Shown: positions 1-64,000 of the stretch, one piece after another
How positions within the stretch are numbered: position 1 is the first letter of the stretch
How the letters are laid out: the number at the start of each line of letters is the position of its first letter
From: an uncultured Burkholderiales bacterium
Lineage (GTDB): Bacteria > Pseudomonadota > Gammaproteobacteria > Burkholderiales > Burkholderiaceae_C
NCBI GenBank assembly: GCA_902825995.1
Contig: CADEDE010000004.1
Location: 3,977 to 67,976, forward strand
Direction: 5' to 3'
Length of the DNA: 64,000 nucleotides
Program-made: the position numbers and the translations under genes
The notes under the pieces: model-generated
Told to the model about the DNA's origin: nothing
Seen by the model: only the letters and a program-made list of their open reading frames with translations
Database searches by the model: none

Positions 1-684
1 GCCCTGCGCATCATCGAAGCGGTGGTCGCGGCCTGCGCGCCGCGCGGCGTGCCCGTGACCTTGAAGATGCGCAGCGGGCGCAACGCGGCCGAGAAGAACG
101 CCGTCGCACTGGCCCGCATGGCCGAGCAGGCCGGCGTGGCGATGTTGGCCGTGCACGGCCGCACGCGCGAGCAGGGCTTCAAGGGCCTGGCCGAGTACGA
201 CACGGTGGCGGCGGTGAAGGCCGCGCTGTCGATTCCGGTGGCGGCCAATGGCGATATCGATTCGCCCGAGAAGGCGCGCGCTGTGCTGACCTATACGCAG
301 GCCGACGCGCTGATGATCGGCCGCGCGGCGCAAGGCCGGCCGTGGATCTTCCGCGAAGTGGCGCATTTCCTGGCCACCGGCGATCGCCTCGCGCCGCCCA
401 CGGTGGTTGAAGCGTCGACCTGGCTCGGCGAACACCTGCACGACCACTACGCGCTGTATGGCGAGCACATCGGCGTGCGCAGCGCGCGCAAGCATATCGG
501 CTGGGCCCTGCGCGAGCTGCCCGGCGGCGAGGCCTTTCGCGCCGAAATGAATCGGATCGACGATGGCGCGGCGCAGCTGGCCGCCGTCACGCAATGGTTT
601 GCCCAATTGGCTGCACAACATGAACGACTGCCACGCATCGGCGTGCCGGCCGCCAACAACGACCTGATCGAATTGACGGCATGA
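1..684 (+). CDS. dusB: tRNA-dihydrouridine synthase B, C-terminal part (5' end lies outside the window)
   Basis: Frame open from base 1. Dus-type motifs present (VTLKMRSG, AVHGRTR, ANGDI, MIGRAAQGRPWIF). Stop overlaps the fis ATG (ATGA at 681-684), and dusB-fis is a conserved gene pair. Confidence 0.85.
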   Translation, partial: ALRIIEAVVAACAPRGVPVTLKMRSGRNAAEKNAVALARMAEQAGVAMLAVHGRTREQGFKGLAEYDTVAAVKAALSIPVAANGDIDSPEKARAVLTYTQADALMIGRAAQGRPWIFREVAHFLATGDRLAPPTVVEASTWLGEHLHDHYALYGEHIGVRSARKHIGWALRELPGGEAFRAEMNRIDDGAAQLAAVTQWFAQLAAQHERLPRIGVPAANNDLIELTA

Positions 685-917
685 CGAAGAAACATATCGA
701 CGCCTGCGTGCGTGAAAGCCTCGAACAGTATTTCAAGGATCTGCGCGGCGCCGAACCGCATTCCTTGCACGACATGCTCATCGCCGCCGTCGAAAAGCCA
801 CTGCTCGACGTGGTCATGAACCACGCCGACGGCAACCAGAGCAAGGCCGCCGAATGGCTCGGCCTGAACCGCAATACGCTGCGGCGAAAATTGCTCGCCC
901 ACAAGTTGATCAAATGA
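681..917 (+). CDS. fis: DNA-binding protein Fis
   Basis: 78 aa with the Fis C-terminal HTH ([21 protein letters not shown]). Lies directly downstream of dusB. Confidence 0.95.
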
Positions 918-2491
918 CGCTCACCGCGCTGATCTCGGTGTCGGACAAGACCGGCATCGTCGAATTTGCCCGCTCGCTGCACCTGGCCGGCGTCAAGCTG
1001 CTGTCCACCGGCGGCACTGCCAAACTGCTGGCGCAGAACGACCTGCCGGTCACCGAGGTCGGCGAAGTCACGGGCTTCCCCGAGATGCTCGACGGCCGCG
1101 TGAAGACCCTGCACCCGCGCATTCACGGCGGCCTGCTGGCACGCCGCGACGTGCCGGCGCACATGGCCGCCCTGCAGGAGCACGGCATCGGCGCCATCGA
1201 CCTGCTGGTCGTCAACCTCTACCCCTTTGCGCAGGCCACCGCCAAGGCCGATTGCACGCTCGACGAGGCGATCGAAAATATCGATATCGGCGGCCCGGCG
1301 ATGCTGCGCGCCGCGGCCAAGAACTGGCAGGACGTGACGGTGCTCATCGATCCCGCCGACTACCCGCCGGTGCTCGGCGAATTGAAGGCCGGCGCCATTG
1401 GGCGGGCCACGAAGTTCAGACTCGCGAAGAAGGTTTTCGCGCACACCGCCGCCTACGACGGCATGATCGGCAACTACCTGAATGCCATCGAAGCCGGTGC
1501 CGGAAACGCTGGCGACACGGTACCCGCGCGCACCGAGTACCCGACCGTATTAACGCTGCAACTGACCAAGACGCAGGACATGCGCTACGGCGAGAACCCG
1601 CACCAGCGTGCGGCGTTTTATCGCGACGCCGCGGCGCCGCGCGGCCTGCTCGCCGACTGGTCACAACTGCAAGGCAAGGAACTCAGCTACAACAATATTG
1701 CCGACGCCGACGCGGCCTGGGAATGCGTCAAGACCTTCACCGACACGCCCGCCTGCGTGATCGTCAAGCATGCCAACCCCTGCGGCGTGGCGGTCGGCTC
1801 GACAGCAGGCGCGGCCTACGCCAAGGCGTTGAAGACCGATCCGACCTCGGCCTTCGGCGGCATCATCGCTTTCAACACCCCGCTCGACGGCGCGGCAGCG
1901 GCGCATGTGGCCAGGCAGTTCGTCGAAGTCATCATCGCCCCCGGCATCACACCCGAAGCGCGGGCCGTGTTCGCGGCCAAACAGAACGTGCGCTTGCTCG
2001 AAGTGCCGCTGGCGCACAACACCAACGCGTTCGATTTCAAGCGTGTCGGCGGTGGTCTGCTGATGCAATCGGCCGACGCCCGCAATGTGTCGCGGGACGA
2101 GTTGCGCGTGGTCACCCGGCAGACCCCGAGCGCCGCGCAACTCGACGACCTGCTGTTCGCCTGGAAGGTGGCCAAGTTCGTCAAGAGCAATGCCATCGTC
2201 TTCTGCGCCGGCGGCATGACCCTGGGTGTCGGCGCCGGCCAGATGAGCCGCATCGACAGCGCGCGCATGGCCTCGATCAAGGCCACCAACGCCGGCCTCA
2301 CGCTGGCCGGATCGGCTGTCGCCAGCGACGCCTTCTTCCCCTTCCGCGACGGCCTGGATGTCGTCGTGGATGCGGGCGCCGCTTGCGTGATCCAGCCCGG
2401 CGGCTCGATGCGCGATGCCGAAGTCATAGCGGCAGCCGACGAGCGCGGCATCCCGATGGTGTTCACCGGCGTGCGCCACTTCCGGCACTGA
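914..2491 (+). CDS. purH: Bifunctional AICAR formyltransferase / IMP cyclohydrolase
   Basis: Start taken at ATG 914 ([19 protein letters not shown]), which overlaps the fis stop. 525 aa with MGS-like and AICARFT domains ([30 protein letters not shown]). The track ORF starting at 854 is an upstream in-frame extension. Confidence 0.95.
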
Positions 2492-2713
2492 CCGGGTGCA
2501 ATCACCGGGTCAACGCCACGATACAGGGGAACGACAACATGGCTATGGACCTTGTCGATGACGAAATCAAGGGCGACGACTTGCGCACGCTCGGCGGTAC
2601 GCTGAGTTGCCAGAAGGATGCCTTTCTGTGCGCCGCCCGTGGCGTGTCGCTGGGCATCCACTTCCAGCAAAAGCTCGGCGCCGGATTGCTCGGCTCGGTG
2701 CTTGGTGGCGACA

Positions 2714-3517
2714 GTGAAGATTGAGCGCCCGCACGCGCTATGGCTGACGGTCTTGCTGTGCGTCGTAGCGGGTGCGCAGGCCGCAGCCGTGCAACTCGAA
2801 GACCTGAGCTGGACCGAGTTGCGCGAGCGCATTGCCGCCGGCACGACGACGGTGCTCGTGCCGATCGGCGGCACCGAGCAGAACGGCCCGCACATGACGC
2901 TCGGCAAGCACAACGTGCGCGTGAAATTGCTGGCTGCGCGCATCGCCGAACGGCTGGGCCATACCGTCGTCGCGCCGGTGATCGCCTATGTACCGGAAGG
3001 CGCGGTCGAGCCGCCGACCCAGCACATGCGCTACGCCGGCACGATCTCGATTTCGGATACCGCCTTCGAGGCCACGCTCGAAGGCGCGGCGCGCAGCCTG
3101 CGCCGGCACGGCTTGCGCGATGTCGTCTTCCTGGGCGACCACGGCGGCTATCGCGCCAGCCTCGATCGCGTCGCCGCCAAACTCAACCTGGAGTGGGGCG
3201 CCGCCGCCCGGGTGCATGCGCTGCCCGAGTACTATCGCGCAACGCAAGCAGACTTTGCCGCGACGCTGAAGGCGCGCGGATTCAGCAGCGACGAAATCGG
3301 CCTGCATGCCGGCCTGGCCGATACCGCGCTGATGCTGGCGCTGGACCCGACGCAGGTGCGCATGGACGCCGTCGCCGCCCGCCCTCGCGGCAGCGCAGCC
3401 GATGGCGTGGCCGGCGACCCGCGTCGCGCCAGCGCCGAGCTCGGGCGGGTGGGCGTCGAACATATCGTCCAAGCCACGGTGGCGGCGATTCGCGCCCGCG
3501 CGCAAGAACCGAAATAA
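2714..3517 (+). CDS. Creatininase-family amidohydrolase
   Basis: [20 protein letters not shown] and FLGDHGGY motifs are typical of the creatininase family. Start assigned to in-frame GTG 2714, ahead of a hydrophobic N-terminus; the start is uncertain. Confidence 0.7.
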
Positions 3518-3554
3518 TTCGACGGACCAACGATTTATTGACGGAGTGCCCGGC

Positions 3555-4865
3555 ATGGATACGAGCGTGATGAAGGCGATCGGCGGCACGGCCGTTCTGG
3601 CCGTGGCTGGCGGCCTGCTGTGGCTGGGTTCGCAGCCGAATGCGGCCGTGGCGCAGACGCCGGCAGCGTCGGCCGTAGCCGTGCCACCGACAACCCCCGT
3701 GAGCACCGTCGCCGGCATGCCGGCGGTGCCCGATGCGCGCAACCTGTACAGCGAAACCGCCGCCGGCAAGATCGGCCCGGCGCTGGCCGGCGACCTGGCG
3801 CGCATCTACGTGCCCAACCTGCGCTCGAACGACGTCTATGTCGTCGATCCGCAGGCCATGAAAGTCGTCGATCGCTTCAAGGTCGGCATCGGCCCGCAGC
3901 ACATCGTGCCGTCGTGGGATCTGCGCACGCTGTGGGTCACCAACAATGCCGAGGGCCGCAGCGACGGCAGCCTGACACCGATCGACCCGCGCAGCGGCAA
4001 GCCCGGCAATCCGGTGAAGGTCGATGACCCGTACAACATGTACTACACGCCCGACGGCCAATCGGCGATCGTGGTCGCCGAGGCCAGGAAGCGCCTGGAT
4101 TTCCGCGACCCAAAGACGATGACCCTGCAGTATTCGATCGATGTGACCGACTGCCCCGGCGTCAACCACGCCGACTTTGCGATCGACGGCCGCTTCGCGA
4201 TCTTCACCTGCGAGTTCTCCGGTACGCTGGCGAAGATCGACCTGGTCGAGCGCAAGGTGCTCGGCTACCTGAAGCTGACGCTGCCGGCCACGCGGTTGAA
4301 GGAAACACCCGGCGCACCGCGAACGAAACCCGGCCAGGCCTGGGAGCCCGGCCAAACCGAGTTTTGCACCGTGACCAAGGGCATGCCGCAGGACATTCGC
4401 AGCTCGCCCGACGGCAAGCGTTTCTATATCGCCGACATGCATGCCGACGGCGTACACGTCGTCGATGGCGCCTCGTTCAAAGAGGTCGGCTTCATCGCCA
4501 CCGGCCTGGGCGCGCATGGCCTGTACCCGAGCCGCGACGGCAAGCGCCTGTACGTGGCCAACCGCGGCTCGCACAAGATCCACGGCTCACGCCTGGGCAA
4601 CGGCGGTGTCACGGTGATCGACTTCGCCAGCGAGAAAGTGGTGGCGCGCTGGGCCGTTCCCGGCGGCGGCAGCCCCGACATGGGCAACGTCAGCGCCGAC
4701 GGCAAGTACCTCTGGCTGGCCGCGCGTTACGACGACGTGATCTACCGCTTCGACACCGCCAACGGCGACGTGGCGCAGGTCAAGGTGGGCGCCGAGCCGC
4801 ACGGCCTGACGGTGTGGCCACAGCCGGGGCGCTACTCGCTGGGGCATACCGGCAACCTGCGTTGA
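3555..4865 (+). CDS. YVTN-type beta-propeller repeat protein (secreted)
   Basis: ATG 3555 followed by a signal-like segment (AIGGTAVLAVAGGLLWLG). Repeated blades with LYVxN / LWVTN / FYIADM / LYVANRGS motifs. Confidence 0.7.
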   Translation: MDTSVMKAIGGTAVLAVAGGLLWLGSQPNAAVAQTPAASAVAVPPTTPVSTVAGMPAVPDARNLYSETAAGKIGPALAGDLARIYVPNLRSNDVYVVDPQAMKVVDRFKVGIGPQHIVPSWDLRTLWVTNNAEGRSDGSLTPIDPRSGKPGNPVKVDDPYNMYYTPDGQSAIVVAEARKRLDFRDPKTMTLQYSIDVTDCPGVNHADFAIDGRFAIFTCEFSGTLAKIDLVERKVLGYLKLTLPATRLKETPGAPRTKPGQAWEPGQTEFCTVTKGMPQDIRSSPDGKRFYIADMHADGVHVVDGASFKEVGFIATGLGAHGLYPSRDGKRLYVANRGSHKIHGSRLGNGGVTVIDFASEKVVARWAVPGGGSPDMGNVSADGKYLWLAARYDDVIYRFDTANGDVAQVKVGAEPHGLTVWPQPGRYSLGHTGNLR

Positions 4866-5731
4866 TGGCCCAGGACAGCGGCGTGACCCCGTTGCTCGAC
4901 GCCTTCTGGCGCGCCGCCGCGTATTGCCTGCACCCGCGGGTGATCCTGCTGTCGCTGGCGCCGCTGCTGCTGGCCGGCGGGCTGACGCTCGCACTGGGCT
5001 GGTTCTATTGGGAGCCCGCCGTGGCGGGCGTGCGAGCGACGCTCGAAGCCTGGTCGTCGCTCGAGGTGCTGCTGAAATGGCTCGAGTCGATCGGCCTCAA
5101 TGGCTTGCGCGCATTGATCGCGCCCCTGATCGTGCTCGCACTGGCGCTGCCGCTGATCGTCGTGCTGTCGCTGTTGGTGGTGGCCTTGTCGATGGCCCCG
5201 GCCCTGGTGTCGCTGGTCGCCCGACGGCGCTTTGCCGAGCTCGAAGCCAAACGCGGCGCGGCGCTGTGGCAATCGGTGTTGTGGTCGCTCGGCTGCACGC
5301 TGGTTGCCGTTATCGCCCTCGTGCTCAGCCTCCCGCTGTGGTTCGTGCCGCCGCTGATCTTGTTGATACCACCGCTGATCTGGGGCTGGCTGACCTGCCG
5401 CGTGATGGCCTTCGACGTGCTGGCAGAGCACGCCAGCGCCGACGAGCGGCGCACGATCCTGCGTGAGCAGCGCTGGCCACTGCTGGCCATCGGTGTGGTC
5501 TGCGGCTACCTCGGCGCTGCACCGACGCTGTTGTGGGCGGTGAGCGCGGCAACCCTGATTTTTGCGCCGCTGCTGGTGCTGATATCGGTGTGGCTCTATA
5601 CGTTGGTGTTTGCCTTCGCGGCGCTGTGGTTCGCCCATTTCGCGCTGGCGGCATTGCAGCGCCTGCGACAATCGACGATGCCGGTGCCACCGGCTCCTCT
5701 TCAACCCATCGAAATACTGCCTCTGTCATGA
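4865..5731 (+). CDS. EI24/CysZ-like polytopic inner-membrane protein
   Basis: 288 aa, 6-7 hydrophobic helices, high GC3. ATG overlaps the previous stop by 1 nt. The family assignment is from memory of similar annotations and is tentative. Confidence 0.6.
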   Translation: MAQDSGVTPLLDAFWRAAAYCLHPRVILLSLAPLLLAGGLTLALGWFYWEPAVAGVRATLEAWSSLEVLLKWLESIGLNGLRALIAPLIVLALALPLIVVLSLLVVALSMAPALVSLVARRRFAELEAKRGAALWQSVLWSLGCTLVAVIALVLSLPLWFVPPLILLIPPLIWGWLTCRVMAFDVLAEHASADERRTILREQRWPLLAIGVVCGYLGAAPTLLWAVSAATLIFAPLLVLISVWLYTLVFAFAALWFAHFALAALQRLRQSTMPVPPAPLQPIEILPLS

Positions 5732-5798
5732 CCAACCCCAAGCTCACTTCGTTCGCAGCCCCCCAAGGGGGCGTCAGCACGCTTGGGGCGGCCCGGCG
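5729..5798 (+). repeat. Family-1 GC-rich hairpin element, copy A (intergenic)
   Basis: TGACCAACCCCAAGCTCACTTCGTTCGCAGCCCCCCAAGGGGGCGTCAGCACGCTTGGGGCGGCCCGGCG. The 7-bp stem is CCCCAAG (5761-5767) paired with CTTGGGG (5782-5788). Its TGA is the stop codon of the upstream CDS. Confidence 0.85.
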
Positions 5799-5807
5799 CG
5801 TACTGGC

Positions 5808-6602
5808 ATGAACTTCGGCCTGATCATCGTCGGCGACGAAATCCTCTCCGGCAAACGCCAGGACCAGCACCTGCCCAAAGTCATCGAACTGCTCGGCGCT
5901 CGCGGCCTGTCGCTGGCCTGGGCGCGCTATGTCGGCGACGACCGCCGGCTCATCACCGAAGCCTTGCGCCACGCTTTCGCCAGCGGCGACGCGGTCTTCA
6001 GTTGCGGCGGCATCGGCGCCACGCCCGACGATCACACGCGCCAGTGCGCCGCGGCGGCGCTCGGTGTGGCGCTCGAATTGCATCCCGAGGCCAAGGCCCT
6101 GATCACGCAGCGCATGCAAGACCGGGCGGCGGAAAAGGGCCTGCCCTTCGATGCCGATGCGCCCGACAACATCCACCGTCTGAATATGGGTGTATTCCCG
6201 GCGGGCGCCTCGATCATCGCCAACCCGTACAACCAGATTCCCGGCTTTACGGTTGGCGAGGTGCATTTCGTGCCAGGCTTCCCGGTGATGGCGCACCCGA
6301 TGATCGAAACCGTGCTCGACACCCGCTACCGCGCGCTGCACGGTTCGCTGCGCGAGGCCGAATACTCGGTGATCGTCTATGGGTCGATCGAGGCCGCACT
6401 GACGCCGCTGATGGAAGCCGTCGAGCGCGACCACGCCGGCGTGCGCGTGTTCAGCCTGCCCAGCGTCGATCACCCGGTGCATGGGCGGCACATCGAGCTC
6501 GGCGTCAAGGGCGGCGAAACCTTGCTGCCTGCGGCCTATGCCGCGCTGCGCGCCGGGCTGGCCGCCCTGGGCGCGCAGACAGGCCCCGAACTGGTGCGCT
6601 GA
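5808..6602 (+). CDS. CinA-like competence/damage-inducible protein (MoCF-biosynthesis domain)
   Basis: [19 protein letters not shown] and [14 protein letters not shown] motifs are typical of the CinA N-terminal domain family. Confidence 0.75.
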
Positions 6603-6693
6603 AATACGAAGAACAGCCCAACGTTGGTGCTATTGAACGCCTCCATTTGGGGCATTCCGTCAGAGCGCACAATAGGCCATTGCGCACCGGCTG

Positions 6694-6711
6694 CGGGCAT
6701 GCTTTCTGCTA
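6694..6711 (+). promoter_or_regulatory. Candidate sigma-54 (-24/-12) promoter of glnA
   Basis: GG at 6696-6697 and GC at 6708-6709 are separated by exactly 10 nt (GGCATGCTTTCTGC), matching TGGCAC-N5-TTGC spacing. It lies ~45 nt upstream of the glnA ATG, and ntrBC is encoded downstream. Confidence 0.4.
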
Positions 6712-6754
6712 CATTCGCCTGCGCTTTTTTCACCCCCTCCCAGGAGAAGCCTTG

Positions 6755-8173
6755 ATGGCCAGTAAGAACGTCGCTGACGTGATGAAGATGGTGAAGGACA
6801 ACGAGATCAAGTTCGTTGATTTCCGTTTCACCGATACCCGCGGCAAAGAACAACACGTCACCGTGCCGGTATCGCACTTCGACGAAGACAAATTCAGTGC
6901 CGGCCACGCCTTCGACGGTTCGTCGATCGCCGGCTGGAAGGGCATCGAAGCCTCCGACATGCTGCTGATGCCCGACCCGGCCACGGCCAACGTCGACCCC
7001 TTCTTCGAAGAGCCGACCCTGTTGTTGACCTGCGATGTGCTCGAACCCGGCGATGGCAAGCCCTACGAGCGCGACCCGCGTTCGCTGGCCCGCCGCGCCG
7101 AGGCCTACCTGAAGAGCAGCGGCATCGGCGACGCCGCCTTCTTCGGGCCCGAGCCCGAATTCTTCGTCTTCGACAGCGTGCGCTGGAACGTCGATATGTC
7201 GGGCAGCTTCTCGAAGATCGAATCCGAAGAAGCGGCCTGGAACAGCGGCAAGGAATACGAGCACGGCAACTCAGGCTACCGCCCGGGTGTCAAGGGCGGT
7301 TATTTCCCGGTGCCGCCGGTCGACAGCTTCCAGGACATGCGCTCCGAAATGTGCCTGCTGCTCGAACAGCTCGGCGTGCCGGTCGAAGTGCACCACCATG
7401 AGGTTGCCACCGCCGGCCAGATGGAACTCGGCACCAAGTTCAGTACGCTGGTTCAGCGCGCCGACTGGCTGCAACTGCAGAAGTACGTGATCCACAACGT
7501 GGCCCACGCCTACGGCAAGACGGCGACCTTCATGCCCAAACCGATCGTCGGCGACAACGGCAGCGGCATGCATGTGCACCAGAGCGTGTGGAAAGACGGC
7601 AAGAACCTGTTCGCCGGCGACGGCTATGCGGGCCTGTCGGACTTTGCCCTGTACTACATCGGCGGCATCATCAAGCACGCCCGCGCGCTGAATGCCATCA
7701 CCAACCCCGGCACCAACAGCTACAAGCGCCTGGTGCCCGGTTTCGAGGCGCCTGTGAAGCTGGCGTATTCGTCGAAGAATCGCTCGGCCTCGATCCGTAT
7801 TCCGTACGTCGCCAACCCCAAGGGCCGCCGTATCGAGGCTCGCTTCCCGGATCCGCTGTGCAACCCCTACCTGGGCTTCTCGGCGCTGCTGATGGCCGGC
7901 CTGGACGGGGTGGAGAACAAAATCCACCCCGGCGAAGCGGCAACCAAAGACCTGTACCACCTGCCGCCCGAAGAAGACGCGAAGATCCCGACCGTCTGCC
8001 ACAGCCTGGACCAGGCCCTCGATTATCTGGACAAGGGCCGCGCCTTTCTGACCAAGGGCGGGGTCTTCACCGACAGTTATATCGACGCCTACATCGAGCT
8101 GAAGATGCAGGAGGTCACGCGTTTTCGCATGACCACCCACCCGCTCGAGTTCGACATGTACTACGCGGCCTGA
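6755..8173 (+). CDS. glnA: Glutamine synthetase type I
   Basis: 472 aa starting [27 protein letters not shown]. Contains GSGMHVHQS and NPYL, plus the adenylylation-loop region ([10 protein letters not shown]). AGGAGA RBS upstream. Confidence 0.97.
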
Positions 8174-8191
8174 CCCACGAATCGGTCACAC

Positions 8192-8221
8192 GGCAAGGGG
8201 CGGCGCATGCCGCCCCTTGCC
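8192..8221 (+). terminator. Stem-loop downstream of glnA
   Basis: GGCAAGGGGCGGC-GCAT-GCCGCCCCTTGCC: a perfect 13-bp stem beginning 19 nt after the glnA stop. No U-tract follows, which is common in high-GC genomes. Confidence 0.5.
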
Positions 8222-8246
8222 ACTTGTGCACCAGGCGTGGGCCACA

Positions 8247-8780
8247 ATGCGTCGAATGGCCATGAAAAACCTCCTTGCAATCGCTTCCTGGGTCGGCGCG
8301 CTGGCCGGGGCCACCGCGGCTGCCGCGGCCACCCAGGCCGGCACCGTTTACCGTTGCCCGGGGCCGCCCGTGCTCTACACCGACCAGATCACGGCGCCGG
8401 AGGCCAAGGATCGCAACTGCCGCACGATTGAGGGTGCGCCGATCACGGTGGTGTCACCGCCCAAGCCGCGACCGCTGCCCAGCGCCTCGAACGCAGGCGC
8501 CCCGCGCCCATCGGAAGGCAAGGTCGGTGCCGGCGAGCAGCGCGCACGCGACAGCGACGCGCGCAAGATTCTCGAAGCCGAACTGAGGCGTGAGGAAACC
8601 AAGCTGGCTGAACTGCAGAAAGAGTTCAACAACGGACAGCCGGAGCGCCGTGGCGAAGAGCGCAATTACCAGAAATACCAGGATCGCGTCGAAGAGATGA
8701 AGGCGGCCATTGCGCGCAAGGAAAGCGACGTCGAAGCCCTGAAGCGTGAGTTGACCAAACTCCCCGCGACCAAGGAATAG
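8247..8780 (+). CDS. DUF4124-type secreted protein
   Basis: Signal peptide followed by GTVYRCPGPPVLYTDQ (DUF4124-like) and a charged coiled-coil C-terminus. The start could be 8247, 8256 or 8262. Confidence 0.65.
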   Translation: MRRMAMKNLLAIASWVGALAGATAAAAATQAGTVYRCPGPPVLYTDQITAPEAKDRNCRTIEGAPITVVSPPKPRPLPSASNAGAPRPSEGKVGAGEQRARDSDARKILEAELRREETKLAELQKEFNNGQPERRGEERNYQKYQDRVEEMKAAIARKESDVEALKRELTKLPATKE

Positions 8781-8782
8781 CG

Positions 8783-9868
8783 ATGTCGCGGATGGCCGCG
8801 GAGACGACCGACCCGCTGGCCGCCTTCGATCTGCTGGCCACGATGGTGGCGCTGGTGCAGCCCGACGGTCTGTGCCTGCACGCCAACACGGCCTTCGAAA
8901 ATCTGCTCGGCGTGGCCCGCCGCGCCCTGATGGGCACCATGTTGCCCGATTGGCTGGCCGACGCGCAGCCGCTGCGCGAGACCCTGGCGGCCGTGTCGGC
9001 CAACCGCATCGCCAGCGGCCGCTTCGACGCCCAGTTGCGCCGGCCCGCCGGCGGCCAGCATGAGCTGCTGCCGGTGCATGTGATCGTCAACCAGACCGAA
9101 GACGCCGAGCGCGTGCTGGTCGAGATGATCGAGATCGAACAGCAAACTCGGCAAGACCGCGAGGAGCGCACCCAGGGACAGGCCCAGGCCAACAAGGAAC
9201 TGGTGCGCAACCTGGCGCACGAGATCAAGAACCCGCTCGGCGGCATCCGCGGCGCGGCGCAGTTGCTGGGCATGGAGCTCGAAGGCAAGCGTGAACTCAC
9301 CGAGTACACCCAGGTCATCATCGCCGAGGCCGACCGCCTGCAGTTGCTGGTCGATCGCCTGCTGGCGCCACACCGGCGTGCGCACATCGTGGCCGACGTG
9401 AATATCCACGAAGTCTGCGAGCGGGTGCGCGCGCTCGTCGTGGCCGAGCATCCACGCGGCCTCGCGGTCAAGCGCGACTACGATACCTCGATTCCGGAGT
9501 TTCGCGGCGACCGCGAGCAGTTGATCCAGGCCGTGCTCAATATCGCCCACAACGCCGTACAGGCGCTGGAGCCGCGCATTCAGGCCGGCGACGCCGAGAT
9601 GCGCTTGCGCACGCGCATTGCCCGACAAGTGACGATCGGAAAGCTGCGTTGGCGCCTGGCACTCGAATTGCTTATCGAAGATAACGGGCCCGGCGTGCCC
9701 GGGGCGATCCGCGAGCGCATCTTCTTCCCGCTGGTGACGGGGCGCGAGGGCGGATCGGGCCTCGGGCTGACCCTGGCGCAGACTTTCGTGCAGCAACACC
9801 AGGGCACGATCGAATGCGCCAGCCAGCCGGGCCGCACGCTATTCACGATCCTCATCCCGCTGCCATGA
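8783..9868 (+). CDS. glnL: Nitrogen regulation sensor histidine kinase NtrB
   Basis: PAS N-terminus, H-box (LAHEIKNPLGGIRGAAQLL), and N and G boxes (DNGPGVP, GGSGLGL). Positioned between glnA and ntrC. Confidence 0.9.
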   Translation: MSRMAAETTDPLAAFDLLATMVALVQPDGLCLHANTAFENLLGVARRALMGTMLPDWLADAQPLRETLAAVSANRIASGRFDAQLRRPAGGQHELLPVHVIVNQTEDAERVLVEMIEIEQQTRQDREERTQGQAQANKELVRNLAHEIKNPLGGIRGAAQLLGMELEGKRELTEYTQVIIAEADRLQLLVDRLLAPHRRAHIVADVNIHEVCERVRALVVAEHPRGLAVKRDYDTSIPEFRGDREQLIQAVLNIAHNAVQALEPRIQAGDAEMRLRTRIARQVTIGKLRWRLALELLIEDNGPGVPGAIRERIFFPLVTGREGGSGLGLTLAQTFVQQHQGTIECASQPGRTLFTILIPLP

Positions 9869-9887
9869 CCTCCTACCAACCCCGCGC

Positions 9888-11354
9888 ATGAAACCCATCT
9901 GGGTCGTCGATGACGATCAATCGATCCGCTTCGTGCTCGAAAAAGCACTGGCGCGAGAACAGTTCGCAGTGCGCGCCTTCGCCAATGCCCGCGATGTGCT
10001 GGCCGCGCTCGACGACGACGAGCCGCAGGTGTTGGTCAGCGATATCCGCATGCCCGGCGGCTCGGGGCTGGATTTGCTGGCCAAGATCAAGCAGCGCCTG
10101 CCCGGCCTGCCGGTGATCGTGATGACGGCCTACTCCGACCTCGACAGCGCGGTATCGGCGTTCCAGGGCGGGGCCTTCGAATACCTGGCCAAACCCTTCG
10201 ACGTGCCCAAGGCGGTCGAACTGATCCGCCGCGCGGTCGAGGAAAGCCTGCGCGAAGCGGTGGCCAGCGAGCGCCCGGGCGATACGCCCGAGATGCTCGG
10301 CCAGGCGCCGGCGATGCAGGATCTGTTTCGCGCCATCGGGCGCCTGTCGCAGAGCCACGTCACGGTGCTGATCACCGGCGAGAGCGGCTCGGGCAAGGAA
10401 CTGGTGGCGCGCGCACTGCACAAGCACAGCCCGCGCAGCAACGGCCCCTTCGTCGCCATCAACACCGCGGCGATCCCGAAGGATTTGCTCGAAAGCGAAT
10501 TGTTCGGCCACGAGCGCGGCGCCTTCACCGGTGCGCAGACGATGCGCCGCGGCCGCTTCGAACAGGCCGACGGCGGCACGCTCTTCCTCGACGAAATCGG
10601 CGACATGCCCTTCGACCTGCAGACGCGCCTGTTGCGCGTGCTGTCCGACGGCCAGTTCTACCGCGTCGGCGGGCACCAGCCACAAAAGAGCAATGTGCGC
10701 GTGATCGCGGCCACACACCAGAACCTCGAACAACGTGTGAAGGACGGCATCTTCCGCGAAGACCTGTTCCACCGCCTGAACGTGATCCGCCTGCGCCTGC
10801 CGGCGCTGCGCGAGCGCCGCGACGACATTCCGGTGCTGGCGCGCCAGTTCCTGCAAAAGAGCGCCAGGGATCTCGGCGTCGAGGCCAAGCGTTTGTCGGA
10901 TCCCGCGCTGGCGCGGCTGGCAGCCTTCGACTACCCCGGCAACGTGCGCCAGCTCGAGAACATCTGCCACTGGCTGACCGTGATGGCCCCGACGCAAGTG
11001 GTCGAGGCCAAGGATCTGCCGCCCGAGTTGGTGAGCGACATGGTGGCCGCACCGGATGCGCACGCGGCAGCGATCGCGCCGCCGCCGCCGACCGCGCCGG
11101 GCACGCAAACCATGCCCGCCGCGAGCCCCGTCGCCGGTAGCGGCTGGCTTGCCGATCTCGAACACGAAGCCCGCGCGTTGCTCGACGCCGGCACCCCCGA
11201 AGTCTGGAACACCCTGACGCGGCAGTTCGAAGCCAGGCTGATCCTCGCCGCGCTCGACAGCACCCGCGGCCGCCGCATCGAAGCCGCGCAGCGCCTGGGC
11301 ATCGGCCGCAACACCATCACGCGCAAGATTCAGGATCTCGGCCTGGACGATTGA
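9888..11354 (+). CDS. glnG: Nitrogen regulation response regulator NtrC (sigma-54 activator)
   Basis: Receiver domain (DDDQSIR...DIRMPG), AAA+ domain with GESGSGKE and GAFTGA, and a C-terminal Fis-type HTH. Confidence 0.93.
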   Translation: MKPIWVVDDDQSIRFVLEKALAREQFAVRAFANARDVLAALDDDEPQVLVSDIRMPGGSGLDLLAKIKQRLPGLPVIVMTAYSDLDSAVSAFQGGAFEYLAKPFDVPKAVELIRRAVEESLREAVASERPGDTPEMLGQAPAMQDLFRAIGRLSQSHVTVLITGESGSGKELVARALHKHSPRSNGPFVAINTAAIPKDLLESELFGHERGAFTGAQTMRRGRFEQADGGTLFLDEIGDMPFDLQTRLLRVLSDGQFYRVGGHQPQKSNVRVIAATHQNLEQRVKDGIFREDLFHRLNVIRLRLPALRERRDDIPVLARQFLQKSARDLGVEAKRLSDPALARLAAFDYPGNVRQLENICHWLTVMAPTQVVEAKDLPPELVSDMVAAPDAHAAAIAPPPPTAPGTQTMPAASPVAGSGWLADLEHEARALLDAGTPEVWNTLTRQFEARLILAALDSTRGRRIEAAQRLGIGRNTITRKIQDLGLDD

Positions 11355-11391
11355 GCCAACGGCGACGATCGAATTTGCGACGTGCGGTCGT

Positions 11392-12156
11392 TCAAGCCAG
11401 CGTCAGCAGCACCGGCGCATGGTCGCTCGGACGCTCGTTCTTGCGCGTGGCGCGGTCGATGCTGCAGGCCTGCACCGAGGCCTTCAGCGCCTCACTGACC
11501 AGGATCAGGTCGATGCGCAGGCCCTGGTTCTTGCGGAAGGCCAGGTTGCGGTAATCCCACCAGGACCAGGATTTCGGCGCTTGATCGAAGAGGCGAAACG
11601 CATCGACCAGGCCGAGTGCGATCAGCTTCTTCAAATGGTCGCGCTCCTCGTCGGTGCAATGGATCTGGCCGGCCCAGGCGACCGGGTCGTAAACGTCGCG
11701 GTCGTCGGGCGCGATATTGAAGTCGCCCAGCAGCACCAGCTTCGGGTGCAGCGCGATTTCATCCGCCAACCAGTCGCGCAGCGCGCGCAGCCACTGCATC
11801 TTGTAGTCGAACTTGTCGCTGCCCGGCGCCTGGCCGTTGGGAAAATAGGCACCGACCATGCGCAGGCCCTCGACCGTACCGGTGATGACGCGCGCCAATG
11901 GGTCGGCGAAGCCGGGAATGTTACGCACGATATCGGCGGCTTCGGTCTTCGACAGCAGCGCGACGCCGTTGTAGGTTTTCTGCCCGAACCACTGCACGCG
12001 CCAGCCGGCAGCCTCGATCTCGGCGTGCGGAAATTTGTCGTCGCTGAGCTTGGTCTCCTGCAAGACCATCGCATCGGGCCGGTGCAGGGCCAGCCAGGCG
12101 AGCAGTTGCGGCAGGCGCACGGCGAGCGAATTGACGTTCCAGGTGGCGAGTTTCAT
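11392..12156 (-). CDS. xthA: Exodeoxyribonuclease III
   Basis: 254 aa of the EEP family (MKLATWNVNS, LQETK, GDFNIAP, SDHAPV). Confidence 0.9.
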   Translation of the reverse strand: MKLATWNVNSLAVRLPQLLAWLALHRPDAMVLQETKLSDDKFPHAEIEAAGWRVQWFGQKTYNGVALLSKTEAADIVRNIPGFADPLARVITGTVEGLRMVGAYFPNGQAPGSDKFDYKMQWLRALRDWLADEIALHPKLVLLGDFNIAPDDRDVYDPVAWAGQIHCTDEERDHLKKLIALGLVDAFRLFDQAPKSWSWWDYRNLAFRKNQGLRIDLILVSEALKASVQACSIDRATRKNERPSDHAPVLLTLA

Positions 12157-12430
12157 CGTAGCGCTTTGATGTTGATTTTGTTGTGATGTGTCTTCAGCTT
12201 GTCTGGCGATACCCCAAGTCGTACCCCCATCGGAAAAGGATCATGTGGAACGACGCAGGTTCCCGTCGCCGAGCTGCTGCTCGGCGGCTTGCAGGCGCTG
12301 CAACAGAACATCAAAGTCGATCGGAGAGCCGATAAACATCGGTGCCATCGTCGCATAGTCCTTCGCCAATGCAGCATGGCGCGCAGGCGGCGGAACGAGC
12401 CTGAACGTGCCTGGCATGGCGGTCTCGTAG

Positions 12431-12733
12431 TGGGTCCAGCCTGACGAGAAGAAGCGGCTCATCTGGGACGGTCTGAAGGCGCATCGCAGCAAGCTCGTGC
12501 GCGACTACCTGGACTCCACCGACGGGGACGTGCAGATGGCGTTCCTGCCGCCGTACTCGCCGGACTTGAACCCCGTGGAGTACCTATGGGCATGGCTCAA
12601 GCGCCATGCATTGGCCAACTTCTGCCCGGCCAATCTCGACGAACTCAACGTCACTGCCCGCAACAAGCTCAAGAGCGCACAACACCGCCCCTCCATCATC
12701 ACCGCGTGCTGGGTTCAAGCTGGCCTGTGGTGA
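12431..12733 (+). mobile_element. IS630-family transposase remnant (C-terminal ~95 codons only)
   Basis: LIWDGLKAHRSKLVRDYL...FLPPYSPDLNPVEYLWAWLK is the third catalytic-acid region of IS630/Tc1-mariner DDE transposases. There is no N-terminal part and no recognisable inverted repeats. Confidence 0.75.
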
Positions 12734-12784
12734 TGTCGCCATTTACGGAAAGCTCAATAAGCCACAGACTGCCACGATAACAAG

Positions 12785-13270
12785 ATGCGATCCAACTTTC
12801 CTGCCGTGGTACACGTCGCAGCGCGGCGGGGCCATGCGGCCAGCGTTGCCGCGCTCGTCGCGCTGGCCTGCGCGACGGCGCAGGCCGACGACGAAGCCCC
12901 TGCCGAGCCGCCGCCGACCGCACCCGTTTCGCGCTGGCTCCTGGGCGTGGCCGCGATCCGCTCGCCCGACTATCCGGGCGCGGATCACAGCTCGGCCAAG
13001 CTGTGCCCTCTGTGGGCCTGCCAGGACGGGTGCTTTCGCTTTCGGCGTCAGCGATGCTTCGGCCTTGCAGACCGGCATCGCGGCCTATACGCCGCGCGCG
13101 GGCCGGCGCGATATCCACGCCGGCATCGGCATCACCTCGGCACTCACGCCGCACTGGATCGGCTTTGCCGGCCTCTCCGCGGCTTCGTTGCGCGGCCAGG
13201 CCGCGGACAGCCCCTTGACGCGCGCCGCCTTCAGCACCTCGGCTTCGACCGGCATCGCCTACCGCCCGGG
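12785..13270 (+). pseudogene. Decayed MipA/OmpV-family outer-membrane protein gene
   Basis: Signal peptide plus AIRSPDYPGADHS in one frame. The family C-terminus (ALTPHWIGFAGLSAASLRGQAADSPLTR...TGIAYR) is in another frame. Total length is about half of the intact paralogue at 20717-21547. Confidence 0.55.
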
Positions 13271-13279
13271 GGCCTTGAT

Positions 13280-13801
13280 TCACGTCGGCGCCGCGGCGTC
13301 GATGCGGCGGTAGGTGACGAAGGCATAGGCTACGCCGCTGGCGCTGTGCCGCGACTCGCGCGCGGTTTCGCCGAATCGGCTGCGATCGATGGCGGGCAGG
13401 AAAGTGTCGGCGCCGTCGAACGCGGCATCGATTTCGGTCAGCACCAATTCATCGGCCAGCGGCATGGCCTGTGCATACAATTCGCCGCCGCCGATGACGA
13501 AGACCTTGGCAGCGTTTGCCGTGAGCGCCAGTGCCGCCGCCAGCGACGGCGCGATTTCAGCGCCGTCGGCACACCACGCGGCGTTGCGCGTGAGCACGAT
13601 ATTGCGCCGCCCCGGCAGCGGTTTGAATTTTATCGGCAGCGAATCCCAGGTCTTGCGGCCCATGATCACCGGGCAGCCCATCGTCACGGCGCGAAAGTGT
13701 TTTTGGTCCTCGCGCTCATGCCACAGCAATTCGCCGCCGCGACCGATGGCGCGGCGGCGGTCGATGGCGGCGATCAATGCGAGCTGGGAGCCTGGCTTCA
13801 T
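13280..13801 (-). CDS. folA: Dihydrofolate reductase
   Basis: 173 aa (LIAAIDRRRAIGRGGELLW, VIMGRKTWDSLP, VIGGGELY). The track ORF extending to 14038 is an upstream in-frame extension. Confidence 0.9.
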   Translation of the reverse strand: MKPGSQLALIAAIDRRRAIGRGGELLWHEREDQKHFRAVTMGCPVIMGRKTWDSLPIKFKPLPGRRNIVLTRNAAWCADGAEIAPSLAAALALTANAAKVFVIGGGELYAQAMPLADELVLTEIDAAFDGADTFLPAIDRSRFGETARESRHSASGVAYAFVTYRRIDAAAPT

Positions 13802-13925
13802 GGCGCCGCATTGTCGCTGCCCGCCGACCGTGTGGCCCGCCCCGTGGCGCTGGCGCGCGCAATGCACCGCGCGGCCAGCCAGTCGGTGGCCCACGGCAGC
13901 AGCAGCCACTGGCGGCGCGTCAGCG

Positions 13926-14846
13926 TCATGACGAGCGCCGCGCCGATACGGCGATGCCCGCGACGATGAGCGCAAAGGCCAGTGCGTGGTAGCCGCGCGG
14001 CGTTTCGCCGAGCAACAGCGCCGACAACAGCGCGGCAAACAGCGGCGTCAGGTTGGCGAAAAATGCGGCCAGTGCCGGACCGCCGAGCGCCACGCCCAGG
14101 CCCCAGCAGCGGTAGGTCAGGATCGACGGACCGATGGCCACGAACAGCAAGGCCGCCAGCACCCAGTCATTGCGCCAGTCGATGCTTGCGCTGTGCGCCA
14201 GCGCGACTTCGCCCGCTGTCGCGGCGGCGGCCGCGAGCAAGCCGAACAAGATCTGCACCAACAACAGACCGGCCCAACCCCAGGCCTGCAAGGTATCGCG
14301 CGAAGGCGGCCGCAGCCACGCAGGCGGCCGCACCAACAACCAGCTATAGACCGCCCAGGCCAACGCGGCGATCAGGATGTAGATATCGCCCGCCACCGGT
14401 TGCAGCTGGGCCAGGGCGGCCCACGACCCGCGCGCAACCACCAACACCACGCCGGCCAGCGACAGCACGGCACCGGCCATCTGCCGTGGCGCTGTCGGTT
14501 GGCCGAACGCCAGGGCGCCGACCGCCAGCATCCACAGCGGGCCCGATGCGGCGATCAGGGTCACGTTGAGCGGTGTCGAAGTTGTCAGGGCGAGGTACTG
14601 CAATGCGTTGTAGGCCCCAACGCCCAGGCTGCCAATCACCAACAGGTAGGGCCACGACACGACGATCCTGCGCGCATCGCGCAGCACATGCCAGCCGAGC
14701 GGCGCGAGCAGCAACGCGGCCAGCACCCAGCGCACGAGGTTCAGCGTCAGCGGCGGCACGTGGCCGACGAGCAGGCGGTCGACCACGGCATTGCCGGCCC
14801 ACATCAGCGGCGGCAGGGTCATCAACAGGGCGGTGCGCGGCCTCAT
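13926..14846 (-). CDS. DMT-superfamily (EamA-like) transporter
   Basis: 306 aa with ten hydrophobic helices in two EamA-like halves. ATG 14846 overlaps the stop of the upstream gene (ATGA). Confidence 0.8.
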   Translation of the reverse strand: MRPRTALLMTLPPLMWAGNAVVDRLLVGHVPPLTLNLVRWVLAALLLAPLGWHVLRDARRIVVSWPYLLVIGSLGVGAYNALQYLALTTSTPLNVTLIAASGPLWMLAVGALAFGQPTAPRQMAGAVLSLAGVVLVVARGSWAALAQLQPVAGDIYILIAALAWAVYSWLLVRPPAWLRPPSRDTLQAWGWAGLLLVQILFGLLAAAAATAGEVALAHSASIDWRNDWVLAALLFVAIGPSILTYRCWGLGVALGGPALAAFFANLTPLFAALLSALLLGETPRGYHALAFALIVAGIAVSARRSS

Positions 14847-15148
14847 TCCGGCATCGCCGCGCCGCATGACCAGCATTGGTCGAAGGGTCCGTCGATGCGC
14901 TCGCCGCAGCCGCGGCAGACCCAGTGTCGCCACGCAGGATGCTGCAGTTGTGCGAGCAGCGCACGGGCGGTGTCGAGCTGCTCGTCGTCCTCGACCCAGA
15001 TCTCGGGCAAGGCCTGGTCGGGCGGGATTTCGCCGGCGATGCTGCTGGCAAAGGCGCGTTGCACGCTGACGGCCAAGCCGGCTTGCGCCAGCATGTCGCA
15101 CCACAACGAGGCCAGCGCGAGATTGGGAGCTTGGGCAAGGCGTTTCAT
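14843..15148 (-). CDS. DUF2007-like small protein with C-terminal CxxC...CxxC
   Basis: 101 aa starting MKRLAQAPNLALASLWCDMLAQAG, with C-terminal VCRGCGERIDGPFDQCWSCG. Confidence 0.65.
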   Translation of the reverse strand: MKRLAQAPNLALASLWCDMLAQAGLAVSVQRAFASSIAGEIPPDQALPEIWVEDDEQLDTARALLAQLQHPAWRHWVCRGCGERIDGPFDQCWSCGAAMPE

Positions 15149-15213
15149 CGGCAACGCGATTCTCGCCGCTCGCGTAACCTCGCGGTGTTGTCCGTTAACC
15201 CAGGAGGTGCGCG

Positions 15214-16197
15214 ATGAGCAAGGCGATTCAGATCCAGCAATACGGCGGCCCCGAAGTAATGCAGGTGGTGGACCTCGAAGTTGGCGCACCGGGGGCCGGC
15301 GAAGTTCGCATCCGGCACCACGCCTGCGGCCTGAACTTCATCGATGTCTATCAGCGCACGGGCCTGTACCCCAACCCGCTACCGCTGACGCTGGGCCTGG
15401 AAGGCGCCGGCGTTATCGAGGCCGTGGGCGCGGGCGTGACGCACCTCGCGGCCGGCGACCGCGCGGCCTATGCCGGCAACCCGCCGGGGGCCTACAGCGA
15501 AGTGCGCGTGATGCCGGCCAAGACGGTGTGCAGGCTGCCCGACGGCATCGCTTTCGATACCGCGGCGGGCATGATGCTAAAGGGCCTGACGGCGCAGTAT
15601 TTGCTGAAGCGCACGCTGCCGGTCGAAGGCCTGCAGGCCGGCGATTTCGTGCTCTTCCACGCGGCGGCAGGCGGCGTCGGGTTGATCGCCTGCCAGTGGG
15701 CCAGGGCACTGGGTTTGCAGCTCATCGGCACGGCCGGCAGCGCAGCCAAGTGCGCGCTGGCGCTGGAACACGGCGCGGCGCATGCGATCGACTACAGCCA
15801 GGAAGATTTCGTCGCCCGCGTCAAGGCCATCACCGCCGGCAAGGGCGTGAAGGCGGTCTATGACTCGATCGGCCAGGACACCTTCGAGGCTAGCCTCGAC
15901 TGCCTGCGCCCCTTCGGCCTGCTGGCCAGTTTCGGCAATGCCTCGGGGCCGGTAGCGCCCTTTGCACCGGGCCTGCTCGGGCCCAAAGGTTCGCTGTACC
16001 TGACGCGGCAGACCCTGTTCACGCACATCGCCACGCGCGAGGCGACCCAGGCCATGGCCGACGAGCTGTTCGCGGTGGTCGGCAGCGGCGCGGTGAAGAT
16101 CCGCATCGACCAGCGCTATGCCCTGGCCGACGTGGCCCAGGCGCACCGCGACCTGGAGGCGCGCAAGACCACCGGCTCGACCGTGCTGATGCCCTGA
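15214..16197 (+). CDS. qor: NADPH:quinone oxidoreductase (zeta-crystallin type MDR)
   Basis: 327 aa with GLNFIDVY and AAAGGVG Rossmann motifs and an end typical of Qor (HRDLEARKTTGSTVL). Confidence 0.85.
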   Translation: MSKAIQIQQYGGPEVMQVVDLEVGAPGAGEVRIRHHACGLNFIDVYQRTGLYPNPLPLTLGLEGAGVIEAVGAGVTHLAAGDRAAYAGNPPGAYSEVRVMPAKTVCRLPDGIAFDTAAGMMLKGLTAQYLLKRTLPVEGLQAGDFVLFHAAAGGVGLIACQWARALGLQLIGTAGSAAKCALALEHGAAHAIDYSQEDFVARVKAITAGKGVKAVYDSIGQDTFEASLDCLRPFGLLASFGNASGPVAPFAPGLLGPKGSLYLTRQTLFTHIATREATQAMADELFAVVGSGAVKIRIDQRYALADVAQAHRDLEARKTTGSTVLMP

Positions 16198-16198
16198 C

Positions 16199-16966
16199 TC
16201 AGGCCTTGACCGCGCTGCGGTAGGCGTGCCATGAGGCATGCCCGAGCACCGGCCCGACCACCAGCAGCCCGGCAAACCAGGGCAGCATCGCAAGCACCAC
16301 CAGCAGCGTGATCAATGCGCCCCACAGCAGCATCACGCCAGGCTGTGTGACGACCAGGCGCAGGCTGGTCAGGGCGGCGCTGATGGCATCCACCGGGCGG
16401 TCGAGGATCATCGGCATGGCCACCACGCTGATAGCGAAGATCAGCCCGGCGAAAACGCCGCCGATGGCCAGGTAGGCGGCGATGAAGCCCAGGTTTTCGG
16501 GGTCGAACAGGGCCAGGATAGAGCCCTTGAAATCGGGCATGCCGTCGAAGCTGACCGCGAAGATCACCAGCGCGGCCCGACCCCACAGCATCTCGAGCAC
16601 CAGCAACACGAAGGCGAAGATCGCCAGCGTGCCGGTGCGTGTGTCCCAGGCCAGCAGGGAATCGCCTAAGTCGGGTTGCTCGCCGCGTTCGAGACTCTGG
16701 CTGGCGCGATAAAGGCCCAGGCACACGACGGGCCCGGCGAGCAGGAAACCTGCCGACAGCGCCAGCACATAGGCCGGTGCGCGCTCGAAAACCTTGAGCA
16801 AGGCCCAACCCATGGCCGTAAAGCAACTGCCGTAGAACAGGCCGATGCCCGGGCAGCGTGCGAAGTCGCGCGCACCCAGGCGCAGCCAGCGCAGCGGGTC
16901 GCTCCAGCGCAGGGTATTGAGTTCGATCGCCGGAGGGGCGCTTTCGCGGGTCGGGGTGTCGTTCAT
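16199..16966 (-). CDS. DUF2189-type integral membrane protein
   Basis: 255 aa from ATG 16966 (MNDTPTRESAPP) with the characteristic LRWLRLGARDF... start and 5-6 TM helices. Confidence 0.7.
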   Translation of the reverse strand: MNDTPTRESAPPAIELNTLRWSDPLRWLRLGARDFARCPGIGLFYGSCFTAMGWALLKVFERAPAYVLALSAGFLLAGPVVCLGLYRASQSLERGEQPDLGDSLLAWDTRTGTLAIFAFVLLVLEMLWGRAALVIFAVSFDGMPDFKGSILALFDPENLGFIAAYLAIGGVFAGLIFAISVVAMPMILDRPVDAISAALTSLRLVVTQPGVMLLWGALITLLVVLAMLPWFAGLLVVGPVLGHASWHAYRSAVKA

Positions 16967-17118
16967 GGTGGTCGGATGGGGTTGCGCTCGACGCCGGTCT
17001 CGCCGCGTTGCAGCCGCTGCGCGGCCCATCGGCTGAGATCCAGGTTCGCATAGTGCCCGGTCGCGCTGCGCTTGGCCAGCAGCACCGCTCGTGCTGTGGC
17101 GCTGACGGCCGATGCCGC

Positions 17119-17619
17119 TCAGCCGCCCCGGCGCACGCGGCGCAACTCGTCGGCGATCAGCAGGGCGGCGCCCAGCGTGATGGCGCTGTCGGCGAGGTTG
17201 AAGCTGGGGAAGTACCAGCCGCGCCAATGCAGCTGGATGAAATCCACCACATGGCCGTGCAGCAGGCGGTCAACGACATTGCCCAGGGCCCCGCCCATGA
17301 TCATCGTGACCGCGAAGCAGAACAGTTTCTGCGTCGGATGGCGGTGCAGCATCCAGGCGATGAAGCCGGCCGCGACGATGCCCAGCGCGACGAAGAACCA
17401 GCGCTGCCAGCCCGCCGCGCCGGCCAGGAACGAGAATGCCGCGCCGCTGTTGTGCACGCGCACGAGATTGAAGAACGAGGTCACATGGCGGCTGTCGCCG
17501 AGCTGGAAATAACCCAGGATCAGGGTCTTGGTGAACTGGTCGAGGACGATGACCAACAGCGCCAGGCCGAGCCAGAGGGCGAGGCCGGGAGCGCCGGAGG
17601 AAGAGCGGGCCGCGCTCAA
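17119..17619 (-). CDS. lspA: Lipoprotein signal peptidase (signal peptidase II)
   Basis: [14 protein letters not shown] and [15 protein letters not shown] motifs. Start proposed at TTG 17619, overlapping the ileS TGA and giving 166 aa. An upstream ATG at 17673 would overlap ileS by 58 nt. Confidence 0.85.
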
Positions 17620-20549
17620 GCGATGCTGCGGACTTCGCCCGCGCCGTAGAGGTTGCTTGTACAACGCCCGCAAAGGGCCGGGTGCGCGGCGTCATGGCCG
17701 ACGTCGCTGCGCCAGTGCCAGCAGCGTTCGCACTTGGCGGCGGATGACGGTGTCACGGTGATGACCAGTGCAGCGCCGCACCGCAGCCTCGCCTGCGAAG
17801 TGATCAACACGAACTTCAGGTCTTCGCCCAGCGTGGCCAGCAGTTCATGGTCGGCCTCGTTCAGCGTCAGTGTGACTTCGGCTTGCAATGACGAACCGAC
17901 GCTGCCTTCGCTGCGCACCGCCTCGATGGCCTTGTTGACCTCGTCGCGGATGGTGCGGATGCGCTGCCACTTGGCGAGCAGCGCCGCATCGGGTGCGTCG
18001 AAACGCCAGAAAGTTTCGGTGAAGATCGACGGCGACTGGCCCGGCGCAAGCACCGGCCAGGCCTCCTCGGCCGTGAACGACAGGAACGGCGCCATCCAGC
18101 GCAGCATCGCGTGCGTGATCTGCCACAGCGCCGTCTGCGCCGAGCGGCGGGCGAGCGATTTCGGCGCGGTGGTGTAGAGGCGATCCTTCAGCACGTCGAG
18201 GTAGAACGCGCCCAAATCTTCGCTGCAAAAGAGCTGTAGCTTGGCGACCACCGGGTGGAACTCGAAGCGCTCGTAGTGGGCCAGCATTTCGGCCTGCAAC
18301 TCGGCCGCGCGCGACAGGGCCCAGCGGTCGATCTCGAGCATGTCAGCCACGGGCACGGCGTCGCGCCCGGCGTCGAAGTCGGCGATATTGGCGAGCAGGA
18401 AGCGCAGCGTATTGCGGATGCGCCGGTAGCTGTCGACCACCCGGGCCAGGATCTTCTTGTCGATCGGCGGGTCGCCGGCATAGTCGGTCGAGGCGCACCA
18501 CAGGCGCGCCACCTCGGCGCCCGGATCCTTGGCGAACTCGCGGATTTCGATGATGTTGCCGAGCGACTTGCTCATCTTGCGGCCCTGGCCATCGACCGTA
18601 AAACCGTGTGTGAGCAGGCCGCGATACGGTGCATGGCCTTCGAGCGCGCAGCCCAGCAGCAGGGCCGAATGAAACCAACCGCGGTGCTGGTCGTGGCCTT
18701 CGAGGTAGAGATCGGCTTCAGGGCCGGTTCGGTGGTGCCCGTCGGGATGCGAGCCGCGCAGCACGTGGAAGAAGGTCGAGCCGGAGTCGAACCAGACTTC
18801 GAGGATGTCGCTGCCTTTCGTATAGTCCGCAGCGTCTTTGGCACCGAGGATTTCTTCCGCAGTCACGCGACTCCAGGCCTCGACGCCGCCCCGCTCGACG
18901 ATATCCGCAGCACGGTCGAGTATGGCCATCGTGTCCGGATGCAGTTCGCCCGAATCCTTGTGCAGGAAGAAGGGCAGCGGCACACCCCAGCTGCGCTGGC
19001 GGCTGATGCACCAGTCGGGCCGGTTGGCGATCATGTCGCGCAGGCGGGCCTGGCCGTTGTCGGGGAAGAACGCGGTGGCGTCGATCGCCTCGAGCGCCAT
19101 TGCACGCAAGGTGCGCGGCGCCTTGTCCTTGGTGAAGACGCCCGCCGTTGACACATTTGCTTCGTCCATGCGGATGAACCACTGCGCGGCGGCGCGGTAG
19201 ATCACCGGCGTCTTGTGGCGCCAGCAATGCGGGTAGCTGTGGGTGATGGGCGAGGTGGCAAACAGGCGCCCGGCCTCGCGCAGCGCTTCGATGACGACCG
19301 GCACCGCCTTCCAGATATTCAGCCCGCCGAACAGCGGGAAGTCGGGTGCGTAGCTGCCGTGGCCCTGCACCGGGTTCAGGATTTGATCGACCTGCATGCC
19401 ATGCGCGGTGCATGAGTGGAAGTCATCCACGCCATAGGCCGGCGACGCATGCACGATGCCGGTGCCGTCGTCGGCGGTGGCGTAGTCGGCCAGATAGACC
19501 GGCGCGAGGCGGTCGTAGCCGGCGTCTATGTGCGCAAGGGGGTGGCGGAACAGGATGCCGCCGAGCTTCTCGCCCCGGGTCGTTGCGACCACATGGCCCT
19601 GCAGAGCGTAACGCCCGAGACATTTCTCGACCAGCGATGCCGCGAGCACGAGCTGCCCGCGCTCGGTGTGCACCAAGGCGTAGTCGAGTTCGGGATGGAG
19701 GTTGAGTGCCTGGTTGGCGGGAATCGTCCACGCGGTGGTGGTCCAGATCAGCGCAAAGGTTTCACCGACGATTTCAGGCAGACCGAAGGCTGCGGCCAGC
19801 TTGTCGGGCTCGGCGCACAAAAAGCCGACATCGAGCGTCTGCGATTTCTTGTCGGCATATTCGATCTCGAATTCGGCCAGCGACGAGCCGCAATCGAAGC
19901 ACCAATAGACCGGCTTCAGGCCGCGATAGACGAAGCCGCGCTCGATCACGCGCTTCAGGGCCCGCAACTCGCCGGCCTCGTTGGCGAAATCCATCGTGCG
20001 GTACGCATGCTCCCAATCGCCGAGCACGCCCAGGCGCTGGAAATCGGCCTTCTGCTGCGCGATTTGTTGGCTGGCGTAGGCCCGGCTCCTGGCCTGCATC
20101 TCGTCGCGGCTGAGCTTGCGGCCATGCGCCTTCTCGATCGCATTTTCGATCGGCAAGCCGTGGCAGTCCCAGCCCGGCACATAGCGCGCATCGAAGCCCG
20201 CCAGTTGCTTGGACTTGACGACCATGTCCTTCAGGATCTTGTTCACCGCGTGGCCGATGTGCAGCACGCCGTTGGCATACGGCGGGCCGTCGTGCAGGAC
20301 GAACAGCGGCGCACCGTGGCGCGCGTCGCGCAGCTTCTTGTACAGGCCTTGTTCGTTCCAATCCGCGATCCAGCCCGGCTCGCGCCTGGGCAAATCGCCG
20401 CGCATCGGAAACGGGGTGTCGGGCAGGTTCAGCGTAGCGCGGTAGTCGGGCCGGCAACTGCCGCCGGGCCGCCCCAAGGCCGTTGCGCTCCCCTCGGGGG
20501 ACGACGCCGTAGGCGTCCTGGGGCGGTCATTTGATTTCGGTTCGGACAT
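17616..20549 (-). CDS. ileS: Isoleucine--tRNA ligase
   Basis: 977 aa with HIGH ([11 protein letters not shown]), KMSKS ([10 protein letters not shown]) and a C-terminal zinc-finger pair (CERCWHW...CGRC). The N-terminus carries ~30 extra residues that include repeat copy B. Confidence 0.95.
20461..20529 (-). repeat. Family-1 element, copy B (inside the ileS 5' coding region)
   Basis: Minus-strand read: TGACCGCCCCAGGACGCCTACGGCGTCGTCCCCCGAGGGGAGCGCAACGGCCTTGGGGCGGCCCGGCGG. Translated as [23 protein letters not shown]. Confidence 0.85.
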
Positions 20550-20716
20550 GGTGCGGGTGCGGCGGGTGGCGTCTGGTGTTCGTGACGCCTGTTTCAGGCA
20601 CCGGCCTGATCGGGATCAAGCCAGTCGGTGGTTCGCGAGTGGAACCCGGCTAAATTCGATCCCGTGTGGTTTGCCGACACGTCGTCGTGCGCCAGCGCAG
20701 GAGATCGAGTCGAACC

Positions 20717-21547
20717 ATGCAAGCAACCATGCGGCAGATTCTACCGGTGGCCATCTGGATGCTGGCCGGGACGCCGTTGCCTGCGTGCGCGCAGGTGGAG
20801 GCTTCCCCGTCGCCGAGCGCGCGGCCGAACTTCGGAGGTGCGATCGGCCTGCAGTGGAGCAACGCGCCGCGGTACCAGGGCTCGAACTTGCGCGAAAACT
20901 CGTTGCAGCCGGGTATCTACCTGCGCTGGGGTCGTTTCTGGGTGGCCACGGCCGGCAATTTCGTGACCCGCCAGGACGGTGAGGTGCTGCGCGGTGTGGG
21001 TGCCGAACTGGTGCAGCGCGATGACCTGCGCGTGCGGCTCGGATTGCGCTTGGACCCCGGACGCAAGACCCGTGACAGCCCTGAACTCGCCGAACTCGAC
21101 GACATACGGCCGACGGTGCGCGCACGCCTGTCGGCGACCTGGCGTTTCAAGCCCGATTGGCAGTTGGGTACCGGATGGAGCACCGATGTGCTCGGCCGCC
21201 AGGGCGGGAGCCTGGTCGATCTGTCCATCTCGCACAGCATTCGCCTCAGCCAGCGCACGCATTGGTCGCTCGGCAGCAGCCTGTCCTGGGCCGACGAGCG
21301 CTACATGCTCGCCCGCTTCGGCATCAGCCCCGCGGCCGCTGCCCGCACGGGCCGGCCAGCCTATGAGCCAGGAGGCGGTTGGCGCGACGCCGCCCTGAAC
21401 ACGGAATTGCGCACCGACATCGATCGGCGCTGGTCAGTCTGGGCCGGTGCCAGCGTGAGTCGATTGCTTCGTCCGGCGCTGGCCAGTCCACTGACCCTGA
21501 AACCGACGCAAGTGGCGACCGGCGCAGGATTCGCCTGGCGATTCTGA
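20717..21547 (+). CDS. MipA/OmpV-family outer-membrane protein
   Basis: Signal peptide ending ACAQ, alternating beta-strand pattern and a terminal aromatic residue (FAWRF). Confidence 0.8.
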   Translation: MQATMRQILPVAIWMLAGTPLPACAQVEASPSPSARPNFGGAIGLQWSNAPRYQGSNLRENSLQPGIYLRWGRFWVATAGNFVTRQDGEVLRGVGAELVQRDDLRVRLGLRLDPGRKTRDSPELAELDDIRPTVRARLSATWRFKPDWQLGTGWSTDVLGRQGGSLVDLSISHSIRLSQRTHWSLGSSLSWADERYMLARFGISPAAAARTGRPAYEPGGGWRDAALNTELRTDIDRRWSVWAGASVSRLLRPALASPLTLKPTQVATGAGFAWRF

Positions 21548-21567
21548 TCCGACACGCCGGTGTGTCC

Positions 21568-22542
21568 TCAGGCGCGTCCCGGCTCGGCAAACCAGGCGCG
21601 CGCATCGGCACTGTCCTGCGCAATGCCTTCGCGCAAAGACGCCAAGCACGCGTAGATGCGCTCGTCGTGCAATTTGTGCAGCAGTTCGACCTTGACCACG
21701 TGACCGTAGGCACCATCGCGGCCGAGTTCGCCTGGCCAGTCCAGGCAATGCACCTCGAGCAGGATGCGCCCACTGGCATCGACCGTCGGCCGCCGGCCCA
21801 GGCTGGCGACGCCGGGCAAAGCTTGCGCAGCCAGGCCATGCGTGCGGGCCACAAAGATGCCCATCGCCGCGGGCGGATGGGGCAGGCGCAGGTTGAGGGT
21901 CGGGAAGCCCAGCTCGCGCCCGAGCCGGGCACCGTGCTGGACATGGCCGCTGATACTGTAGGGGCGGCCCAGCAGGGCCGCGGCGCGGACCATATCGCCG
22001 TTGGCCAAGGCCTCGCGCACGGTCGAACTCGATACGCGCTGACCATGCACTTCATAGCTTTGCATGCGCGCCACGTCGAAGCCGAGTGCGTCGCCGGCAG
22101 CGTCGAGCATGGCGTAGTCGCCGGCCCGCCTGGCGCCAAAGCGGAAGTCGTCGCCCACCAGCACGTAGCGCACGCCGAGGCCGCGCAGCAACACTTGCTC
22201 AATGAAGGCCTGCGGCGTCAACGCCGCCAAGCGTTCATCGAAGCGCAGCAGCACCGCCTGCTCGATACCGCAGCGTTCGAGTTCGGCGAACTTGTCGCGC
22301 AGCGTTGCGATGCGCGCCGGGGCGTCGGCAGAGCGACCCGCGGACCTGGCCCGGGCAGCGAAGAAATCGCGCGGATGCGGCTCGAAGGTCAGCACACAGG
22401 ATGGCAGGCCGCGGTGGCGGGCTTCGTTGATCAGCAAGGCCAGCATGGCCTGGTGGCCGCGGTGGACACCGTCGAAGCTGCCGATCGTGGCAGCGCAGGC
22501 CGGCGCCAGATCAGGATGGTGGAAACCGCGCAGGACTCGCAT
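21568..22542 (-). CDS. ribF: Bifunctional riboflavin kinase / FMN adenylyltransferase
   Basis: 324 aa (IGSFDGVHRGH, FEPHP, GFPTLNL, EVHCLD). ribF-ileS-lspA is conserved synteny. Confidence 0.93.
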   Translation of the reverse strand: MRVLRGFHHPDLAPACAATIGSFDGVHRGHQAMLALLINEARHRGLPSCVLTFEPHPRDFFAARARSAGRSADAPARIATLRDKFAELERCGIEQAVLLRFDERLAALTPQAFIEQVLLRGLGVRYVLVGDDFRFGARRAGDYAMLDAAGDALGFDVARMQSYEVHGQRVSSSTVREALANGDMVRAAALLGRPYSISGHVQHGARLGRELGFPTLNLRLPHPPAAMGIFVARTHGLAAQALPGVASLGRRPTVDASGRILLEVHCLDWPGELGRDGAYGHVVKVELLHKLHDERIYACLASLREGIAQDSADARAWFAEPGRA

Positions 22543-22600
22543 GAGCGCGATTATTGCGGCGCTGCCGGCGCCGCAGCGCTGAAACTCGCCGCTTCAGTCG

Positions 22601-22679
22601 GCGCTGGGCCGCTCCCGAGCCGACCGAGCGCCCCCTCGGGGGGGGCAGCCAGCCAAGCCAGCGTGGGGGCGGACATTCA
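22601..22679 (-). repeat. Family-1 element, copy C1 (intergenic hisA-ribF)
   Basis: Minus-strand read: TGAATGTCCGCCCCCACGCTGGCTTGGCTGGCTGCCCCCCCCGAGGGGGCGCTCGGTCGGCTCGGGAGCGGCCCAGCGC. The stem CCCGAG/CTCGGG is fully Watson-Crick. Confidence 0.8.
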
Positions 22680-22685
22680 GGCCAG

Positions 22686-22761
22686 CGCCGGGCCGCCCCA
22701 AGCGGCCTGAGTGCCCCCTCGGGGGGCAGCGAGCGCAGCGAGCGTGGGAGCGGATATTTCA
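22686..22761 (-). repeat. Family-1 element, copy C2 (its TGA is the hisA stop codon)
   Basis: Minus-strand read: TGAAATATCCGCTCCCACGCTCGCTGCGCTCGCTGCCCCCCGAGGGGGCACTCAGGCCGCTTGGGGCGGCCCGGCG. It lies 6 nt from copy C1. Confidence 0.85.
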
Positions 22762-23502
22762 GGCCTCGGCCAGTTGGTCGGCGCGCTGCTGGGCCGCCGC
22801 GAAATCGAGCGCGCCGGTGTAGATCGCACGTCCGCAGATCACGCCGTCAACGCCCTCGCCTTGGATCGCGCACAGGCGCTCGATATCGGCCATGCCGGCC
22901 AACCCGCCCGAGGCGATCACCGGGATCGTCAGCGCCTGCGCCAGCTTCAAGGTGGCCTCGATATTGATGCCGGTGAGCATGCCGTCGCGGCCGATATCGG
23001 TATAGATCACGCCTTCGACGCCGTAGTCCTCGAATTTCCTGGCCAGGTCGATGACCTCGTGCCCGGTGAGCTTGCTCCAGCCATCGGTGGCCACCTTGCC
23101 GTCCCTGGCGTCGAGGCCAACGATGATGTGGCCGCCGAAGGCGGTGCAGGCGTCGCGCAGAAAACCGGGGTTCTTGACCGCGGCGGTGCCGATGATGACG
23201 TAGCTCAAGCCGTCGTCGAGGTAGCGTTCGATGGTGTCGAGGTCGCGCAGACCGCCGCCGATCTGCACCGGAATTTGATCCCCCACCGCACGAACGATGG
23301 CCTTGACCGCCGACTCGTTGACCGGCTTGCCGGCAAAGGCGCCATTCAGATCCACCAGGTGCAGGCGCCGCGCACCGGCGGCGAGCCAGCGCCGCGCCAT
23401 CGCCGCGGGATCTTCGCCGAAGGTGGTGGCGGCTTTCATGTCGCCCTGTTCGAGGCGCACGCAGTGGCCGTCCTTGAGGTCGATCGCGGGTATCAGCAGC
23501 AT
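22759..23502 (-). CDS. hisA: ProFAR isomerase (1-(5-phosphoribosyl)-5-[(5-phosphoribosylamino)methylideneamino]imidazole-4-carboxamide isomerase)
   Basis: 247 aa ([30 protein letters not shown]). Confidence 0.95.
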
Positions 23503-23527
23503 GGTGGGGAATGGGGGAGAGGAACGC

Positions 23528-24187
23528 TCAGGGCTTCCATTGCAGGAAGTTGCGGTACAGCGTCAGGCCGTCGGCGGCGCTCTTCTCCGGGTGGAACTGG
23601 GTGGCAAAAATGTTATCGCGTGCCATCGCCGAGGTAAAGGGCGCACCGTAGTCGGTGAGGCCGGCACTGTGGCGCGCCTCCGACGGCTCGGCGTAGTAGC
23701 TGTGGACAAAGTAGAACCAGGCGCCGTCGGGGATGCCGGCCCAGAGCGCGTGGCGATGTTGGCCGTGGCGCGCCTGGCGCACGCGGTTCCAGCCCATCTG
23801 CGGCACCTTGTAGCGGCTGCCGTCGGGTTGCAGCCGGCCATCGAGCAAAAATTTCCGCACGCGCCCGGCGATCAGGCCCAGGCAAGGCGTGTCCTGCTCC
23901 TCGCTGTGGTCAAGCAGCATCTGCATGCCCACGCAGACGCCAAAAAGCGGCTTGTTGGCGGCGGCGTGCAGCACGGCATCTTGCAGGCCCGATTCGCGCA
24001 ATTCACGCATGCAATCGCGAATGCCGCCCTGGCCGGGCAGCACCACGCGCTCGGCGGCCATGACATCCTGCGCACGCTGCGTGATCAAGACCTCGACGCC
24101 GCTGCCCGCGGCCACATGCAGCACCGCCTGCGACACCGAGCGCAGGTTGCCCATGCCGTAATCGACGACGGCAACGGTTCTCGACAT
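23528..24187 (-). CDS. hisH: Imidazole glycerol phosphate synthase, glutaminase subunit
   Basis: 219 aa class-I GATase (LPGQGG, GVCVGMQ, QFHPEKS). Confidence 0.95.
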
Positions 24188-24191
24188 GGCG

Positions 24192-24785
24192 CTACAAGGT
24201 TCCCTTGGTGGACGGAATCACACCCACGCTGCGCGCGTCGATCGCCAGCGCCATGCGCAGCGCGCGGCCGAAGGCCTTGAACACCGTCTCGCACTGGTGG
24301 TGGGCGTTGGCGCCCTTCAGGTTGTCGATATGCAGCGTGGCCAGGGCATGGTTGGCAAAACCTTGGAAGAATTCGTAGGTGAGCTGGGTATCGAAGCCGC
24401 CGACCATGCCGCTCTTGAACGGCACTTCCATGTGCAGGCCCGGCCGCCCCGAAAAATCGATCACCACGCGCGACAGGGCTTCATCCAGCGGCACATAGGC
24501 GTGGCCATAGCGCGTGAGGCCGGCCTTGTCGCCCACGGCCTTGGCAACGGCCAGGCCCAGCGTGATGCCCACGTCTTCCACCGTGTGGTGGCCATCGATG
24601 TGCAGATCGCCCTGGGCGTCGATCTCGATATCGATCAGGCCATGCCGCGCCACCTGATCCAGCATGTGGTCGAAAAAGCCGATGCCCGTGGCCAGCTTGG
24701 CGACGCCCGTTCCGTCGAGATTCACCCGCGCGCGGATCTGCGTTTCCTTGGTATTGCGCTGGACTTCGGCGATACGTTGGGTCAT
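24192..24785 (-). CDS. hisB: Imidazoleglycerol-phosphate dehydratase
   Basis: 197 aa ([23 protein letters not shown]). Confidence 0.95.
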
Positions 24786-25862
24786 CTAGAGGCTCTCTTT
24801 CAGGGCATCGATCATCAGCGCATTTTCCTCGGGAGTGCCCACCGTCAGGCGCAGGCAGTTGGCCAGCAGCGGGTGCAGCGCCTCGACATTCTTCACCAGC
24901 ACGCCGCGCTGTTTCATGCCGGCGAAGGCGCGCTTGGCGTCGGGCACGCGCACGAGGATCATGTTGGCTTCGCTGGGATAGTGTTTTACGCCGGGCAGCG
25001 CCTGGAGCAGCGCTTGCAGGCGATCGCGCTCGCTGCGGATTACCGCCGCCTGGCGCGCGTACTCGTCGGCATGTTCGAGCGCGAACAGCGCCGCCTCGCA
25101 GTTCAGCACGCTGACGTTGAACGGCGGACGCAGCTTGTCGAGCTCGGCGATCAATTCGCGCCGGCCGATCAGGTAGCCGATACGCACGCCAGCCAGGCCG
25201 AATTTGCTCATCGTGCGCATCAGCAACACATGCGCGTGGCGTTGCAATCGCGCCAGCGAGTCGCGCGCGGCAAAGGGCTGGTAAGCCTCGTCCATCACCA
25301 CCAGGCCCGGCGCGGCCTCGATGATCGCGTCGATGGCCGCGTCGTCCCACAGATTGGCCGTGGGGTTGTTCGGATAGGCCAGATAGACGATCGCCGGGCG
25401 GTGCTCGCGCACGGCGGCCAGCATGGCGGGCAGGTCGAGCTCGAAATCCGGCGTCGTCGGCACACCGACGAATTTCAGGCCCTGCAATTGAGCCGCCATC
25501 GCATACATCACGAAGCCCGGCAGCGGCGCGAGCACCGTGGCGCCGGACACATCGCAGGCCAGCGCCAGCAGCGAAATCAGCTCGTCGGAGCCGTTGCCGA
25601 GCATGATTTCGTTGCCCTCGGGCATCCGCGCATGGCGGGCCAATGCGGCGCGCAAGACATCGCTGCGCTCGGCCGGGTAGCGGTTGAGCGCCACCTCGCC
25701 CAGGCGTTCGCCCAGGGCCTTGCGCAGCGGCGCCGGCAGCGCGAACGGGTTTTCCATCGTATCGAGCTTGACCATGCCCGCGCTGGGTTGCACGGCATAG
25801 GCGTGCATGGCCTGGACATCCTGGCGCAGCACGCGCGCCATGCGTTCGGCCAGCAGGCTCAT
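24786..25862 (-). CDS. hisC: Histidinol-phosphate aminotransferase
   Basis: 358 aa from ATG 25862 (MSLLAERMARVLRQDV) with MSKFGLAGVRIGY carrying the PLP lysine. The ATG overlaps the vapC TGA (ATGA). Confidence 0.93.
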   Translation of the reverse strand: MSLLAERMARVLRQDVQAMHAYAVQPSAGMVKLDTMENPFALPAPLRKALGERLGEVALNRYPAERSDVLRAALARHARMPEGNEIMLGNGSDELISLLALACDVSGATVLAPLPGFVMYAMAAQLQGLKFVGVPTTPDFELDLPAMLAAVREHRPAIVYLAYPNNPTANLWDDAAIDAIIEAAPGLVVMDEAYQPFAARDSLARLQRHAHVLLMRTMSKFGLAGVRIGYLIGRRELIAELDKLRPPFNVSVLNCEAALFALEHADEYARQAAVIRSERDRLQALLQALPGVKHYPSEANMILVRVPDAKRAFAGMKQRGVLVKNVEALHPLLANCLRLTVGTPEENALMIDALKESL

Positions 25863-26308
25863 TCCGAAAGCCCGATCTGCTGCGGCGTGGACTTGAAAGG
25901 GTTCACGATATCGACGCCGTCGATCTGCTGGCCGTGCTGCAGGTCTTCGCTGAGCAGGTGGCCGCAGCCCTGCTGCTGCGCGGCGGCAACGATCAGCGCA
26001 TCCCAATAGTTCAGATCGAAGCGGCTCTCGATGGCCCAGGCCGATTCCACCGTCGCGTGATCGATCGCCCACGGCTGCCAATGCTGGTAGCGGCGCACCT
26101 CGGCGCGTGCATCGCCGGCCGCGATCGCGTTGCTGAACTTCTTGCGCGCGTTGCTATAGAACTCGTTCAGAACCTGGGTGCTGATGCGCCCGCACTGGTG
26201 CTGCCAGCAATAGGCCACCCAGGCCCGTGCACCGGCTTGCTTGGCGGGCTCGCGCGGATCGAAGCAATACAGCAGCACATTGGTATCGACGAAGACCGTA
26301 CGGCTCAC
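25859..26308 (-). CDS. vapC: PIN-domain ribonuclease toxin (VapC-like)
   Basis: 149 aa with the acidic PIN quartet in context (FVDTNVLLY, VLNEF, YWDALIVAAA, LLSEDLQHG). The start overlaps the antitoxin stop by 4 nt. Confidence 0.85.
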   Translation of the reverse strand: MSRTVFVDTNVLLYCFDPREPAKQAGARAWVAYCWQHQCGRISTQVLNEFYSNARKKFSNAIAAGDARAEVRRYQHWQPWAIDHATVESAWAIESRFDLNYWDALIVAAAQQQGCGHLLSEDLQHGQQIDGVDIVNPFKSTPQQIGLSE

Positions 26309-26538
26309 CGCGCACCCCGCGTGTACATCTCGTCGCGCGTGAGGTAGCGCCCTTTGCTGGGCCCCCAGCTCTTGAACTCCAGGGCCTCGCGCATGGCGCG
26401 CTCGTAGGCATCGTTGCGGTGCATCTTTTCAGCCACCAGTTCGCCGACCAGGCGCGACACGCTGGTATTGCGCCGCGCGGCTTCCATGCGCGCCCAGTCG
26501 GCGGCGCCGTCTTCCATCGTGATAGTCACGTTTTTCAT
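26305..26538 (-). CDS. vapB: Antitoxin partner of VapC (ribbon-helix-helix-like)
   Basis: 77 aa. MKNVTITMEDGAADWARMEAARRNTSVSRLVGELV fits a beta-strand followed by helix-helix. It lies immediately upstream of, and overlapping, the PIN gene. Confidence 0.75.
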   Translation of the reverse strand: MKNVTITMEDGAADWARMEAARRNTSVSRLVGELVAEKMHRNDAYERAMREALEFKSWGPSKGRYLTRDEMYTRGAR

Positions 26539-26547
26539 GGCGCGTCT

Positions 26548-26605
26548 TTCGTGGCAATGTCACTGGTTTCGTGTTCCACTATTTTCGTGTTGCACGAACT
26601 TCGTG
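26548..26605 (-). promoter_or_regulatory. Candidate vapBC operator / internal promoter region
   Basis: The 67-bp, relatively AT-rich gap between the hisD stop and the vapB ATG holds four TTCGTG direct repeats (26548, 26568, 26584, 26600). The last forms the 13-bp palindrome CACGAACTTCGTG (26593-26605). Confidence 0.35.
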
Positions 26606-28389
26606 TCAACCCGTCAATGGCAACACCATCTCGCGCTCGCCGTCATTCACCTTGCCGGTGTAGGCAAACCCAAAGCCTTCGTAGAAAGCCCCCACCGGGT
26701 TCTCGGGCAGGTGCGACAAAGCAATCTGTGCCACGCCCATGCGCCTGGCCTCGCCGATCAACCAGCGCATCGCCGCCTGGCCGTGGCCTTGGCGCTGGTA
26801 ACGCGCATCGATCATCAGGCGCCAGATATAGAGCTGGTCGGCCGGCTCGTCGGGATCGCGGCGCGCATCCCAGAGCAACAGGAAGCCGACGGGCTCGCCG
26901 TTCGAGTACAGGCCCATCGGCCGGCCGGCCGGCTTGTACGCGGCCTGCGCGAGGGACTTTGCATTCGTCGCGACGAAACGCGCCTGCTCGGGCGTGATGC
27001 TCAGCGCGATGAGTGAGTCGACATCGGCGTCGCGCACCGGCCGCACTTCAAAGTGCGGCGGCGCCGCGGCTACCGGCACCGCGCCGAGCCGCATTTCGGC
27101 CGCGCGCGCGTGGGCTTGCAGGCCCTCGCCATAGGCCAGTTCGGCGGCAATCGGACCCAGCGTATTGGCGCCCGCCGCGCTCACCTCGATCAGGCTCGTG
27201 CGCTTTTGAAAGTCATATACGCCCAGCGGCGATGAGAAGCGCGCCGTGCCCGAGGTCGGCAGCACGTGGTTCGGGCCGGCGCAATAGTCGCCCAGGCTTT
27301 CGCTGGTGTAGGCCCCGAGAAAAATCGCGCCGGCATGCTTGAGCAGCGGCTCCCAGCGCTGCGGCTCGGCACTCGACACTTCGAGATGCTCGGGCGCGAT
27401 GCGGTTGCTAAGCGTGCAAGCTTCTTCCATCGAGCGCGTGAGGATCAGCGCGCCGCGGCCTTCGAGCGAGGCGCGGATGATTCCTTCGCGCGGCAGCGTC
27501 GGCAACAGCCGTTCGATGGACTCGCGCACCGCGTCGAGATAGGCTGCATCGGGGCACAGCAGCAGGCTCTGCGCCAGTTCATCGTGCTCGGCCTGCGAAA
27601 ACAAATCCATCGCCACCCAGTCGGGTGGCGTCGTGCCATCGGCAATGACGAGGATTTCGCTGGGGCCGGCGATCATGTCGATGCCGACCTGGCCGAAGAC
27701 ATGCTTCTTCGCGCTGGCCACATAGGCGTTGCCGGGGCCGGTGACCTTGTCCACGCGCGGGATCGTTGCCGTGCCATAGGCCAGCGCGGCGATCGCCTGC
27801 GCGCCGCCGATCGTGAAGGCGCGCGTGATACCGGCCACATGCGCGGCGGCGAGCACGAGGGCATTCTTCTCGCCGCGCGGCGTCGGCACGACCATCACGA
27901 TCTCGCCCACGCCCGCCACTTGAGCTGGCACCGCATTCATCAACAGGCTCGACGGGTACGCCGCCTTGCCGCCCGGCACATAGATGCCCACGCGATCCAG
28001 CGGCGTGACCTTCTGGCCAAGCAGGCTGCCGTCTTCGTCGCGGTAGCGCCACGATCGGCCGCAGGCATCGAGCTGGCGCTCGTGGTAGTTGCGGATTCGC
28101 GCGGCCGCCGCTTGCAGGGCATCGCGCTGCGCGGGGGTGATCGAGCCAAAAGCCGCGCGCATTTCGTCGCGCGTGAGCGTCAGCGCCGCCATCGACGCGG
28201 CCGCCAATGCATCGAAGCGCGCAGTGCACTCGAGCACGGCGGCATCGCCGCGGGTGCGCACGTCGGCGAGGATTTGGACCACGCGCGATTCGATCTCACC
28301 GTCGGCCTGCGCCGACCAATGCCGCAGGCGCGCGAATTCGGCCTCGAAATCGGCGTTGCGGGTGTCGAGGCGGCGCAGCTTCATTTGGC

Positions 28390-28393
<4 letters not shown>
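26606..28393 (-). CDS. hisD: Histidinol dehydrogenase fused to a C-terminal GNAT acetyltransferase domain
   Basis: 595 aa. Residues 1-~436 are HisD ([15 protein letters not shown], ending [10 protein letters not shown]). An 11-aa linker ([11 protein letters not shown]) is followed by a 148-aa GNAT fold ([29 protein letters not shown]). The reading frame is continuous with no stop. Confidence 0.85.
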
Positions 28394-30760
<2,367 letters not shown>

Positions 30761-30826
30761 CGTGGGCGGATTGTAGGTCGTCGGCTGTCGTACATTGCGG
30801 CGCTGCCCCCGAAGAGGATCTTGTCG

Positions 30827-31420
30827 ATGAGTACAACGCAGATTGTCACCTGGGTCGTTCTGGTCACGCTGGCCCTGTGGCTGCTGGCCGCCTACAACCG
30901 CCTGGTGCGCAGCCGCAACGAGATTGCCAACGCCTTTGCGCAGATCGACGTGCAATTGAAGCGCCGCTACGACCTGATTCCGAACCTGGTCGAAGTGGCG
31001 CGCAAATACGTGCAGCACGAACGCGACACACTCGAAGCCGTGATCGCAGCGCGCAACACGGCCAAGAGCGCCGGCGACGCAGCGCGTGCCAAGCCGGCCG
31101 ACGCGGCCCGCATCGGCGCGCTGGCCGGCGCCGAGGGCGCGCTGGCCGGGGCGATGAAGCAGCTGGCCGTCGTCGTCGAGGCCTATCCCGAACTGAAGGC
31201 CGACGCCACGCTGCGCGAATTGAGCGAAGAACTCGGCCACACCGAAAACCGCATTGCCTTCGCGCGCCAGGCCTTCAACGACAGCGTGCTCGACTACAAC
31301 AATGCCGCCCAGCAGGCACCGACCAATATCGTCGCCGGCCTGTTCGGCTTCAAGCAGGCAGCGCTGCTCGAAGCGACCTCGAGCGACGCTGAGCGCAGCG
31401 CGGTCCGCGTCAATCTGTAG
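30827..31420 (+). CDS. lemA: LemA-family protein
   Basis: 197 aa with an N-terminal TM helix, then YNRLVRSRNEIANAFAQIDVQLKRRYDLIPNLVE and YPELKAD. Confidence 0.88.
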   Translation: MSTTQIVTWVVLVTLALWLLAAYNRLVRSRNEIANAFAQIDVQLKRRYDLIPNLVEVARKYVQHERDTLEAVIAARNTAKSAGDAARAKPADAARIGALAGAEGALAGAMKQLAVVVEAYPELKADATLRELSEELGHTENRIAFARQAFNDSVLDYNNAAQQAPTNIVAGLFGFKQAALLEATSSDAERSAVRVNL

Positions 31421-31434
31421 GCGCCACCGGCACG

Positions 31435-33510
31435 ATGCGCTTTCGCCAGCACGAGCGCACGGCCCGGCAATCCACGCTGCGCCTGCTGGCCCTGTTTGCG
31501 CTGGTCGTCCTTGGCCTGCTGGTCGCTGTCAATGCGGTATTGGCGCTGATCTACTGGGCAACATTTCCATTCGCACGCGGCTTCCCGACGCTTTTCTTCG
31601 AGACCAACAGTGCGCTGGTGCTGTTGTTCGTGCTGGGTGGTTGCTGGGTCGAGTCGATGCGCCTGCGCGAGGGCGGCGCGCATGTCGCGCGCCTGGCCGG
31701 CGGGCGCGCGGCGCAGCTGTCCAGTGGCGGCGAACTGGGCCTGCTGGAACGGCGCTTCACCAACATCGTGCAGGAAATGAGCCTGGCCAGCGGCTATCCC
31801 GGCTGGCCGCCCGCCTGGGTGCTGCCCAAGGACGATGCGATCAACGCCTTCGCCGCCGGCTGGGGTGCAGACGACGCGGTGGTCGCCGTCACGCGCGGCG
31901 CACTCGAGCGCCTGACGCGCGCCGAGTTGCAGGGTGTCGTCGCGCACGAGTTCAGCCATCTGGTGCATGGCGATACGCGCCTGAATATGCGCCTGATCGG
32001 CCTGGTCTGGGGCCTGCAGATGATCTGGGGCCTGGGCCTCTCGCTGTGGGAGCCCGACGAGCAGGGCCGCCGCGGCGTCGGCAGCCTGTTCGGCCTGGGC
32101 CTGATGGCGGTCGGCTCGTTGGGCTGGGCCGCGGGGCGCCTGTTGCAGGCCGCGGTGAGCCGGCAGCGCGAATTCCTGGCCGATGCCTCGGCGGTGAAAT
32201 ATACGCGCGTCGTGGATGGCCTGGGCGGCGCGCTGCGCAAGATCGCCGACCAGCAACTGCAGGGCCGCGCCGGGCTGCAAAGCGCGCATACCACGAGCCT
32301 GGCGCACCTGCTCTTGAGCGCCCCCGGACCTGCCGCTTCGCGTCAGCCCCCCCGAGGGGGTCAAGGAAACTTGGGAGCGGCCCGGCGTTTCCTCGAGAGC
32401 GATCGCGGTGCGGGCGCCGGCTGGCGGGCGCTGTGGCACACGCACCCGCCCTTGGCTGAGCGGCTGCGCCGCTTGTACGGGCGCGAAATGTTGCCGCTGG
32501 CGGCGCCGGTGCTCGCGGTCGGTGCTGACGCCATCGAACCGCCGATGCGTCTGGCACCAGGCCCGTTAGCGCACGCCCGCGGGCCCACCGGCGCGAGCCA
32601 GCCCAGCGGCGCGAGCCCCGACGCCGAGCGCCACGACGCGCTGCAAAACCCGGCTTCCTTCGACGCACGGGCGCGCGAACAAGAGGCCCTGGCCCGCATC
32701 GAACATTGGCACGGTCCCGGCGAATGGCAGGCCGCGATGCTCGCGCTGGCACTCGATTTCGATGCACCCGAGGCCACGCTGCGCTGGCTCGAATGGCGCA
32801 ACGCCACCGCCGATCTCGGCGTGGCCGCATCAGTGCAGCGCGAGATCGAGGCCCTCGGCGCCAACGCGCGGCGGCAGGTCTTCACGACGCTGATGCACCG
32901 GGCGCGCAGCGCAACGCCCACGCAACGCCGCATCTTGCGGCTCGCGCTGCGGCAGCGCTGGTCGGCGCTGCCGCCGTCAGCGGCCACGCAATGGCGCGCA
33001 CTCGGGCTTGGGTTGCTGCTGAGCGCCCCCGGACCTGCCGCTTCGCGTCAGGCCCCCCGAGGGGGTCAAGGAAACTTGGGAGCGGCCCGGCGTTTCCTCG
33101 AGAGCGACAAGCGTCGGCCCCTCACGCGTGCCGACACGGCCGCATCACTGGCGCTGCACTCCGATCCCGCGCACGCCGCCACCGGGCTGCTCGCGCGCGC
33201 CCTGGGCGCTACGCCCGCTGCGGCCCAGGCCTGGCACAACGCAGCCACACAGGCGCTGGCCGAACTCGGCGCCGCCGCGCCGCGCGGCCCTGCCGCGGGC
33301 CTGGCGCCGGCCACGCGGCCGCGAAACCTTCATCTTGCCTTGCGCGTGCGCCGCATCGCGCCGATGCAGCGGCCGCTGCTGTTGCGGGCTTGGCTGGGCG
33401 CCGCCGAGCGCGGCGGCCTGTTCAGCCACGCCGGCACCGGCGATGCGCTGCACCTGGCCTGCCTGCTGCTCGAGGTGCCGGTGCCCGAGAGCCTGGTGCC
33501 CAGGCCCTGA
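31435..33510 (+). CDS. M48-family zinc metallopeptidase with a long C-terminal extension
   Basis: 691 aa with N-terminal TM helices, HEFSHLVHGD (HExxH), REFLADASA and THPPLAERLRRL. Adjacent to lemA. Contains two in-frame repeat copies. Confidence 0.8.
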   Translation: MRFRQHERTARQSTLRLLALFALVVLGLLVAVNAVLALIYWATFPFARGFPTLFFETNSALVLLFVLGGCWVESMRLREGGAHVARLAGGRAAQLSSGGELGLLERRFTNIVQEMSLASGYPGWPPAWVLPKDDAINAFAAGWGADDAVVAVTRGALERLTRAELQGVVAHEFSHLVHGDTRLNMRLIGLVWGLQMIWGLGLSLWEPDEQGRRGVGSLFGLGLMAVGSLGWAAGRLLQAAVSRQREFLADASAVKYTRVVDGLGGALRKIADQQLQGRAGLQSAHTTSLAHLLLSAPGPAASRQPPRGGQGNLGAARRFLESDRGAGAGWRALWHTHPPLAERLRRLYGREMLPLAAPVLAVGADAIEPPMRLAPGPLAHARGPTGASQPSGASPDAERHDALQNPASFDARAREQEALARIEHWHGPGEWQAAMLALALDFDAPEATLRWLEWRNATADLGVAASVQREIEALGANARRQVFTTLMHRARSATPTQRRILRLALRQRWSALPPSAATQWRALGLGLLLSAPGPAASRQAPRGGQGNLGAARRFLESDKRRPLTRADTAASLALHSDPAHAATGLLARALGATPAAAQAWHNAATQALAELGAAAPRGPAAGLAPATRPRNLHLALRVRRIAPMQRPLLLRAWLGAAERGGLFSHAGTGDALHLACLLLEVPVPESLVPRP
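32315..32387 (+). repeat. Family-1 element, copy D1 (in frame inside the M48 peptidase gene)
   Basis: TGAGCGCCCCCGGACCTGCCGCTTCGCGTCAGCCCCCCCGAGGGGGTCAAGGAAACTTGGGAGCGGCCCGGCG. Translated within LLLSAPGPAASRQPPRGGQGNLGAARRFLESD. Confidence 0.85.
33020..33092 (+). repeat. Family-1 element, copy D2 (in frame inside the M48 peptidase gene)
   Basis: Near-identical to D1: about 3 mismatches over the ~96 bp shared block 33013-33108 versus 32308-32403. Confidence 0.85.
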
Positions 33511-33556
33511 GCGCACTCAGTGCGAAGGCCCGATCCGCAATGACCGCAGGTTCGCA

Positions 33557-34318
33557 TCAACTCCTGATCTTGTAGCCCGTGGCGAGCAGGCGCAACGCAA
33601 TCGCCGACACCATGATAAAGCTGGCGCCGACCACCCCCAGACTCAGCCACGGCGAGACGTCGCTGGCGCCGAAAAAGCCGCGCCGAAAACCGTCGATCAT
33701 GTAGAAAAACGGGTTCAGGTGCGACAGGCCCTGCCAGAAGCCGGGCAGCGAATGAACCGAATAAAACACGCCCGACAAAAAAGTCATCGGCATGATCAGG
33801 AAATTCTGGAACGCCGCCGTCTGGTCGAACTTCTCGGCCCACAGCCCCGAAATCAGGCCCAGGGTGCCGAGCATGCCGGCCCCGAGCACGGCAAACACGA
33901 CGATCCACCACGGCTCGGCAAATTGTGCCGGCGCAAACCACACCGTGACCGCGAACACGCCCACGCCCACCGCCAGCCCGCGCACCACGCTCGCGCCGAC
34001 ATAGGCCGCGAACCAGGCCCAGTGCGACAAGGGCGAGACCAGCAGAAATACCAGGTTGCCGCTGATCTTGCTCTGGATCAGCGAGCTGCTGGTGTTGGCG
34101 TAGGCGTTCTGCAGCACGCTCATCATCACCAGGCCCGGGATCAGGAAGCTGGTGTAGCCCACGCCAGGGAAGACCTGCACATGGGCTTCGAGCACATGGC
34201 CGAAGATCAGCAGGTAGAGCACGGCGGTGAGCACCGGCGCCGCGACAGTCTGCACGCTGACCTTCCAGAAGCGCAGGATTTCCTTGTTGAACAAGGTGCG
34301 CGCGCCAGCGAGGTTCAT
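33557..34318 (-). CDS. ABC-2 type transporter permease
   Basis: 253 aa from ATG 34318 (MNLAGARTLFNKEILRFWK) with six TM helices. The start overlaps the ATPase stop. Confidence 0.85.
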   Translation of the reverse strand: MNLAGARTLFNKEILRFWKVSVQTVAAPVLTAVLYLLIFGHVLEAHVQVFPGVGYTSFLIPGLVMMSVLQNAYANTSSSLIQSKISGNLVFLLVSPLSHWAWFAAYVGASVVRGLAVGVGVFAVTVWFAPAQFAEPWWIVVFAVLGAGMLGTLGLISGLWAEKFDQTAAFQNFLIMPMTFLSGVFYSVHSLPGFWQGLSHLNPFFYMIDGFRRGFFGASDVSPWLSLGVVGASFIMVSAIALRLLATGYKIRS

Positions 34319-35226
34319 GCAGGTTCCTTCTGCATGATCCCGATGAACACATCTTCGAGATCGGCGCGGCCGATCTCGAGGTCTTCGACCTTCACTCCGG
34401 CCTGGCGCAACTGGCCGAGAATGGTTTCCACCTCGCCCGCGTCGTGCGCCGTCACCTGCGCCACGCGGCCGGTCACGCGCGCATGCCCGGCCACCACGGC
34501 CGGCAGTGCAGCGTCGGTCTTGAAGCGCAGCATCGTGCTCGCGGTGCCGGCGAGCAGGTTGGCCGTGCGGTCCAGCGCCACCACCTTGCCCTGCTTCAAC
34601 ATCGCAATGCGGCCGCACAGGGCCTCGGCTTCTTCGAGATAGTGCGTCGTCAGCAGCACCGTGTGGCCCTGCTTGTTGAGGTTGGCGATGAAACCCCACA
34701 GGGTCTGGCGCAGCTCGACATCGACGCCCGCGGTGGGCTCGTCGAGCACGATCACCGGCGGCCTGTGCACCAGCGCCTGCGCCACCAGCACGCGGCGCTT
34801 CATGCCGCCCGAGAGCTGGCGCATGTTGACGTCGGCCTTGTCGGCCAGGCCCAGGCCAGCGAGCAGTTCGTCGATCCAGGCGTCGTTGCGACGGATGCCG
34901 AAATAGCCGCTCTGGATCGCCAGGCATTCGCGGACCGAGAAGAAAGGGTCGAACACCAGTTCCTGCGGCACGATGCCGAGCGACTTGCGCGCGGCCGCGT
35001 AGTCGGCTACCACGTCGTGGCCCATCACGGCCACGCGGCCGCTGCTGGCGCGCGTGAGGCCGGCCAGGATCGAGATCAGCGTGGTCTTGCCAGCGCCGTT
35101 GGGGCCCAGCAGGCCGAAGAACTCGCCCTGCCCGATCGTGAAGGCCACGCCGTCGAGCGCGCACACGTTGCCGCGGGCGCTCGCATAAATCTTGGCAACA
35201 TGGTCGAATACAACGGCAGCGGGCAT
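34315..35226 (-). CDS. ABC transporter ATP-binding protein
   Basis: 303 aa with Walker A (GPNGAGKTT), signature (LSGGMKRR) and Walker B (VIVLDEPTAG). Confidence 0.9.
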   Translation of the reverse strand: MPAAVVFDHVAKIYASARGNVCALDGVAFTIGQGEFFGLLGPNGAGKTTLISILAGLTRASSGRVAVMGHDVVADYAAARKSLGIVPQELVFDPFFSVRECLAIQSGYFGIRRNDAWIDELLAGLGLADKADVNMRQLSGGMKRRVLVAQALVHRPPVIVLDEPTAGVDVELRQTLWGFIANLNKQGHTVLLTTHYLEEAEALCGRIAMLKQGKVVALDRTANLLAGTASTMLRFKTDAALPAVVAGHARVTGRVAQVTAHDAGEVETILGQLRQAGVKVEDLEIGRADLEDVFIGIMQKEPA

Positions 35227-35301
35227 GGCGGACGATTGTAGGCAGCGCCCCCAGGACGGCGACGAAGCCCACGGCGACGCGGCGCGTGGCATCATGCTTT
35301 C

Positions 35302-35589
35302 ATGAACCACGGCTTCGGTATCGAAACCCCGGGCGAGCGCCACGGCACACTGCGGCCGGTCGCGCGCTACCTGGTGCTGATCGAGGCGGCAGGCGCCACG
35401 CTGGCGCGGCTGTTCCTCGACGACCGCAGCCAGGTAGCCGAGTTCGATGCCGGTACCGAAGAGGTGGCGCTGATGACGCAAGGCCTGGCCCCGACCCTCG
35501 GCGCCGACGGCCCCGAGTGGGACCGTGCGCTCGAAGGCCACAGCACCGACGAACGCCGGGCCGCCGAGGTTTACACCCTGGACGTGTAG
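35302..35589 (+). CDS. Hypothetical small protein
   Basis: 95-aa ORF with high GC3, ending 8 nt before the TetR-family gene. No recognisable motif. Confidence 0.4.
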   Translation: MNHGFGIETPGERHGTLRPVARYLVLIEAAGATLARLFLDDRSQVAEFDAGTEEVALMTQGLAPTLGADGPEWDRALEGHSTDERRAAEVYTLDV

Positions 35590-35597
35590 AAATTCGC

Positions 35598-36266
35598 ATG
35601 CCGACCCTGACGCCCAGGAAGCCGCCACGCCGCACCGCCGAGCGCATTCTCGAAGTCACGCTCGAGTTGTTCAACCGCTTCGGCGAGCCGAATGTGAGCA
35701 CAACCGCGATTTCGGCCGAGATGAAGATCAGCCCCGGCAATCTGTACTACCACTACCCGGCCAAGGACGAGCTGATCAACAGCCTGTTCGGCCGCTACGA
35801 AAAGGCGCTCGACGAACTGCTGCGCGCGGCCGACGACGTGCGCAACGTCGAAGATGCGTGGTTGTTCTTTCACATGCTGTTCGAGTTGATCTGGCAGTAC
35901 CGTTTCCTGTACCGCGACCTGAACGACCTGCTCAGCAAGAACCGCAAGCTCGAAACGCATTTCCAGGGCGTGCTCGAGAACAAGGGCCTCGCAGTGCAGG
36001 CCGTGCTGGGCGGCCTGGCGCGCGGCAGCGCGGTCAAGATCGACGCCCACGAAGCCGAGCCGGTGGCCACCGCGATGGTGGTGGTGCTGACCTACTGGCT
36101 CAGCTACGAATACGTGCGCGACCCGCGCAAGGCCCTCGAGCCCGAGAGCGCCGGCACCGCGCTGGCCCGCGGCGCCTACCACGTGCTGAGCCTGCTGATG
36201 CCTTACCTGGAACCCGCCGAGCGCGACCATCTGCATGCGCTGGTTGCGCCGTACCGCCGCAGCTGA
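35598..36266 (+). CDS. TetR/AcrR-family transcriptional regulator
   Basis: 222 aa with an N-terminal HTH (RILEVTLELFNRFGEPNVSTTAISAEMKISPGNLYYHY). Confidence 0.88.
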   Translation: MPTLTPRKPPRRTAERILEVTLELFNRFGEPNVSTTAISAEMKISPGNLYYHYPAKDELINSLFGRYEKALDELLRAADDVRNVEDAWLFFHMLFELIWQYRFLYRDLNDLLSKNRKLETHFQGVLENKGLAVQAVLGGLARGSAVKIDAHEAEPVATAMVVVLTYWLSYEYVRDPRKALEPESAGTALARGAYHVLSLLMPYLEPAERDHLHALVAPYRRS

Positions 36267-36290
36267 ATCATTCGAACGAGGAGCGACCCG

Positions 36291-37058
36291 ATGGCCCAAT
36301 GGACGTCTTTTCCCTACGACCTGTACGCCTTCGACGCCGGCAAGCTGAAGAAACAGTGGGGTCGCCTGCATGCCGGCGACGTCGAGCCGCTGCCCAAAGA
36401 GGCCAAGGTACTCGACGCCTGGACGCTGTTTCACACCGGCGAATTCCAAAAGGCCTTCGATGCCGGATTGAAAGCCGGCGGCGCCGGCATCACCGTGGCC
36501 AACAAAGCCCAATCGATCTACGCCAACTACCTGGAAAAGAACGAGAAGACCAAGCTCGCGATGTTCCAGGAAGTGATGGCGCGCGCCGAAGCCCAAGCCG
36601 CCGAGGCGCCCAGGAACCCCAACGCGCACTACTGGATGGCCTACGCCATCGGCCGCTACAGCCAGGGCATCAGCGTCGCCAAGGCCTTGTCGCAGGGCCT
36701 GGGCGCCAAGGTGAAAACCGCGCTCGAAACGACCCTCGAGCTGGCCCCCAGGCATGCCGACGCACACATCGCACTCGGCGCCTTCCACGCCGAAGTGATC
36801 GACAAGGTGGGCTCGCTGCTGGGCAAGACCCAGGGCGCGAGCAAGGCCACCGGTCTGGCGCTGTTCCAGCAGGCGCTGAAGCTCACGCCCGGCAGTGCGA
36901 TCGCCATGGTCGAGTACGCCAACGGGCTGGTGATGCTCGAAGGCGACAAGAAGATGGCTGAGGCCGAGCAGCTCTACGCCGACGCCGCGGCCTGCACGCC
37001 GGCCGATGCGATGGAGCGGCTGGATGTGGAAATGGCCAAGGCCGAGTTGGAAACCTGA
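36291..37058 (+). CDS. Conserved hypothetical protein (helical, TPR-like)
   Basis: 255-aa ORF with coding-like GC3 and repeated helical segments. No family recognised. Confidence 0.6.
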   Translation: MAQWTSFPYDLYAFDAGKLKKQWGRLHAGDVEPLPKEAKVLDAWTLFHTGEFQKAFDAGLKAGGAGITVANKAQSIYANYLEKNEKTKLAMFQEVMARAEAQAAEAPRNPNAHYWMAYAIGRYSQGISVAKALSQGLGAKVKTALETTLELAPRHADAHIALGAFHAEVIDKVGSLLGKTQGASKATGLALFQQALKLTPGSAIAMVEYANGLVMLEGDKKMAEAEQLYADAAACTPADAMERLDVEMAKAELET

Positions 37059-37061
37059 TGG

Positions 37062-37166
37062 GTTGACGTACTCGCTGCCGTTGTCGGCGTGGAAACCCAG
37101 GATCGCAAACCGGGACTGCGCCAGCCTCTGCTCGATCACCGGCCGTAGATGCGCCTCGTCGAAAAG
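37062..37166 (-). mobile_element. DDE (rve) integrase/transposase fragment (scar)
   Basis: Minus-strand peptide LFDEAHLRPVIEQRLAQSRFAILGFHADNGSEYVN contains the rve-core motif around the second catalytic D (DNGSEY/F). Only ~35 codons remain, truncated on both sides. It marks the left edge of the metal island. Confidence 0.5.
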
Positions 37167-37200
37167 TCTGCACGGAAGCCACCACCCCCGACTGCGTCCG

Positions 37201-40200
37201 CTACGCACCCCCACCCCGCCGCCTCATCAACAAATACGCCGCCGGCACGACGAACATCGACAGCAGCGGCGCGCTGATCATGCCGCCGAGCATCGGCGCC
37301 GCGATCCGGCTCATCACCTCGGCCCCCGTGCCGCTGGCCCAGACGATCGGCACCAGGCCGGCCAGGATCACGGCCACCGTCATCGCCTTCGGGCGCACGC
37401 GCAGCACGGCGCCTTCGCGGATGGCGTCGTCCACCACGGCTTGCGAGGCCACCGCACCGGCGGCAAGGCGCGCTTGCAGCGCCTGCTTCAGGTACAGCAG
37501 CATCACGACGCCGAACTCGGCCGCCACGCCGGCCAGCGCGATGAAGCCCACCCCGGTCGCGACCGACAGGTGGTAGCCCAGCAGGTACATGAACCACACA
37601 CCGCCAGTCAGCGCGAAGGGCAGGGTGGCCATGATCAGCAGGGCCTCGTCGAGGCGGCTGAAGGTCAGGTAGAGCAGCACGAAGACGATCATCAAGGTGG
37701 CAGGAACGACGAGCTTCAGGCGCGCATTGGCGCGTTCGAGGAATTCGAACTGGCCGGAGTAGGCGATGCTCATGCCGGGCTCGAGTTTCACTTCGGCGGC
37801 CACCGCGCGGCGCAGGTCGCCCGCCACCGCGGCCAGGTCGCGCCCGCGCACATCGACATAGACCCAGCCTGAAGGCCGCGCGTTTTCGCTTTTCAGCATC
37901 GGCGGGCCGTCGGTGATGGCGATGGTTGCAACGCTGGCCAGCGTGATCTGCTGGCCCATGGCGGTGAGGATCGGCAAGGCCGCCAGGCGCTGCGGCGTAT
38001 CGCGCCACTCGCGCGGGTAGCGCAGGTTGACCGGGAAGCGCGCCCGGCCTTCGATGGTTTCGGTGACGTTTTCGCCGCCCACCGCACCAGCGATCAGGGC
38101 CTGCACATCGGCGATATTCAGGCCGTAGCGCGCGGCCGCGGCGCGGTCGATCTGCACATCGATATAGCGCCCGCCGGTCAGGCGCTCGGCCAGCGCCGAC
38201 GAGACCCCTGGCACGCCCTTGGCCACCTGCTCGATGCGCGCCGCGACACGGTCGATCGCGGCGAGTTCGCCGCCGGTGACCTTGACCCCGATCGGGCTCT
38301 TGATCCCGGTGGCCAGCATATCGATGCGGTTGCGAATCGGCGGCACCCAGATATTCGACAGCCCCGGCACTTGCACTGCGCGGTCGAGTTCTTCGACCAG
38401 CTTGTCGGGCGTCATGCCGGCGCGCCATTGCTCGCGGGGTTTGAGCTGGATGGTGGTCTCGAACATCTCCAGCGGCGCCGGGTCGGTGGCGGTTTCGGCG
38501 CGGCCGGCCTTGCCGAAGACGCGCTCGACCTCGGGCACGGTCCTGATCATGCGGTTGGTCAGTTGCAGCAGCTCGCTGGCCTTCTGCGCCGACAGCCCCG
38601 GCAGGGCCGAGGGCATATACAGCAGGTCGCCCTCGTCGATCTTGGGCAGGAACTCGCCGCCGAGTTGCGAGAGCGGCCAGGCGGTGGTGGCCAGCACGAG
38701 CACCGCGATGCCCAGCGTCGCCTTGGGCCAGCGCAGCACCCACTCCAGCGCCGGCCGATAGACGGCGATCAGTCCGCGCGTGATCGGATTCTTCTGCTCG
38801 TCGGGAATGCGCCCGCGGATCCAGTAGCCCATCAGCACCGGGATCAGCGTCACCGACAAGCCGGCCGCTGCCGCCATCGCATAGGTCTTGGTGAAGGCCA
38901 GCGGGCCGAAGAGGCGCCCCTCCTGGGCTTCGAGCGTGAAGACCGGGATGAACGACAGCGTGATGATCAGCAGCGAAAAGAACAGGGCCGGGCCGACCTC
39001 GGCCGCGGCCTCGGTCATCACCTGCCAGCGCTCTTCGCCTTCGAGTTTGGCGTCTGCGTGGGTATGCTGCCAGGCCTCGATTTTCTTGTGCGCGTTCTCG
39101 ATCATCACCACCGCGGCATCGACCATCGCGCCGATGGCGATGGCGATGCCGCCCAGCGACATGATATTGGCGTTGATGCCCTGGTAGCGCATCACCAGGA
39201 AGGCTGCGAGCACGCCCAGCGGCAGTGCGATGATGGCCACCAGGGCCGAGCGCAGGTGCCACAGGAAGACCACGCAGACGGCGGCCACGACGAGAAATTC
39301 CTCGACCAGCTTTTCCGACAGGTTGCGCACCGCGCGCTCGATCAGCGCACTGCGGTCGTAGGTGGTGACGACTTCGACGCCCTGCGGCAGGCTACCCGCC
39401 AACTCGGCGAGCTTGGCCTTCACCGCGGCGATCGTCGCCTGCGCGTTCTTGCCCGAACGCAGGATCACGATGCCGCCGGCAACCTCGCCTTCGCCGTCGA
39501 GCTCGGCGATGCCGCGGCGCATTTCGGGGCCGACCTGCACCGTGGCCACATCGCCCAGGCGCACCGGAATGCCGCCCTTGGCCGACAGCGGGATCGCGCG
39601 AAAGTCGTCCAGCGTTTTCAGGTAGCCGCTGGCGCGCACCATGTACTCGACCTCGGCGAGTTCGAGCACCGAGCCGCCGGTTTCCTGGTTGGCGGCCATC
39701 AAGGCATCGCGCAATTGCGCGTAGGTCACGCCGTAGGCCGCGAGTTTGGTCGGATCGGGCAGCACCTGGTACTGGCGCACCATGCCGCCCACACTCGCCA
39801 CCTCGGCCACATTCGGCAGGCTCTTCAACTCGTATTTCAGGAACCAGTCCTGCAAGGTACGCAACTGCGACAGGTCGTTGCGGCCGGATCGATCGACCAG
39901 CGCGTACTGGAAGATCCAGCCGACACCGGTGGCATCGGGGCCGAGCGAGGTCTTCGCGCTCGCCGGCAGCCGGCCCTGCACCTGGTTCAGATATTCGAGA
40001 ACGCGCGAGCGTGCCCAGTACAGATCGGTGCCGTCGTCGAACAGCACATAGACGAAGCTGTCGCCGAAGAACGAAAAGCCGCGCACGGTCTTCGCCCCCG
40101 GCACCGAAAGCATGGTGGTGGCCAGCGGATAGGTGACCTGGTTCTCGACGATCTGCGGCGCCTGGCCCGGGTAGCTGGTGCGGATGATGACCTGCACGTC

Positions 40201-40329
40201 CGACAGATCGGGCAGCGCATCGATCGGTGTGCTGCGCAGGCTGACGACACCCCACACCGCGATGAAGACGCTGGCCAGCAGCACCAGGAAGCGATTCGCC
40301 ACCGACCAGTGGATCAGGCGCGCGATCAT
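37201..40329 (-). CDS. cusA: Heavy-metal efflux RND pump, CusA/CzcA family
   Basis: 1042 aa starting [18 protein letters not shown]. 12-TM HME-RND architecture. The start overlaps the cusB stop. Confidence 0.93.
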
Positions 40330-41864
40330 CGCGTCGCTCCGCTGGCGGCGGCCGGTGCGGCCCGGGTCAGCACATAGTCGTCACCCTGCTTCGCAAAACC
40401 GAAGTCGATGACCTGGCCCTTCTTCAGGCCTTTGGCGAGCGACTTGTCGGCGAGCTTGAACGGCATCGTCATCGCCGGCCACTTCAGCGCCGGCACGGCC
40501 TCATGCTCGAGCGTGATGCTGTCGGCCGCGATCTCGACGACGGTGCCGCGGGTGCCATAGCCGGCCGCGGCCGACGTCGGCGGCGTCGAGGCTGCCGCCG
40601 CGGCTGCAACCGCCGGCGCCGCAGCGCGCGCCAGCACGCCCTGCAGGCTGGCTTCCGAGTCGATCAGGAACTGGCCCGAGGCGACGACCTGCTGGCCTGC
40701 ACTCAGGCCGCTGCGGATGACGATGCGCTCACCGGCCTGCTCGCCGAGCTCGACCTCGACCGGGCGGTAGCGCCCGGGCGCCTCCGACAGATAGACCAGG
40801 CTGCGCCTGCCGGTGCGGATGACGGCCTCGGCCGGCACCACCAGTGCGGGCCGCTGCGCGCCTTGCAGGCTGACCTGCGCGAACAGGCCGGCCTTCAGGC
40901 GCTGCTTCGGGTTCGGCAGCTCGATGCGCAGGCGCAGCGTTCGCGTCTCGCGGTTGCCCTCGGGCAGGATCGCCGCGACGCGGCCCTTGACCACTTCACC
41001 CGGCAGCGCCGGAAAGCGGGCCTCGACCACTTGCCCCGGCTGGATCACCGCCGCCTGCGCCTCGGGCAGCGCCGCTTCGAGCCACACCGTGCCCAGGCCG
41101 TTGATGCGTGCCAGCGTCATGCCCGGCGCGACGGTCATGCCGGCGCGCACCATCAGCTCGCTGATCACGCCGCCGGCCGGGGCGCCGATGGTCTGCACCG
41201 CCACCGGTTGACCCGAGCGCTCGACGCGGTCGATCATCGCCGCGGGCAGGCCCAGCAGCACCAGGCGCTGGCGCGCGGCCTGTGCCAGCGCGGCGTCGCC
41301 GGTGGCCCTGACCGCCAGATATTCCTGCTGCGCGCCGAGCCACTCCGGGTTCAACACATCGACCAGCGGCGCGCCGGCCGCCACCACATCGCCCGGCGCG
41401 CGCGCATAGACACGCTCGACGAAGCCGGCGCTGCGCGCCTGCACGATGCTGACATCGCGCTCATTGAGCTGCACCGTGCCGACGGCCTCGACCGCCGCGC
41501 CAATGGCCTGCATCTGGACCGTGGCCAGACGCAAGCCGAGCGCCTGCCGGGCCTGTGCCGAAACGGCCAGTGCCGGCGTCGCATCGCCTGGGGCGGCTTC
41601 GGCCTGGCCTTCGTCGGCGTAGCGCGGGACCAGTTGCATATCCATGAACGGCGACTTACCGGGCTTGTCGAACTTCTGCGTCGGCGACATCGGGTCGTAC
41701 CAATACAGAACCTTGCGCTCGGCCGATGCCGCCGCCGCGGGCGCCTGCACTGCGCCGCCGCTGGCGCCGTGCTGCGCGGCGCCGCGCCAAGAGGCGATGC
41801 CCCAGCCGGCGGCGATGCCGATGGCCAGTGCGATCGAGGCGAAAGTGAGTTGCTTGGTGATCAT
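40326..41864 (-). CDS. cusB: Efflux RND periplasmic adaptor fused to a C-terminal CusF-like Cu(I)/Ag(I) binding domain
   Basis: 512 aa from ATG 41864 ([16 protein letters not shown]). The adaptor core starts with [26 protein letters not shown]. The C-terminal ~90 aa ([32 protein letters not shown]...VIDFGF) match the CusF WPxMTMxF signature. Confidence 0.88.
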
Positions 41865-42004
41865 GTCAGTTGCTCCAATGCGCTTTGCGCGACCCACGAT
41901 GCGAGGGACGCGAGGTCGTTCCAAGCAACCGCAGCGGATCCGGCTCTGCCGGTCCGCCAGCGTGCCTTGCGGGCCGCATGGCCGCGAGATGCGGCCATTC
42001 CTCG

Positions 42005-42093
42005 GCCCGTCCAAGCCGACGCAGGTCGGCTCGGAGCCGCGGGCCTTGGCCCCCTTGAGGGGGAGCGGCGAAGCCGCTTCGGGGGTGGTCTCA
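42005..42093 (-). repeat. Family-1-related element, copy F (cusC-cusB intergenic, divergent and longer)
   Basis: Minus-strand read: TGAGACCACCCCCGAAGCGGCTTCGCCGCTCCCCCTCAAGGGGGCCAAGGCCCGCGGCTCCGAGCCGACCTGCGTCGGCTTGGACGGGCCGAG. It keeps the TGA start, C-tract, CCCC..AAGGGGG core and CTTGG..GGCC end, but carries an extra internal hairpin. Confidence 0.55.
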
Positions 42094-42094
42094 A

Positions 42095-43336
42095 TTACTG
42101 CTCCGCGATCAGGGTGGTCAGGCGCACGCGCAAGGCCGCGCGTTGGGCATCGAGGTCGATTAATCGCAGCCGCGTTTCCACGGCCTCGCGCCGGGCGGTC
42201 AATACCGCTGCCAAGTCGCCGCGCCCGGCCTGGTAGCTGGCCAGGGCCAGGGCCACGCGCTCGGCTGCCAGCGCCAAGCCGCTGCCGTCGAGCCGCGCGC
42301 GCTGCGCATCGAGCGCCTGCAGTTCGGCGAGCTGGCCTTCGATCTCCTCGCCATGTTTGCGCAGCGTCTCGTCGCGCTCGGCCTCGACGCGTTGCACCTC
42401 CGCCTGTTTGGCGGCGATCTGCGGCTGCTGGCGCCGGCCTTTCTGCCACGGCAGGTCGAAGCTGAACTGGAACGACAGCATGTCGCTGAATTGCGGCCCG
42501 CGGCGCTGGTAGGCCAGCTCCCACGACCAGTCGCCGCGCTGCTCGGCATCGGCCTCGCCGACTTCCGCCTGCGCCATCGCCTGCATCGCCGCATAGGGCG
42601 CGATCTCGGCGTGGCGGTGCAGGCCGGTGCGCACGGCCTCGGCCTCGACGGCGACCGTTGGCGGCTCGCCCGCCAGCGCCTCGTCGGCGCGCGCACCGAC
42701 CCAGCGGCGCAGCGCGGCCCGCGCCTTGGCCACATCGCGCACGGCGTCGTCGCGGCGGTCGGCCAGCGCCAGCGCCTCCTGTCGCGCCATCGTGCGCTCG
42801 GCCGGCATGGCCTTGCCGGAAACGACGCGCGCATCCAGCGTCTCCTGCACGACGCGGTTCTCGCGCTCGAGCTCCGTCAATTGCGCCGCACGGCGTTCGG
42901 CAAAAAATACGCCGAGCCAGGCCAGCGCCGCCTCGCGCTGCACGGCGAGTTGCGCCACCACCAGCATCGCGCGCTCGCGCTCGATGCGCGCCAGCGCGCC
43001 GGCCGCACGCGCCTCGCGCTTGCCGCGATTGGGCACTTCCTGCATCACCCCGATGCGCTGCATGGTCATGAAGTCGCGCGTCAGGCTGAAGCGGTCGGCG
43101 CCGCTGATCGGCAGGTTATCGATGCCGACGGACAGGCGCGGATCGGGCAGCGCCGTCGCCGCTGGTTGCACGGCGCGGGCGCCGGCCAGCGCGTGCTGTT
43201 GCGCGGCCAGCGAGGGCGCCTGCTCGCGCGCCAAGCGGCCGGCTTCGTCGAAGCTCAGCGCGGCGTGGGCCGGCAGCGGCCCGGCGAGCGCCGCTGCGGC
43301 GAGAACCGCGCAGGCGCGGTGAGGGGAGAAAAGCAT
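42095..43336 (-). CDS. cusC: Outer-membrane efflux protein (CusC/CzcC, TolC family)
   Basis: 413 aa from ATG 43336 with a signal peptide (AVLAAAALAGPLPAHA) and a two-repeat TolC-like coiled-coil pattern. Confidence 0.85.
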   Translation of the reverse strand: MLFSPHRACAVLAAAALAGPLPAHAALSFDEAGRLAREQAPSLAAQQHALAGARAVQPAATALPDPRLSVGIDNLPISGADRFSLTRDFMTMQRIGVMQEVPNRGKREARAAGALARIERERAMLVVAQLAVQREAALAWLGVFFAERRAAQLTELERENRVVQETLDARVVSGKAMPAERTMARQEALALADRRDDAVRDVAKARAALRRWVGARADEALAGEPPTVAVEAEAVRTGLHRHAEIAPYAAMQAMAQAEVGEADAEQRGDWSWELAYQRRGPQFSDMLSFQFSFDLPWQKGRRQQPQIAAKQAEVQRVEAERDETLRKHGEEIEGQLAELQALDAQRARLDGSGLALAAERVALALASYQAGRGDLAAVLTARREAVETRLRLIDLDAQRAALRVRLTTLIAEQ

Positions 43337-43418
43337 GGTCTGTCCTTCGAGGCAATCCGAGCGGGGAAGTCCGGCACGCCGCGCCTGCATCGATGCAGAC
43401 GCGGCCGCACGGTCCACG

Positions 43419-43814
43419 CTAGTTGCGAAGGACGAGCAGGCGCAGGTACAGCGGTGGCGAACCCGGCGGCGCGGCGCCGGCCGGCAGCATCGACCCGCGT
43501 TCCGCGGGCTGCACCGGCAGGTGCATGGCTTGCCCCCAGTCGAGCACCGCCAGCAAGACGGGGCTGCCCGGCACATCGGCGGCCGGTGTCGGCTGCGGCG
43601 TCTGCGCGCCCTGCTGGCAATGCGCCTGGCACAGCAGCGGCTGATCCGGGTCCATCGCGCCGGGCATATTGCCGGCGCAGCCCGGCATCTCGGCCATCGC
43701 CGCCGCGGCCTGGGCTTGCGCCAACGCGGCCGGGCAGGCGTAGGCCGCCAGCGCGAACTGCACCGACAGCAGCGCCACGGACAGGCAGCGAATCAGGCAG
43801 CGATGAAAACGCAT
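43419..43814 (-). CDS. Small secreted Cys/Met/His-containing protein heading the cusCBA cluster (CzcI/CopL-like)
   Basis: 131 aa with a signal peptide, then AYACP...MPGCAGNMPGAMDPDQPLLCQAHCQQG and a C-terminal PPLYLRLLVL motif shared with the ORF at 49771-50202. Confidence 0.6.
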   Translation of the reverse strand: MRFHRCLIRCLSVALLSVQFALAAYACPAALAQAQAAAAMAEMPGCAGNMPGAMDPDQPLLCQAHCQQGAQTPQPTPAADVPGSPVLLAVLDWGQAMHLPVQPAERGSMLPAGAAPPGSPPLYLRLLVLRN

Positions 43815-43882
43815 GAGCGAAGTCTAAGTGTTCCGAGGGCCATGCGCTTGACCCACGACAAGCGTTGCGCACGGATCATGTC

Positions 43883-43908
43883 GCGGCGGCGTGAGCGAAT
43901 GCCGCCGC
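43883..43908 (-). terminator. Stem-loop after the DUF457-like gene
   Basis: GCGGCGGC-N10-GCCGCCGC: an 8-bp GC stem located 12 nt past the stop of the 43920-44459 CDS. Confidence 0.35.
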
Positions 43909-43919
43909 CCTGGTCGAGA

Positions 43920-44459
43920 TCAGCCAGGGCGGACTTTCCTGCCGCGCCACAGCCAGCCGGCGACGGTGGCCAGCGCGAGATAGTTGAGGGCCATGAACCA
44001 CGGCGTATTCCAGGCCAGGCCATCGAAGCCGCGTTCGCTGAACGGGTACAGGATCGGGGTCGAAAAGAAGGCCGCCGAATGCGTGAAGACATCGATCACC
44101 AGATGCGACCACCAGCCGAGCAGCGGCAGCCACAGGGATCGCAATACCGCCCACGACAGCAGCGTGACCGCGCCGGCCACGAGGGCGCTGTGCAGCGTGC
44201 AATGCAGGTGGTAGGACCAGGCCGCGACCAGCGGCGGCAGCGCGGGCAGTTGGCCCGGTACCGGGAACGCATGGGCCAGCACGGCGCTGGCTGAGCCCTT
44301 GCCGAAGAGCCACCAGGCGGCGATCGGCAGCAGGTGCAGCAGATCGGGCAGAGCGGCCAGCGCCATCGCCGCGGCGATCGTGCGCGGTGCGACGGGGACG
44401 CGCCGGCCCAGCGCCGCCATGCCCGCGCCGGCCCACAGGGTATGCGCGACGATATCCAC
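43920..44459 (-). CDS. Membrane-bound metal-dependent hydrolase (DUF457/YdjM-like)
   Basis: 179 aa starting MDIVAHTLWAGAG, with histidines embedded in TM helices (HLLP, YHLHCTLHS, WWSHLVIDVFTH). Confidence 0.7.
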   Translation of the reverse strand: MDIVAHTLWAGAGMAALGRRVPVAPRTIAAAMALAALPDLLHLLPIAAWWLFGKGSASAVLAHAFPVPGQLPALPPLVAAWSYHLHCTLHSALVAGAVTLLSWAVLRSLWLPLLGWWSHLVIDVFTHSAAFFSTPILYPFSERGFDGLAWNTPWFMALNYLALATVAGWLWRGRKVRPG

Positions 44460-44465
44460 GGCCGC

Positions 44466-46643
44466 TCAGCCTCGGCCCTGAATCAGCGCGGCTCGGCGCA
44501 GGCGCAGGGCATTGCCGATCACCGAAGCCGAGCTGAAGCTCATCGCCAGCGCGGCGATCAGCGGCGACAACAGCCAGCCGGTCAGCGGGTACAACAGGCC
44601 GGCGGCGATCGGGATGCCGAGCGCGTTGTAGAGGAAGGCGAAGAGCAGGTTCTGCTTCATATTGGCCACGGTGGCTTGCGACAGCGCGCGTGCGATGGCG
44701 ATGCCACGCAGATCGCCTTTGACGAGAGTGACCTGGGCGCTGTTCATCGCCACATCGGTGCCGGTGCCCATCGCGATGCCGACATCGGCCTTGGCCAGCG
44801 CCGGCGCATCGTTGATGCCGTCGCCGGCCATCGCCACCACGCGGCTCTCCTTTTGCAGCCGTTCGACCAGGATCAGCTTGTCGGCGGGCTTGACCTCGCC
44901 ATGCACCTCGTCGATGCCGAGCTTTGCTGCGACCGCCCTGGCTGTGGTCAGGCCATCGCCGGTGGCCATCACGATGCGCAGGCCGGCGGCTTTCAGCGTC
45001 GCCAGCGCCTCGGGTGTGCTCGGCTTGACCGGGTCGGAGACGGCCAGCAGGCCGAGCAGGCGGCCATCGGCGGCCAGATGCATCACGCTGGCGCCTTGCG
45101 CACGCAGCGCCTCGGCCTGCGGCAGCAGGACGTCCACCGCAACGCCGATCTGCTGCATGAGAGCGGTATTCCCGAGCGCGAGTTGGTGCCCCGCGACCTG
45201 GCCGCGCACGCCGATGCCGGAGGACGATTCGAAGCTCTCCGGTTTGTCCAGCGCCATGCCGCGCTCGCGCGCGGCGCGCACGATGGTTTCGGCCAGAGGG
45301 TGTTCGCTGCCCTGGTCCAGGCTGGCGGCCAGGCGCAGCACTTCATCAGCCTCGAAGCCGGGGGCCGGGACGGCACGCTCGAAGGCCGGCCGGCCCTCGG
45401 TCAGGGTGCCGGTCTTGTCGATGATCAGGGTGTCGATCTTGCGCAGGTTCTCGATCGCCGAGGCATCGCGAAAGAGCACGCCCTGCGTCGCGCCGCGGCC
45501 GCTGGCGACCATGATCGACATCGGAGTGGCCAGGCCCAGGGCGCAGGGGCAGGCGATGATCAAGACCGCCACGGCATTGATCAGGCCATAGACCCAACTC
45601 GGCTCGGGGCCGAACCAACCCCAGGCGAAGAAGGTCAGCAAGGCGATGCCGACCACCGCAACGACGAAATAGCCCGCGACCACGTCGGCCATGCGCTGCA
45701 TCGGCGCCTTGGAGCGCTGCGCCTGGGCGACCATCTGCACGATCTGCGCGAGCACCGTTGCCGAACCAACCCGCTCGGAGCGCATCACCAGCGCGCCGCT
45801 GGTATTGAGCGTCGCGCCGATCAGCTTGTCGCCGATGCGCTTGCTCACCGGCAGCGGCTCGCCGGTGAGCATCGATTCATCGACCGCGCTGCCGCCTTCG
45901 ATGACCGTGCCATCGACGGGCACCGTCTCGCCAGGCCGGATTCGCAGCCTGTCGCCGACATGGACGTTGGCCAGCGGGATATCTTCGTCCGTGCCGTCGT
46001 CGCGGATGCGCCGCGCGGTCTTCGGCGCCAGGCCGAGCAGCGAGCGGATCGCAGCCGAGGTCTGCGACCGCGCCTTCAACTCCAGCACCTGCCCGAGCAG
46101 GGTCAGCGAAACGATGACCACGGCGGCCTCGAAATAGACGGCGACCCGGCCCATCGAGACGAACGATGCCGGAAAGACCTGCGGCGCAACGGTGGCCACC
46201 ACGCTGTAGAGAAACGCCGCACCGGTGCCCAGGCCGATCAATGTCCACATATTCGGGCTGCGGTTCACCACCGATTGCCAGCCGCGGGCGAAGAACGGCC
46301 AGCCCGCCCAGAGCAAAATCGGCGCCGACAGCACCAGCTCGACCCAGCTTTGCGTCGCCATGTCGAGCCCCTGCAGGCGCTGGCCGAACATCGCGATCAG
46401 GGTGACGACCACGGTCAACGGCAGGGTCCACCAGAAGCGGCGCTGAAAGTCCAGCAGCTCCGCGTTCTCGCCTTCTTCGAGTTCGGGCAACAACGCTTCG
46501 AGCGTCATGCCGCACTTGGGGCAATGGCTTGGGCGGTCCTGTCGGATCTCCGGGTGCATCGGGCAGGTGTAGATCGTTCCGGCAGCGGTCGCCGCGATCG
46601 GGGCGGCGGGGCTGCCTGTATGTGTCATGCGCTCGGCATTCAT
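44466..46643 (-). CDS. copA: Copper/silver-translocating P1B-type ATPase
   Basis: Motifs [31 protein letters not shown]...P and [15 protein letters not shown]. The N-terminal metal site is the [22 protein letters not shown] type rather than a GMTCxxC HMA domain. The start could be 46643 or 46676. Confidence 0.92.
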
Positions 46644-46663
46644 CGGCTCGCTCCTTCGGGCGC

Positions 46664-47097
46664 TCAGAGCTGCCACTTGAATGTGCGCGCGGCGGCTTCA
46701 CCCGGCCGCACGATCCGCAGTTCGATCGACGCCGGCCGCGGCGCAGGCACGTCGAAGGCCAGCACGCCTTCGCGGTGGTGACTGCCTGGGACCGTCTCAA
46801 CCCAGCTCGAGGGCTTGAGCGTGCGCCCGTCGTCGGTCGTCAAGCTGGCGCTTCGAGCCAGGTCGTCGTTCAGATCGGCGCTGTGGGTGTCGAGCACGAT
46901 GCTGAATTCCCAGCGGCTGCCGGCAGCGCCGATCGCCTTGGGCGTCACCTTGACCGTGACCCCGCCATCGACCGACGACTGGGTGGCCGGCGCCGCGCCA
47001 GCCGCCGGTGCCGTTGCCGCCAGCGGCGATGCAGCCAGCAGCAGCGCGGCCAGCGACACGGCGATCCTGGCTCTGGACATGCTTCGTAGCGATGACA
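46664..47097 (-). CDS. Secreted hypothetical protein
   Basis: 144 aa with a signal peptide ([15 protein letters not shown]), beta-rich sequence and a conserved-looking LDTHS...GSHHREG segment. Confidence 0.6.
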
Positions 47098-47189
47098 TGA
47101 ATGCTCCTTGGCAACAGTGGATGAGTGCCGCTGGTAAATGCGTCAAGCGGCGCTCGATGGCGTGCCTGTGGCCGAATAACACAGGCGCT

Positions 47190-47411
47190 TCACTCCCGGC
47201 CCCGATCTCGCTGAGTCGGCGGCGGTCCGGCCGCTGCGCCGCGCCCGTCGTGCCACAGGACGAGCAAGAGCAGCACCGGACACAGGGCCAGCAGAACCCA
47301 GGGCAGCGCGCCGAAGGCATGCGCGCGGTGTTCCGTCACCATGAAGAACAGGCCGATGGCGACGAAGGCGGCGAGAACGGCCTGGGCGATGCTCGAGCGG
47401 TGGATGCGCAT
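47190..47411 (-). CDS. DUF2933-type small membrane protein
   Basis: MRIHRSSIAQAVLAAFVAIGLFFMVTEHRAHAFGALPWVLLALCP. AGGAGAG RBS upstream. Confidence 0.7.
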   Translation of the reverse strand: MRIHRSSIAQAVLAAFVAIGLFFMVTEHRAHAFGALPWVLLALCPVLLLLVLWHDGRGAAAGPPPTQRDRGRE

Positions 47412-47427
47412 GGAGGCTCTCCTGCTG

Positions 47428-47898
47428 TCAGCGCGTTTCACGCTGAGGCGACCACGCTGACAGCGTGAACTCGATAGCGCCGCTGCGGCCCGGCAGCTTG
47501 ACCAGAATGCGGAACTGGCGCGGCCCGCCCTTGGCGGTCGAGAACAACTGGCCGTAGGAGGCCTGGCCGTCGATCGTCATCGGCGTCAGATATTTCGGCG
47601 CCGCATCGACGATCCCGACCTCATGCAGCCGGGCCTGCACCACGGCATCCCCGATGCGTTGGCCGTCGGCCTTGAACAGCGCGACCACGAGGTGCTGGTT
47701 CTGACCGCCGTCCCTGGGCACGACGCCGTGCATTTCTTCGAGCGCGTGCTTGCCCGACACGACGGCCGCCGGCACCAGGCCCCAGTACAGCACCACGCCG
47801 TCGCGCTCGAGGCGCGCTTGCGCCGAGGCAAGAGGTGATGCGATGGCAGGCAGCATCGCCGTAAAGAGGCTGGCGATCCTGGCGTGGCTGAATGTCAT
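47428..47898 (-). CDS. Secreted hypothetical protein (possible periplasmic metal-binding fold)
   Basis: 156 aa from ATG 47898 (GGAGA RBS) with a signal peptide ending ASAQA. The pattern HLVVALFKADGQRIGDAVVQARL...LTPMTIDGQASYGQLF resembles periplasmic metal-binding beta-sandwich proteins; this is tentative. Confidence 0.55.
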   Translation of the reverse strand: MTFSHARIASLFTAMLPAIASPLASAQARLERDGVVLYWGLVPAAVVSGKHALEEMHGVVPRDGGQNQHLVVALFKADGQRIGDAVVQARLHEVGIVDAAPKYLTPMTIDGQASYGQLFSTAKGGPRQFRILVKLPGRSGAIEFTLSAWSPQRETR

Positions 47899-47971
47899 GG
47901 CAATCTCCGGGTTCATCGCGATGTATCGGGGCAGTGGCTTTCGGTGGCGCAATACGTATTCGGCGTCAACA

Positions 47972-48130
47972 TCACGCATCGCGGCGAGCCGGACCGGATG
48001 CACCGAAGCCGGGAAAGAAGCGCGGCGTCTGGCTCGCGTAGCGCTCCCACTCAGCGCCGAAACGCTCAGCCGCTTCGCGCTCTTCCGCGATCGACAGGCG
48101 CACATACATCGCGCACAGGATCGGGAACAT
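47972..48130 (-). pseudogene. Remnant of an isoprenylcysteine carboxyl methyltransferase (ICMT)-family gene (last ~50 codons)
   Basis: The peptide VRLSIAEEREAAERFGAEWERYASQTPRFFPGFG matches the ICMT-family C-terminus. The remaining ~150 N-terminal codons are absent. Confidence 0.45.
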
Positions 48131-48152
48131 CTCATGACATCTCCTGGCTCGC

Positions 48153-48401
48153 TCAATGCGAATGGCGCGGCGGCGATTCATCGTTGGGTGGCGCCGCATC
48201 GGGCGAGCGATCCTGCCGCGGCTGGCCATGCCCGCCGTGGCCGCCGTGGCCGAACAAATGCATCAGCGGGCAGGCCAGGATGATCAGAAACGGCGCCACC
48301 TCCCACAGGTGGGCGCCGTGGTTGACGACCAGCCAGGCGACCGCGGCCGCCAGGCCGAGCCACAGCAGCCATTGATTCCACTTCGACCAGTCGCGGTTCA
48401 T
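48153..48401 (-). CDS. DUF2933-type small membrane protein with a His-rich tail
   Basis: MNRDWSKWNQWLLWLGLAAAVAWLVVNHGAHLWEVAPFLIILACPLMHLFGHGGHGGHG. Confidence 0.7.
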   Translation of the reverse strand: MNRDWSKWNQWLLWLGLAAAVAWLVVNHGAHLWEVAPFLIILACPLMHLFGHGGHGGHGQPRQDRSPDAAPPNDESPPRHSH

Positions 48402-48426
48402 GCGTCTCTCCTTGGAAAGCTCTCGA

Positions 48427-48903
48427 TCATGGGCGGGCCTGCCGGTTGATCTCGTCATGCCGCGCGCGAACCTCGGCAGGCCATTGCGATTTGATCCACG
48501 ACAGCGCGGCGACGATCTCTTCGTCGCCGAGCACGCCGCCGTAGGCCGGCATCGCCGAGGCGTAGTCCTTCAGCTTCGCGGCCTTGGCGACGCCGTCCTT
48601 GGTCAGGCGGAACAGCAACTCGTCGGCGTGGTGCCAGGTGTGGCCGCCGGCATCGTGCGGCGGCGCGGGCAGGCGGTCGTCGGGTCCGCGCACGCGCCAG
48701 TTCGGCTGGCCTTCGAGGCGCGCGCCGTGGCAGGCAGCGCAGTGGGCCCGATAGACCCGCTGGCCCTGCGCCAGCACGCGCGCGTCGTCGGGCCGCAAGG
48801 CGTGGCCCGCGGACGGGCGGCCGAAGGGGTCGGCGACGAGCAGCAAGCCCAGGCCAGCCAGTATCGCGAGGCCGACCGCCAGATGGGCAGGGCGCAGCTT
48901 CAT
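48427..48903 (-). CDS. Membrane-anchored c-type cytochrome
   Basis: 158 aa from ATG 48903 with an N-terminal anchor, haem-binding CAACHG and a distal Met (SAMPAYG). Confidence 0.8.
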   Translation of the reverse strand: MKLRPAHLAVGLAILAGLGLLLVADPFGRPSAGHALRPDDARVLAQGQRVYRAHCAACHGARLEGQPNWRVRGPDDRLPAPPHDAGGHTWHHADELLFRLTKDGVAKAAKLKDYASAMPAYGGVLGDEEIVAALSWIKSQWPAEVRARHDEINRQARP

Positions 48904-48934
48904 CGTGCCGACCTCTCGAGCCACCGAGCGCTGC

Positions 48935-49201
48935 TCATCGCGCCAGCCGGTTGAGCAACCATGCAAAGAACATCCCGGCCAGCATCGCCCAGGCGCTCAG
49001 CACCAGCAGCGCCACGCCGAACCCCGGCCACGCGAACGGCCGCGGCTGGACCAGGGCGCTGAAGTCCATGCCGTGGAACAGGTTGTTCATGAAAGCCAGG
49101 AACGGGCCGGGCGCCAGCGCCCAGACCAGCGCGCACAGGGCATAGAACAGGCCGACGGTGATCGCCAGCGCGATGCCGGTGCGAAGCGGTGTCGTGGTCA
49201 T
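48935..49201 (-). CDS. DUF5676-type small membrane protein
   Basis: 88 aa with three hydrophobic helices (GIALAITVGLFYALCALVWALAPGPF...). Confidence 0.6.
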   Translation of the reverse strand: MTTTPLRTGIALAITVGLFYALCALVWALAPGPFLAFMNNLFHGMDFSALVQPRPFAWPGFGVALLVLSAWAMLAGMFFAWLLNRLAR

Positions 49202-49208
49202 GGCGGCC

Positions 49209-49631
49209 TCACTTCGCCGGCGCCGCGGGCATGCGGTCGATCATCATCTGCATCATCGACTGCATCATCTCCATGCGCTTTTCCATCATCTGCTGGCGCC
49301 CGCCCATATCGGCCGGCTGTGCGCCCATGCCGGGCATGCCCTTCATGCCGCCCATGCCGCCCATGCCGCCCATCATGGCCATGCCGTCCTGCATCAACTT
49401 CATCTGCTCGGCCATCAAGGCGTTGCGCTCTTCGGGCGTGCGCGCACGCATCATCTTGTCGTGCATCTCGCGCATGGCCTTCATCTGCTTGTCCATCATG
49501 GCCATGCCGTCGGCGGGGGCGGGCGCGCTGGCGGCGGGCTTGGCCGCGGGGCGGTCGGCGGGGGTCTGCGCCTGAGTGGACAGGGCCAGGGCCAGGGCGG
49601 TGGCGATCGAAAACTTGTACAGCAAAGTCAT
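49209..49631 (-). CDS. Methionine-rich periplasmic protein (probable Cu(I) binding)
   Basis: 140 aa with a signal peptide, then more than 30 Met including MAMMGGMGGMGGMKGMPGMG and MMEKRMEMMQSMMQMMIDRM. Contains three tandem CATGCCGCC units at 49344-49370. Confidence 0.75.
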   Translation of the reverse strand: MTLLYKFSIATALALALSTQAQTPADRPAAKPAASAPAPADGMAMMDKQMKAMREMHDKMMRARTPEERNALMAEQMKLMQDGMAMMGGMGGMGGMKGMPGMGAQPADMGGRQQMMEKRMEMMQSMMQMMIDRMPAAPAK

Positions 49632-49770
49632 GATGAACTCCAAAGGGTCGAGGAATATTTGAGGGCGACGCGAATTCGCTTCGGCATCGACCGGCGGTCG
49701 TGCGAAGCAGGGAGCGCGAGCCAGCGCGGGCGCGGACAAAGTCCATGCCCTCGGCAGCCCGGCGAGCCGG

Positions 49771-50202
49771 CTATAGCGTCAGGCGCAGGTACTGGATCGC
49801 CGGCGCAAGCTGGCGCGGTGGTGCGGCAGCCAGCCACCACGCAGCTTCTTCATCGGCGCACGGCGCGACGCGCAGCCGCCACGCGCGCGTGGCCACGGGG
49901 CACGGCGCCATGTCCGACAGGTCCGGGGCCTCGGCGTTCTTGGTCTTGGCGACCGTGCTGCGCTCGCTGTCGCAAAAGCTCTTGCAGGCCGCCGGGCAGG
50001 CGCCGGGCTCCTGGCCGATGTCGTGCGCCGCAATCGCACCGGGCGCTGCAAGCGCCGGCGAGGCCGCGACATGCGCGGCCAGGGACGTGGCGGCACGGCT
50101 CGCCGACAAGATACAGGCATTGGCCGTGCTGACAGCCAGGCTGAACAGCCAGATGAAGCTCATCAGCCTGGCGAAACGTTTCAGGTGGCTTGTGCGCGGC
50201 AT
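49771..50202 (-). CDS. Small secreted Cys-containing protein (CzcI/CopL-like), paralogue-like of 43419-43814
   Basis: Signal-like FIWLFSLAVSTANA, four Cys (ANACIL, EPGACPAACKSFC) plus a further Cys pair (MAPCP, VAPCADEE), and a C-terminal PP...YLRLTL motif. The start could be 50211, 50202 or 50163. Confidence 0.5.
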   Translation of the reverse strand: MPRTSHLKRFARLMSFIWLFSLAVSTANACILSASRAATSLAAHVAASPALAAPGAIAAHDIGQEPGACPAACKSFCDSERSTVAKTKNAEAPDLSDMAPCPVATRAWRLRVAPCADEEAAWWLAAAPPRQLAPAIQYLRLTL

Positions 50203-50320
50203 GGGTCTCATCGGAATCGGTGGAGTATGTACCGCGAGCCTTGCATGAAGAAGAGAATAGGAGCGCTTGGATCGCACCGGTTGATCGGCATCAAAGCCGG
50301 CTTTTGGGCTCGAGCCCTTT

Positions 50321-53300
50321 TCAACCCACCCAGCGCCGTGCGTTGTGGAACATGCGCATCCACGGGCTGGACGCGCCGATGTCGCCACCCGTCCAACTCA
50401 TCTGCAGATTGCGAAATACGCGCTCGGGGTGCGGCATCAGCACGGTGAAGCGGCCGTCGGCGGTGGTCACCGCGGTCAGGCCGTCGGGGCTGCCGTTGGG
50501 GTTGGCCGGGTAGGTCTCGGTCGGCCGGCCGGCATTGTCGACGAAACGCATCGCACGCTGTACGGCTCGGGCGTCGCCGCGCTGCGAAAAATCGGCGAAA
50601 CCTTCGCCATGCGCCACCGCGATCGGGATGCGGCTGCCCGCCAGGCCCTTGAAAAACAGCGAGGGCGATTCGAGCACTTCCACGAGCGACAGACGGGCCT
50701 CGAACTGCTCGCTCTTGTTGCGGGTGAACTTTGGCCAAGCCGAAGCGCCGGGGATGATCGGCGACAGCGCCGCCATCATCTGGCAGCCGTTGCAGACGCC
50801 GAGCGCGAAGCTGTCGTTGCGGTTGAAGAAGGCTGCGAATTGTTCGGCCAGGGTCGGGTTGAACAGGATCGAGCGCGCCCAGCCTTCGCCGGCGCCGAGC
50901 GTATCGCCGTAGCTAAAACCGCCGCAGGCGACAACGCCGATGAACTGGTCCAGCCGTGCGCGGCCGGTTTGCAGATCGCTCATGTGCACGTCGAAGGTAT
51001 CGAAGCCGGCACGGTCCATCGCATAGCTCATTTCGAGCTGCGAGTTGACGCCTTGTTCGCGCAGGATGGCGAGTTTGGGGCGCGTGGTGTGAATGGCCGG
51101 CGCGCCCTCCCTTGCAGGGCGCGTGCCGGCTTGCAAGCCGGCACCGCTCAGCGGGCTCGCCGCATGCGGCTCGAAACCCCCGCTTTGCCCCCGGCCCTCT
51201 CCCAGAGGGAGAGGGAGAGAAAATGCGAGATGCAGATGCAGACCCGGGTCGTCGGCACGCCCCGCCTGGGTATGTTCCGCATCGGCGCAGGCCGGGTTGT
51301 CGCGCTGGCGGGCGATGCGCCAGCTCACTTCGTCCCAGGTCTGGTGCAGATCGGCGAGCGGTGCGGCGAAGACCGCCTTTGCGTCGCGCCAGACCTCGAT
51401 CACGCCGCGCGCATTCGGTTTGCCGATCGCGTGCGAGTGCTTCGACAGGCCGCGCCCGCGCAGCACCGCCATCACGGCGTCGCGGTCGGCCGTTCGCACC
51501 TGGATCACGGCGCCGAGCTCTTCATTGAACAGGGCCGCGAGCGTGCGTTCGTTGCGCCGCTCGCTGATCTGGTGGGCCCAGTTTTTCGAGTCGCCGACAT
51601 CGGCGCGACTGTCGGCGATGCCGTCGCCTTCGGTGACCAGCAGATCGACATTCAGGCTCACGCCGCGGTGGCCGGCGAAGGCCATTTCGCAGACCGTCGC
51701 CCACAGGCCGCCGTCGCTGCGGTCGTGGTAGGCCAGCAGCATGCCGTCGCGGCGCAGTTGGTTGATGGCCATGACCAGCGCCTTCAACATTTGCGCATCG
51801 TCGAGGTCGGGTACCCCATCCTTTTCGTTGCAGCCGAACTGGCCTAGCACCTGCGCCAGCATCGAGCCGGCCAGGCGCATCCTGCCGGCGCCGAGGTCGA
51901 TCAGGATCAGCGCGGTATCGCCGTCCTGCAACTGCGGTGTCAGCGTGCCACGCACATCGTCGAGCGTGACGAAGGCCGTCGCGATCAGTGACACCGGTGC
52001 GGTGACCTGCTTGACCGCATCGCCGTCGCTCCAGCGCATGCGCATCGACAGCGAATCCTTGCCCACCGGAACGCCGATGCCCAGCGCCGGGCAGAGTTCC
52101 ATTCCGACCGCGCGCACCGTGTCGTAGAGCGCGGCATCCTCGCCCGGCTCGCCGCAGGCGGCCATCCAGTTGCAGCTCAGCTTCACGTGCGACAGCTCGA
52201 TCGGCGCAGCGAGCAAATTCGTGATCGCCTCGGCCACCGCCATGCGGCCCGAGGCCGGCGCGTCGAGGGCTGCCAGCGGCGCGCGCTCGCCCATGCTCAT
52301 CGCCTCGCCGCGATAGCCGCGGTAGTCGGCCAGGGTCACCGCGCAATCGGCCACCGGCACCTGCCACGGCCCGACCATCGGATCGCGGTGCGAAAGGCCG
52401 CCGACCGTGCGATCGCCGATGGTGATCAGGAAGCGCTTGCTGGCCACCGTGGGGTGGCGCAGCACATCGAAGGCCACCTGGTCGAGCTTGACCCCGGTGA
52501 GCCGCAGCGCCTCGCCGCGGCGCTCGATGCGCCGCACATCGCGGACCATCTTCGGCGGCTTGCCCAGCAGCACGTCCATCGGCATGTCGATGGCGCGCGT
52601 CGATGGGTTCGCCAGTACCAACTGCTTTGCCTGTGTCGCCACACCCACCACCGCGAACGGGCAGCGCTCGCGCGCGCACATCTGCTCGAACAGCGGCAGC
52701 AGGTCGGGATTCAGCGCGATGACATAGCGCTCCTGGCTTTCGTTGCACCAGATTTCCTTCGGCGCCAGGCCGCTTTCTTCGAGCGGCACCTGGCTCAAAT
52801 CGAAGACCGCGCCGCGGCCCGCGCCATCGACGAGTTCGGGAAACGCGTTGCTGATGCCGCCCGCGCCGACATCGTGGATCGCCAGGATCGGATTGTTGGT
52901 GCCCAGCGCCCAGCAATGGTCGATGACCTCCTGCGCGCGGCGCTGGATTTCCGGGTTGCCGCGCTGCACCGAATCGAAATCCAGCGCGGTGGCATTGCTG
53001 CCCGCGGCCATCGAACTCGCCGCACCGCCGCCCATGCCGATGCGCATCCCCGGGCCGCCGAGCTGGATCAGCAATGTGCCGGCCGGGAAGACGATCTTCG
53101 TCGTCTGGCCTTCGACGATCGTGCCCAGGCCGCCGGCAATCATGATCGGCTTGTGATAGCCGCGCTGCACGCCGGCCACGCTCTGCTCGAAGACGCGGAA
53201 ATAGCCGCCCAGGTTCGGGCGCCCGAATTCGTTGTTGAAGGCCGCCCCGCCCAGGGGCCCCTCGGTCATGATCTGCAGCGCCGAGGCGATATGCGCGGGC

Positions 53301-54418
53301 TTGCCGACCTGCGGTTGATCAGGTGTGCGCTCCCAGGGCTCGTCGGTCCCCGGCAAGTGCAGGTTGCTGACCGAAAATCCCGTCAGGCCGGCCTTGGGCT
53401 TGGCGCCACGCCCGGTTGCGCCCTCGTCGCGGATCTCGCCACCGGCGCCAGTGGATGCGCCGGGAAAGGGCGAGATCGCCGTCGGGTGGTTGTGCGTCTC
53501 GACCTTCATCAGCACATGCGCGACTTCCTCGCGCGCGGCATAGATCGGCGCATTGGTGAAGCCCTGCGGCAGCCAGCGTTCGATGGCGCCGCCCTGCATC
53601 ACCGCCGCGTTGTCGTTGTAGGCGATCAGCGTCTGCTGCGGCGACAACTTCTCGGTGTTGCGGATCATGCCGAACATCGATAGCGGCTGCGGCTTGCCGT
53701 CGATGACGAACTCGGCGTTGAAAATCTTGTGCCGGCAATGCTCGCTGTTGGCCTGCGCGAACATCATCAGCTCAACATCGGTCGGGTTGCGGCCGATTTT
53801 CTTGAAGGCCGCGGCGAGGTAATCGATCTCGTCGGCCGACAAGGCCAGGCCCCACTCGCGATTGGCCGCCTCGAGCGCAGCAGCGCCGCGCCCAAGAATA
53901 TCCACCTGCGCCATCGCTGCGCCTTCGCGCTCGTCGAACAGATGCCGCGCCGCCTCGCGCTCGAAAGCCACGCTTTCGGTCATGCGGTCGTGCAGGGCCT
54001 CGGCGGCGGCCTGCAACTCGTCGGTCGACAGCGGCTGGTTGCCGATCAAGCCGGCCTTGACTCGCAGGTGGAATTCGGTGACCCGCTCGATGCGGTGCAG
54101 CGCCAGACCGCAGTTGTGCGCGATATCGGTGGCCTTGCTGGCCCACGGCGACACCGTGCCCAGGCGCGGCATCACGACCACCAACGCGCCCTCGCTCAAA
54201 ACCGGCGCGCCATCGCCATACGCCAACAAGGCCGCCAGCTTGTCGCGCGCGCCGCCGTCCAGCGCCGCATCGCTCCAGGCCCAATGCACGAAGCGCGCGC
54301 TGAGGCCGTCGATCCGCGGGCAGGTCACGCGCAGGTGTGCCAGCAAGGCCTGGGCGCGAAACGTGGACAAGGCGTTGCCGCCCTCGAAGTGCAGCAGATG
54401 CTTGGGCGAAGCGGACAT
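50321..54418 (-). CDS. purL: Phosphoribosylformylglycinamidine synthase (large single-chain form)
   Basis: 1365 aa from ATG 54418 ([23 protein letters not shown]). FGAM synthetase core plus a C-terminal GATase ([14 protein letters not shown]). The interdomain linker carries a repeat-derived insert. Confidence 0.95.
51095..51235 (-). repeat. Family-2 multi-hairpin insert translated within the purL linker
   Basis: Hairpins and palindromes: GCGCCCT/AGGGCGC (51102-51122), a perfect 22-nt palindrome GTGCCGGCTTGCAAGCCGGCAC (51123-51144), GCCGCATGCGGC (51159-51170), and CCCTCTCCC-AGA-GGGAGAGGG (51195-51215). Confidence 0.75.
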
Positions 54419-54488
54419 CGGGGCGTGGGGAAGGGTTGAAACCGGCAGAGGCGGCGATTTTACGGGGCCGATGGGATAATTCGCGCCC

Positions 54489-55340
54489 ATGACGATGACC
54501 ATCAAGACAGCCGCCGATATCCAGGGCATGCGCGTGGCCGGCCGCCTGGCTTCGGAAGTGCTGGACCTGCTGACGCCGCTGATCAAGCCGGGCGTGACCA
54601 CGATCGAGATCGACCGCATCGCCCACGAACATATGGTCAAGGTCCAGGGCACCGTGCCGGCCACGCTGAACTACGCGCCGCCCGGCTACCCGCCCTATCC
54701 GGCCTCGCTGTGCGCATCGGTCAACCACGAGGTCTGCCACGGCATCCCGAATGCGAAGCCGCTGAAGAACGGCGATATCGTGAATATCGATATCACCGTG
54801 ATCACGCCCGAGGGCTGGCACGGCGACAACAGCCGCATGTATATCGTCGGTGAAGGCAGCATCGCGGCCAGGCGCCTGTGCAGCCTGACCTACGACGCGA
54901 TGTGGAAGGGCATCGTTCGCGTCAAGCCGGGCGCGCGCCTGGGCGATATCGGCCACGCGATCCAGGTCTTCGCCGAGCAGCAGGGCTTCTCCGTGGTGCG
55001 CGAATTCTGCGGCCACGGCATCGGCAAGCGCTTCCACGAAGAGCCGCAGGTGCTGCATTACGGGCGCCCCGGCACGCTCGAAGAGCTGGTGCCGGGGATG
55101 GTCTTCACGATCGAGCCGATGATCAATGCCGGCAAGCGCGATATCCGCGAAGACCGCAAGGGCGGCAGCTATGACGGCTGGACCATCGTCACGCGCGATC
55201 GCTCGCTCTCGGCGCAGTGGGAGCACACCGTGCTGGTGACCGATAGCGGCTACGAGGTGCTGACGCTCTCGGCCGGCAGCCCGGCCTTGCCGGCGTTCGT
55301 GACGACTGCTGCGCGCACACCCGCCACCGCGACGGCCTGA
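54489..55340 (+). CDS. map: Methionine aminopeptidase type I
   Basis: 283 aa ([36 protein letters not shown]). Confidence 0.95.
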
Positions 55341-55344
55341 GCCG

Positions 55345-57954
55345 ATGTCCGCCCTTGGCCAGCCAGCAAGTGGGGTGGCCAGCCTGCGGCTGCGCCTGGC
55401 CGTTGACAAGTCGGGGCTGATCGAATGTTTCGCCGCGGCGCGGCCCAGCACCACGGCGGCCACGACGCTGACCCGCGGCCTGGCCAGATTGGTCGATGCC
55501 ACGCTCGGCGAGTTGTGGGTTGCAACGATGATGCCGGCCGGCGCGGCCCTGGTGGCCTGCGGCGGCTATGGCCGCGGCGAGCTGTTTCCCTATTCCGATG
55601 TCGATGTGCTGGTGCTGCTGCCCGACGGTCTGCCGGCCGAAGAGGCGCGCCCGGCCGTCGAGCGTTTCATCACCGCCTGCTGGGACATCGGCCTGGAAAT
55701 CGGCTCCTCCGTGCGCAGCATCGACGAATGTGCGAGCGAATCCGCGCGCGACGTGACGGTGCAGACCGCGCTGCTCGAGAGCCGCCTGGTGCACGGCCCG
55801 AAGAAATTGTTCAACGCCCTGCACGAGCGCCTGCTCGCCGAGCGCGACCCGCACGCCTTCCTGCGCGCCAAGACGCTCGAGATGGGCCAGCGCCACACCA
55901 AATACGAAGACACGCCGTACTCGCTCGAACCGAATTGCAAGGAAAGCCCGGGCGGCCTGCGCGATCTGCAATTGCTGATCTGGGTCGCGCGCAGCGCCGG
56001 CCTGGGCCGCACCTGGAACGAGCTGGCGGCCAACGGCCTGGTCACGCCCTTCGAGGCCCGACAATTGCAGCACAACGAAGGCGTGCTGAAGCTGATCCGC
56101 GCGCGCCTGCACATGATTGCCGGGCGGCGCGAAGACCGCCTGGTATTCGACTTGCAGACCGCCGTGGCCGAGAGCCTGGGCCTGCCGGTCCACAAGGGCC
56201 AACGCGTGTCGGAGCTGCTGATGCGGCGCTACTACCGGGCCGCCAAGGCGGTGGTCCAACTCAACCAGATCGTGCTGTTGAACATCGAGGCCCGCATCGG
56301 GGGCCGTGAAGCCGAGGCCATGCGGCCGATCAACGAGCGCTTCTTCGACCGTGCCGGCATGCTCGAAGTGGCCAGCGACGATCTGTACCAGCGCCAGCCG
56401 CACGCGATTCTGGAAACCTTTCTGCTCTACCAGCAAACCGCCGGCATCGAGGGCCTGTCGGCGCGCACGCTGCGCGCGCTGTACAACGCGCGCCTGGTGA
56501 TGACCGCGGCCTTTCGCAGCGACCCGGTGAACCGCGCGCGCTTCGTCGAAATCCTGCGGCAGCCCGAGGGCCAGACCCACGCCTTCAGGCTGATGAACCA
56601 GACCTCGGTGCTGGGGCGCTACCTGTGGGTCTTCCGCCGCATCGTCGGTCAGATGCAGCACGACCTGTTCCACGTCTATACCGTCGATCAGCACATCCTG
56701 ATGGTGCTGCGCAATGTGCGCCGTTTCCTGATTCCCGAGCACGCCCATGAGTACGCCTTCTGCTCGCAACTGGCGGCCCAGTTCGAGCGACCGTATGTGC
56801 TGTACGTCGCGGCCCTGTTCCACGACGTGGCCAAGGGCCGCGGCGGCAACCATTCGCAGCTCGGCGGGGCCGAGGTGCGGCGCTTCTGCCGCGACCATGC
56901 GCTGCCGCGCGAGGATGCGGCGCTGATCGAATTCCTGGTTCGCCACCACCTGACGATGAGCCACATCGCGCAGAAGGAAGACCTCGCCGACGCCGATGTC
57001 ATCGCAGCTTTTGCCAAGCAGGTGCGCGACGAGCGCACGCTCACCGCGCTGTACCTGCTGACCGTGGCCGATATCCGCGGCACCAGCCCCAAGGTCTGGA
57101 ATGCCTGGAAGGGCAAGCTGCTCGAAGATTTGTTTCGCCTCACGCTGCGCTCGCTCGGCGGCACCCGCCCCAACCTCGACGCCGAACTCGAAGCACGCAA
57201 GGCCGAAGCGCGATCCCTGCTGGCGCTGGCCTCGCAACTGCCGGGCACCGAAGCGCCGCTGTGGAAAACGCTCGAAGTCAGCTATTTCGCGCGCCACGAC
57301 GCCACCGATCTGGCCTGGCATGCGCGCGTGCTCTGGCGCCATGTGAAGACCGCTGCGCCTGTCGTCAGCGCGCGCGCCTCGTCGGTCGGCGAAGGCTTGC
57401 AGGTGCTGGTCTATGCACCCGATATCCCCGACCTGTTCGCGCGCATCTGCGGCTATTTCGACAATGCCGGCTTCTCGGTGCTCGACGCCAAGGTCCACAC
57501 CACGCGCGCACATTTCGCGCCCGATACCTTCCAGCTGGTGCACCCGAATGTCGAGGCCGGCGACCCGGCCGGCTACCGCGACCTGATCTCGCTGGTCGAG
57601 ACGCAATTGGCGCAAGCCCTGGCCGCCACCGGCGCGCTGCCCGAGCCGCGCCGCGGGCGCGTCTCGCGGCGCGTGAAAAGTTTCCCGGTCACGCCGCGCG
57701 TGTCGCTGCGCCCCGACGAGCGCGCGCAGCGCTGGCTGCTCAGTGTCAGCGCGAGCGACCGCGCCGGCCTGCTCTATGGCATTGCGCGCGTGCTGGCGCG
57801 GCACCATATCAACCTGCAACTGGCGAAGATCAGCACCCTGGGCGAGCGCGTCGAAGATACCTTCCTGATCGACGGGCCCGAGCTGCAACACAACCGCGCG
57901 CAGATCGCCATCGAGAGCGAGCTGCTCGATACGCTGGCGGCGCAAGCGGCATGA
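55345..57954 (+). CDS. glnD: [Protein-PII] uridylyltransferase / uridylyl-removing enzyme
   Basis: 869 aa with a nucleotidyltransferase domain (GGYGRGELFPYSDVDVLVL), an HD domain (LFHDVAKGRGG) and two C-terminal ACT domains. map-glnD is conserved synteny. Confidence 0.95.
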   Translation: MSALGQPASGVASLRLRLAVDKSGLIECFAAARPSTTAATTLTRGLARLVDATLGELWVATMMPAGAALVACGGYGRGELFPYSDVDVLVLLPDGLPAEEARPAVERFITACWDIGLEIGSSVRSIDECASESARDVTVQTALLESRLVHGPKKLFNALHERLLAERDPHAFLRAKTLEMGQRHTKYEDTPYSLEPNCKESPGGLRDLQLLIWVARSAGLGRTWNELAANGLVTPFEARQLQHNEGVLKLIRARLHMIAGRREDRLVFDLQTAVAESLGLPVHKGQRVSELLMRRYYRAAKAVVQLNQIVLLNIEARIGGREAEAMRPINERFFDRAGMLEVASDDLYQRQPHAILETFLLYQQTAGIEGLSARTLRALYNARLVMTAAFRSDPVNRARFVEILRQPEGQTHAFRLMNQTSVLGRYLWVFRRIVGQMQHDLFHVYTVDQHILMVLRNVRRFLIPEHAHEYAFCSQLAAQFERPYVLYVAALFHDVAKGRGGNHSQLGGAEVRRFCRDHALPREDAALIEFLVRHHLTMSHIAQKEDLADADVIAAFAKQVRDERTLTALYLLTVADIRGTSPKVWNAWKGKLLEDLFRLTLRSLGGTRPNLDAELEARKAEARSLLALASQLPGTEAPLWKTLEVSYFARHDATDLAWHARVLWRHVKTAAPVVSARASSVGEGLQVLVYAPDIPDLFARICGYFDNAGFSVLDAKVHTTRAHFAPDTFQLVHPNVEAGDPAGYRDLISLVETQLAQALAATGALPEPRRGRVSRRVKSFPVTPRVSLRPDERAQRWLLSVSASDRAGLLYGIARVLARHHINLQLAKISTLGERVEDTFLIDGPELQHNRAQIAIESELLDTLAAQAA

Positions 57955-59039
57955 GCCTTGTCACGTTGAGCGCCGCCGAGGCGATGCAGCGCCTGGCCGC
58001 CTTCCACACGATCATCGACGCCCGCTCGCCCGCCGAATTCGCCGAAGACCATTTGCCCGGCGCCGTCAACTGGCCGGTGCTCGACGACGACGAGCGCCGC
58101 GAAGTCGGCACCGAGCACAAACAGGTCTCGCCCTTCGATGCCAAGAAGGTCGGCGCCGCGATGGTGGCCGCTCGCATCGGCGAACTGCTGCAGGCCCATG
58201 TGCAGGACAAGCCGCGCGACTGGTTGCCGCTGGTCTATTGCTGGCGCGGCGGCAAGCGCAGCGGCACGCTGGCCTGGTTTCTCGATCAGATCGGCTTTCG
58301 CACGACGCTCCTGCAAGGCGGCTACAAGGCGTTCAGGGAGCAGGTGCGCGAGCAGCTGACAACGCTGCCGTCGAAGTTCGATTACCGCGTGATCGCCGGG
58401 CGCACCGGCAGCGGCAAGACGCGCCTGTTGCAAGCCCTGGCCGCGGCCGGCGCGCAGGTGCTTGACCTCGAAGGCCTGGCCAGACACCGCGGTTCGGTGC
58501 TCGGCGGCCTGCCCGACCAGCCGCAACCGACGCAGAAAGCCTTCGAGACCCAGCTCTGGCACGGCCTCGCGGCCTTCGACGCGGCACGGCCGGTCTATGT
58601 CGAAAGCGAAAGCCGCAGGATCGGCCAATTGCAGCTCCCCACCGCCCTGCTCGATCGAATGCGCAGCACTGGCCGGGTGGTCATGCTGACCATGCCGGAC
58701 ACCGCACGCGTGCAATTGCTGCTCGAGGAGTACGGCTTCTTCGCCGGGCAAGTCGAACGCTTTTGCGGCCACTTGCAAACCTTGGTCGAGCTGCGCGGGC
58801 TCGATGCCGTCGAGCACTGGCAATCCCTGGCCCGCGAGGGCCGATGGGCCGAGGTCTTTGCGGAGCTGATGCACCGGCACTACGACCCGATGTATCTGAA
58901 ATCGATGCAGCGCAACTATGCCGGCGTGGCGAATGCGCAGACGATTGTGCTGCGCGACGGCGGCGAGCAGGCGCTGCGCGAAGCGGTACAGGCGCTGTAC
59001 CCGGCCCCTGCGCACGCGCCCTTTCCAGCGGCCGGCTGA
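57951..59039 (+). CDS. mnmH: tRNA 2-selenouridine synthase
   Basis: 362 aa with a rhodanese domain (IIDARSPAEFAEDHLPGAVNWP, YCWRGGKRS) and a P-loop (GRTGSGKT). The ATG overlaps the glnD TGA. Confidence 0.88.
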   Translation: MSLVTLSAAEAMQRLAAFHTIIDARSPAEFAEDHLPGAVNWPVLDDDERREVGTEHKQVSPFDAKKVGAAMVAARIGELLQAHVQDKPRDWLPLVYCWRGGKRSGTLAWFLDQIGFRTTLLQGGYKAFREQVREQLTTLPSKFDYRVIAGRTGSGKTRLLQALAAAGAQVLDLEGLARHRGSVLGGLPDQPQPTQKAFETQLWHGLAAFDAARPVYVESESRRIGQLQLPTALLDRMRSTGRVVMLTMPDTARVQLLLEEYGFFAGQVERFCGHLQTLVELRGLDAVEHWQSLAREGRWAEVFAELMHRHYDPMYLKSMQRNYAGVANAQTIVLRDGGEQALREAVQALYPAPAHAPFPAAG

Positions 59040-59128
59040 CGGCCCCGCCTGGCCAGACCCCACCCGTTCCGGGTCTCGCGCCGCCGTGGGCGGGTCCACA
59101 CAATTGCCCGCTCGGAGGGGCGAGGACA

Positions 59129-60070
59129 ATGTTCGGCAGCGCGTGGATGCGATATGGGCTGCTGCTCGCCGCGGTCGGCCTGTTCGCGGCGGCGGCCACC
59201 CCGGCCGCGGAGCGCGAGGCGCGCGCCCACGGCGAGCGCCTGGTCGCGCAATACCGCCTGCCGCCGGATTCGATCGCCCGTTACGCCGCCCTGGCGGCGG
59301 GCCAGGCGCTCGACACCGTGCGCAACGAGCAATCGATGTTTGCCGACCGCTCGCCGTGGATCGGCCCCGAGCAGCGCGCGGGCGTCGGCCACAACCCCTA
59401 CACCCTGGTATTGACCGTCAGCGGCGTGGCCAAAGCCGCCGGCGATGTGCACGCGCAGTGGCAAGCCGGCTGGCGGCTGCGCGAGTCGGTGACTGCCAGC
59501 CGCGAGCTGGTGCTGGCGCTGCCGCGCATCGCCCGCGCCGGCCTGGCAGCGGGCCAGCCGGTGACCCTCAGCGCCATCAGCACGCGGGTGAGTTTTCGCG
59601 GCGAGCGCAACGTGGCGCCGATGCTCGGCCTGATGCAGATGGGCAACCTCGACCTCGACGCTGTGCAGGTTCAAGTCTGGTCGGGCGCCGCGCCGCCGGC
59701 CTGGGCCGAATGGCCGCGCCTGCGCAAGGAATGGCTGGCGCTGGGCCTGGCGTGCCTGTTGGCGGCGTGGGGCTTCAAAGCCTGGACCACCGCGCCGCGG
59801 GCCGCCGCACAGCCGCTGCGCAGCACCCTGCCGCCGCCCGAGCCCGCGTGGCGCCCGTGGCCAGAGGCTGCCAGGCCCGTGGCGCGCGCGGCCAGACGCG
59901 ATGCGATGGCTCCGGCGCCAATGCCGCCGCCGGTGCCGCGCCCTGCCGCGCAGAGCCACGAAGACCGGGTCATCGCGGCCCTGCATCAGGTGCTGACGGT
60001 CGGCCTGACTGTTCACACCGTGCTCGACGAGGCACGCATGCAACGCCGCCGCCGCGCGCCTCAACGGTAG
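59129..60070 (+). CDS. Hypothetical secreted/membrane protein with a Pro-rich C-terminal half
   Basis: 313 aa from ATG 59129 with a signal peptide (LLLAAVGLFAAAATPAA), one internal TM (WLALGLACLLAAWGF) and coding-like GC3. Confidence 0.55.
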   Translation: MFGSAWMRYGLLLAAVGLFAAAATPAAEREARAHGERLVAQYRLPPDSIARYAALAAGQALDTVRNEQSMFADRSPWIGPEQRAGVGHNPYTLVLTVSGVAKAAGDVHAQWQAGWRLRESVTASRELVLALPRIARAGLAAGQPVTLSAISTRVSFRGERNVAPMLGLMQMGNLDLDAVQVQVWSGAAPPAWAEWPRLRKEWLALGLACLLAAWGFKAWTTAPRAAAQPLRSTLPPPEPAWRPWPEAARPVARAARRDAMAPAPMPPPVPRPAAQSHEDRVIAALHQVLTVGLTVHTVLDEARMQRRRRAPQR

Positions 60071-60942
60071 TCGGTTTGCCAGCAGTTGCGCTGTGGGTAC
60101 GCAGCGTTGTGCACCCAGTACTCCCTGCCACCGGCGAGCCTGAAGACGCCACCGAGGCTGGAAGACTCCAGCACGCGGAAACCCGCACCCAAGGATTGCG
60201 CGCAGGCCTGATCGGCTTGCGTGCGGGTTGCGAACTCGCTGCCCCGGAAATCGCTGCCGGTTGCCGCGATGTCGAGCCAGCGGCTGTTGCCTTCCTCCAC
60301 GTCTCGACCGCAAGCCACGGGCCGCGGCGTGACGCAGCTTTGCGGCTTGACGCACTGGAATCCGCAGTGGTTCAGATCCGCCGCGTTCGGCGGCGCCACC
60401 ACGACGCTGCCGGCGGCCACGCCTGAAGGCAACTCGACGCCCGAGGCGCTGACGATCGCCGGCATCGCGGATAGGGTCCTGGCGTTCGCCTGCAGCTGCG
60501 CGGGGATGTCGGCGACGGACCGCAGCACGTCGGCGTGGCAGAACCTGCCGATGTGGGCCGTCGATGTCGTGCTAGCGCAGTCGTAGAAGGCAGCGTCGGC
60601 CGTGCGAACGACCGGCACATAGTTGAGCACCACCCAATCGCCGTCCACCCTGGCATCCAACGCCACCCGCAGGATCGAGTCCTTGTCGATCGACCACGCC
60701 TTGACCCCGATCCCTGTTGGCACTGGCGGCAGGGCGGTATCGCCCGGCCCAGCCGGCCTGCGGGTTTCCAGGAAGTACTGCAGAAGCGGCCGAATCAGCA
60801 CGCCCGACCCACCCGCCGACCACTCCTCGAAGCGCTCCAGATTGACGCGCGATTTCTGCGCCTGAAGCTGCGACCAGCCCAGCAGCATCAATATCGGCAG
60901 GCTCAGCGCCAACAGCAAACCCCAACCGCGTTTACGCGTCAT
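60061..60942 (-). CDS. Hypothetical membrane-anchored Cys-rich protein
   Basis: 293 aa with an N-terminal TM (WGLLLALSLPILMLLGW) and 10 Cys in the extracytoplasmic part. The 3' end overlaps the convergent gene by 10 nt. Confidence 0.55.
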   Translation of the reverse strand: MTRKRGWGLLLALSLPILMLLGWSQLQAQKSRVNLERFEEWSAGGSGVLIRPLLQYFLETRRPAGPGDTALPPVPTGIGVKAWSIDKDSILRVALDARVDGDWVVLNYVPVVRTADAAFYDCASTTSTAHIGRFCHADVLRSVADIPAQLQANARTLSAMPAIVSASGVELPSGVAAGSVVVAPPNAADLNHCGFQCVKPQSCVTPRPVACGRDVEEGNSRWLDIAATGSDFRGSEFATRTQADQACAQSLGAGFRVLESSSLGGVFRLAGGREYWVHNAAYPQRNCWQTDYR

Positions 60943-61201
60943 ACAGCCCAGCCTCGATCATCGCGGATGGAAGTTCGACCGCATCGGTTCGAGTATCACG
61001 CCTTCGACGGCCCCAGCGCCCGGCCATCGACTGCCCGACAGGCCGCAAACAGACGCTCCGCTTGCCGAGTTGCCCAACGGCGTGTGCGTGCTCGCCTTGC
61101 CCTTGCCGCAGCTGCAAACCACCGCGGTCAGCGCCTTCGTGCACACCGCCGCCACGCTGAAGACGCTGGCGAAAGCGGTGAAGGTGCCGCTGGACGCGAT
61201 A

Positions 61202-61429
61202 TCAGGCGCCGCAGCTCGAGCACCCGCGCTGCATCTGCACCGGCGGGCACTTGATCGTGCCGTAGGAACAGAAAACGCAGCAGTCGCCTGCCTTCGGGCG
61301 CAGCACGGCCTTGCAGTGCCCGCATTCGTAGAAGAACTGGCAAGCGTCGGTCGGCATGACTTCGCGCTTGGCGTGGCCGCATTGCGGGCAGGTCAGCACC
61401 GACTCGAGAGCGGGAGTGCCTGCCGTCAT
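61202..61429 (-). CDS. GDCCVxC-domain small metal-binding protein
   Basis: 75 aa with CPQCGH, CQFFYECGHC, GDCCVFCSYG and a C-terminal CSSCG. The start overlaps the merP stop (ATGA). Confidence 0.8.
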   Translation of the reverse strand: MTAGTPALESVLTCPQCGHAKREVMPTDACQFFYECGHCKAVLRPKAGDCCVFCSYGTIKCPPVQMQRGCSSCGA

Positions 61430-61704
61430 TTGCGGGCCGCCGACGGGTAGCCCGCCTCGGTCGTGGCCTTGACCAAGGCCGCGGCGGTGGTCTTGTCGGC
61501 ATCGAAGGTCACGGTCGCCGTTTTCTTCGCGAAATCGATCTGCGCCTGGCTGACCCCGGGCACTTTCTCCAGCGACTTCCTGACCGTGACCGGGCACAGC
61601 TCGCAGGTCATATTCTGCACATCGAGGACGGCCGTGCGCGGCGTCGCGGCGGCTGCGGCCAGCGGCATCAGTGCGGCAAGCCCGGCGGCGATGAAGTGGC
61701 GCAT
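61426..61704 (-). CDS. merP: Periplasmic mercury-binding protein MerP
   Basis: 92 aa with a signal peptide and an HMA fold. The metal motif is MTCELCPVTV, a GMTCxxC-type motif with G replaced by N. Confidence 0.88.
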   Translation of the reverse strand: MRHFIAAGLAALMPLAAAAATPRTAVLDVQNMTCELCPVTVRKSLEKVPGVSQAQIDFAKKTATVTFDADKTTAAALVKATTEAGYPSAARK

Positions 61705-61715
61705 GAGGGATCCTT

Positions 61716-62063
61716 TCAGAGGAAGAACGGCGCCAACCAAGGCACCGACAACAACGCGAGCAGCGCCAGCGCAACGATCCAGAAGATCAGACGCTGGCGC
61801 CCAAGGACGATCGGCTCTGCGCACACCGCGCCCGGCTCGCACACCTGCGGCTGCAAATACAGGCGCCGGAACGCCAGGCCGAGGAACAGCAGCGTCGCCG
61901 CGATAAGCCACGGTCGCATCGGCTCCAGTGCCGTGAGATGGGCGATCCAGGCCCCGCCGATGCCCAGCGTGAGCAGCAGCAGCGGCCCGACGCAGCACAC
62001 CGAGGCGCCGATGGCGGCCAGCGCGCCGGCGACCAGCGAGCCCCTGAACTTGAACGATGGCAT
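61716..62063 (-). CDS. merT: Mercuric ion transporter MerT
   Basis: 115 aa from ATG 62063 with the first-TM CC pair (GASVCCVGPLLLL) and a second Cys pair (CEPGAVC). Confidence 0.88.
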   Translation of the reverse strand: MPSFKFRGSLVAGALAAIGASVCCVGPLLLLTLGIGGAWIAHLTALEPMRPWLIAATLLFLGLAFRRLYLQPQVCEPGAVCAEPIVLGRQRLIFWIVALALLALLSVPWLAPFFL

Positions 62064-62101
62064 TCGTGCGATTGAACAGCTGAACCAATCCGATGGCGTG
62101 C

Positions 62102-62133
62102 AGTCTAGAGACCGTACCATGGTACGGAGTCAA
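62102..62133 (-). promoter_or_regulatory. mer operator/promoter (MerR dyad between -35 and -10)
   Basis: Minus-strand read: TTGACT (62133-62128), then the perfect 16-bp palindrome CCGTACCATGGTACGG (62112-62127), then TAGACT (62107-62102). The 19-20 bp spacer is typical of MerR-family promoters. Confidence 0.8.
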
Positions 62134-62145
62134 GGGGTGCAGACG

Positions 62146-62541
62146 ATGGCCGCGCTGACCATAGGGCGACTGGCCGATGAAGCCGGCGTCAACGTCGAGA
62201 CGATCCGCTATTACCAGCGCCGCGGCCTGATGCCCCAGCCGGACAAGCCGGTCAACGGCCAGCGCCGCTATGCCGCCGATGCGCTCAGGCGCGTGCACTT
62301 CATCAAGCGGGCGCAGGTGCTGGGCTTCACCCTGGAAGAAGTCGGCAGCCTGCTCGAACTCGACGCGGCCCACGCCTGTGGCGAGACACGCGAACTGGCC
62401 GCGCACAAGCTGGCGGTCATCGACAGCAAGCTTGGCGACCTGAAGGCGATGCGCAAGGCGCTGGTCGCGCTGCTGCGCCAGTGCGACAGCGGTACGGCCA
62501 AGGGCAACTGCCCGATCATCCACGCCTTGGCAGCCGATTGA
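62146..62541 (+). CDS. merR: Hg(II)-responsive transcriptional regulator MerR
   Basis: 131 aa with an HTH ([25 protein letters not shown]) and Hg-ligand cysteines ([20 protein letters not shown]). Divergent from merT. Confidence 0.9.
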
Positions 62542-62569
62542 CGCCCCTGCCCTGCGGCCTGCGGGCGCT

Positions 62570-63100
62570 TCACGCGCGCCAGCGTTCGCCCTCGCGGCGC
62601 GCCCGGCCCAGGGCTTCCAGCGTCTGCAGGATTTGCGGCAGGCGTTTCTTCCACGCGCCGCGGCCGCTGAAGCGTTCGGCCAACGCGGCTTCGGCGTGGG
62701 CACCGGGAGTCGCGGCCAGCATGTCGGCCACAGTGCGCATCTGCTCGGGCAATGTCGCGGGCCAGGGCTGGCGTCAGACCGGTGTCGTCCGAGGGGAACG
62801 GGAAGGTCTCGAAGCAGCGAGTCTTGTTGTAGTGAGGGTCATTGCCGATGCCGAGCCGTCCGCCCGCGGCCAGTGCCCATTCGACATGAACCCGACTGGA
62901 TAACACGCCGTGATGCATCGCATCAGCGCTCGCGATCGCGATCGCGATCGCGATCACCATATTGTCTGGGAGGATGCTGGCATCGAGAAACTGAATCGTG
63001 CGGTGCCTACTCGTTTCAACCGTGGCGATGTAGCGCGACAAGCCGAACAGCGCCGGTCGCAGTTCCCTGCGGGGCTCGCCGAATAACCACCCGTTGGATA
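62570..63100 (-). pseudogene. Decayed DNA methyltransferase gene (C-terminal region only; frameshift or internal deletion)
   Basis: One frame reads [43 protein letters not shown]...[18 protein letters not shown]. The C-terminal [26 protein letters not shown] is in another frame (62570-62752). The catalytic N-terminal half is missing. Confidence 0.6.
62932..62955. repeat. Hexanucleotide microsatellite (GCGATC)x4
   Basis: Four perfect tandem GCGATC units inside the methyltransferase remnant, read there as IAIAIAIA. Confidence 0.9.
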
Positions 63101-63186
63101 GACCGACGGGAACCGCTGCCGAGCCTCGTCGACCGACAAGCCAAAGAGGTCGATCACAAAGCCCGAGGCGCCGGCAAACAGCCTTC

Positions 63187-63966
63187 TCAGGTGGCGGCGA
63201 ACAGCGTCGCAGCACCCCAGATGATCAGCAACAGTCCGGCGCCGCGGCCGACCCAGTGGCCGGCGGGGCTGAGTTTTTCGACCAGCACGAACAGGGCGAT
63301 GCCGGCGATCCAGGCCAGGTTCATCACGCCGCCGACGAACAGCAGCAGCATCAGCAGCCAGCAACAGCCGACACAGACGCTGCCATGGCGCAAGCCCATC
63401 GCGAAGGCGCCGCGCGGGCCCGGGCGCCAGTGGGCCATGACGAAGTCGAGCGGCGAGCGGCAATGGCGCAGGCAGGCCTGCTTCAGCGGCGTCCACTGGT
63501 ACAGCCCGGCGGCGATCAGCACCGCGGCGGCGAGCACGCGGCTGCTGGTTTGCATCATCGGCGACAGCAGCGCGGCTTGTTCGAGGCCGTACTGCAGCGT
63601 CGTCGCCGCCCCACTGAAGGCGGCCCAGACCGCGAGGTAGCCTGCCGCAACGGCGCCCGAGGCCATGGCCGGCGCAGCGCGTTCGCCCTGGCGCCGCGCC
63701 AGCGTGGCATGCAGCAGGATCATCGGCGCGGCGCTGGGCAGCATCATCGCGGCCATCATCACGGCCCACATCACGAGCACGACCAGCGCATGGCCCGGCG
63801 TCCACGGCCCGCTGCTCATCGGCATCAGCATGTCGCCCATCGCTTGCATCATGCCGGCGCCGCTGAGCAGGTAGGCCCAGGACAAGGCCATCACGAACAG
63901 CAGGCAGCCGACGACGACAACGCGATCGCGCCGCAACGCCACTTCGATCAGCGTGCCGGCCGTCAT
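63187..63966 (-). CDS. DUF2182-type integral membrane protein (putative metal-binding)
   Basis: 259 aa, Met-rich TM helices ([17 protein letters not shown]), a CLRHCRSP motif and CVGCCW. Confidence 0.75.
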
Positions 63967-64000
63967 GTCGGCGCCGTATGCCGTGCGCGGTCCGCGCTAG

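Follow-up and report, generated by a model that had tools for sequence, protein, structure and literature searches.

Repeats in a Burkholderiales genome segment are, by sequence, copies of BRE, a three-hairpin element that probably is, or recently was, mobile and would survive where translation stays uninterrupted

The GC-rich repeats found in the window (the whole stretch of 64,000 nucleotides that was analysed) are, on sequence comparison, copies of BRE, a betaproteobacterial repeat of ~80 bases that already has a name but has hardly been studied (Hot et al. 2011, BMC Genomics 12:207; PMC3110155). The initial annotation had left the element unmatched to any family and had counted a match to a named family against its own reading; BRE is such a match. 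We consider it probable that BRE copies represent a non-autonomous element, mobile now or recently, that survives where translation stays uninterrupted.

We searched the window with a covariance model that was built from 116 copies, among the matches listed, and run with filters off. Results showed exactly seven strong window matches (39-70 bits, E <= 4e-6), and none further on either strand. The core CCCCCRAGGGGG occurs 8 times at no more than 1 mismatch, versus 1.06 occurrences expected from shuffles. The seven strong copies and their covarying hairpins bear out the proposal of a repeated GC-rich hairpin family. Eight copies had been claimed; all eight stretches are present at their coordinates and seven are genuine, the one at 42005-42093 lying at noise level. 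The copies, with their covariance-model scores, are the following:

5729..5811, + strand: BRE copy 1 (69.7 bits); the gene before it (4862-5731) is of the CysZ/EI24 family and the one after it (5808-6602) has a MoCF domain (Pfam)
20449..20529, - strand: BRE copy 2 (51.3 bits), 81 nt inserted in frame in the part of ileS (ORF 17616-20549) that encodes the N-terminal tail
22589..22670, - strand: BRE copy 3 (39.2 bits), which lies upstream of ribF (21568-22542) as the second unit of a tandem pair
22672..22761, - strand: BRE copy 4 (61.3 bits for 22672-22756), first unit of the tandem pair
29025..29105, - strand: BRE copy 5 (66.6 bits for 29022-29105), a 78-nt insert at the ATGA overlap of a murA-like gene and hisG
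32315..32400, + strand: BRE copy 6 (56 bits), an 81-nt in-frame insert in an M48 metalloprotease gene (31435-33510)
33020..33105, + strand: BRE copy 7 (covariance-model match), a second 81-nt in-frame insert in the M48 gene (31435-33510)
42007..42091, - strand: partial or hybrid BRE relative (14.1 bits, E = 0.37, at the level of random matches)

Copy 3 carries the loop variant CTCGGG..CCCAGCG, and the TGA at 22761-22759, at copy 4, is the stop codon of a His_biosynth gene (22759-23502, Pfam). The partial relative follows an OEP-family gene ending in TAA at 42095-42097; it has a BRE-like 5' block, the first hairpin and a CCCCC..GGGGG hairpin with CCCCTCAAGGGGG, and its 3' half differs, forming an unrelated strong hairpin (fold z = -2.98). 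Rfam covariance models gave 0 matches over the whole window at gathering thresholds and, at a permissive E <= 10, only sub-threshold chance matches around the tandem pair. A tRNA- or tmRNA-derived origin was rejected, ARAGORN having found 0 genes in the window, as was an intrinsic terminator, no T-run following any of the seven bona fide window copies.

The BRE unit is non-coding, measures ~75-90 nt, contains ~75-80% G+C and comprises three hairpins. It opens at the 5' end with a C-run block (CCCCCACGC); then come hairpin P2, which is variable, the conserved hairpin CCCCCC-RAG-GGGGG and finally stem P3, also variable, which closes a loop of 17-18 nt, CTTGGG(G/A/AG)CGGCCCGGCG. This loop hardly varies, its near-invariant 17-nt sequence being CTTGGGGCGGCCCGGCG; T3 and G14 of the loop co-vary, changing to C/A. 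P3 forms between the variable bases preceding CTTGGGG and the 8-10 nt that follow GGCCCGGCG; the true 3' boundary therefore lies ~10 nt past the one drawn initially, which cut the element short on that side. Copies among the matches listed showed stem pairing in 86.9% of cells versus 41-56% in slid controls, a covariation score of 0.306 versus 0.107 (0/500 shuffles), and changes on both sides of all seven P3 pairs (7/7) and all five P2 pairs (5/5). Moreover, P3 complementarity is copy-specific (-11.9 versus -6.6 kcal/mol), as was found again in a re-test on solo copies (p = 3e-29). RNAalifold on the eight raw window copies recovered the central hairpin alone; it took about 130 copies from other genomes (among the matches listed) to bring out the outer stems. 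Single-sequence folding of the eight window copies was no better than shuffles for seven of them (z -1.5 to +0.7); folding energy alone is therefore uninformative. The conserved ends of the unit are not related as inverted repeats. We rejected templating of the internal arm X by the 5' flank or target, own and cross duplex energies being alike (p = 0.11). The bases that would pair in a pseudoknot of the 5' C-run with the loop G-run do not vary, and a T-to-C loop variant occurs without compensation in the 5' block. A host function would also fit the order-wide conservation of blocks and the covarying stems.

The assignment to BRE rests on the whole unit. Block for block, the window copies align with the B. 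pertussis BRE sequences published in PMC3110155 (list S1 of the supplement), and two of the published sequences, reverse-complemented, align both with the window copies and with loci of Bordetella, Achromobacter, Castellaniella and Polaromonas; the 5' C-run, CCCCCCRAGGGGG and GG.CGGCCCG are the invariant or near-invariant blocks of this alignment. Similarity to the published Bordetella consensus extends over the full unit (~75-91 bp), published and window repeats both measuring 75-91 bp and sharing the blocks CCCCCACGC..., CTGCCCCCCRAGGGGGC and CTTGGG.CGGCCCG.CG. Like the published element, which lies in intergenic regions, overlaps ORF ends, sits wholly inside CDSs and forms tandem arrays (PMC3110155), this repeat was found in Betaproteobacteria in all these settings and in tandem, with arrays of 2-4 units at 24/148 sites among the matches listed. 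Both also occur in Bordetella, Polaromonas, Acidovorax, Delftia, Rhodoferax and Azoarcus (PMC3110155). An exact-pattern scan retrieved at least 119 stretches across Comamonadaceae, Alcaligenaceae, Burkholderia, Rhodocyclales and Thiobacillus, and the published counts are 1-29 copies per genome at >70% identity (PMC3110155). Bordetella copies differ in having A/T-run P3 stems and a loop 1-2 nt shorter, and nothing excludes the window copies from the family. Published Bordetella copies are also flanked by A/T runs.

We then considered the copies inside genes, whose existence had been proposed and was confirmed in ileS, hisG and, twice, the M48 protease gene. Four of the seven window copies are, by reading, translated in frame (the ileS N-terminus, hisG codon 2 and the M48 protease twice). 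The inserts measure 81 nt (ileS), 78 nt (hisG) and 81 + 81 nt (M48) and are absent from relatives, showing that at these sites the length that BRE adds to a coding sequence is divisible by 3, with read-through predicted. The ileS product starts with MSEPKSN followed by a 27-aa BRE-encoded insert, with the junction sequence duplicated; 17 IleRS homologue N-termini are without the 27 aa, and alignment to solved IleRS structures begins at residue 35. In hisG (28390-29106), copy 5 adds 26 codons after Met1, HisG homology begins at residue 28, and the upstream murA-like gene (29103-30371) keeps its own TGA despite the insertion. The syntenic relative L121 has the empty site GGCCGGA-TGA-TCACG at this junction; the 78-nt length counts one TGA repeat, as the exact boundary is ambiguous by this 3-nt TGA. 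In the M48 gene, copy 6 lies between the REFLAD and HTHPPL motifs and adds SAPGPAASRQPPRGGQGNLGAARRFLE. Copies 6 and 7 are 97% identical over 94 nt, each has GAGCG at both junctions, and the copy 6 insert is absent from 9 homologues and from the DNA of the related loci L120 and L121.

Between coupled genes another arrangement was found. A relay ORF of 27 codons (5728..5811, + strand) runs through copy 1, its ATG overlapping the upstream TGA and its TGA overlapping the downstream ATG, each as ATGA, and CATGA stands at both junctions, 80 nt apart. Among the matches listed, where genes were called with a home-made codon-usage caller, such relay ORFs with ATGA at both ends are present in 17/49 short spacers with BRE versus 6/98 without (p = 1.7e-5), and any bridging in 39/49 versus 29/98 (p = 9e-9). 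The relay layout, which defines a MIRU-like functional class and not a sequence family, is enriched in both BRE orientations. In the sequences, a short relay ORF spans BRE in either orientation at coupled-gene junctions, the ATGA coupling being duplicated, not destroyed. Selection for stop-codon avoidance was rejected, 88.4% of frames (all six) being open versus 86.1% in dinucleotide shuffles; the paucity of stops is due to base composition alone.

The initial annotation had stressed that every copy is co-oriented with local genes and starts with TGA, and had suggested selection at the mRNA level. This leads to an explanation in which BRE would act in cis as RNA, under selection in the transcribed strand, by stabilising mRNA, serving as an RNase III/E processing site or modulating translation. 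Co-orientation does hold for all window copies, and the three covarying hairpins are consistent with a function in RNA, as is the P3 3' strand, which in some copies holds the GGAG and start region of the downstream gene. In addition, one B. pertussis BRE yields an ~80-nt RNA, BprJ1, and the bprJ level is altered in an RNase III mutant; however, BprJ1 comes from the '>' strand and the flanking BP3395 and BP3396 are both on '<'. As a trait of the family, strict co-orientation did not hold up: counting independent sites between co-directional genes in at least 119 loci of other Burkholderiales, 52 were sense and 35 antisense among the 87 informative sites (p = 0.086, among the matches listed), and the antisense copies were independently confirmed by exact ATGA overlaps with both neighbours. 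G.T versus A.C stem mismatches do not flip with orientation either (sense 21/22, antisense 35/13), which speaks against selection at the mRNA level, as do the four window copies within coding sequence and the individual folds, no stabler than shuffles. TGA stands first in all eight stretches, and as an intrinsic motif it failed, being mostly the stop or context of the upstream gene. It is a genuine stop codon only at 5729, 22761 and 29105; it is out of frame within a gene at 20529, 32315 and 33020 and lies in the tandem-pair linker at 22679, and at 42093 the genuine stop is a TAA 1 nt upstream of it. Among the matches listed, 37/45 sense operon copies have a TGA no more than 11 nt from the 5' C-run (background 10%), against 0/11 antisense and 4/14 sense copies inside putative called ORFs. 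We regard an RNA element as unlikely; on best reading, the TGA-first layout and the co-orientation in the window are by-products of the sites where copies survive and of the sense-type subfamilies in this genome, not signs of an mRNA-level function.

A host-recruited coupling device, in which the relay ORF and a start-hiding P3 would set the expression ratio of the neighbours, appears quite unlikely too. The strong enrichment of relay ORFs in both orientations among the matches listed and the discussion of the same arrangement for MIRUs (PMC12548453) would agree with it, but the layout is equally expected from the mere removal of coupling-breaking insertions, 10/49 spacers are unbridged (among the matches listed), relatives do without the copies, and many copies lie in CDSs, convergent or divergent spacers and tandem arrays, where coupling is impossible. 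We also compared BRE with REP/BIME/REPIN, ERIC and NEMIS/Correia repeats, which resemble it as high-copy GC-rich or palindromic intergenic repeats that are co-transcribable and cluster. Mobilisation as a REP/REPIN-type element, in which a RAYT (Y1/HUH) transposase would act on hairpins in single-stranded form, would suit the GC-rich hairpins, the tandem clusters and the high copy number; furthermore, a slight excess of G.T over A.C (87 versus 55), seen on one strand of the element in either gene orientation, would fit a strand-specific ssDNA intermediate. Nevertheless, the REP/REPIN form was rejected: at ~80 nt, with its three separate hairpins and its conserved loop of 17 nt, the unit is no palindrome of 20-40 nt and no inverted REP doublet, and it has neither a conserved GTAG-type 5' tetranucleotide nor, as regards the wider comparison, TIRs with a fixed TA duplication. 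No RAYT-like ORF or other associated transposase was found in the window and at least 119 listed loci with a weak probe (tblastn with an approximate E. coli RAYT sequence, on the window and 121 loci among the matches listed, gave nothing better than E = 0.3). Copy orientation also switches within the 64-kb window and therefore does not follow replication direction, as was likewise reported for BRE (PMC3110155). We thus hold the RAYT explanation to be very improbable. A coding role of the repeat, for a functional peptide or a protein module, is effectively refuted by frame heterogeneity: most copies are indeed crossed by ORFs and four in the window are read as protein parts, but all three sense frames and antisense frames are used, leaving no conserved peptide, seven representative peptides had no Pfam match, and conservation is at the nucleotide and base-pair level.

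Evidence for mobility comes from relatives, which have empty sites. In L121 (~85% nt identity), the syntenic interval corresponding to three window copies contains no BRE. The 97% identity of the two M48 copies also speaks for mobility. Counting against it, the weak RAYT probe brought up no mobilising gene in the window or the listed loci. Junction duplications in the window are TGA, GAC, CATGA and, twice, GAGCG, and 6-8 nt in some loci; at the DNA level an empty site accompanies only the TGA at hisG. These are putative target-site duplications, of variable length and with one empty site behind them. Insertion would occur at or near TGA-containing sites and would leave 3-5 bp direct duplications or use microhomology; a trans-acting enzyme may recognise the conserved loop and the hairpins, probably on one DNA strand, and copies would persist where translation is not interrupted. 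A search for an autonomous parent (two halves parted by an ORF) with half-element HMMs, which are too insensitive, found nothing.

MIRUs (mycobacterial interspersed repetitive units), reportedly described by Supply et al. in 1997, offer a comparison. They are described as co-oriented with their flanking genes. Like BRE they are short intra-operon repeats with a coupled internal ORF and tandem VNTR behaviour, the ORF within the repeat being coupled to the neighbouring gene at -4 nt (ATGA), and their insertion affects expression little (PMC12548453). The likeness is one of layout, across different phyla, and BRE differs by its relay layout in both orientations and its conserved three-hairpin structure. 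RPEs (Rickettsia palindromic elements; Ogata et al. 2000, cited in PMC2267715) are said to lie in frame in genes, including essential ones, and to be translated as extra peptide segments. They share with BRE a palindromic repeat that inserts in frame into protein-coding genes and is translated, but differ in sequence, size and host, and BRE is mainly intergenic or junctional. Tentatively, BRE might then be an order-wide, still-active, translation-neutral mobile element, MIRU-like and RPE-like, with TGA/ATGA targets, 3-5 bp duplications and sense and antisense subfamilies carrying their own start and stop signals, copied by a possibly host-encoded loop-recognising enzyme through a mobilisation that would be new and neither RAYT/REP nor classical MITE.

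As BRE has had its name since 2011, the find is not in itself new. The report of Hot et al. contains no secondary-structure or covariation analysis, relay-ORF or ATGA remark, empty-site evidence or function (PMC3110155). Added here are the covariation-backed three-hairpin structure, direct evidence of recent insertion, including in frame in ileS, hisG and a conserved protease, and the relay-ORF (ATGA...ATGA) layout that keeps translational coupling in both orientations. In practice, gene callers will misplace start codons or fuse ORFs at BRE sites, and BRE-encoded segments rich in Pro, Gly, Ala and Arg will appear as unexplained insertions in Burkholderiales protein alignments.

The repeat, left without a family name in the initial annotation, is a known one: when reverse-complemented, the B. 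pertussis copies of the Beta-proteobacterial repeat element (BRE), listed in the supplement of PMC3110155, align block for block with those of the window, and we therefore assign it to the BRE family. Hot et al. 2011 (PMC3110155) named this ~90-bp element, discovered via the sRNA locus bprJ, and found it in Bordetella, Polaromonas (29 copies), Delftia, Acidovorax, Rhodoferax, Verminephrobacter and Azoarcus. Their sites are mostly intergenic, some overlapping ORF ends and some "entirely within coding sequences", often tandem in variable number; orientation was independent of the replication fork, and the function was given as unknown (PMC3110155). One later paper reports altered bprJ abundance in an RNase III mutant. 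Rfam held no match to the repeat, ARAGORN found no genes, and our literature search found no second paper using the name.

All eight stretches initially proposed are present where they were placed, and the core CCCCCRAGGGGG occurs 8 times in the window (67.7% G+C) at ≤1 mismatch, vs 1.06 expected. As copies of one element, however, only seven stood: a covariance model from 116 copies (R1), applied to the whole window with filters off, gave exactly 7 strong matches (39-70 bits, E ≤ 4e-6) and no further copy on either strand.

BRE copies in the window (R1 strong matches; names follow the initial annotation)
5729-5811, + strand, BRE copy 5729
20449-20529, - strand, BRE copy 20461
22589-22670, - strand, BRE copy 22601
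22672-22756, - strand, BRE copy 22686
29022-29105, - strand, BRE copy 29035
32315-32400, + strand, BRE copy 32315
33020-33105, + strand, BRE copy 33020

The eighth, 42007-42091 (-), is a partial relative that has only the 5' half in common with BRE and scores at random-match level (14.1 bits, E = 0.37). In this hybrid (42000-42093, -), located after an outer-membrane efflux protein gene, the BRE-like half is joined to a hairpin that is unrelated and very stable, GGCCCG...AGCCGAC-CTGC-GTCGGCT...CGGGCC (fold z = -2.98); a terminator and a second repeat family are both conceivable readings of it. Far denser than the window is a stretch of an Ottowia sp. MAG (L017, 694-7499), with at least 8 BRE matches and several 5'-half matches in 8 kb, including long tandem arrays of ~84-nt spacing at ~4170-4930 and ~5900-6490.

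A pattern built on the conserved 3' part matched, in a scan of one genome for each species, at least 119 stretches in Comamonadaceae, Alcaligenaceae (Bordetella, Achromobacter, Pigmentiphaga and Castellaniella among the matches listed), Burkholderia, Roseateles/Rubrivivax-type genera, Rhodocyclales and Thiobacillus. The layout was deduced from an alignment of ~140 copies.

Parts of the BRE, 5' to 3'
1, 5' block CCCCCACGC
2, variable hairpin P2
3, hairpin CTG-CCCCCC-RAG-GGGGG-C
4, variable arm X, 8-12 nt
5, nearly invariant loop CTTGGG(G/A/AG)CGGCCCGGCG
6, arm X', complementary to X

The 3' boundary drawn initially was too short and cut off X'. Pairing of X with X' (stem P3) is copy-specific: there are 119 distinct X sequences among the 142 copies listed, own duplexes average -11.9 kcal/mol vs -6.6 for cross-copy ones, and a re-test on solo copies gave p = 3e-29. 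In the 116-sequence alignment 86.9% of cells were paired vs 41-56% with slid partners, the covariation score was 0.306 vs 0.107 (0.306 being reached by 0 of 500 shuffles), and all P3 and all P2 pairs showed two-sided changes. Within the otherwise invariant loop, a variant CTCGGG...CCCAGCG has C instead of T3 and A instead of G14, the two changes occurring together in 6/6 cases among the matches listed, a co-variation of the U.G to C.A type. Its carriers, of different genera, are the loci L029, L039, L041, L093 and L102 and window copy 22601 (site 22602-22619; positions 3 and 14 are columns 73 and 85 of the BRE alignment A3), and the joint change could reflect local pairing or co-evolution at a protein contact.

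Strict co-orientation with genes, from which selection at the RNA level or strand-specific insertion had been proposed, holds for every window copy but not for the family. After merging nhmmer matches in at least 119 loci into 148 independent sites, those between co-directional genes comprised, among the matches listed, 52 sense vs 35 antisense (p = 0.086; 54 vs 35 per copy before merging). The antisense copies are not gene-calling artefacts, because many have exact ATGA overlaps to both neighbours on the gene strand. Orientation follows subfamily, with 3' arms ending ...CTGA in sense and ...CTCAT (reverse complement of ATGAG) in antisense copies. Opposite orientations occur in the same orthologous spacer of different genomes (locus pairs L079/L096, L078/L109 and L083/L105); these copies belong to different subfamilies, which suggests that permissive or targeted junctions are each hit repeatedly by independent insertions. 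The TGA noted at the head of every copy is indeed there, even in the three gene-internal window copies (ileS and two M48), where it is out of frame at the 5' junction in 3/3. Among the matches listed, 37/45 sense operon copies have a TGA ≤11 nt from the C-run (background 10%) vs 0/11 antisense and 4/14 sense copies inside putative called ORFs; for the most part it is therefore the stop codon of the gene upstream rather than a motif of the element. Selection on mRNA structure would make G.U-compatible mismatches track the transcribed strand, and they do not (21 G.T / 22 A.C in sense, 35 / 13 in antisense copies, among the matches listed); nor were single-copy folds stabler than shuffles, which argues against selection at the RNA level. 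Low stop-codon content as a selected trait was rejected as well, since base composition suffices (open frames 88.4% vs 86.1% in dinucleotide shuffles). Overall, the initial observation was largely confirmed and its interpretation only partly supported.

Window genes were called with a codon-usage model and a Pfam check. The spacer separating a CysZ/EI24-family gene from a MoCF-domain gene is taken up by copy 5729 and contains a 27-codon relay ORF, whose ATG overlaps the upstream TGA and whose own TGA overlaps the downstream ATG, with CATGA at both junctions, 80 nt apart. At the murA-like gene/hisG junction, the syntenic relative L121 (~85% identity) has an empty site, GGCCGGA-TGA-TCACG, with an ATGA overlap; the window, with copy 29035, has 78 nt more and the TGA repeated, which keeps the murA-like gene's stop codon and adds 26 codons to hisG after Met1. 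The covariance model finds no BRE in L121 or in the relative L120, and this directly demonstrates presence/absence polymorphism. A 5' UTR position for copy 20461 was rejected: the ileS ORF (ATG 20549) reads MSEPKSN followed by a 27-aa insert. These 27 residues are missing from 17 homologue N-termini, and alignment of the product to solved IleRS structures starts at residue 35. Copies 32315 and 33020, 97% identical over 94 nt, are 81-nt in-frame inserts in one M48 metalloprotease gene, absent in nine homologues (61-81% identity) and in L120 and L121 DNA. The tandem pair 22686/22601 lies 3' of the His_biosynth stop codon, ahead of ribF, and a search of it for relay ORFs yielded none with a canonical start codon. 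In all, the seven copies include four that are translated as protein parts and one that is a relay ORF.

At 26612-27090 (-), directly at the hisD 3' end, ~470 nt are missing from L121; the hisD frame stays open (595-codon ORF, 26606-28393), and the segment resembles by eye a GNAT-type acetyltransferase domain, which, if the likeness holds, would mean either that hisD and GNAT are fused or that a separate gene adjoins hisD very closely. A PIN-domain gene and its ~77-aa partner (25859-26538, -) form a toxin-antitoxin-like pair inside the histidine operon, between hisD (histidinol dehydrogenase) and a hisC-like aminotransferase gene, conserved in L121 (869-1548). ribF and ileS are neighbours in many bacteria; here a MipA-family gene lies between them on the opposite strand (20747-21547, +). 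L121 has a 401-aa gene without Pfam match (7945-9150) between the M48 protease and ABC-2 transporter genes, where the window has only 60 nt (33497-33557).

Relay ORFs recur across the family. Among the matches listed, in co-directional spacers of 55-135 nt, ORFs with ATGA overlaps at both ends occurred in 17/49 spacers with BRE (10/18 antisense and 7/31 sense) vs 6/98 without (Fisher p = 1.7e-5); some form of bridging, be it an overlap, a near-adjacent stop or an in-frame fusion, occurred in 39/49 vs 29/98 (p = 9e-9). The frame varies between copies, so there is no conserved peptide, and seven representative BRE-encoded peptides had no Pfam match. The same relay layout is described in a recent review for mycobacterial MIRUs, which insert at start codons and carry an internal ORF coupled at -4 spacing (PMC12548453).

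For the BRE, our analysis shows insertion polymorphism between relatives, frame-preserving insert lengths, relay ORFs and covarying hairpins with invariant blocks. Relative to what was described in 2011, the relay-ORF layout, the in-frame inserts and the covariation analysis are additions, but they do not turn the BRE into a new kind of element. A weak test found no RAYT-like gene, and searches with half-elements, of low sensitivity, turned up no hint of an autonomous parent. We infer that the BRE is mobile and non-autonomous, and that its conserved loop and hairpins may be recognition features for a putative enzyme; the short junction duplications (TGA, GAC, CATGA and, twice, GAGCG) would represent target-site duplication or microhomology, and survival of copies would be filtered by their translational compatibility.

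Follow-up and report, generated by a model that had tools for sequence, protein, structure and literature searches.

The Beta-proteobacterial repeat element (BRE) was named by Hot et al. 2011 (BMC Genomics 12:207; PMC3110155) and is also listed in the review of Delihas 2011 (PMC3184786). BREs are ~75-91 bp long with a G+C content of 69%, occur in tandem arrays, and differ in copy number between strains (PMC3110155). They are mostly intergenic, with some copies overlapping the ends of genes or sitting wholly in coding sequences, and their hosts include Bordetella, Polaromonas, Delftia, Acidovorax, Rhodoferax, and Azoarcus (PMC3110155). The review counts about nine genes with internal BRE inserts (PMC3184786). 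One BRE transcript, BprJ1, which belongs to the BRE at 3605317-3605401 of B. pertussis Tohama I, was seen by Northern blot in the original work, which also names the mycobacterial interspersed repetitive units (MIRU; Supply et al. 1997) as a comparison for the element (PMC3110155).

Short repeats of several other kinds offer points of comparison. The Rickettsia palindromic elements (RPE) are about 100-150 bp in size. MIRU are reportedly 40-100 bp long, often tandem (VNTR), and located in operons, and they contain short ORFs that share bases with the stop codon of one flanking gene and the start codon of the next; they are not known for a covarying hairpin. REP elements, mobilized by RAYT transposases, the ends of IS200/IS605, and integron attC sites act as folded single strands.

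In this study, we analyzed a stretch of 64,000 nucleotides from an uncultured Burkholderiales bacterium (hereafter the window). An earlier note, made from the letters alone, had described in it a repeated motif whose arms, CCCC(A/G)AG and CT(T/C)GGGG, were thought to form a conserved stem, kept by compensatory and wobble changes, across a loop differing in almost every copy, and to favor one strand.

Results

Seven copies of the element in the window

The segment at 5761-5788 reads CCCCAAGGGGGCGTCAGCACGCTTGGGG, that is, CCCCAAG-GGGGCGTCAGCACG-CTTGGGG with 14 nt between the arms. A relaxed pattern, CCC[AG]AG-loop-CT[TC]GGG, matches exactly seven copies in the window, a sequence profile finds seven and no further ones, and a covariance model run without filters gives seven matches at 51-66 bits, the next one scoring 19 bits. 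With a longer pattern there are seven matches against 0.00 expected from 100 dinucleotide shuffles. The motif and its seven copies, as described in the earlier note, are thus borne out by pattern, profile, and covariance model at a chance expectation of 0, and the relaxed search returned each loop sequence as it had been quoted. The pair states reported for the variable stem position are all correct as well: A:T in copies A (core motif 5762-5787, plus strand) and F (29046-29072, minus), G:C in copy C1 (22614-22640, minus), and G:T in copies B (20473-20498, minus), C2 (22697-22723, minus), D1 (32351-32375, plus), and D2 (33056-33080, plus).

Gene contexts were assigned by Pfam scans of the neighboring ORFs and by their translations. 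The whole element of copy A (5728..5811, plus) lies between a CysZ/EI24-family gene and a MoCF_biosynth (CinA-like) gene. Its 5' edge is an ATGA containing the stop codon of the upstream gene (TGA 5729-5731), its 3' edge an ATGA containing the start codon of the downstream one (ATG 5808-5810), and the copy can be read as a 27-codon ORF (5728-5811, exact ATGA...ATGA). Copy F (29024..29106, minus) occupies the ATGA junction of murA (29103-30476) and hisG (28390-29106); it is open in frame with hisG, which gives HisG 26 additional residues at its N terminus. Copy B (20448..20528, minus; 81 nt) forms an in-frame part of the N-terminal extension of isoleucyl-tRNA synthetase (IleRS; ORF 17616-20549, minus), has GAC on either side, and contains the hairpin GACGCC-TAC-GGCGTC, termed P1 below. 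Copies C2 and C1 form a head-to-tail tandem pair with a spacing of ~83 nt: C2 (22675..22761, minus) is the first unit and starts at the TGA stop (22759-22761) of a His_biosynth-family gene (hisA/hisF-like, 22759-23502), and C1 (22591..22679, minus), the second unit, lies upstream of ribF (21568-22542, minus). Copies D1 (32317..32397, plus) and D2 (33022..33102, plus) are both exact in-frame insertions of 81 nt (27 codons) in the same M48 peptidase gene (31435-33510). The orientation bias noticed earlier holds in the window, where all seven copies run in the direction of the genes beside them.

An alignment of the window copies that includes their flanks reveals an element of ~80 nt with the following boxes from 5' to 3': (A)TGAC(C/G)..CCCCA, a variable segment, GCC-CCCC(G/A)AG-GGGGC, the supposed loop, CT(T/C)GGG(G)CGGCCCGGCG, and a few further bases.

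Relationship to BRE and to other repeats

Four published BRE sequences (PMC3110155, List S1) match the family profile on the reverse strand with E = 1e-12 to 2e-7 and are colinear with window copies A, C2, and F. Judged by this profile match and colinear alignment, the window copies are members of BRE, an already described family. They are like BRE in sequence family, length, G+C richness, tandem arrays, location, and host range. The units measure ~78-89 nt (exact insertions, 81 nt in B, D1, and D2 and 78 nt in F), and the part comprising the hairpins P2 and P3, described below, has a G+C fraction of 0.68-0.81. Seven copies, the tandem pair included, occur in 64 kb, and arrays of four units are present in two other loci (L023 and L081). 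The placement fits as well, with A and C1/C2 intergenic, F and B at the 5' ends of hisG and ileS, and D1 and D2 inside the M48 gene, and so does a beta-proteobacterial host: the nearest IleRS homologues (up to 86% identity) belong to Rubrivivax, Rhizobacter, and Burkholderiaceae, and the listed pattern matches fall in Burkholderiales and related orders. The 5' ends of the window subfamilies are TGAC(C/G)..CCCC or TGAGCGCCCCC, whereas the Bordetella type of BRE is flanked by T/A runs. Comparison of the window copies with the BRE family yielded no feature that sets them apart.

A scan of a genome collection, using a pattern in which the variable stem position was left free on both sides, returned at least 119 loci with at least 150 pattern matches and at least 179 profile matches. 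They come from Comamonadaceae, Alcaligenaceae, the Roseateles/Ideonella group, Burkholderia, Zoogloea, Thiobacillus, and others. The family statistics given below are based on 146-150 copies from ~100 genomes among the matches listed, aligned with MAFFT (alignment A3, 146 copies) or to a covariance model (alignment A5, 150 copies); 148 distinct copies were derived from the pattern.

The P2/P3 architecture and its covariation were worked out in this study. Rfam has no match anywhere in the window at gathering scores, and for the C1/C2 region, searched with E values up to 10, the best hit (E = 0.079) scores 17 bits, below its gathering score of 50. A full-text literature search with conserved 11-14-mers retrieved no paper on the element, and the available portions of Hot et al. 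2011 (PMC3110155) and of the Delihas 2011 review (PMC3184786) yielded no BRE-specific secondary-structure model.

Among the other repeats, the RPE (Ogata et al. 2000, cited in PMC3733652 and PMC3184786) are palindromic and form in-frame inserts in intact genes, as BRE does in the M48, ileS, and hisG genes. However, their sequence and their alpha-proteobacterial, obligate intracellular hosts are unrelated, so that the likeness is one of behavior only. BRE recalls MIRU in the 27-codon ATGA...ATGA frame of copy A and in a family-wide enrichment of ATG and stop codons, but there is no sequence similarity between the two. As a hairpin repeat, it is similar to REP/REPIN and BIME, which are short, abundant, G+C-rich intergenic hairpins with folded-single-strand recognition and strand-marking stem imperfections. 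Unlike REP, it carries no GTAG or CGTC terminal tag, is not an inverted REP pair, is about twice as long, and consists of three modules; it often lies in frame in genes, whereas REPs are normally extragenic. In fact, the BRE consensus contains no GTAG tag, its units are direct rather than inverted repeats, a P1 of the form GACG...CGTC is confined to one subfamily (copy B), and no RAYT occurs near any copy among the 119 loci listed, a result compatible with a single RAYT gene at a distance. Like attC sites, in which extrahelical bases and mismatches select the strand, BRE has short conserved boxes around a variable complementary stem; spacing and genomic context are unrelated, however, and no GTTRRRY core, cassette array, or integrase was found in the window. 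The element does not have the make-up of a MITE either, as its only inverted repeat (CCGCCCCAAG / CTTGGGGCGG) is internal and the flanking direct repeats vary in length.

The proposed stem and the covarying helices

In copy A, the stem put forward in the earlier note would pair CCCCAAG (5761-5767) with CTTGGGG (5782-5788) on the plus strand. These arms are complementary, but the pairing is without covariation support and competes with P2 and P3. Across 148 listed copies, 94.2% of the seven-pair stem is paired; shuffling the partners gives 94.3 +/- 0.2%, and 368 of 500 shuffles do as well as the real alignment. The stem has a covariation score of 0.085 versus 0.087 for shuffled partners, and neither A3 (146 copies) nor A5 (150 copies) contains a compensatory change in it. 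A larger alignment therefore gives no covariation for CCCCRAG:CTYGGGG, the very outcome that the note had named as speaking against its stem. The variable pair is G:T in 99 of the 148 listed copies, A:T in 29, G:C in 4, and A:C in 4, with 12 other combinations, and the 5' G/A is independent of the 3' T/C (Fisher p = 0.10, with a non-compensatory trend). Since neither these counts nor the test shows compensation, the G:C of copy C1 is not the compensatory event that it was taken for; G/A and T/C simply vary independently across the listed copies. The series A:T, G:T, and G:C is a small-sample artefact, a coincidence between two conserved boxes. Changes in CTTGGGG go unmatched in CCCCRAG, with 12 unpaired cells at one pair, and are followed instead by the downstream CCCGG(C)G. 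The proposed stem is an incidental complementarity of the C-run of P2 with the G-run of P3.

What is conserved is a different fold. The element consists of a 5' C-rich box, a region that folds into P1 in some subfamilies only, a C5/G5 hairpin (P2), and a long hairpin (P3), whose top is conserved, with two T.G wobbles and a bulged C, and whose lower 7-9 bp vary freely while remaining complementary. In copy A, both hairpins are supported by the predicted minimum free energy (MFE) structure and by covariation, and this MFE structure is P2 plus P3, not the proposed stem. Here P2 (5758..5772, plus) pairs GCCCCC (5758-5763) with GGGGGC (5767-5772) around the loop CAA (5764-5766), so that the variable A/G of the earlier stem (5765) is a loop base. 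In P3 (5774..5806, plus), the variable lower stem pairs TCAGCACG (5774-5781) with CGTACTGG (5799-5806), and the conserved upper stem pairs CTTGGG (5782-5787) with CCCGG(C)G (5792-5798), the T.G wobbles being 5783:5796 and 5784:5795, the bulged base C5797, and the apical loop GCGG (5788-5791).

The evidence for these helices is most extensive in lower P3. The last 7-9 bases of the supposed loop are complementary to the bases immediately after GGCCCGGCG, for example in GTTTCGC...GCGAAAC, ATTCGCGC...GCGCGAAT, and CCCCCCGG...CCGGGGGG. What had been described as a loop differing in almost every copy is thus a helix arm, the 5' arm of lower P3. In register, this stem is 78% Watson-Crick paired in the listed copies, compared with ~28% in neighboring registers; all four Watson-Crick types occur at all eight pairs, with 41-76 doubly changed cells per pair, although counts of this kind, taken over repeat copies, are inflated by shared subfamily descent. 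P2 and P3 together are 91.2% paired versus 74.1% in shuffles, none of 500 shuffles reaching the observed value. Being fitted to the P2+P3 model, A5 has pair counts that lean towards it, but the decisive columns are conserved and ungapped, and the MAFFT alignment A3 agrees.

Covariation extends to the conserved top of P3. One of its pairs changes from G:C to C:G in seven listed copies and to A:U in one, and two other pairs have two doubly changed copies each. The compensated variants are CTTCGGG...GGCCGGGCG (G:C to C:G) and CTTAGGG...GGCCTGGCG, CTTGAGG...GGCTCGGCG, and CTTGAAG...GGTTCTGCG (G:C to A:U), located in loci L020, L098, L064, L005, and L047 in copies that were found by profile or model, not by the pattern. 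Each of them breaks the proposed stem, and none is compensated in CCCCRAG. Furthermore, the T/C position covaries with the N of GGCCC[N]GCG (T:G 122, T:T 13, C:A 7, C:G 4, T:A 0; p = 2.7e-9). Copy C1 belongs to the variant CTCGGG...GGCCCAGCG, in which C.A replaces a T.G wobble. The exchange of U.G for C.A has been described in rRNA as wobble-isosteric. The apical loop has four or five bases (NNGG), the first of which are GC in 106 copies, AGC in 17, AC in 13, and others in the remainder. P2 has the form CCCCC-(C/G/A)RA-GGGGG, and its basal pairs covary, with C:G in 118 listed copies versus U:A in nine; GCC...GGC is replaced by GATC...GATC, and G:C gives way to A:U, U:A, or C:G in a few copies. 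A universal 5' hairpin P1 was considered and rejected, as it is strong in copy B and in types II and III but absent in other subfamilies, including copies A and F. Single-sequence folding of the seven copies on both strands gave energies no better than those of dinucleotide shuffles (z -1.8 to +0.4) and heterogeneous MFE structures.

The idea of a conserved structure thus stands, in that helices are kept by compensatory change, but the hairpins concerned are P2 and P3 rather than the stem first proposed. A functional 7-bp stem CCCCRAG:CTYGGGG, closing a variable loop on its own or acting as stem 1 of an H-type pseudoknot or switch with the variable helix, seems to us very unlikely. Its arms are complementary in 94% of cells, the order S1a - X - S1b - X' corresponds to an H-type pseudoknot, a U facing either G or A would suit a segment with two alternative partners, and the predicted MFE fold of 36 of the 148 listed copies, including copy F, does use it. 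However, its covariation does not exceed that of shuffles and its G/A and T/C are independent, the variants CTTCGGG, CTTGAGG, CTTGAAG, and CTTAGGG break it and are compensated in CCCGG(C)G, and P2, with which it competes, shows compensation of its own, from C:G to U:A.

The hairpins might also be intrinsic (Rho-independent) terminators, or chance palindromes in G+C-rich DNA, as they are G+C-rich and follow stop codons in copies A and C2. Yet a T-run follows none of the seven window copies, copy A included, and the 10 terminator-like sites located in 20000-34000 do not overlap any of the six copies there. Copies inside genes and upstream of start codons, together with the rarity of convergent gene pairs (5 of 179 listed copies), likewise argue against termination, as does the motif expectation of 0 against chance. 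We consider this explanation extremely improbable; with no T-run after P3 and no terminator-like site at the copies, intrinsic termination itself was ruled out.

Insertion, spread, and coding consequences

Copies D1 and D2 differ by a single base over ~89 nt and have unrelated flanks. In nine aligned M48 homologues (61-81% identity), two segments of 27 residues are missing throughout, and their limits are exactly those of D1 and D2. The empty sites can be read in the DNA of the closest M48 homologue (locus L120), in which CTGCTGCTG is directly followed by GCCAAC and CTGCTGCTC by GGCGAC. Both filled sites share the junction of CTGCTNNTG with AGCGA, and each insert begins with AGCG, which also comes after the insert. 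A protein identical to the 691-residue product of the M48 ORF, with both insertions, is already present in the protein collection (P0121, NCBI source). In IleRS homologues, the N-terminal extensions are shorter and variable. As there is no start codon between copy B and the conserved DYRATLNLP motif of IleRS, copy B is most likely translated. Copies of the element arise by insertion and tandem amplification, and they persist at gene junctions or in genes whose frame is kept open.

No transposase, recombinase, or other recurrent neighbor gene emerged from clustering 673 ORFs among the 119 loci listed, and clear terminal inverted repeats were not found. The flanking direct repeats range from 3 to 9 nt, with at least 7 of 8 positions matching in 16 of 115 solo listed copies versus 4.7 expected. 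We also considered that target-site duplications might have a fixed length, or that the element might contain a guide with complementarity to its target. Most copies have no direct repeats, and those present lie at varying offsets from the core, so the idea is no more than a lead.

An ATG within 12 nt to the left of the element is found in 58 of 115 listed copies versus 14.5 expected, and TGA, TAA, and TAG are also enriched. The frame from the left ATG is open through the element in 59 of 60 listed copies and stops within 25 nt past it in 37%, compared with 7% in other frames. All three reading frames are used (PPEG, PPRG, and PQGG readings), so no peptide is conserved, and the idea of a conserved BRE-encoded peptide was dropped.

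Strand preference and orientation

The earlier note had also proposed that the structure is read from one strand, as its G:U pairs become mismatches on the other. In part this is so. In 139 of 148 listed copies, P2 plus P3 is the more stable when folded TGA-first (-31.6 versus -28.3 kcal/mol), for which the two T.G wobbles and the bulged C are responsible, one wobble being fixed by the search pattern and the other free (T:G in 122 of 148 listed copies). The preference thus holds for the 3' hairpin but not for the variable stem, the 5' half, the energies of whole elements, or the orientation of the family. Folded on both strands, the whole element has about equal energies, -46.7 kcal/mol TGA-first versus -45.9 kcal/mol; internal mismatches of the variable stem are of the A.C type in 21 cases and of the G.T type in 12; and for the 5' half, it is the opposite strand that gives the better fold in 92 listed copies versus 17. 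Gene orientation, called by a codon-position G+C test that was validated on the window, is shared with the element in 150 of 243 flank calls (62%) versus 93, with at most two calls per copy (p = 3e-4; listed loci). Contexts among the 179 listed copies are (+,+) in 49, (-,-) in 28, convergent in 5, and divergent in 3. In the listed loci, candidate stop-free, in-frame copies in genes number 11 in the sense and 8 in the antisense orientation.

The published transcript bears on the same question. The strand listed for BprJ1 (PMC3110155) is the reverse complement of the TGA-first orientation, if the strand label is right; in the portions of the report available to us, List S1 entries are marked '+', and the orientation given for the flanking BP3396 differs between Table 1 and Table S2, which makes the strand uncertain. 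With that limit, the BprJ1 transcript appears to come from the complementary strand. The helices kept by compensatory change lead us to conclude that at some stage the element adopts its fold as a single strand, be it as DNA or as RNA and whichever of the two strands is read.

These observations bear on a further explanation, namely that BRE is a cis-acting RNA element of operon transcripts, read TGA-first, with hairpins that stabilize or process mRNA and a short ORF that couples flanking translation, as has been proposed for MIRU in mycobacteria and for REP/BIME in enterobacteria. It is consistent with the co-orientation of all seven window copies with their genes, with the 150 of 243 co-oriented flank calls and the prevalence of same-strand gene contexts in the listed loci, and with the greater TGA-first stability of the 3' hairpin in 139 of 148 listed copies. 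The MIRU-like start and stop codons at the element edges, with an open frame through the element, and the exact ATGA...ATGA ORF of 27 codons in copy A fit as well. However, ~38% of the flank calls in the listed loci are antisense to the neighboring genes, in-gene copies are in frame both ways (11 sense, 8 antisense), and all three frames are used with no conserved peptide. The variable stem shows no preference for G.U (12, versus 21 A.C), the 5' half folds better on the other strand, and the published Northern signal was obtained on the strand listed as the reverse complement (PMC3110155). On balance, we regard a cis-acting role in operon transcripts as unlikely, though as the main alternative.

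Discussion

The window does not contain a new kind of element. BRE received its name in 2011, when its tandem arrays and its copies within genes were already noted. The value of this study lies in a correction, as the ~150 listed copies reveal a real covarying helix hidden in what had been taken for a loop.

We favor the view that BRE is a non-autonomous repeat whose conserved hairpin may serve as a recognition structure for amplification or processing, the best-supported reading of the data, to which we assign a probability of roughly 0.6. BRE is a non-coding repeat, ~80 nt long and rich in G+C, whose copies have multiplied both inside single genomes and from genome to genome in Burkholderiales and neighboring orders. 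By analogy with REP/RAYT, the ends of IS200/IS605, and attC sites, the conserved hairpin would be the structure recognized by whatever amplifies or processes the element, and in transcribed copies the hairpins might give rise to stable small RNAs, as in the case of BprJ1. A function for the host would explain equally well why the conserved boxes are nearly identical across orders.

A more specific version, which we put forward as rather doubtful, is that the invariant upper P3 hairpin, with its two T.G wobbles, bulged C, NNGG loop, and exchange of U.G for C.A, is a specific recognition site for a protein or ribonucleoprotein. The lower stem and the short flanking repeats would then reflect copying or targeting, e.g., insertion at sites resembling the element's own end, as at the junction of CTGCTNNTG with AGCGA in the M48 gene.

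The model of a small C/G hairpin (P2) and a long hairpin (P3), with a wobble-containing conserved top and a freely varying base, gives BRE a structure that can be tested. For annotation, the IleRS, HisG, and M48 peptidase encoded in the window are predicted to contain repeat-derived segments of 26-27 residues. If the upper P3 hairpin does have a dedicated partner, BRE would represent a new hairpin-dependent class of mobile or amplifying elements, or a new widespread cis-regulatory RNA, on the scale of an entire bacterial order.

Insertions in protein-coding genes

Three housekeeping or conserved proteins encoded in the window, IleRS, HisG and an M48 peptidase, contain segments of 26-27 residues each that are derived from the Beta-proteobacterial repeat element (BRE) and have a high content of Pro, Gly, Ala and Arg. 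The genes concerned are ileS (17616-20549), hisG (28390-29106) and the M48 peptidase gene (31435-33510). In IleRS and HisG the Pfam domain starts are displaced by about 27 residues, and an entry of the protein collection with NCBI as its source (P0121) is identical to the M48 ORF, both insertions included.

The two M48 insertions, D1 (32317-32397) and D2 (33022-33102), were compared with the empty sites in the DNA of the closest M48 homologue (L120:990-1090 and 1600-1720). Their target sequences are near-identical, CTGCT(C/G)(T/C)TG|AGCGA(T/C), and code for Leu-Leu-Leu|Ser-Asp. Each insert begins with AGCG, the same four bases that are found directly after it. Taken together, the near-identical targets and the AGCG at these two positions suggest that BREs may insert at sites resembling their own end, via microhomology or a short core site.

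Element boundaries and reading frames

Many BRE copies are bordered on either side by short imperfect direct repeats. These frequently extend into the variable stem, where they take in part of its 3' arm, and neither their length nor their offset is constant between copies. In copy A the repeat reads CTGTCATGA at 5720-5731 and CTGGCATGA at 5803-5811, and in copy C2 GGCCTGAA occurs on both sides (22754-22766 and 22673-22684). Among loci from the pattern scan of the genome collection, the repeats are GGTCATGA at L037 and GGACTGAG at L078; L001 and L086 are further loci with flanking direct repeats. In copies like these, the left flank is also complementary to the internal 5' arm. At a threshold of at least 7 identical bases in 8, direct repeats flank 16 of 115 solo copies among the matches listed, against 4.7 expected.

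The edges of the element also carry start and stop codons. Copy A as a whole element (5728-5811) has ATGA at both ends; the TGA on the left is the stop codon of the upstream gene, the ATG on the right is the start codon of the downstream gene, and a 27-codon ORF opens at the left ATG and closes at the right TGA. Among the matches listed (L001-L119), 58 of 115 copies have an ATG in the 12 nt that precede the 5' C-box, where 14.5 would be expected, and the same interval holds TGA in 55 (13 expected), TAA in 16 (1.3 expected) and TAG in 16 (3.4 expected). The frame set by the left-flank ATG runs uninterrupted across the BRE in 59 of 60 of the copies listed, and in these matches it meets a stop no more than 25 nt past the element in 37%, compared with 7% when the other frames are read. 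Mini-ORFs arranged in this way resemble MIRU. As all three frames are in use across BRE copies, there is no conserved peptide.

Hairpin variant, strand and copy arrangement

Copy C1 (22602-22641) carries a CTCGGG variant of the upper hairpin that is also present at L034, L036, L045, L047 and L115. Among the matches listed, CTCGGG occurs together with GGCCCAGCG in 7 copies, and the combination of T with A is never seen. The conserved T.G wobble of the upper hairpin is replaced by C.A, which is not a Watson-Crick pair. Exchange of T.G for C.A is typical where wobble geometry is needed; alternatively, it could mark one single subfamily.

As for BprJ1, the published BRE transcript of B. pertussis Tohama I, the orientation of BP3396 is given as '<' in Table 1 and as '>' in supplementary Table S2, and all BRE entries inspected in List S1 bear '+' (PMC3110155). 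The strand of BprJ1 relative to BRE orientation is therefore uncertain.

At 4636-4690, on the minus strand, the covariance model gives a low-scoring hit (19.4 bits, E = 0.044) within coding sequence that lies upstream of copy A. The hit may be the remnant of a degenerate BRE, or it may be due to chance.

BRE units that repeat head to tail every 78-87 nt or so make up whole short contigs, such as a 375-bp Achromobacter contig (L023), and stretches of longer ones (L081:2506-2797 and L020:4586-4929). At L117 the units are 87 nt long; each of them forms an ORF exactly from ATG to TGA, with the next ATG following immediately. Arrays of this kind probably cause breaks in short-read assemblies.

Follow-up and report, generated by a model that had tools for sequence, protein, structure and literature searches.

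The essential isoleucyl-tRNA synthetase gene (ileS) of an uncultured Burkholderiales bacterium contains a repeat copy ahead of the first conserved motif of the enzyme, which raises the question of where translation of the gene begins and whether the insertion displaced its start. We analyzed the locus within a window of 64,000 nucleotides (the whole stretch of DNA under analysis, to which all positions refer) and in comparison with other genomes.

The repeat copy in the ileS reading frame

The start of ileS and the parts of the repeat within it, all on the minus strand, are as follows.

17616..20549, minus strand: ileS coding sequence, 977 codons plus stop (open reading frame, motifs, matches to IleRS chains in the PDB)
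20535..20549, minus strand: ancestral ATG (20549-20547) and codons 2 to 5 (SEPK), homologous to the beginning of orthologues that lack the element
20451..20534, minus strand: repeat copy A, an 84-nt block replacing 6 nt of the empty site (alignment, covariance model)
20528..20530, minus strand: ATG at the 5' end of copy A, in the +1 frame relative to ileS (frame scan)
20529-20527, minus strand: 5' TGA of copy A
20526-20520, minus strand: C-run
20517-20503, minus strand: hairpin GACGCC-TAC-GGCGTC
20500-20490, minus strand: motif CCCCCGAGGGG
20486-20482, minus strand: stem arm GCAAC, pairing with GTTGC
20478-20462, minus strand: conserved loop CTTGGGGCGGCCCGGCG
20475..20477, minus strand: codon 25 of ileS, an in-frame TTG in the conserved loop; rival start (frame scan)
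20458-20454, minus strand: stem arm GTTGC

The ileS product is a class I isoleucyl-tRNA synthetase of bacterial type 1, with the N-terminal motif DY(K/R)xTLNLPxTxFPMRG, HIGH (as LHIGHA), KMSKS, and the Zn-binding cysteine pattern of the C-terminal Zn finger all present. Its counterpart in a second genome (L081; 97.7% amino acid identity) matches the Pfam families tRNA-synt_1, Anticodon_1, and zf-FPG_IleRS. Translation of the 977-codon frame confirmed the initial annotation in placing the conserved N-terminal motif at residue 35 and the element, read as protein, at residues 8 to 30; the gene must indeed be read through repeat-derived sequence, and the N-terminal tail is unusually long. Residues 35 to 119 match solved IleRS chains from chain residue 2 to 4 onward (E = 1e-29); the tail ahead of the motif corresponds to nothing in these structures. 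The expectation that IleS proteins begin 2 to 4 residues before the motif thus agrees with the solved structures but not with the relatives, in which the length of this tail varies naturally from about 5 to about 31 residues.

The segment within ileS is a true repeat, as had been claimed: a covariance model of the family matched positions 20448-20527 with 48.7 bits (E = 6e-8), and copy A carries CCGCCCCAGGAC, CCCCCGAGGGG, and CTTGGGGCGGCCCGGCG in the order typical of the family. The element does not end at the 20461 first given, since the 3' arm of the last hairpin reaches 20458-20454. Copy A amounts to a net insertion of 78 nt, or 26 codons, after codon 5, and the peptide derived from it is rich in Pro, Arg, Ser, Thr, and Gly. 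The fold energy of this region, which lies in a G+C-rich context, is ordinary compared to that of shuffled sequences (z = -0.87). The ATG of the element itself (20530-20528) is out of the ileS frame, as initially described; its +1 frame is open for 33 codons and then meets a TGA. Downstream of the element and ahead of the motif there is no in-frame ATG, GTG, or TTG, in line with the earlier reading, and also no CTG, ATT, ATC, or ATA. The further statement that ATG 20549 is the only available start was incorrect, as an in-frame TTG (20477-20475) lies within the element, 10 codons before the motif. Whether translation starts at the ATG or at this TTG, it covers no less than the final ~27 nt of the element.

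The region upstream of ileS contains the following features.

20616..20745, minus strand: conserved block with a relic of the ribF 3' end (...RQTTRDRI*) (alignment)
20743-20738, minus strand: TAGAAT within this block
20717..21547, plus strand: mipA, divergent, its 5' end overlapping the block

A regulatory leader RNA or leader peptide was considered for this block of ~110 nt and rejected, as the block is the relic ribF 3' end; the relic turned out to have stayed beside ileS when mipA was inserted. Scans of the block for sigma-70 promoters and terminators found neither.

Filled and empty ileS alleles and the start of translation

An initial protein search with the N-terminal 140 amino acids returned short fragments only, none with the extension, and the informative relatives came from an exact-sequence cluster look-up. 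The window allele was aligned at the DNA level with those of four relatives (L081, L082, L083, and L001). L082, L083, and L001 align with it base for base up to ATG TCC GAA CCG AAA and again from CCC GAC TAC, with a single 78-column gap between the two blocks. The element-free relatives, at ~90% identity, start with MSEPKPTPDY or MTHPTPTPDY from the homologous ATG; the first five codons (MSEPK) are common to P0131 and P0132, which go on PTPDYRATL. In L001, the homologous ATG is the sole in-frame ATG, GTG, or TTG. Orthologues lacking the element were examined for an equally long N terminus, and their tail is 8 residues long. L081, an independent assembly of a genome 2.4% diverged from that of the window, shares the insertion, and at the same position, which rules out an assembly artifact.

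Between the two filled alleles, the element differs by 6 substitutions in 87 nt, with no indel and no stop; the frame has thus been kept, in what is a single comparison between the two filled alleles known. The rest of ileS differs at 2.3% of sites and 4.4% of third positions, and 45 of the 70 differences outside the element (64%) fall at third codon positions, indicating that ileS is under purifying selection. Set against the divergence at silent sites, the element-derived peptide is conserved no more than silent sites are. A TGA target or a duplication was sought at the insertion site in the alignment of filled and empty alleles, and none was recognizable. The filled allele has a 5' TCAAATGA that is missing from the empty sites, unlike the duplicated TGA-containing target at the hisG and M48 sites described below. 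No Shine-Dalgarno-like purine run precedes the ATG in any of the five alleles, and the predicted accessibility of positions -20 to +15 around it is the same, at 0.62 and 0.65 in the filled alleles and 0.57 to 0.60 in the empty ones.

We put at about 75% the probability that an ~85-nt repeat inserted into ileS after the ancestral start, with ATG 20549 still used and the element translated as a passenger. On this account, a non-coding repeat consisting of hairpins and invariant single-stranded motifs entered the frame after codon 5, in a short, poorly conserved tail ahead of the first conserved IleRS motif. Because the net gain is 78 nt, no in-frame stop was introduced, and the hairpins begin ~24 nt downstream of the ATG, ileS would have remained functional. 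Ribosomes would initiate at ATG 20549, which the sequence comparison favors as the start actually used, and then translate the element, giving a tail of 34 residues instead of 8. The extra peptide would be passenger sequence and no new functional module; presumably it is disordered and neutral.

The initial annotation had suggested instead that the insertion displaced the original start codon; in that case a fortuitous ATG upstream would have been recruited. Although the long tail and the lack of a start between element and motif would fit such a history, ATG 20549, the five bases preceding it (GCACC), and codons 2 to 5 are homologous to the starts of element-free orthologues, and the insertion lies 3' of codon 5; we therefore discard this proposal as highly improbable. 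Just as improbable is the idea that the filled ileS is an assembly artifact or a decaying pseudogene whose function is supplied by a second IleRS gene. The sequences do come from metagenome-type assemblies, two IleRS genes occur in some bacteria, and a 64-kb window is a partial view of the genome, but the insertion recurs in two assemblies made independently of each other, neither of which interrupts the 977-codon frame, and differences are concentrated at third positions as above; the mipA-ileS-lspA synteny is also conserved.

More serious, yet still unlikely in our judgment, is initiation mainly or additionally at TTG 20477, which would leave a tail of 10 residues and make the upstream 24 codons either untranslated or part of a minor isoform. 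This codon is in frame, and the element's GAGGGGAG (20495-20488), a Shine-Dalgarno-like run whose GGAG ends 10 nt upstream of it, could serve where ATG 20549 has no such sequence; no copy of the family lacks the GAGGGGG...CTTG arrangement, which makes an internal start physically possible. However, this run is part of the conserved CCCCCGAGGGG hairpin, the most conserved of the family, in which GAGGGG pairs with CCCCC, and the region from +16 to +100 is mostly paired (probability of being unpaired, 0.28). In L081 the run is weakened to GAGGGGAA. The element-free alleles initiate at the homologous ATG, which likewise has no Shine-Dalgarno sequence, showing that this ATG works without one. The insertion length is a multiple of 3, as read-through from the ATG predicts (a 1-in-3 outcome by chance anyway), and in hisG, where the equivalent TTG is out of frame, frame-preserving indels point to read-through from the upstream ATG.

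With initiation at ATG 20549 as the preferred reading, the annotation of ileS can be regarded as settled: the long open reading frame is the ancestral frame plus a passenger insertion, and its start was not miscalled. The public NCBI annotation of the L081 sister allele, which runs counter to this by starting the protein at Met49 and would remove the conserved motif, is almost certainly wrong.

The repeat family within and beyond the window

A generic direct-repeat search of the window found only the near-identical copies E and F; the family was recognized through motif searches and a covariance model (R1) built from 101 copies. The unit is ~85 nt long with ~75% G+C and at least three hairpins, and its ordered invariant motifs are G/A-CCCCC-A-(C/G)GC..., CCCCCCGAGGGGG, and CTTGGGGCGGCCCGGCG. 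A stem that is variable in sequence closes the conserved 17-nt loop (helix columns 76-82/98-104). At each of the six pairs of this helix, 31 to 49 of the 101 copies are changed on both sides, and the covariation score is 0.428, compared to 0.121 in shuffles (0 of 500 reached 0.428) and at most 0.131 when the partner was slid. The structure of the repeat is thus supported by covariation across copies rather than by fold energy. The 101 aligned copies share GCCCCCACGCT at the 5' end, and each finishes with its own stem arm at the 3' end; the 5' end is associated with (A)TGA, and head-to-tail tandem arrays are frequent. The 5' flank matches the 3' arm at 7 or more of 8 positions in 18% of copies versus 4.8% of controls.

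The window holds seven copies by the covariance model, the one in ileS and six more, and four of the seven are translated. The six others and the genes that hold them are listed here.

5731..5812, plus strand: copy D, directly upstream of ATG 5808 of a molybdopterin-binding/CinA-like gene
22672-22754, minus strand: copy B, intergenic, in tandem with C
22588-22671, minus strand: copy C, intergenic, in tandem with B
28390..29106, minus strand: hisG, 238 amino acids, its ATG overlapping the murA TGA, reading through copy G
29021..29103, minus strand: copy G, downstream of the murA stop and ahead of the body of hisG (covariance model, alignment)
31435..33510, plus strand: M48 peptidase open reading frame holding copies E and F
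32317..32401, plus strand: copy E, in frame within the M48 peptidase domain, read as SAPGPAASRQPPRGGQGNLGAARRFLE (covariance model, alignment)
33022..33106, plus strand: copy F, also in frame in the M48 peptidase gene, in its C-terminal half

Copies B and C together (22588..22754) are bounded by a stop at 22759 on one side and the start of ribF, near 22542, on the other, and copy D has CATGA on both flanks. Filled hisG alleles encode 238, 239, and 247 amino acids and the empty allele 212, all length differences being multiples of 3. Copy E is missing from seven aligned M48 homologues, and copy F is likewise missing from M48 homologues. TGA-containing duplications occur at hisG (ATGA / CTGA) and at both M48 sites (TGAGC / GAGAGC), whereas none is recognizable at the ileS site.

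The family occurs across Burkholderiales, including Bordetella muralis and Achromobacter. In other genomes, 18 of 113 copies (~16%) lie inside genes, and the ileS of another genus (L025) holds an independent copy. A Pfam scan of ten open reading frames spanning copies showed that in eight, domains lie on both sides of the insert (uvrA, radA, glmS, and a biotin carboxylase) or a domain spans it (pgi, glpK, gcvT, and an acyl-CoA dehydrogenase). The in-frame presence of the same family in hisG, the M48 gene, the L025 ileS, and other genes indicates that such copies are tolerated elsewhere.

In free-living Burkholderiales, a structured repeat family is tolerated by essential proteins as 26 to 31 extra residues, among them IleRS (hit twice, independently), HisG, Pgi, GlpK, UvrA, and RadA. 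The family thereby offers, on a large scale, a natural experiment on which positions in a protein can take up an insertion; it is also a recurring source of error in the annotation of gene starts, and its design of conserved loops with a site-specific stem is unusual. Rfam gave no family at the ileS copy (E up to 1), only noise below threshold at the tandem copies, and none in the whole window at gathering thresholds, and the repeat was not described in the literature searched by element motifs, peptide readings, and taxon names. We tentatively raise the possibility, at somewhat less than even odds, of an undescribed Burkholderiales-wide repeat system with site-derived or site-chosen stems, a preference for (A)TGA junctions, a recurrent coding role, and possibly a new mobilization mechanism; how the element moved is something we infer. 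Such a system may span Comamonadaceae, the Sphaerotilus-Rubrivivax group, Alcaligenaceae, some Burkholderia, Rhodocyclales, and Thiobacillus. Its stem may be copied from the insertion site or picked by pairing with it, and its units may have become coding repeatedly, extending essential enzymes at their N termini and adding internal loops to them.

Comparison with known repeat systems

A REP is a single hairpin of 20 to 40 nt, an imperfect palindrome whose stem is conserved and which bears a conserved, unpaired GTAG or CGTC tag; REPs frequently occur as inverted dimers, and REP/BIME/REPIN elements are mobilized by RAYT (Y1) transposases, whose genes the repeats often flank (PMC2817692, PMC3733652). 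In-frame copies within genes have been described, among others in uvrA and uvrB of several species (PMC3733652). The present family shares with REP/BIME/REPIN elements an abundance of G+C-rich hairpin repeats near gene ends and long evolutionary persistence (PMC2817692, PMC3733652), but it differs in its ~85-nt unit with several hairpins, its variable stem and invariant loops, and its direct arrays. The unit does not fit the definition of a REP or REPIN, having at least three hairpins and a consensus that contains no GTAG or CGTC tag. MITEs (ERIC, BOX, Correia, and Nezha) have terminal inverted repeats derived from an IS (PMC10969869, PMC3184786). They resemble the family in being small and non-autonomous and in their possible in-frame fusions with host open reading frames, and they show target-site duplications (PMC10969869, PMC3184786), which the duplications at hisG and M48 may parallel. 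No conserved terminal inverted repeats are present in the 101 aligned copies. The "Bor" stem-loop repeats of Bordetella are likewise G+C-rich, belong to a betaproteobacterial genus, and lie close to coding regions, but their units are 26 to 30 bp (PMC1590033) against ~85 nt here, a comparison made by description.

The closest likeness is to the Rickettsia palindromic elements (RPEs), which, as summarized from Ogata et al. 2000, are ~100 to 150 bp long, AT-rich, and found in reduced, obligately intracellular alphaproteobacteria (PMC10969869, PMC3733652). Both are short, structured, non-autonomous repeats that lie in frame in unrelated housekeeping genes and also between genes, and that add 20 to 50 residues at sites where the protein tolerates them (PMC10969869, PMC3733652). 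In contrast to RPEs, the family described here is ~85 nt long with ~75% G+C, resides in free-living Burkholderiales with large genomes, and combines invariant loops with a variable, covarying stem, head-to-tail tandems, and (A)TGA at the 5' end. Palindromic repeats in frame in functional genes, as known from RPEs, are found here in ileS, hisG, twice in the M48 gene, and in other genomes. For an RPE-containing guanylate kinase, enzyme kinetics have reportedly been compared with and without the inserted residues. By analogy, the family can be described as in-frame palindromic repeats like those of Rickettsia, a functional likeness and not membership, as RPEs were compared by description and the host here is a G+C-rich Burkholderiales bacterium. 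If the Burkholderiales-wide reading is true, the family would parallel, in free-living and G+C-rich bacteria, what RPEs are in Rickettsia.

The ileS reading frame and its repeat

Translation of the window's ileS gene revealed the HIGH and KMSKS signatures and the C-terminal cysteine cluster, and solved chains of isoleucyl-tRNA synthetase (IleRS) match residues 35-119 of the product from chain residue 2-4 (E 1e-29). As the initial annotation had stated, the conserved motif DY(K/R)xTLNLPxTxFPMRG starts at residue 35; the tail preceding it contains one copy of a structured repeat of ~85 nt.

17616-20549, minus strand: ileS open reading frame, 977 codons, bacterial type-1 isoleucyl-tRNA synthetase
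20448-20527, minus strand: repeat copy A, in ileS (covariance model, 48.7 bits)

Also as first described, no in-frame ATG, GTG, or TTG separates the repeat from the motif; the near-cognate codons CTG, ATT, ATC, and ATA are absent as well. The ATG at the 5' end of the element (20530-20528) lies in the +1 frame relative to ileS and reaches a TGA after 33 codons. ATG 20549 had been taken for the sole start, a claim that overlooked an in-frame TTG inside the element (20477-20475, codon 25), 10 nt upstream of which GAGGGGAG ends. Repeat-derived codons are read whether ATG or TTG initiates; translation of ileS through the repeat is thus upheld, and the original observation was largely right.

The window IleRS is present in the protein collection, where its 90% cluster includes 956-aa members beginning MTHPTPTPDYRATL, 952-aa members (P0131 and P0132) beginning MSEPKPTPDYRATL, and the 929-aa protein P0129. 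Protein identity between the window and element-free relatives is about 89-90%. DNA from four relatives aligns with the window across the upstream region and GCACC-ATG, and for two of these loci (L082 and L083) the alignment runs on through TCC GAA CCG AAA. A lone 78-column gap follows, after which the match resumes at CCC GAC TAC; the element thus lengthens the tail by a net 26 codons. Because relatives align up to the gap, the start codon and first five codons are older than the insertion. The initial annotation had proposed that the ancestral start was displaced and an upstream ATG recruited. This is contradicted by element-free relatives, in which the start and five codons are homologous and the insertion point lies downstream; judged by these alignments, the proposed mechanism is wrong.

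The locus L081 (GCA_030680865.1, 97.7% identity) carries the same insertion at the identical site, and since two assemblies share it, the insertion is real. The two elements differ at 6 of 87 positions, with no indel and no stop, while the remaining ileS sequence differs by 2.3% overall and by 4.4% at third positions. By this comparison, the insertion is inherited and kept open, with the encoded peptide drifting at about the silent-site rate. The NCBI annotation of L081 (L081:3001, MDP1692210.1) begins IleRS at Met49, within FPMRG, although the frame stays open for another 144 nt, back to the homologous ATG. As a Met49 start would remove the conserved motif, we regard it as an artefact of annotation, one that the repeat probably caused.

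Across 40 related loci, the tail preceding the motif ranges in length between about 5 and about 31 residues (e.g., L021, MSQDANAKPDNAKKGGAKAAKASDSTPESKY), and it has no counterpart in solved IleRS structures. The inserted peptide, which has a high content of Pro, Arg, Ser, Thr, Gly, and Ala, may be disordered and neutral. Taken alone, ileS offers an ordinary example of a repeat that was inserted in frame and is tolerated.

Initiation of ileS and its upstream region

In the related locus L001, no ATG, GTG, or TTG other than the homologous ATG lies in frame ahead of the motif. No Shine-Dalgarno (SD)-like run precedes the ileS ATG in five alleles (window, L001, and L081-L083), each of which is C-rich over the 20 nt upstream of the start (CCACCCGCCGCACCCGCACC; window 20550-20580, minus strand). 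The sole ATG of L001 and the missing SD in five alleles together imply that translation of ileS in this clade begins at an ATG lacking an SD, whether the element is present or not. The first stable pairing of the element starts about 24 nt past the A of the ATG, and the predicted unpaired probability from -20 to +15 is 0.62-0.65 in filled alleles (with the repeat) versus 0.57-0.60 in empty ones; given this similar accessibility, the insertion should not occlude initiation. A main role for TTG 20477 would draw on the SD-like run that precedes it; however, these bases form the 3' half of the most conserved hairpin of the repeat family and are weakened to GAGGGGAA in L081, and we consider this alternative unlikely. 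Overall, we place the probability that ileS is initiated at ATG 20549 at roughly three in four.

A conserved block upstream of ileS (20616-20745, minus strand) is a relic of the ribF 3' end (...CRQTTRDRI and stop). In most Comamonadaceae, ribF, ending RRQTTRDRI and stop, is directly upstream of ileS; in the window clade, mipA (20717-21547, plus strand) separates the two, and the present ribF (21568-22542, minus strand) ends early (...WFAEPGRA and stop). A box reading TAGAAT (20743-20738) overlaps the mipA codons ATT CTA, which are rare, and its conservation despite this points to the -10 element of ileS.

The repeat family in the window and in other genomes

Motif searches recovered related copies inside the window, and a pattern built on the two most conserved motifs matched at least 119 stretches in species-representative genomes. 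As inclusive examples, these matches cover Hydrogenophaga, Polaromonas, Rhodoferax, Variovorax, Ramlibacter, Acidovorax, Rubrivivax, Roseateles, Ideonella, Caldimonas, Sphaerotilus, Achromobacter, Bordetella muralis, Pigmentiphaga, Burkholderia guangdongensis, Azonexus, and Thiobacillus. In an alignment of 101 copies, the order from 5' to 3' is a C-run (GCCCCCACGCT), a variable hairpin, CCCCCCGAGGGGG, a variable arm X, an invariant 17-nt loop CTTGGGGCGGCCCGGCG, and a complementary arm X'. The X/X' helix covaries strongly: both sides are changed in 31-49 of the 101 copies at each of six pairs, and the covariation score is 0.428 versus 0.121 in shuffles (0 of 500 as high) and at most 0.131 with partners slid. 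No Rfam family corresponds to the repeat, and no Pfam family to the peptides it encodes. Copies are often arrayed head to tail in tandem, at periods of 79-87 nt (L114, L164, L169, L201, L212, and L226), and a nitrilase-like gene of L212 holds two tandem copies, both in frame. A covariance model run on the window returned seven copies, namely copy A and the six listed here alongside hisG and the M48 peptidase gene.

5731-5812, plus strand: copy D
22588-22671, minus strand: copy C
22672-22754, minus strand: copy B
28390-29106, minus strand: hisG, 238 aa, starting at an ATG that overlaps the murA TGA and reading through copy G
29021-29103, minus strand: copy G, between the murA stop and the HisG body
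31435-33510, plus strand: M48 (HtpX-like) peptidase reading frame, with copies E and F in frame
32317-32401, plus strand: copy E
33022-33106, plus strand: copy F

In the HisG 90% cluster, an empty 212-aa form, seen on 38 or more contigs, stands beside filled forms that are 238, 239, and 247 aa long (metagenome alleles), all length differences being multiples of three. DNA comparison of the empty site (GGC-ATGA-TCACC) with the filled one (GGATGA/CGACCCCC...GGCGGCCTGA/TCACG) showed that copy G splits the ancestral ATGA overlap of the murA TGA and the hisG ATG, leaving that ATG apart from hisG; no other canonical hisG start is left in the filled allele. With the overlap split, HisG must be read from the ATG through 26 repeat-encoded codons. 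Copies E and F, of about 27 residues each and 97% identical, are absent from all seven aligned M48 homologues. Both lie at CTG/AGC target sites, a sequence that contains an out-of-frame TGA; copy E falls within the catalytic domain, immediately ahead of the THPPLAERL motif, and is spanned by the Pfam M48 domain. The net insert measures 78 nt in ileS; at each of the other three coding sites it is 81 nt. As ileS, hisG, and the peptidase (twice) are read through, four of the seven window copies are therefore coding. The closest M48 homologue (L104:501-2415) matches at 84% in its first part; beyond about residue 295 of the translated match the similarity is lost, and the homologue looks frameshifted near the position of copy E.

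In other genomes, 18 of 113 testable copies (16%), in either orientation and within loci L116-L223, lie in a frame that runs uninterrupted across the element, and both of their flanks show a coding signature. Among ten spanning reading frames scanned with Pfam, a domain spans the insert in Pgi (L170), GlpK (L205), GcvT (L150), and an acyl-CoA dehydrogenase (L185), and domains flank it on both sides in biotin carboxylase (L120), GlmS (L123), UvrA (L125), and RadA (L153). The peptides read roughly APTLxxxxxALPPEGAxxALGRPGG from one strand and AGPPQGxxAPSGGS from the other. In L025 (1840-1931), from another genus, an in-frame copy lies inside ileS between IENAIEKLHGKK and RAEFQAKCRAF (...IEKLHGKK[GAPTLPAERGSLPPEGAVQGLGSGPSALEA]RAEFQAK...); it is independent of the window's copy, which brings the insertions into IleRS to at least two.

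Insertion sites and comparison with known elements

Among copies in L108-L226, TGA occurs within 14 nt before the C-run in 50% (background, 14%) and ATG in 53% (background, 16%), a 3- to 4-fold enrichment just 5' of the element. The TGA-containing target is duplicated at the hisG and M48 sites. The 3' stem arm often repeats 7-11 nt flanking the 5' end, with TGA or ATGA among the repeated bases, and the second stem arm is the complement of this flank-like arm (copies B, D, and G; L144 and L177). Arm X' matches its own 5' flank at 7 or more of 8 positions in 18% of copies (4.8% expected) and at all 8 in nine copies (0.2% expected); this likeness is partly trivial, owing to tandem arrays, yet is seen in solitary copies as well. 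At hisG, the native flank GGCCGGCATGA resembles X' GGGCGGCCTGA. These patterns suggest that the stem may derive from, or pair with, the target. The ileS copy falls outside them, as its 5' TCAAATGA is missing from empty sites and its X' is unlike the native flank.

Our literature search found no paper describing the repeat family; the Bordetella 'Bor' short repeats (PMC1590033), whose consensus appears in a figure only, stood outside the sequence comparison. In-frame palindromic repeats in housekeeping genes are a hallmark of Rickettsia RPEs and are also reported for REPs and some MITEs (PMC10969869; PMC3733652). The family differs from REPs, which are defined by a single 20-40-nt hairpin with a GTAG or CGTC tag (PMC2817692), and from MITEs, defined by terminal inverted repeats; its conserved loops and seemingly target-mirroring stem set it apart from both. 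The likeness to RPEs is one of behavior, not of membership. Overall, the family is an RPE-like element of odd architecture that spans the Burkholderiales and seems not to have been described before.

Follow-up and report, generated by a model that had tools for sequence, protein, structure and literature searches.

A VapBC-type toxin-antitoxin cassette at the hisD/hisC junction of histidine operons in Burkholderiales

Introduction

Classical VapBC modules, such as those of Shigella and Salmonella, VapBC2 of Rickettsia felis and VapBC20, VapBC26 and VapBC30 of M. tuberculosis, are bicistrons in which the antitoxin gene comes first and overlaps the toxin gene by 4 nt. The toxin, a PIN-domain protein, has four acidic residues that are conserved; its antitoxin binds DNA with an N-terminal domain and the toxin with a C-terminal tail, and palindromic repeats extend across the promoter. 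Classical VapC toxins cleave tRNA or rRNA. These modules are carried on plasmids or islands and at varied sites. The role of chromosomal toxin-antitoxin (TA) modules is a long-standing open question. Phage defence has been shown for many type II modules, and the chromosomal type II modules relA-mazEF of E. coli and yefM-yoeB, which lies beside the E. coli his operon, are physical neighbours of genes for histidine biosynthesis or for the response to amino-acid starvation. Both adjoin a metabolic operon, are not known to be coupled in translation to an enzyme gene and have toxins of other families (MazF, YoeB) than the locus described here, which sits inside the operon.

Two further points of comparison are needed. 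PcrIIC1 (PDB 8wmm, 8wmn and 8wr4), which binds the type II-C Cas9 of Chryseobacterium, is a PIN protein that is not a classical toxin and has no RHH partner gene. The concept of "alien" genes inside his operons is due to Fani and co-workers (PMC10138114, with a reference to the Burkholderia work of Papaleo et al., 2009). As far as this literature is searchable, it describes no TA module, no promoter of such a module and no polymorphic insertion site between hisD and hisC, and our literature search turned up no TA module described within a his operon.

The window, by which we mean the whole stretch of 64,000 nucleotides analysed here, comes from an uncultured Burkholderiales bacterium. On balance, we consider it probable from its sequence and from related loci that the hisD/hisC junction carries a type II VapBC module, with an RHH protein as antitoxin and repressor and a PIN-domain RNase as toxin, on a self-contained, site-locked and optional cassette, which would be addictive or accessory rather than a built-in histidine sensor.

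Organization of the Locus

As judged from open reading frames, domain searches and related loci, the window has the conserved Burkholderiales-type order murA-hisG-hisD-hisC-hisB-hisH-hisA on a single strand (minus). The alignment of homologues with HisG begins only at about residue 27, so the true start of hisG (28390..29106), which lies upstream of hisD, is probably internal. hisD (26606..28393) encodes 595 amino acids; in profile searches the histidinol dehydrogenase domain covers residues 28–436 (Pfam Histidinol_dh, E = 8.6e-164) and a GNAT acetyltransferase domain, fused in frame at the C-terminus, residues 482–576. The fusion is found in 16 of the 17 loci that have this GNAT. hisC (24786..25862) encodes a histidinol-phosphate aminotransferase of 358 amino acids (NCBIfam, E = 1.4e-91), the start of which, MSLLAERMARVLRQ, can be aligned with the HisC N-termini of relatives. 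The distal genes hisB (24192–24785), hisH (23528–24187) and hisA (22759–23502), together spanning 22759..24785, follow downstream of the cassette.

Between hisD and hisC and on the same strand, as an earlier note on this DNA had stated and the ORF coordinates confirm, lie vapB for a 77-aa RHH-type antitoxin (26305..26538, ATG start) and vapC for a 149-aa PIN toxin (25859..26308, GTG start). The two overlaps described there were found as well: vapB stop and vapC start share GTGA (26305–26308, 4 nt), and vapC stop and hisC start share ATGA (25859–25862). The antitoxin-first order with a 4-nt overlap is that of classical VapBC; of 87 scored loci, 80 have overlaps of 4, 20 or 29 nt. Like the "alien" genes, vapB and vapC are non-his genes that break the conserved his order of Burkholderiales. 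Unlike the PcrIIC1 locus, the surroundings hold nothing recognised as cas: the ORFs identified between 20 and 32 kb of the window are housekeeping genes, and related loci around vapBC show only his genes.

Spurious ORFs are generally abundant in GC-rich DNA, but nothing more speaks for vapB and vapC being chance ORFs in a GC-rich spacer, which is scarcely credible. This annotation artefact is refuted by a Pfam PIN match above threshold, by the thousands of homologues retrieved in a sequence search, by a dN/dS near 0.1, by a GC3 of 0.83–0.85, which is that of real genes and equals that of the adjoining genes, and by conserved synteny.

Toxin and Antitoxin

The PIN domain of VapC is detected by Pfam with E = 6.9e-11, exceeding the gathering score. 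Its acidic tetrad, D8, E49, D103 and D122, is complete, as in classical VapC toxins, and invariant in 26 homologues. A catalytically dead PIN protein, considered in the earlier note, is therefore not what the intact tetrad suggests. The predicted model has a PIN fold (pLDDT 87, pTM 0.85) and resembles the structures of VapC20, VapC26, Klebsiella VapC and Shigella VapC (TM 0.55–0.66), although VapC from the his site is only 11–21% identical to solved VapCs, in which it differs from the classical toxins. Taken with the antitoxin-first, overlapping genes, the PIN hit and the tetrad support the proposal that this is a VapBC-type pair.

The closest solved relative of VapC, both in sequence (top match, E = 4.2e-10) and in fold (top match, TM 0.73–0.80), is PcrIIC1 rather than a classical toxin. 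The two proteins have in common an N-terminal motif, DTN(V/I)LLYA.D.RD..K.DRA, and a C-terminal motif, LLSED...IVNPF, but their identity is only 24%. In addition, non-catalytic residues of VapC are very strongly conserved, for example in GDARAEVRRYQ.W.PW, which one would not usually expect of a purely selfish TA module and which could indicate a host function. Both observations would fit a domesticated, non-toxic PIN protein that processes the polycistronic his mRNA or binds an imidazole-containing intermediate, with the RHH protein as its transcriptional partner, and so would a weak fold likeness to the PIN-like cyclodehydratase RohQ, which was solved with imidazole (E 0.1–0.5). We regard such a domesticated protein as very improbable: the likeness to RohQ lacks significance, overlapping genes with the antitoxin first are the canonical order of TA modules, the acidic tetrad is intact, relatives dispense with the cassette, and the antitoxin C-terminus co-varies with the toxin, implying that neutralisation is selected.

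The RHH label of the 77-aa protein comes from weaker lines of evidence and is best read as a prediction. The match to Pfam DUF6364 is weak (E = 0.0027, below the cut-off), and near-identical proteins are named "CopG family transcriptional regulator" at NCBI. The AlphaFold model consists of an extended N-terminus and two helices (pLDDT 87–94 over residues 10–40). Its Foldseek matches are nearly all RHH proteins, but with non-significant E-values (E > 0.5); most of the matches to RHH DNA-binding domains superpose with about 1 Å rmsd across 40–47 residues. The N-terminal RHH-type domain (about residues 1–50) is nearly invariant among loci, whereas the C-terminal tail, which is the putative toxin-binding part, is variable and occurs as allele types A and B that track the VapC clusters. 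With DNA binding assigned to the N-terminus and toxin binding to the C-terminal tail, the predicted layout would be that of classical VapBC antitoxins.

Boundaries of the Cassette

The vapBC genes and their predicted promoter form a compact cassette, which takes up about 0.75 kb and occupies precisely the junction between hisD and hisC. Alignment of occupied with empty loci gives a clean indel of about 720–740 bp between the end of hisD and the ATG of hisC, with flanks that are mostly 70–95% identical (median about 85%). The right boundary is the ATGA at 25859..25862. The same ATGA joins vapC to hisC in 73 of 95 TA-carrying loci and, where the cassette is missing, hisD to hisC (38 of 49 loci). 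Of the claim in the earlier note that hisC is coupled to the toxin gene, the overlap itself therefore stands, but a special tie between toxin and hisC does not, the ATGA being the ancestral hisD/hisC overlap. The right end of the cassette would thus remake the stop/start overlap that normally lies between hisD and hisC, and with this restored, translation of hisC should still be coupled to the upstream frame, which is now vapC. Classical VapBC modules show no such apparent translational coupling to a downstream biosynthetic gene. An insertion can evidently keep translational coupling by remaking the ATGA junction that it has interrupted.

No terminal inverted repeats, target-site duplications or flanking direct repeats beyond chance were found at the cassette ends, which fall on the stop codon of hisD and the start codon of hisC, and the cassette contains only vapB and vapC and no recombinase gene. 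A transposon, an IS element or an integron cassette was rejected on these grounds.

Promoter and Operator-Like Palindromes

At the left boundary of the cassette, the hisD-vapB spacer contains a putative vapB promoter on the minus strand, with the −35 hexamer TTGACA (26604..26609) and, 17 nt downstream, the −10 hexamer GAAAAT (26581..26586). The latter is a moderate match only; together the hexamers match the consensus in 10 of 12 positions and form the only sigma-70-like site in 7 kb (24000–31000). The hisD stop codon TGA (26606–26608) lies inside the −35 hexamer, an arrangement found in 39 of 68 loci. Of 80 upstream regions, 56 have TTGACA; roughly one locus in four is without an obvious one.

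Three tandem palindromes of the form CACGAA-N-TTCGTG (repeat family D7) follow each other with a period of 16 nt, so that, as in classical VapBC, palindromic repeats would extend across the promoter, here a predicted one. Operator-like site 1, CACGAAGTTCGTG (26593..26605), is a perfect 13-bp palindrome that overlaps the −35 hexamer; it is the only perfect copy in the 64-kb window and is conserved in nearly all loci. Site 2, CACGAAAATAGTG (26577..26589), has two mismatches, overlaps the −10 hexamer and is 16 bp from site 1. Site 3, CACGAAACCAGTG (26561..26573), 16 bp from site 2, is degenerate, and beyond it lies an additional half-site CACGAA (26548–26553). Promoter and palindromes are kept in about 80 loci, including the single copy outside a his operon (L074). 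A search of the whole window for operators of a possible regulon returned only the sites in the spacer, other matches with two mismatches being within chance expectation. Most likely, VapB or the VapBC complex binds the palindromes at the −35 hexamer, the −10 hexamer and in the leader and thereby represses its own synthesis.

Distribution among Relatives

The arrangement is not a one-off. Comparison of hisD-hisC junctions finds this vapBC family at one and the same position in at least 96 loci of related Burkholderiales, the window included, and yet shows it to be optional. Confinement to one site sets the family apart from classical VapBC modules with their plasmids, islands and varied positions. 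A scan anchored on VapC, in which 79 of the 80 best species genomes have vapBC immediately before hisC, implied that the cassette is fixed across relatives. This had to be rejected, since the unbiased scan anchored on hisC finds most relatives empty: among 74 metagenome loci, 17 have the cassette and 49 do not. The apparent fixation is therefore an artefact of ascertainment. The closest his relative of the window among the hisC-anchored loci (L089) is itself cassette-free. Among named isolates, Rhizobacter Root404 has the cassette, and Piscinibacter XHJ-5 and Rhizobacter Root16D2 have operons without it that are otherwise identical to the cassette-bearing his operon.

One VapBC family is thus present, absent or allele-swapped at one exact site in an essential biosynthetic operon of close, culturable relatives. 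For the question of what chromosomal TA modules do, the locus offers a clean comparison (e.g., Root404 vs. Root16D2), by which direct tests can tell apart a defence gene, a selfish element to which operon polarity gives shelter and a regulator that feeds its promoter into the his genes.

Alleles, Selection and Spread

Divergent alleles, comprising the C-terminal part of the antitoxin and the toxin, appear to have been exchanged between close relatives. In four closely related pairs, nucleotide identity from mid-vapB to the 3′ end of vapC is about 40–80% (typically 50–70%), whereas the flanks are mostly 80–98% identical, and the drop begins exactly in mid-vapB. Distances between VapBC proteins correlate poorly with those of HisB plus HisD (r = 0.20, as compared to r = 0.50 for HisC), which speaks against strictly vertical inheritance as a fixed operon component of the clade. 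Purifying selection on vapBC is nevertheless strong, with dN/dS values (0–0.145 for vapB and 0.03–0.14 for vapC) as low as those of the his genes (0.015–0.40). In evolving as slowly as the flanking enzymes, the family is unlike classical VapBC modules.

The mosaic patterns of identity suggest that the cassette has apparently spread via recombination in the his flanks, by which alleles as well as presence and absence would be exchanged. The family appears to move only together with these flanks, again unlike classical VapBC. An ancient insertion followed by repeated loss may be an alternative history. A plasmid or phage origin was rejected, since plasmid-borne relatives are at most 41% identical (plasmid search) and none are held by phages (phage search). 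If recombination is the route, a TA module needs no mobility gene to spread, being carried along by conserved housekeeping flanks. Persistence of the cassette would be protected by strong purifying selection, by toxin-antitoxin addiction and by its position, where polar damage would strike histidine biosynthesis.

Presence and absence within a genus and replacement by divergent alleles at one locus are also typical of defence genes. An anti-phage or anti-plasmid abortive-infection module, for which the his operon would be only a source of constitutive transcription and a safe harbour, is in our estimate quite unlikely all the same: neither protein matches a PADLOC defence model, the flanks are housekeeping genes with no defence genes adjoining, and the phage search found neither phage-borne relatives nor counter-defence homologues.

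Expression and Coupling to Histidine Supply

According to the earlier note, expression of the TA genes would depend on transcription of the his operon. This does not agree with the spacer, which has its own predicted promoter and conserved operator-like palindromes, and the dependence is probably reversed, with expression of hisC depending on the vapB promoter. In the hisD–hisC interval the minus strand has no terminator-like site. With no terminator at either side, vapBC would probably be transcribed in two ways, by read-through from hisG-hisD (possibly from murA) and from the promoter that the left end of the cassette would supply, and the latter would read on into hisC-hisB-hisH-hisA. In at least seven genomes vapB is preceded by a gene of the opposite strand; at nine loci hisGD was not found within up to about 3.7 kb of upstream sequence. 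At all of these the predicted vapB promoter would have to drive hisC, and where hisD is missing upstream it would have to be the sole promoter of hisC-hisB-hisH-hisA.

These features raise the question of an adaptive starvation circuit, in which VapB would decay when amino acids, among them histidine, are short, the derepressed vapB promoter would boost hisC-hisB-hisH-hisA and the freed VapC would slow growth by RNA cleavage. Although such a circuit is doubtful to us, several observations are in its favour: the cassette promoter must, it appears, transcribe hisC, given the ATGA overlap and no intervening terminator; vapBC keeps to hisC where hisGD is elsewhere or the upstream gene is divergent; purifying selection matches that on the his enzymes; and a classical His leader, which would be the alternative regulator, was not found. 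Searches of 22000–32000 against Rfam (E ≤ 1) gave no His leader or attenuator RNA of the enterobacterial type and no other family, the sole match being a spurious snoRNA; an attenuator-like structure sought in the vapB leader (z = −1.45) and a structure gating hisC translation sought at the vapC/hisC junction (z = +0.77) were not significant either. The starvation response of this his operon, on which the earlier note builds, is thus no more than presumed. In the proposed circuit, labile VapB would sense translation or proteolysis, and the host would retain the cassette to regulate the distal his genes. The absence of the cassette from 49 of 74 hisC-anchored loci, among them the closest his relative of the window (L089), and from the isolates XHJ-5 and Root16D2 speaks against histidine regulation requiring it. 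Furthermore, the ATGA coupling goes back to the hisD/hisC junction and did not evolve for the toxin, neither the proteins nor the leader have a histidine-specific feature, and allele swapping and presence/absence polymorphism suit accessory genes better. The possible link between histidine starvation and the toxin put forward earlier is weakened since the cassette is dispensable. With an optional, addictive or accessory cassette, the reading we prefer, coupling to histidine supply would be a by-product of its location.

The combined proposition that in cassette-bearing genomes a VapB-repressed promoter has become the main, and in some of them the only, promoter of hisC-hisB-hisH-hisA, that labile VapB acts as the starvation sensor and that the PIN RNase is released is, on the sequence evidence, unlikely. 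If true, it would mean that a TA module has been co-opted to regulate an amino-acid biosynthetic operon in a clade for which the window shows no attenuator, and loss of VapB under amino-acid shortage would yield more of the distal his enzymes while translation is throttled. Against the reading we prefer, the linkage of vapBC to hisC persists even where hisD has been lost; such persistence is not usual in a purely selfish TA module and could indicate a function for the host.

Gene Layout and the Two Proteins

On the minus strand, hisG (28390-29106) is followed by hisD (26606-28393, 595 aa, extended in frame at its C-terminus by a GNAT domain), a spacer of 67 nt, a 77-aa vapB-like ORF (26305-26538), a 149-aa vapC-like PIN ORF (25859-26308), and hisC (24786-25862), and then by hisB, hisH, and hisA. 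The flanking genes hisD and hisC are firmly assigned by domain searches, and ORFs, Pfam, and structure models bear out the earlier note's description of an RHH-like and a PIN ORF lying between them on the same strand. The two 4-nt overlaps that it described can likewise be read from the sequence: GTGA joins vapB to vapC, and ATGA joins the vapC stop to the hisC start.

The PIN domain of the 149-aa protein is found by Pfam above the gathering score (E = 6.9e-11), and its AlphaFold model (pLDDT 87, pTM 0.85) resembles VapC toxins of known structure (VapC20 and VapC26 of Mtb and the VapC of Klebsiella and of Shigella) with TM 0.55-0.66. A catalytically dead PIN domain was looked for, and the alignment of 26 homologues points the other way, the acidic residues D8, E49, D103, and D122 being invariant. 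For the 77-aa protein there is only a sub-threshold Pfam match (DUF6364); NCBI gives the name "CopG family transcriptional regulator" to near-identical proteins, and the model has two helices after an extended N-terminus, with structural neighbors that are almost all RHH proteins (good rmsd, non-significant E-values). An RHH antitoxin with a PIN toxin that is not catalytically dead is thus supported, the support being softer for the antitoxin than for the toxin.

The top fold match of the VapC model, and the sole match in a PDB sequence search (E = 4.2e-10), is PcrIIC1, a Cas9-associated PIN protein. This match, an unusually conserved surface, and a weak resemblance to RohQ would fit a protein domesticated to a non-toxic role, which we nevertheless regard as very improbable. 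The RohQ resemblance (Foldseek E 0.1-0.5, TM ~0.6) is non-significant; the structure of RohQ, a PIN-like cyclodehydratase, contains bound imidazole, which makes the likeness curious for a protein encoded in the histidine operon.

Promoter-Like and Operator-Like Sequences in the Spacer

The spacer contains TTGACA (26609-26604), within which the TGA stop of hisD falls, followed after 17 nt by GAAAAT. With 10 of 12 matches this is the only sigma-70-like site in 24000-31000, and between hisD and hisC the minus strand showed no terminator-like site. Downstream in the spacer are three 13-bp operator-like sites with a 16-bp period, namely CACGAAGTTCGTG (a perfect palindrome and its only perfect copy in the 64 kb), CACGAAAATAGTG, and CACGAAACCAGTG, and a further half-site. 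Among 80 related upstream regions, TTGACA is present in 56, at least one perfect palindrome in 67, and at least two half-sites in 77. Counted among the loci with conserved spacer elements is L074, a Steroidobacteraceae MAG locus with the sole copy outside a his operon, and the promoter/operator element therefore belongs to vapBC rather than to the his genes. Matching the invariant operator, VapB hardly varies over its first 50 residues. VapB or VapBC would repress the putative promoter; vapBC would be transcribed from it and by read-through from hisGD, and these transcripts would run on into hisC-hisA.

One Site in Many Genomes

A scan with the PIN alignment, one genome per species, gave 514 relatives at E ≤ 1e-3. 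In 79 of the best 80 of these, all from Rubrivivax, Roseateles/Pelomonas, Ideonella, Aquabacterium, Methylibium, Rhizobacter, Inhella, and allied Burkholderiales, vapB-vapC lies directly upstream of hisC-hisB. In nine loci hisGD was not found within up to ~3.7 kb upstream, and in at least seven vapB is immediately preceded by an opposite-strand gene; in those genomes the predicted vapB promoter must be what transcribes hisC. In some genomes (loci L011, L013, L016, L039, L054, L060, L061, and L082) 0.8-3.2 kb of unrelated genes separate hisD from vapB, and vapBC stays joined to hisC despite these inserts. As read from ORF translations, the inserts encode, among others, a GNAT, a beta-lactamase-like serine hydrolase, an esterase, a PEP-CTERM protein, and a member of the endonuclease/exonuclease/phosphatase family.

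In L074 (3759-4453), the only copy found outside a his operon, the operator palindromes are kept, VapC is changed at positions invariant elsewhere (R41P, GDAR to DDVR, H84Y, W102R), and the surroundings are of lower GC and poorly coding. It may be a decaying transferred copy.

An Optional Cassette

Because the first scan was VapC-anchored, it was repeated with HisC as anchor on metagenome contigs. Among 74 informative loci hisD is directly joined to hisC in 49; vapBC is present in 17, only a GNAT extension of HisD in 5, and another junction state in 3. The vapBC cassette is optional. For example, it is missing from L089, which among the hisC-anchored loci is the closest his relative of the window (HisG 94%, HisD 85%, HisC 87%, HisB 90% identity). 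Ranked by identity in HisB, HisD, or both, as available, carrier and empty loci interleave (empty L145 and carrier L029, 93%; L105 and L078, 91%). In Piscinibacter sp. XHJ-5 (complete genome) and Rhizobacter sp. Root16D2, hisD overlaps hisC with nothing between, whereas Rhizobacter sp. Root404 (L080) carries the cassette. Alignment of carrier and empty Rhizobacter loci gives a clean block of ~720-740 bp from the last hisD codons to the ATG of hisC; identity in the flanks is mostly 70-95% (median ~85%).

It had been suggested that the operon and the toxin-antitoxin pair are tied, possibly linking histidine limitation to activation of the PIN RNase. We consider this starvation link unlikely, since most relatives manage without the cassette and it has nothing histidine-specific. 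A role in defence would fit the presence/absence polymorphism, but PADLOC gave no match, and we rate it lower still.

The ATGA overlap, thought earlier to tie toxin and hisC, is real but inherited: it joins hisD to hisC in 38 of 49 empty loci and vapC to hisC in 73 of 95 carriers, so that with the cassette in place hisC would still be coupled to a reading frame upstream of it. vapC would take over this role from hisD, and hisC initiation would depend on vapC translation terminating. The overlap is better explained as a constraint that translation of hisC imposes than as a device for tying the toxin to the enzyme.

Selection, Alleles, and Recombination

Both genes are under purifying selection, with dN/dS (Nei-Gojobori, 18 close pairs) of 0-0.145 for vapB and 0.03-0.14 for vapC (hisB/hisC/hisD 0.015-0.40). 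Mean pairwise amino-acid distances are 0.21 (VapB), 0.32 (VapC), 0.18 (HisB), 0.18 (HisD), and 0.31 (HisC), and those of VapBC are barely correlated with those of HisB+HisD (r = 0.20). In four pairs, nucleotide identity is mostly 80-98% in hisD and hisC and drops to ~40-80% (typically 50-70%), the drop being confined to the stretch between roughly codon 45 of vapB and the vapC 3′ end. VapC alleles down to 54% identity with that of the window are still at the same site. VapB has two types of C-terminus, REALEFKSWG... (64 loci) and NEWLSRDRTW... (16 loci), which coincide with VapC clusters and with vapB/vapC overlap lengths (4 vs. 20 or 29 nt). The antitoxin tail thus co-varies with the toxin, as expected if neutralization matters, which argues for a working pair. 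VapC would be a toxic RNase and VapB would restrain it.

hisC itself falls into two deep allele classes (~33% amino-acid distance) that do not follow hisB/hisD: L080/L083, L014/L029, and L145/L029 differ in hisC class despite being only 7-9% distant in hisB and hisD. hisC has therefore been exchanged by recombination in the clade, and the whole junction is a recombination mosaic. No recombinase, terminal repeats, or target duplication was found for the cassette. Its GC3 (0.83-0.85) equals that of the neighboring genes, plasmid-borne relatives of its proteins are at most 41% identical, and phage-borne relatives were not found. Exchange via the conserved his flanks would be the simplest account of one site, many alleles, and presence/absence.

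We favor, with some confidence, an addictive or accessory toxin-antitoxin cassette. Its location inside an essential operon would shield it from disruption and supply homologous flanks for its spread, and it would be a side effect that a repressible promoter feeds the distal his genes. Neither gene is new, both proteins being already annotated in public genomes (as "PIN domain-containing protein" and as "CopG family transcriptional regulator"). The site-locked, polymorphic, promoter-bearing cassette, by contrast, appears to be undescribed: our literature search turned up no TA module reported within a his operon or for the hisD/hisC junction, and reviews of his-operon evolution mention "alien" genes in his operons in general terms only (PMC10138114).

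Other Features of the his Region

The GNAT domain of the HisD fusion (~26606-27085) is C-terminal and in frame. In 16 of 17 loci with this GNAT (the window, L020, L027, L030, L036, L062, L070-L073, L079, L108, L118, L133, L143, and L144) the fusion is in the same frame without a stop codon. It recurs with or without vapBC and is thus a second optional module at the hisD/hisC junction. We know of no earlier description of a bifunctional HisD-GNAT enzyme.

Six copies of a REP-like repeat, whose hairpin core is CCCCCGAGGGGGC, occur in the window (0.16 expected by chance), at 5760-5772, 22543-22758, 29062-29074, 32349-32361, and 33054-33066. The hisA-ribF interval holds two copies of ~80 nt in tandem, one copy is in what is nominally the 5′ end of the hisG ORF, outside the part to which homologues align, and two copies inside ORF 31435-33510 give a duplicated peptide (LLLSAPGPAASRQ.PRGGQGNLGAARRFLESD). 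In the stretch after hisA, 17616-22758, the window has ribF (21568-22542) and ileS (17616-20549), not hisF, hisI, or hisE. In Rhizobacter Root16D2 the gene next to hisA is a second His_biosynth gene, probably hisF, and in Piscinibacter XHJ-5 one opposite-strand gene separates it from hisA.
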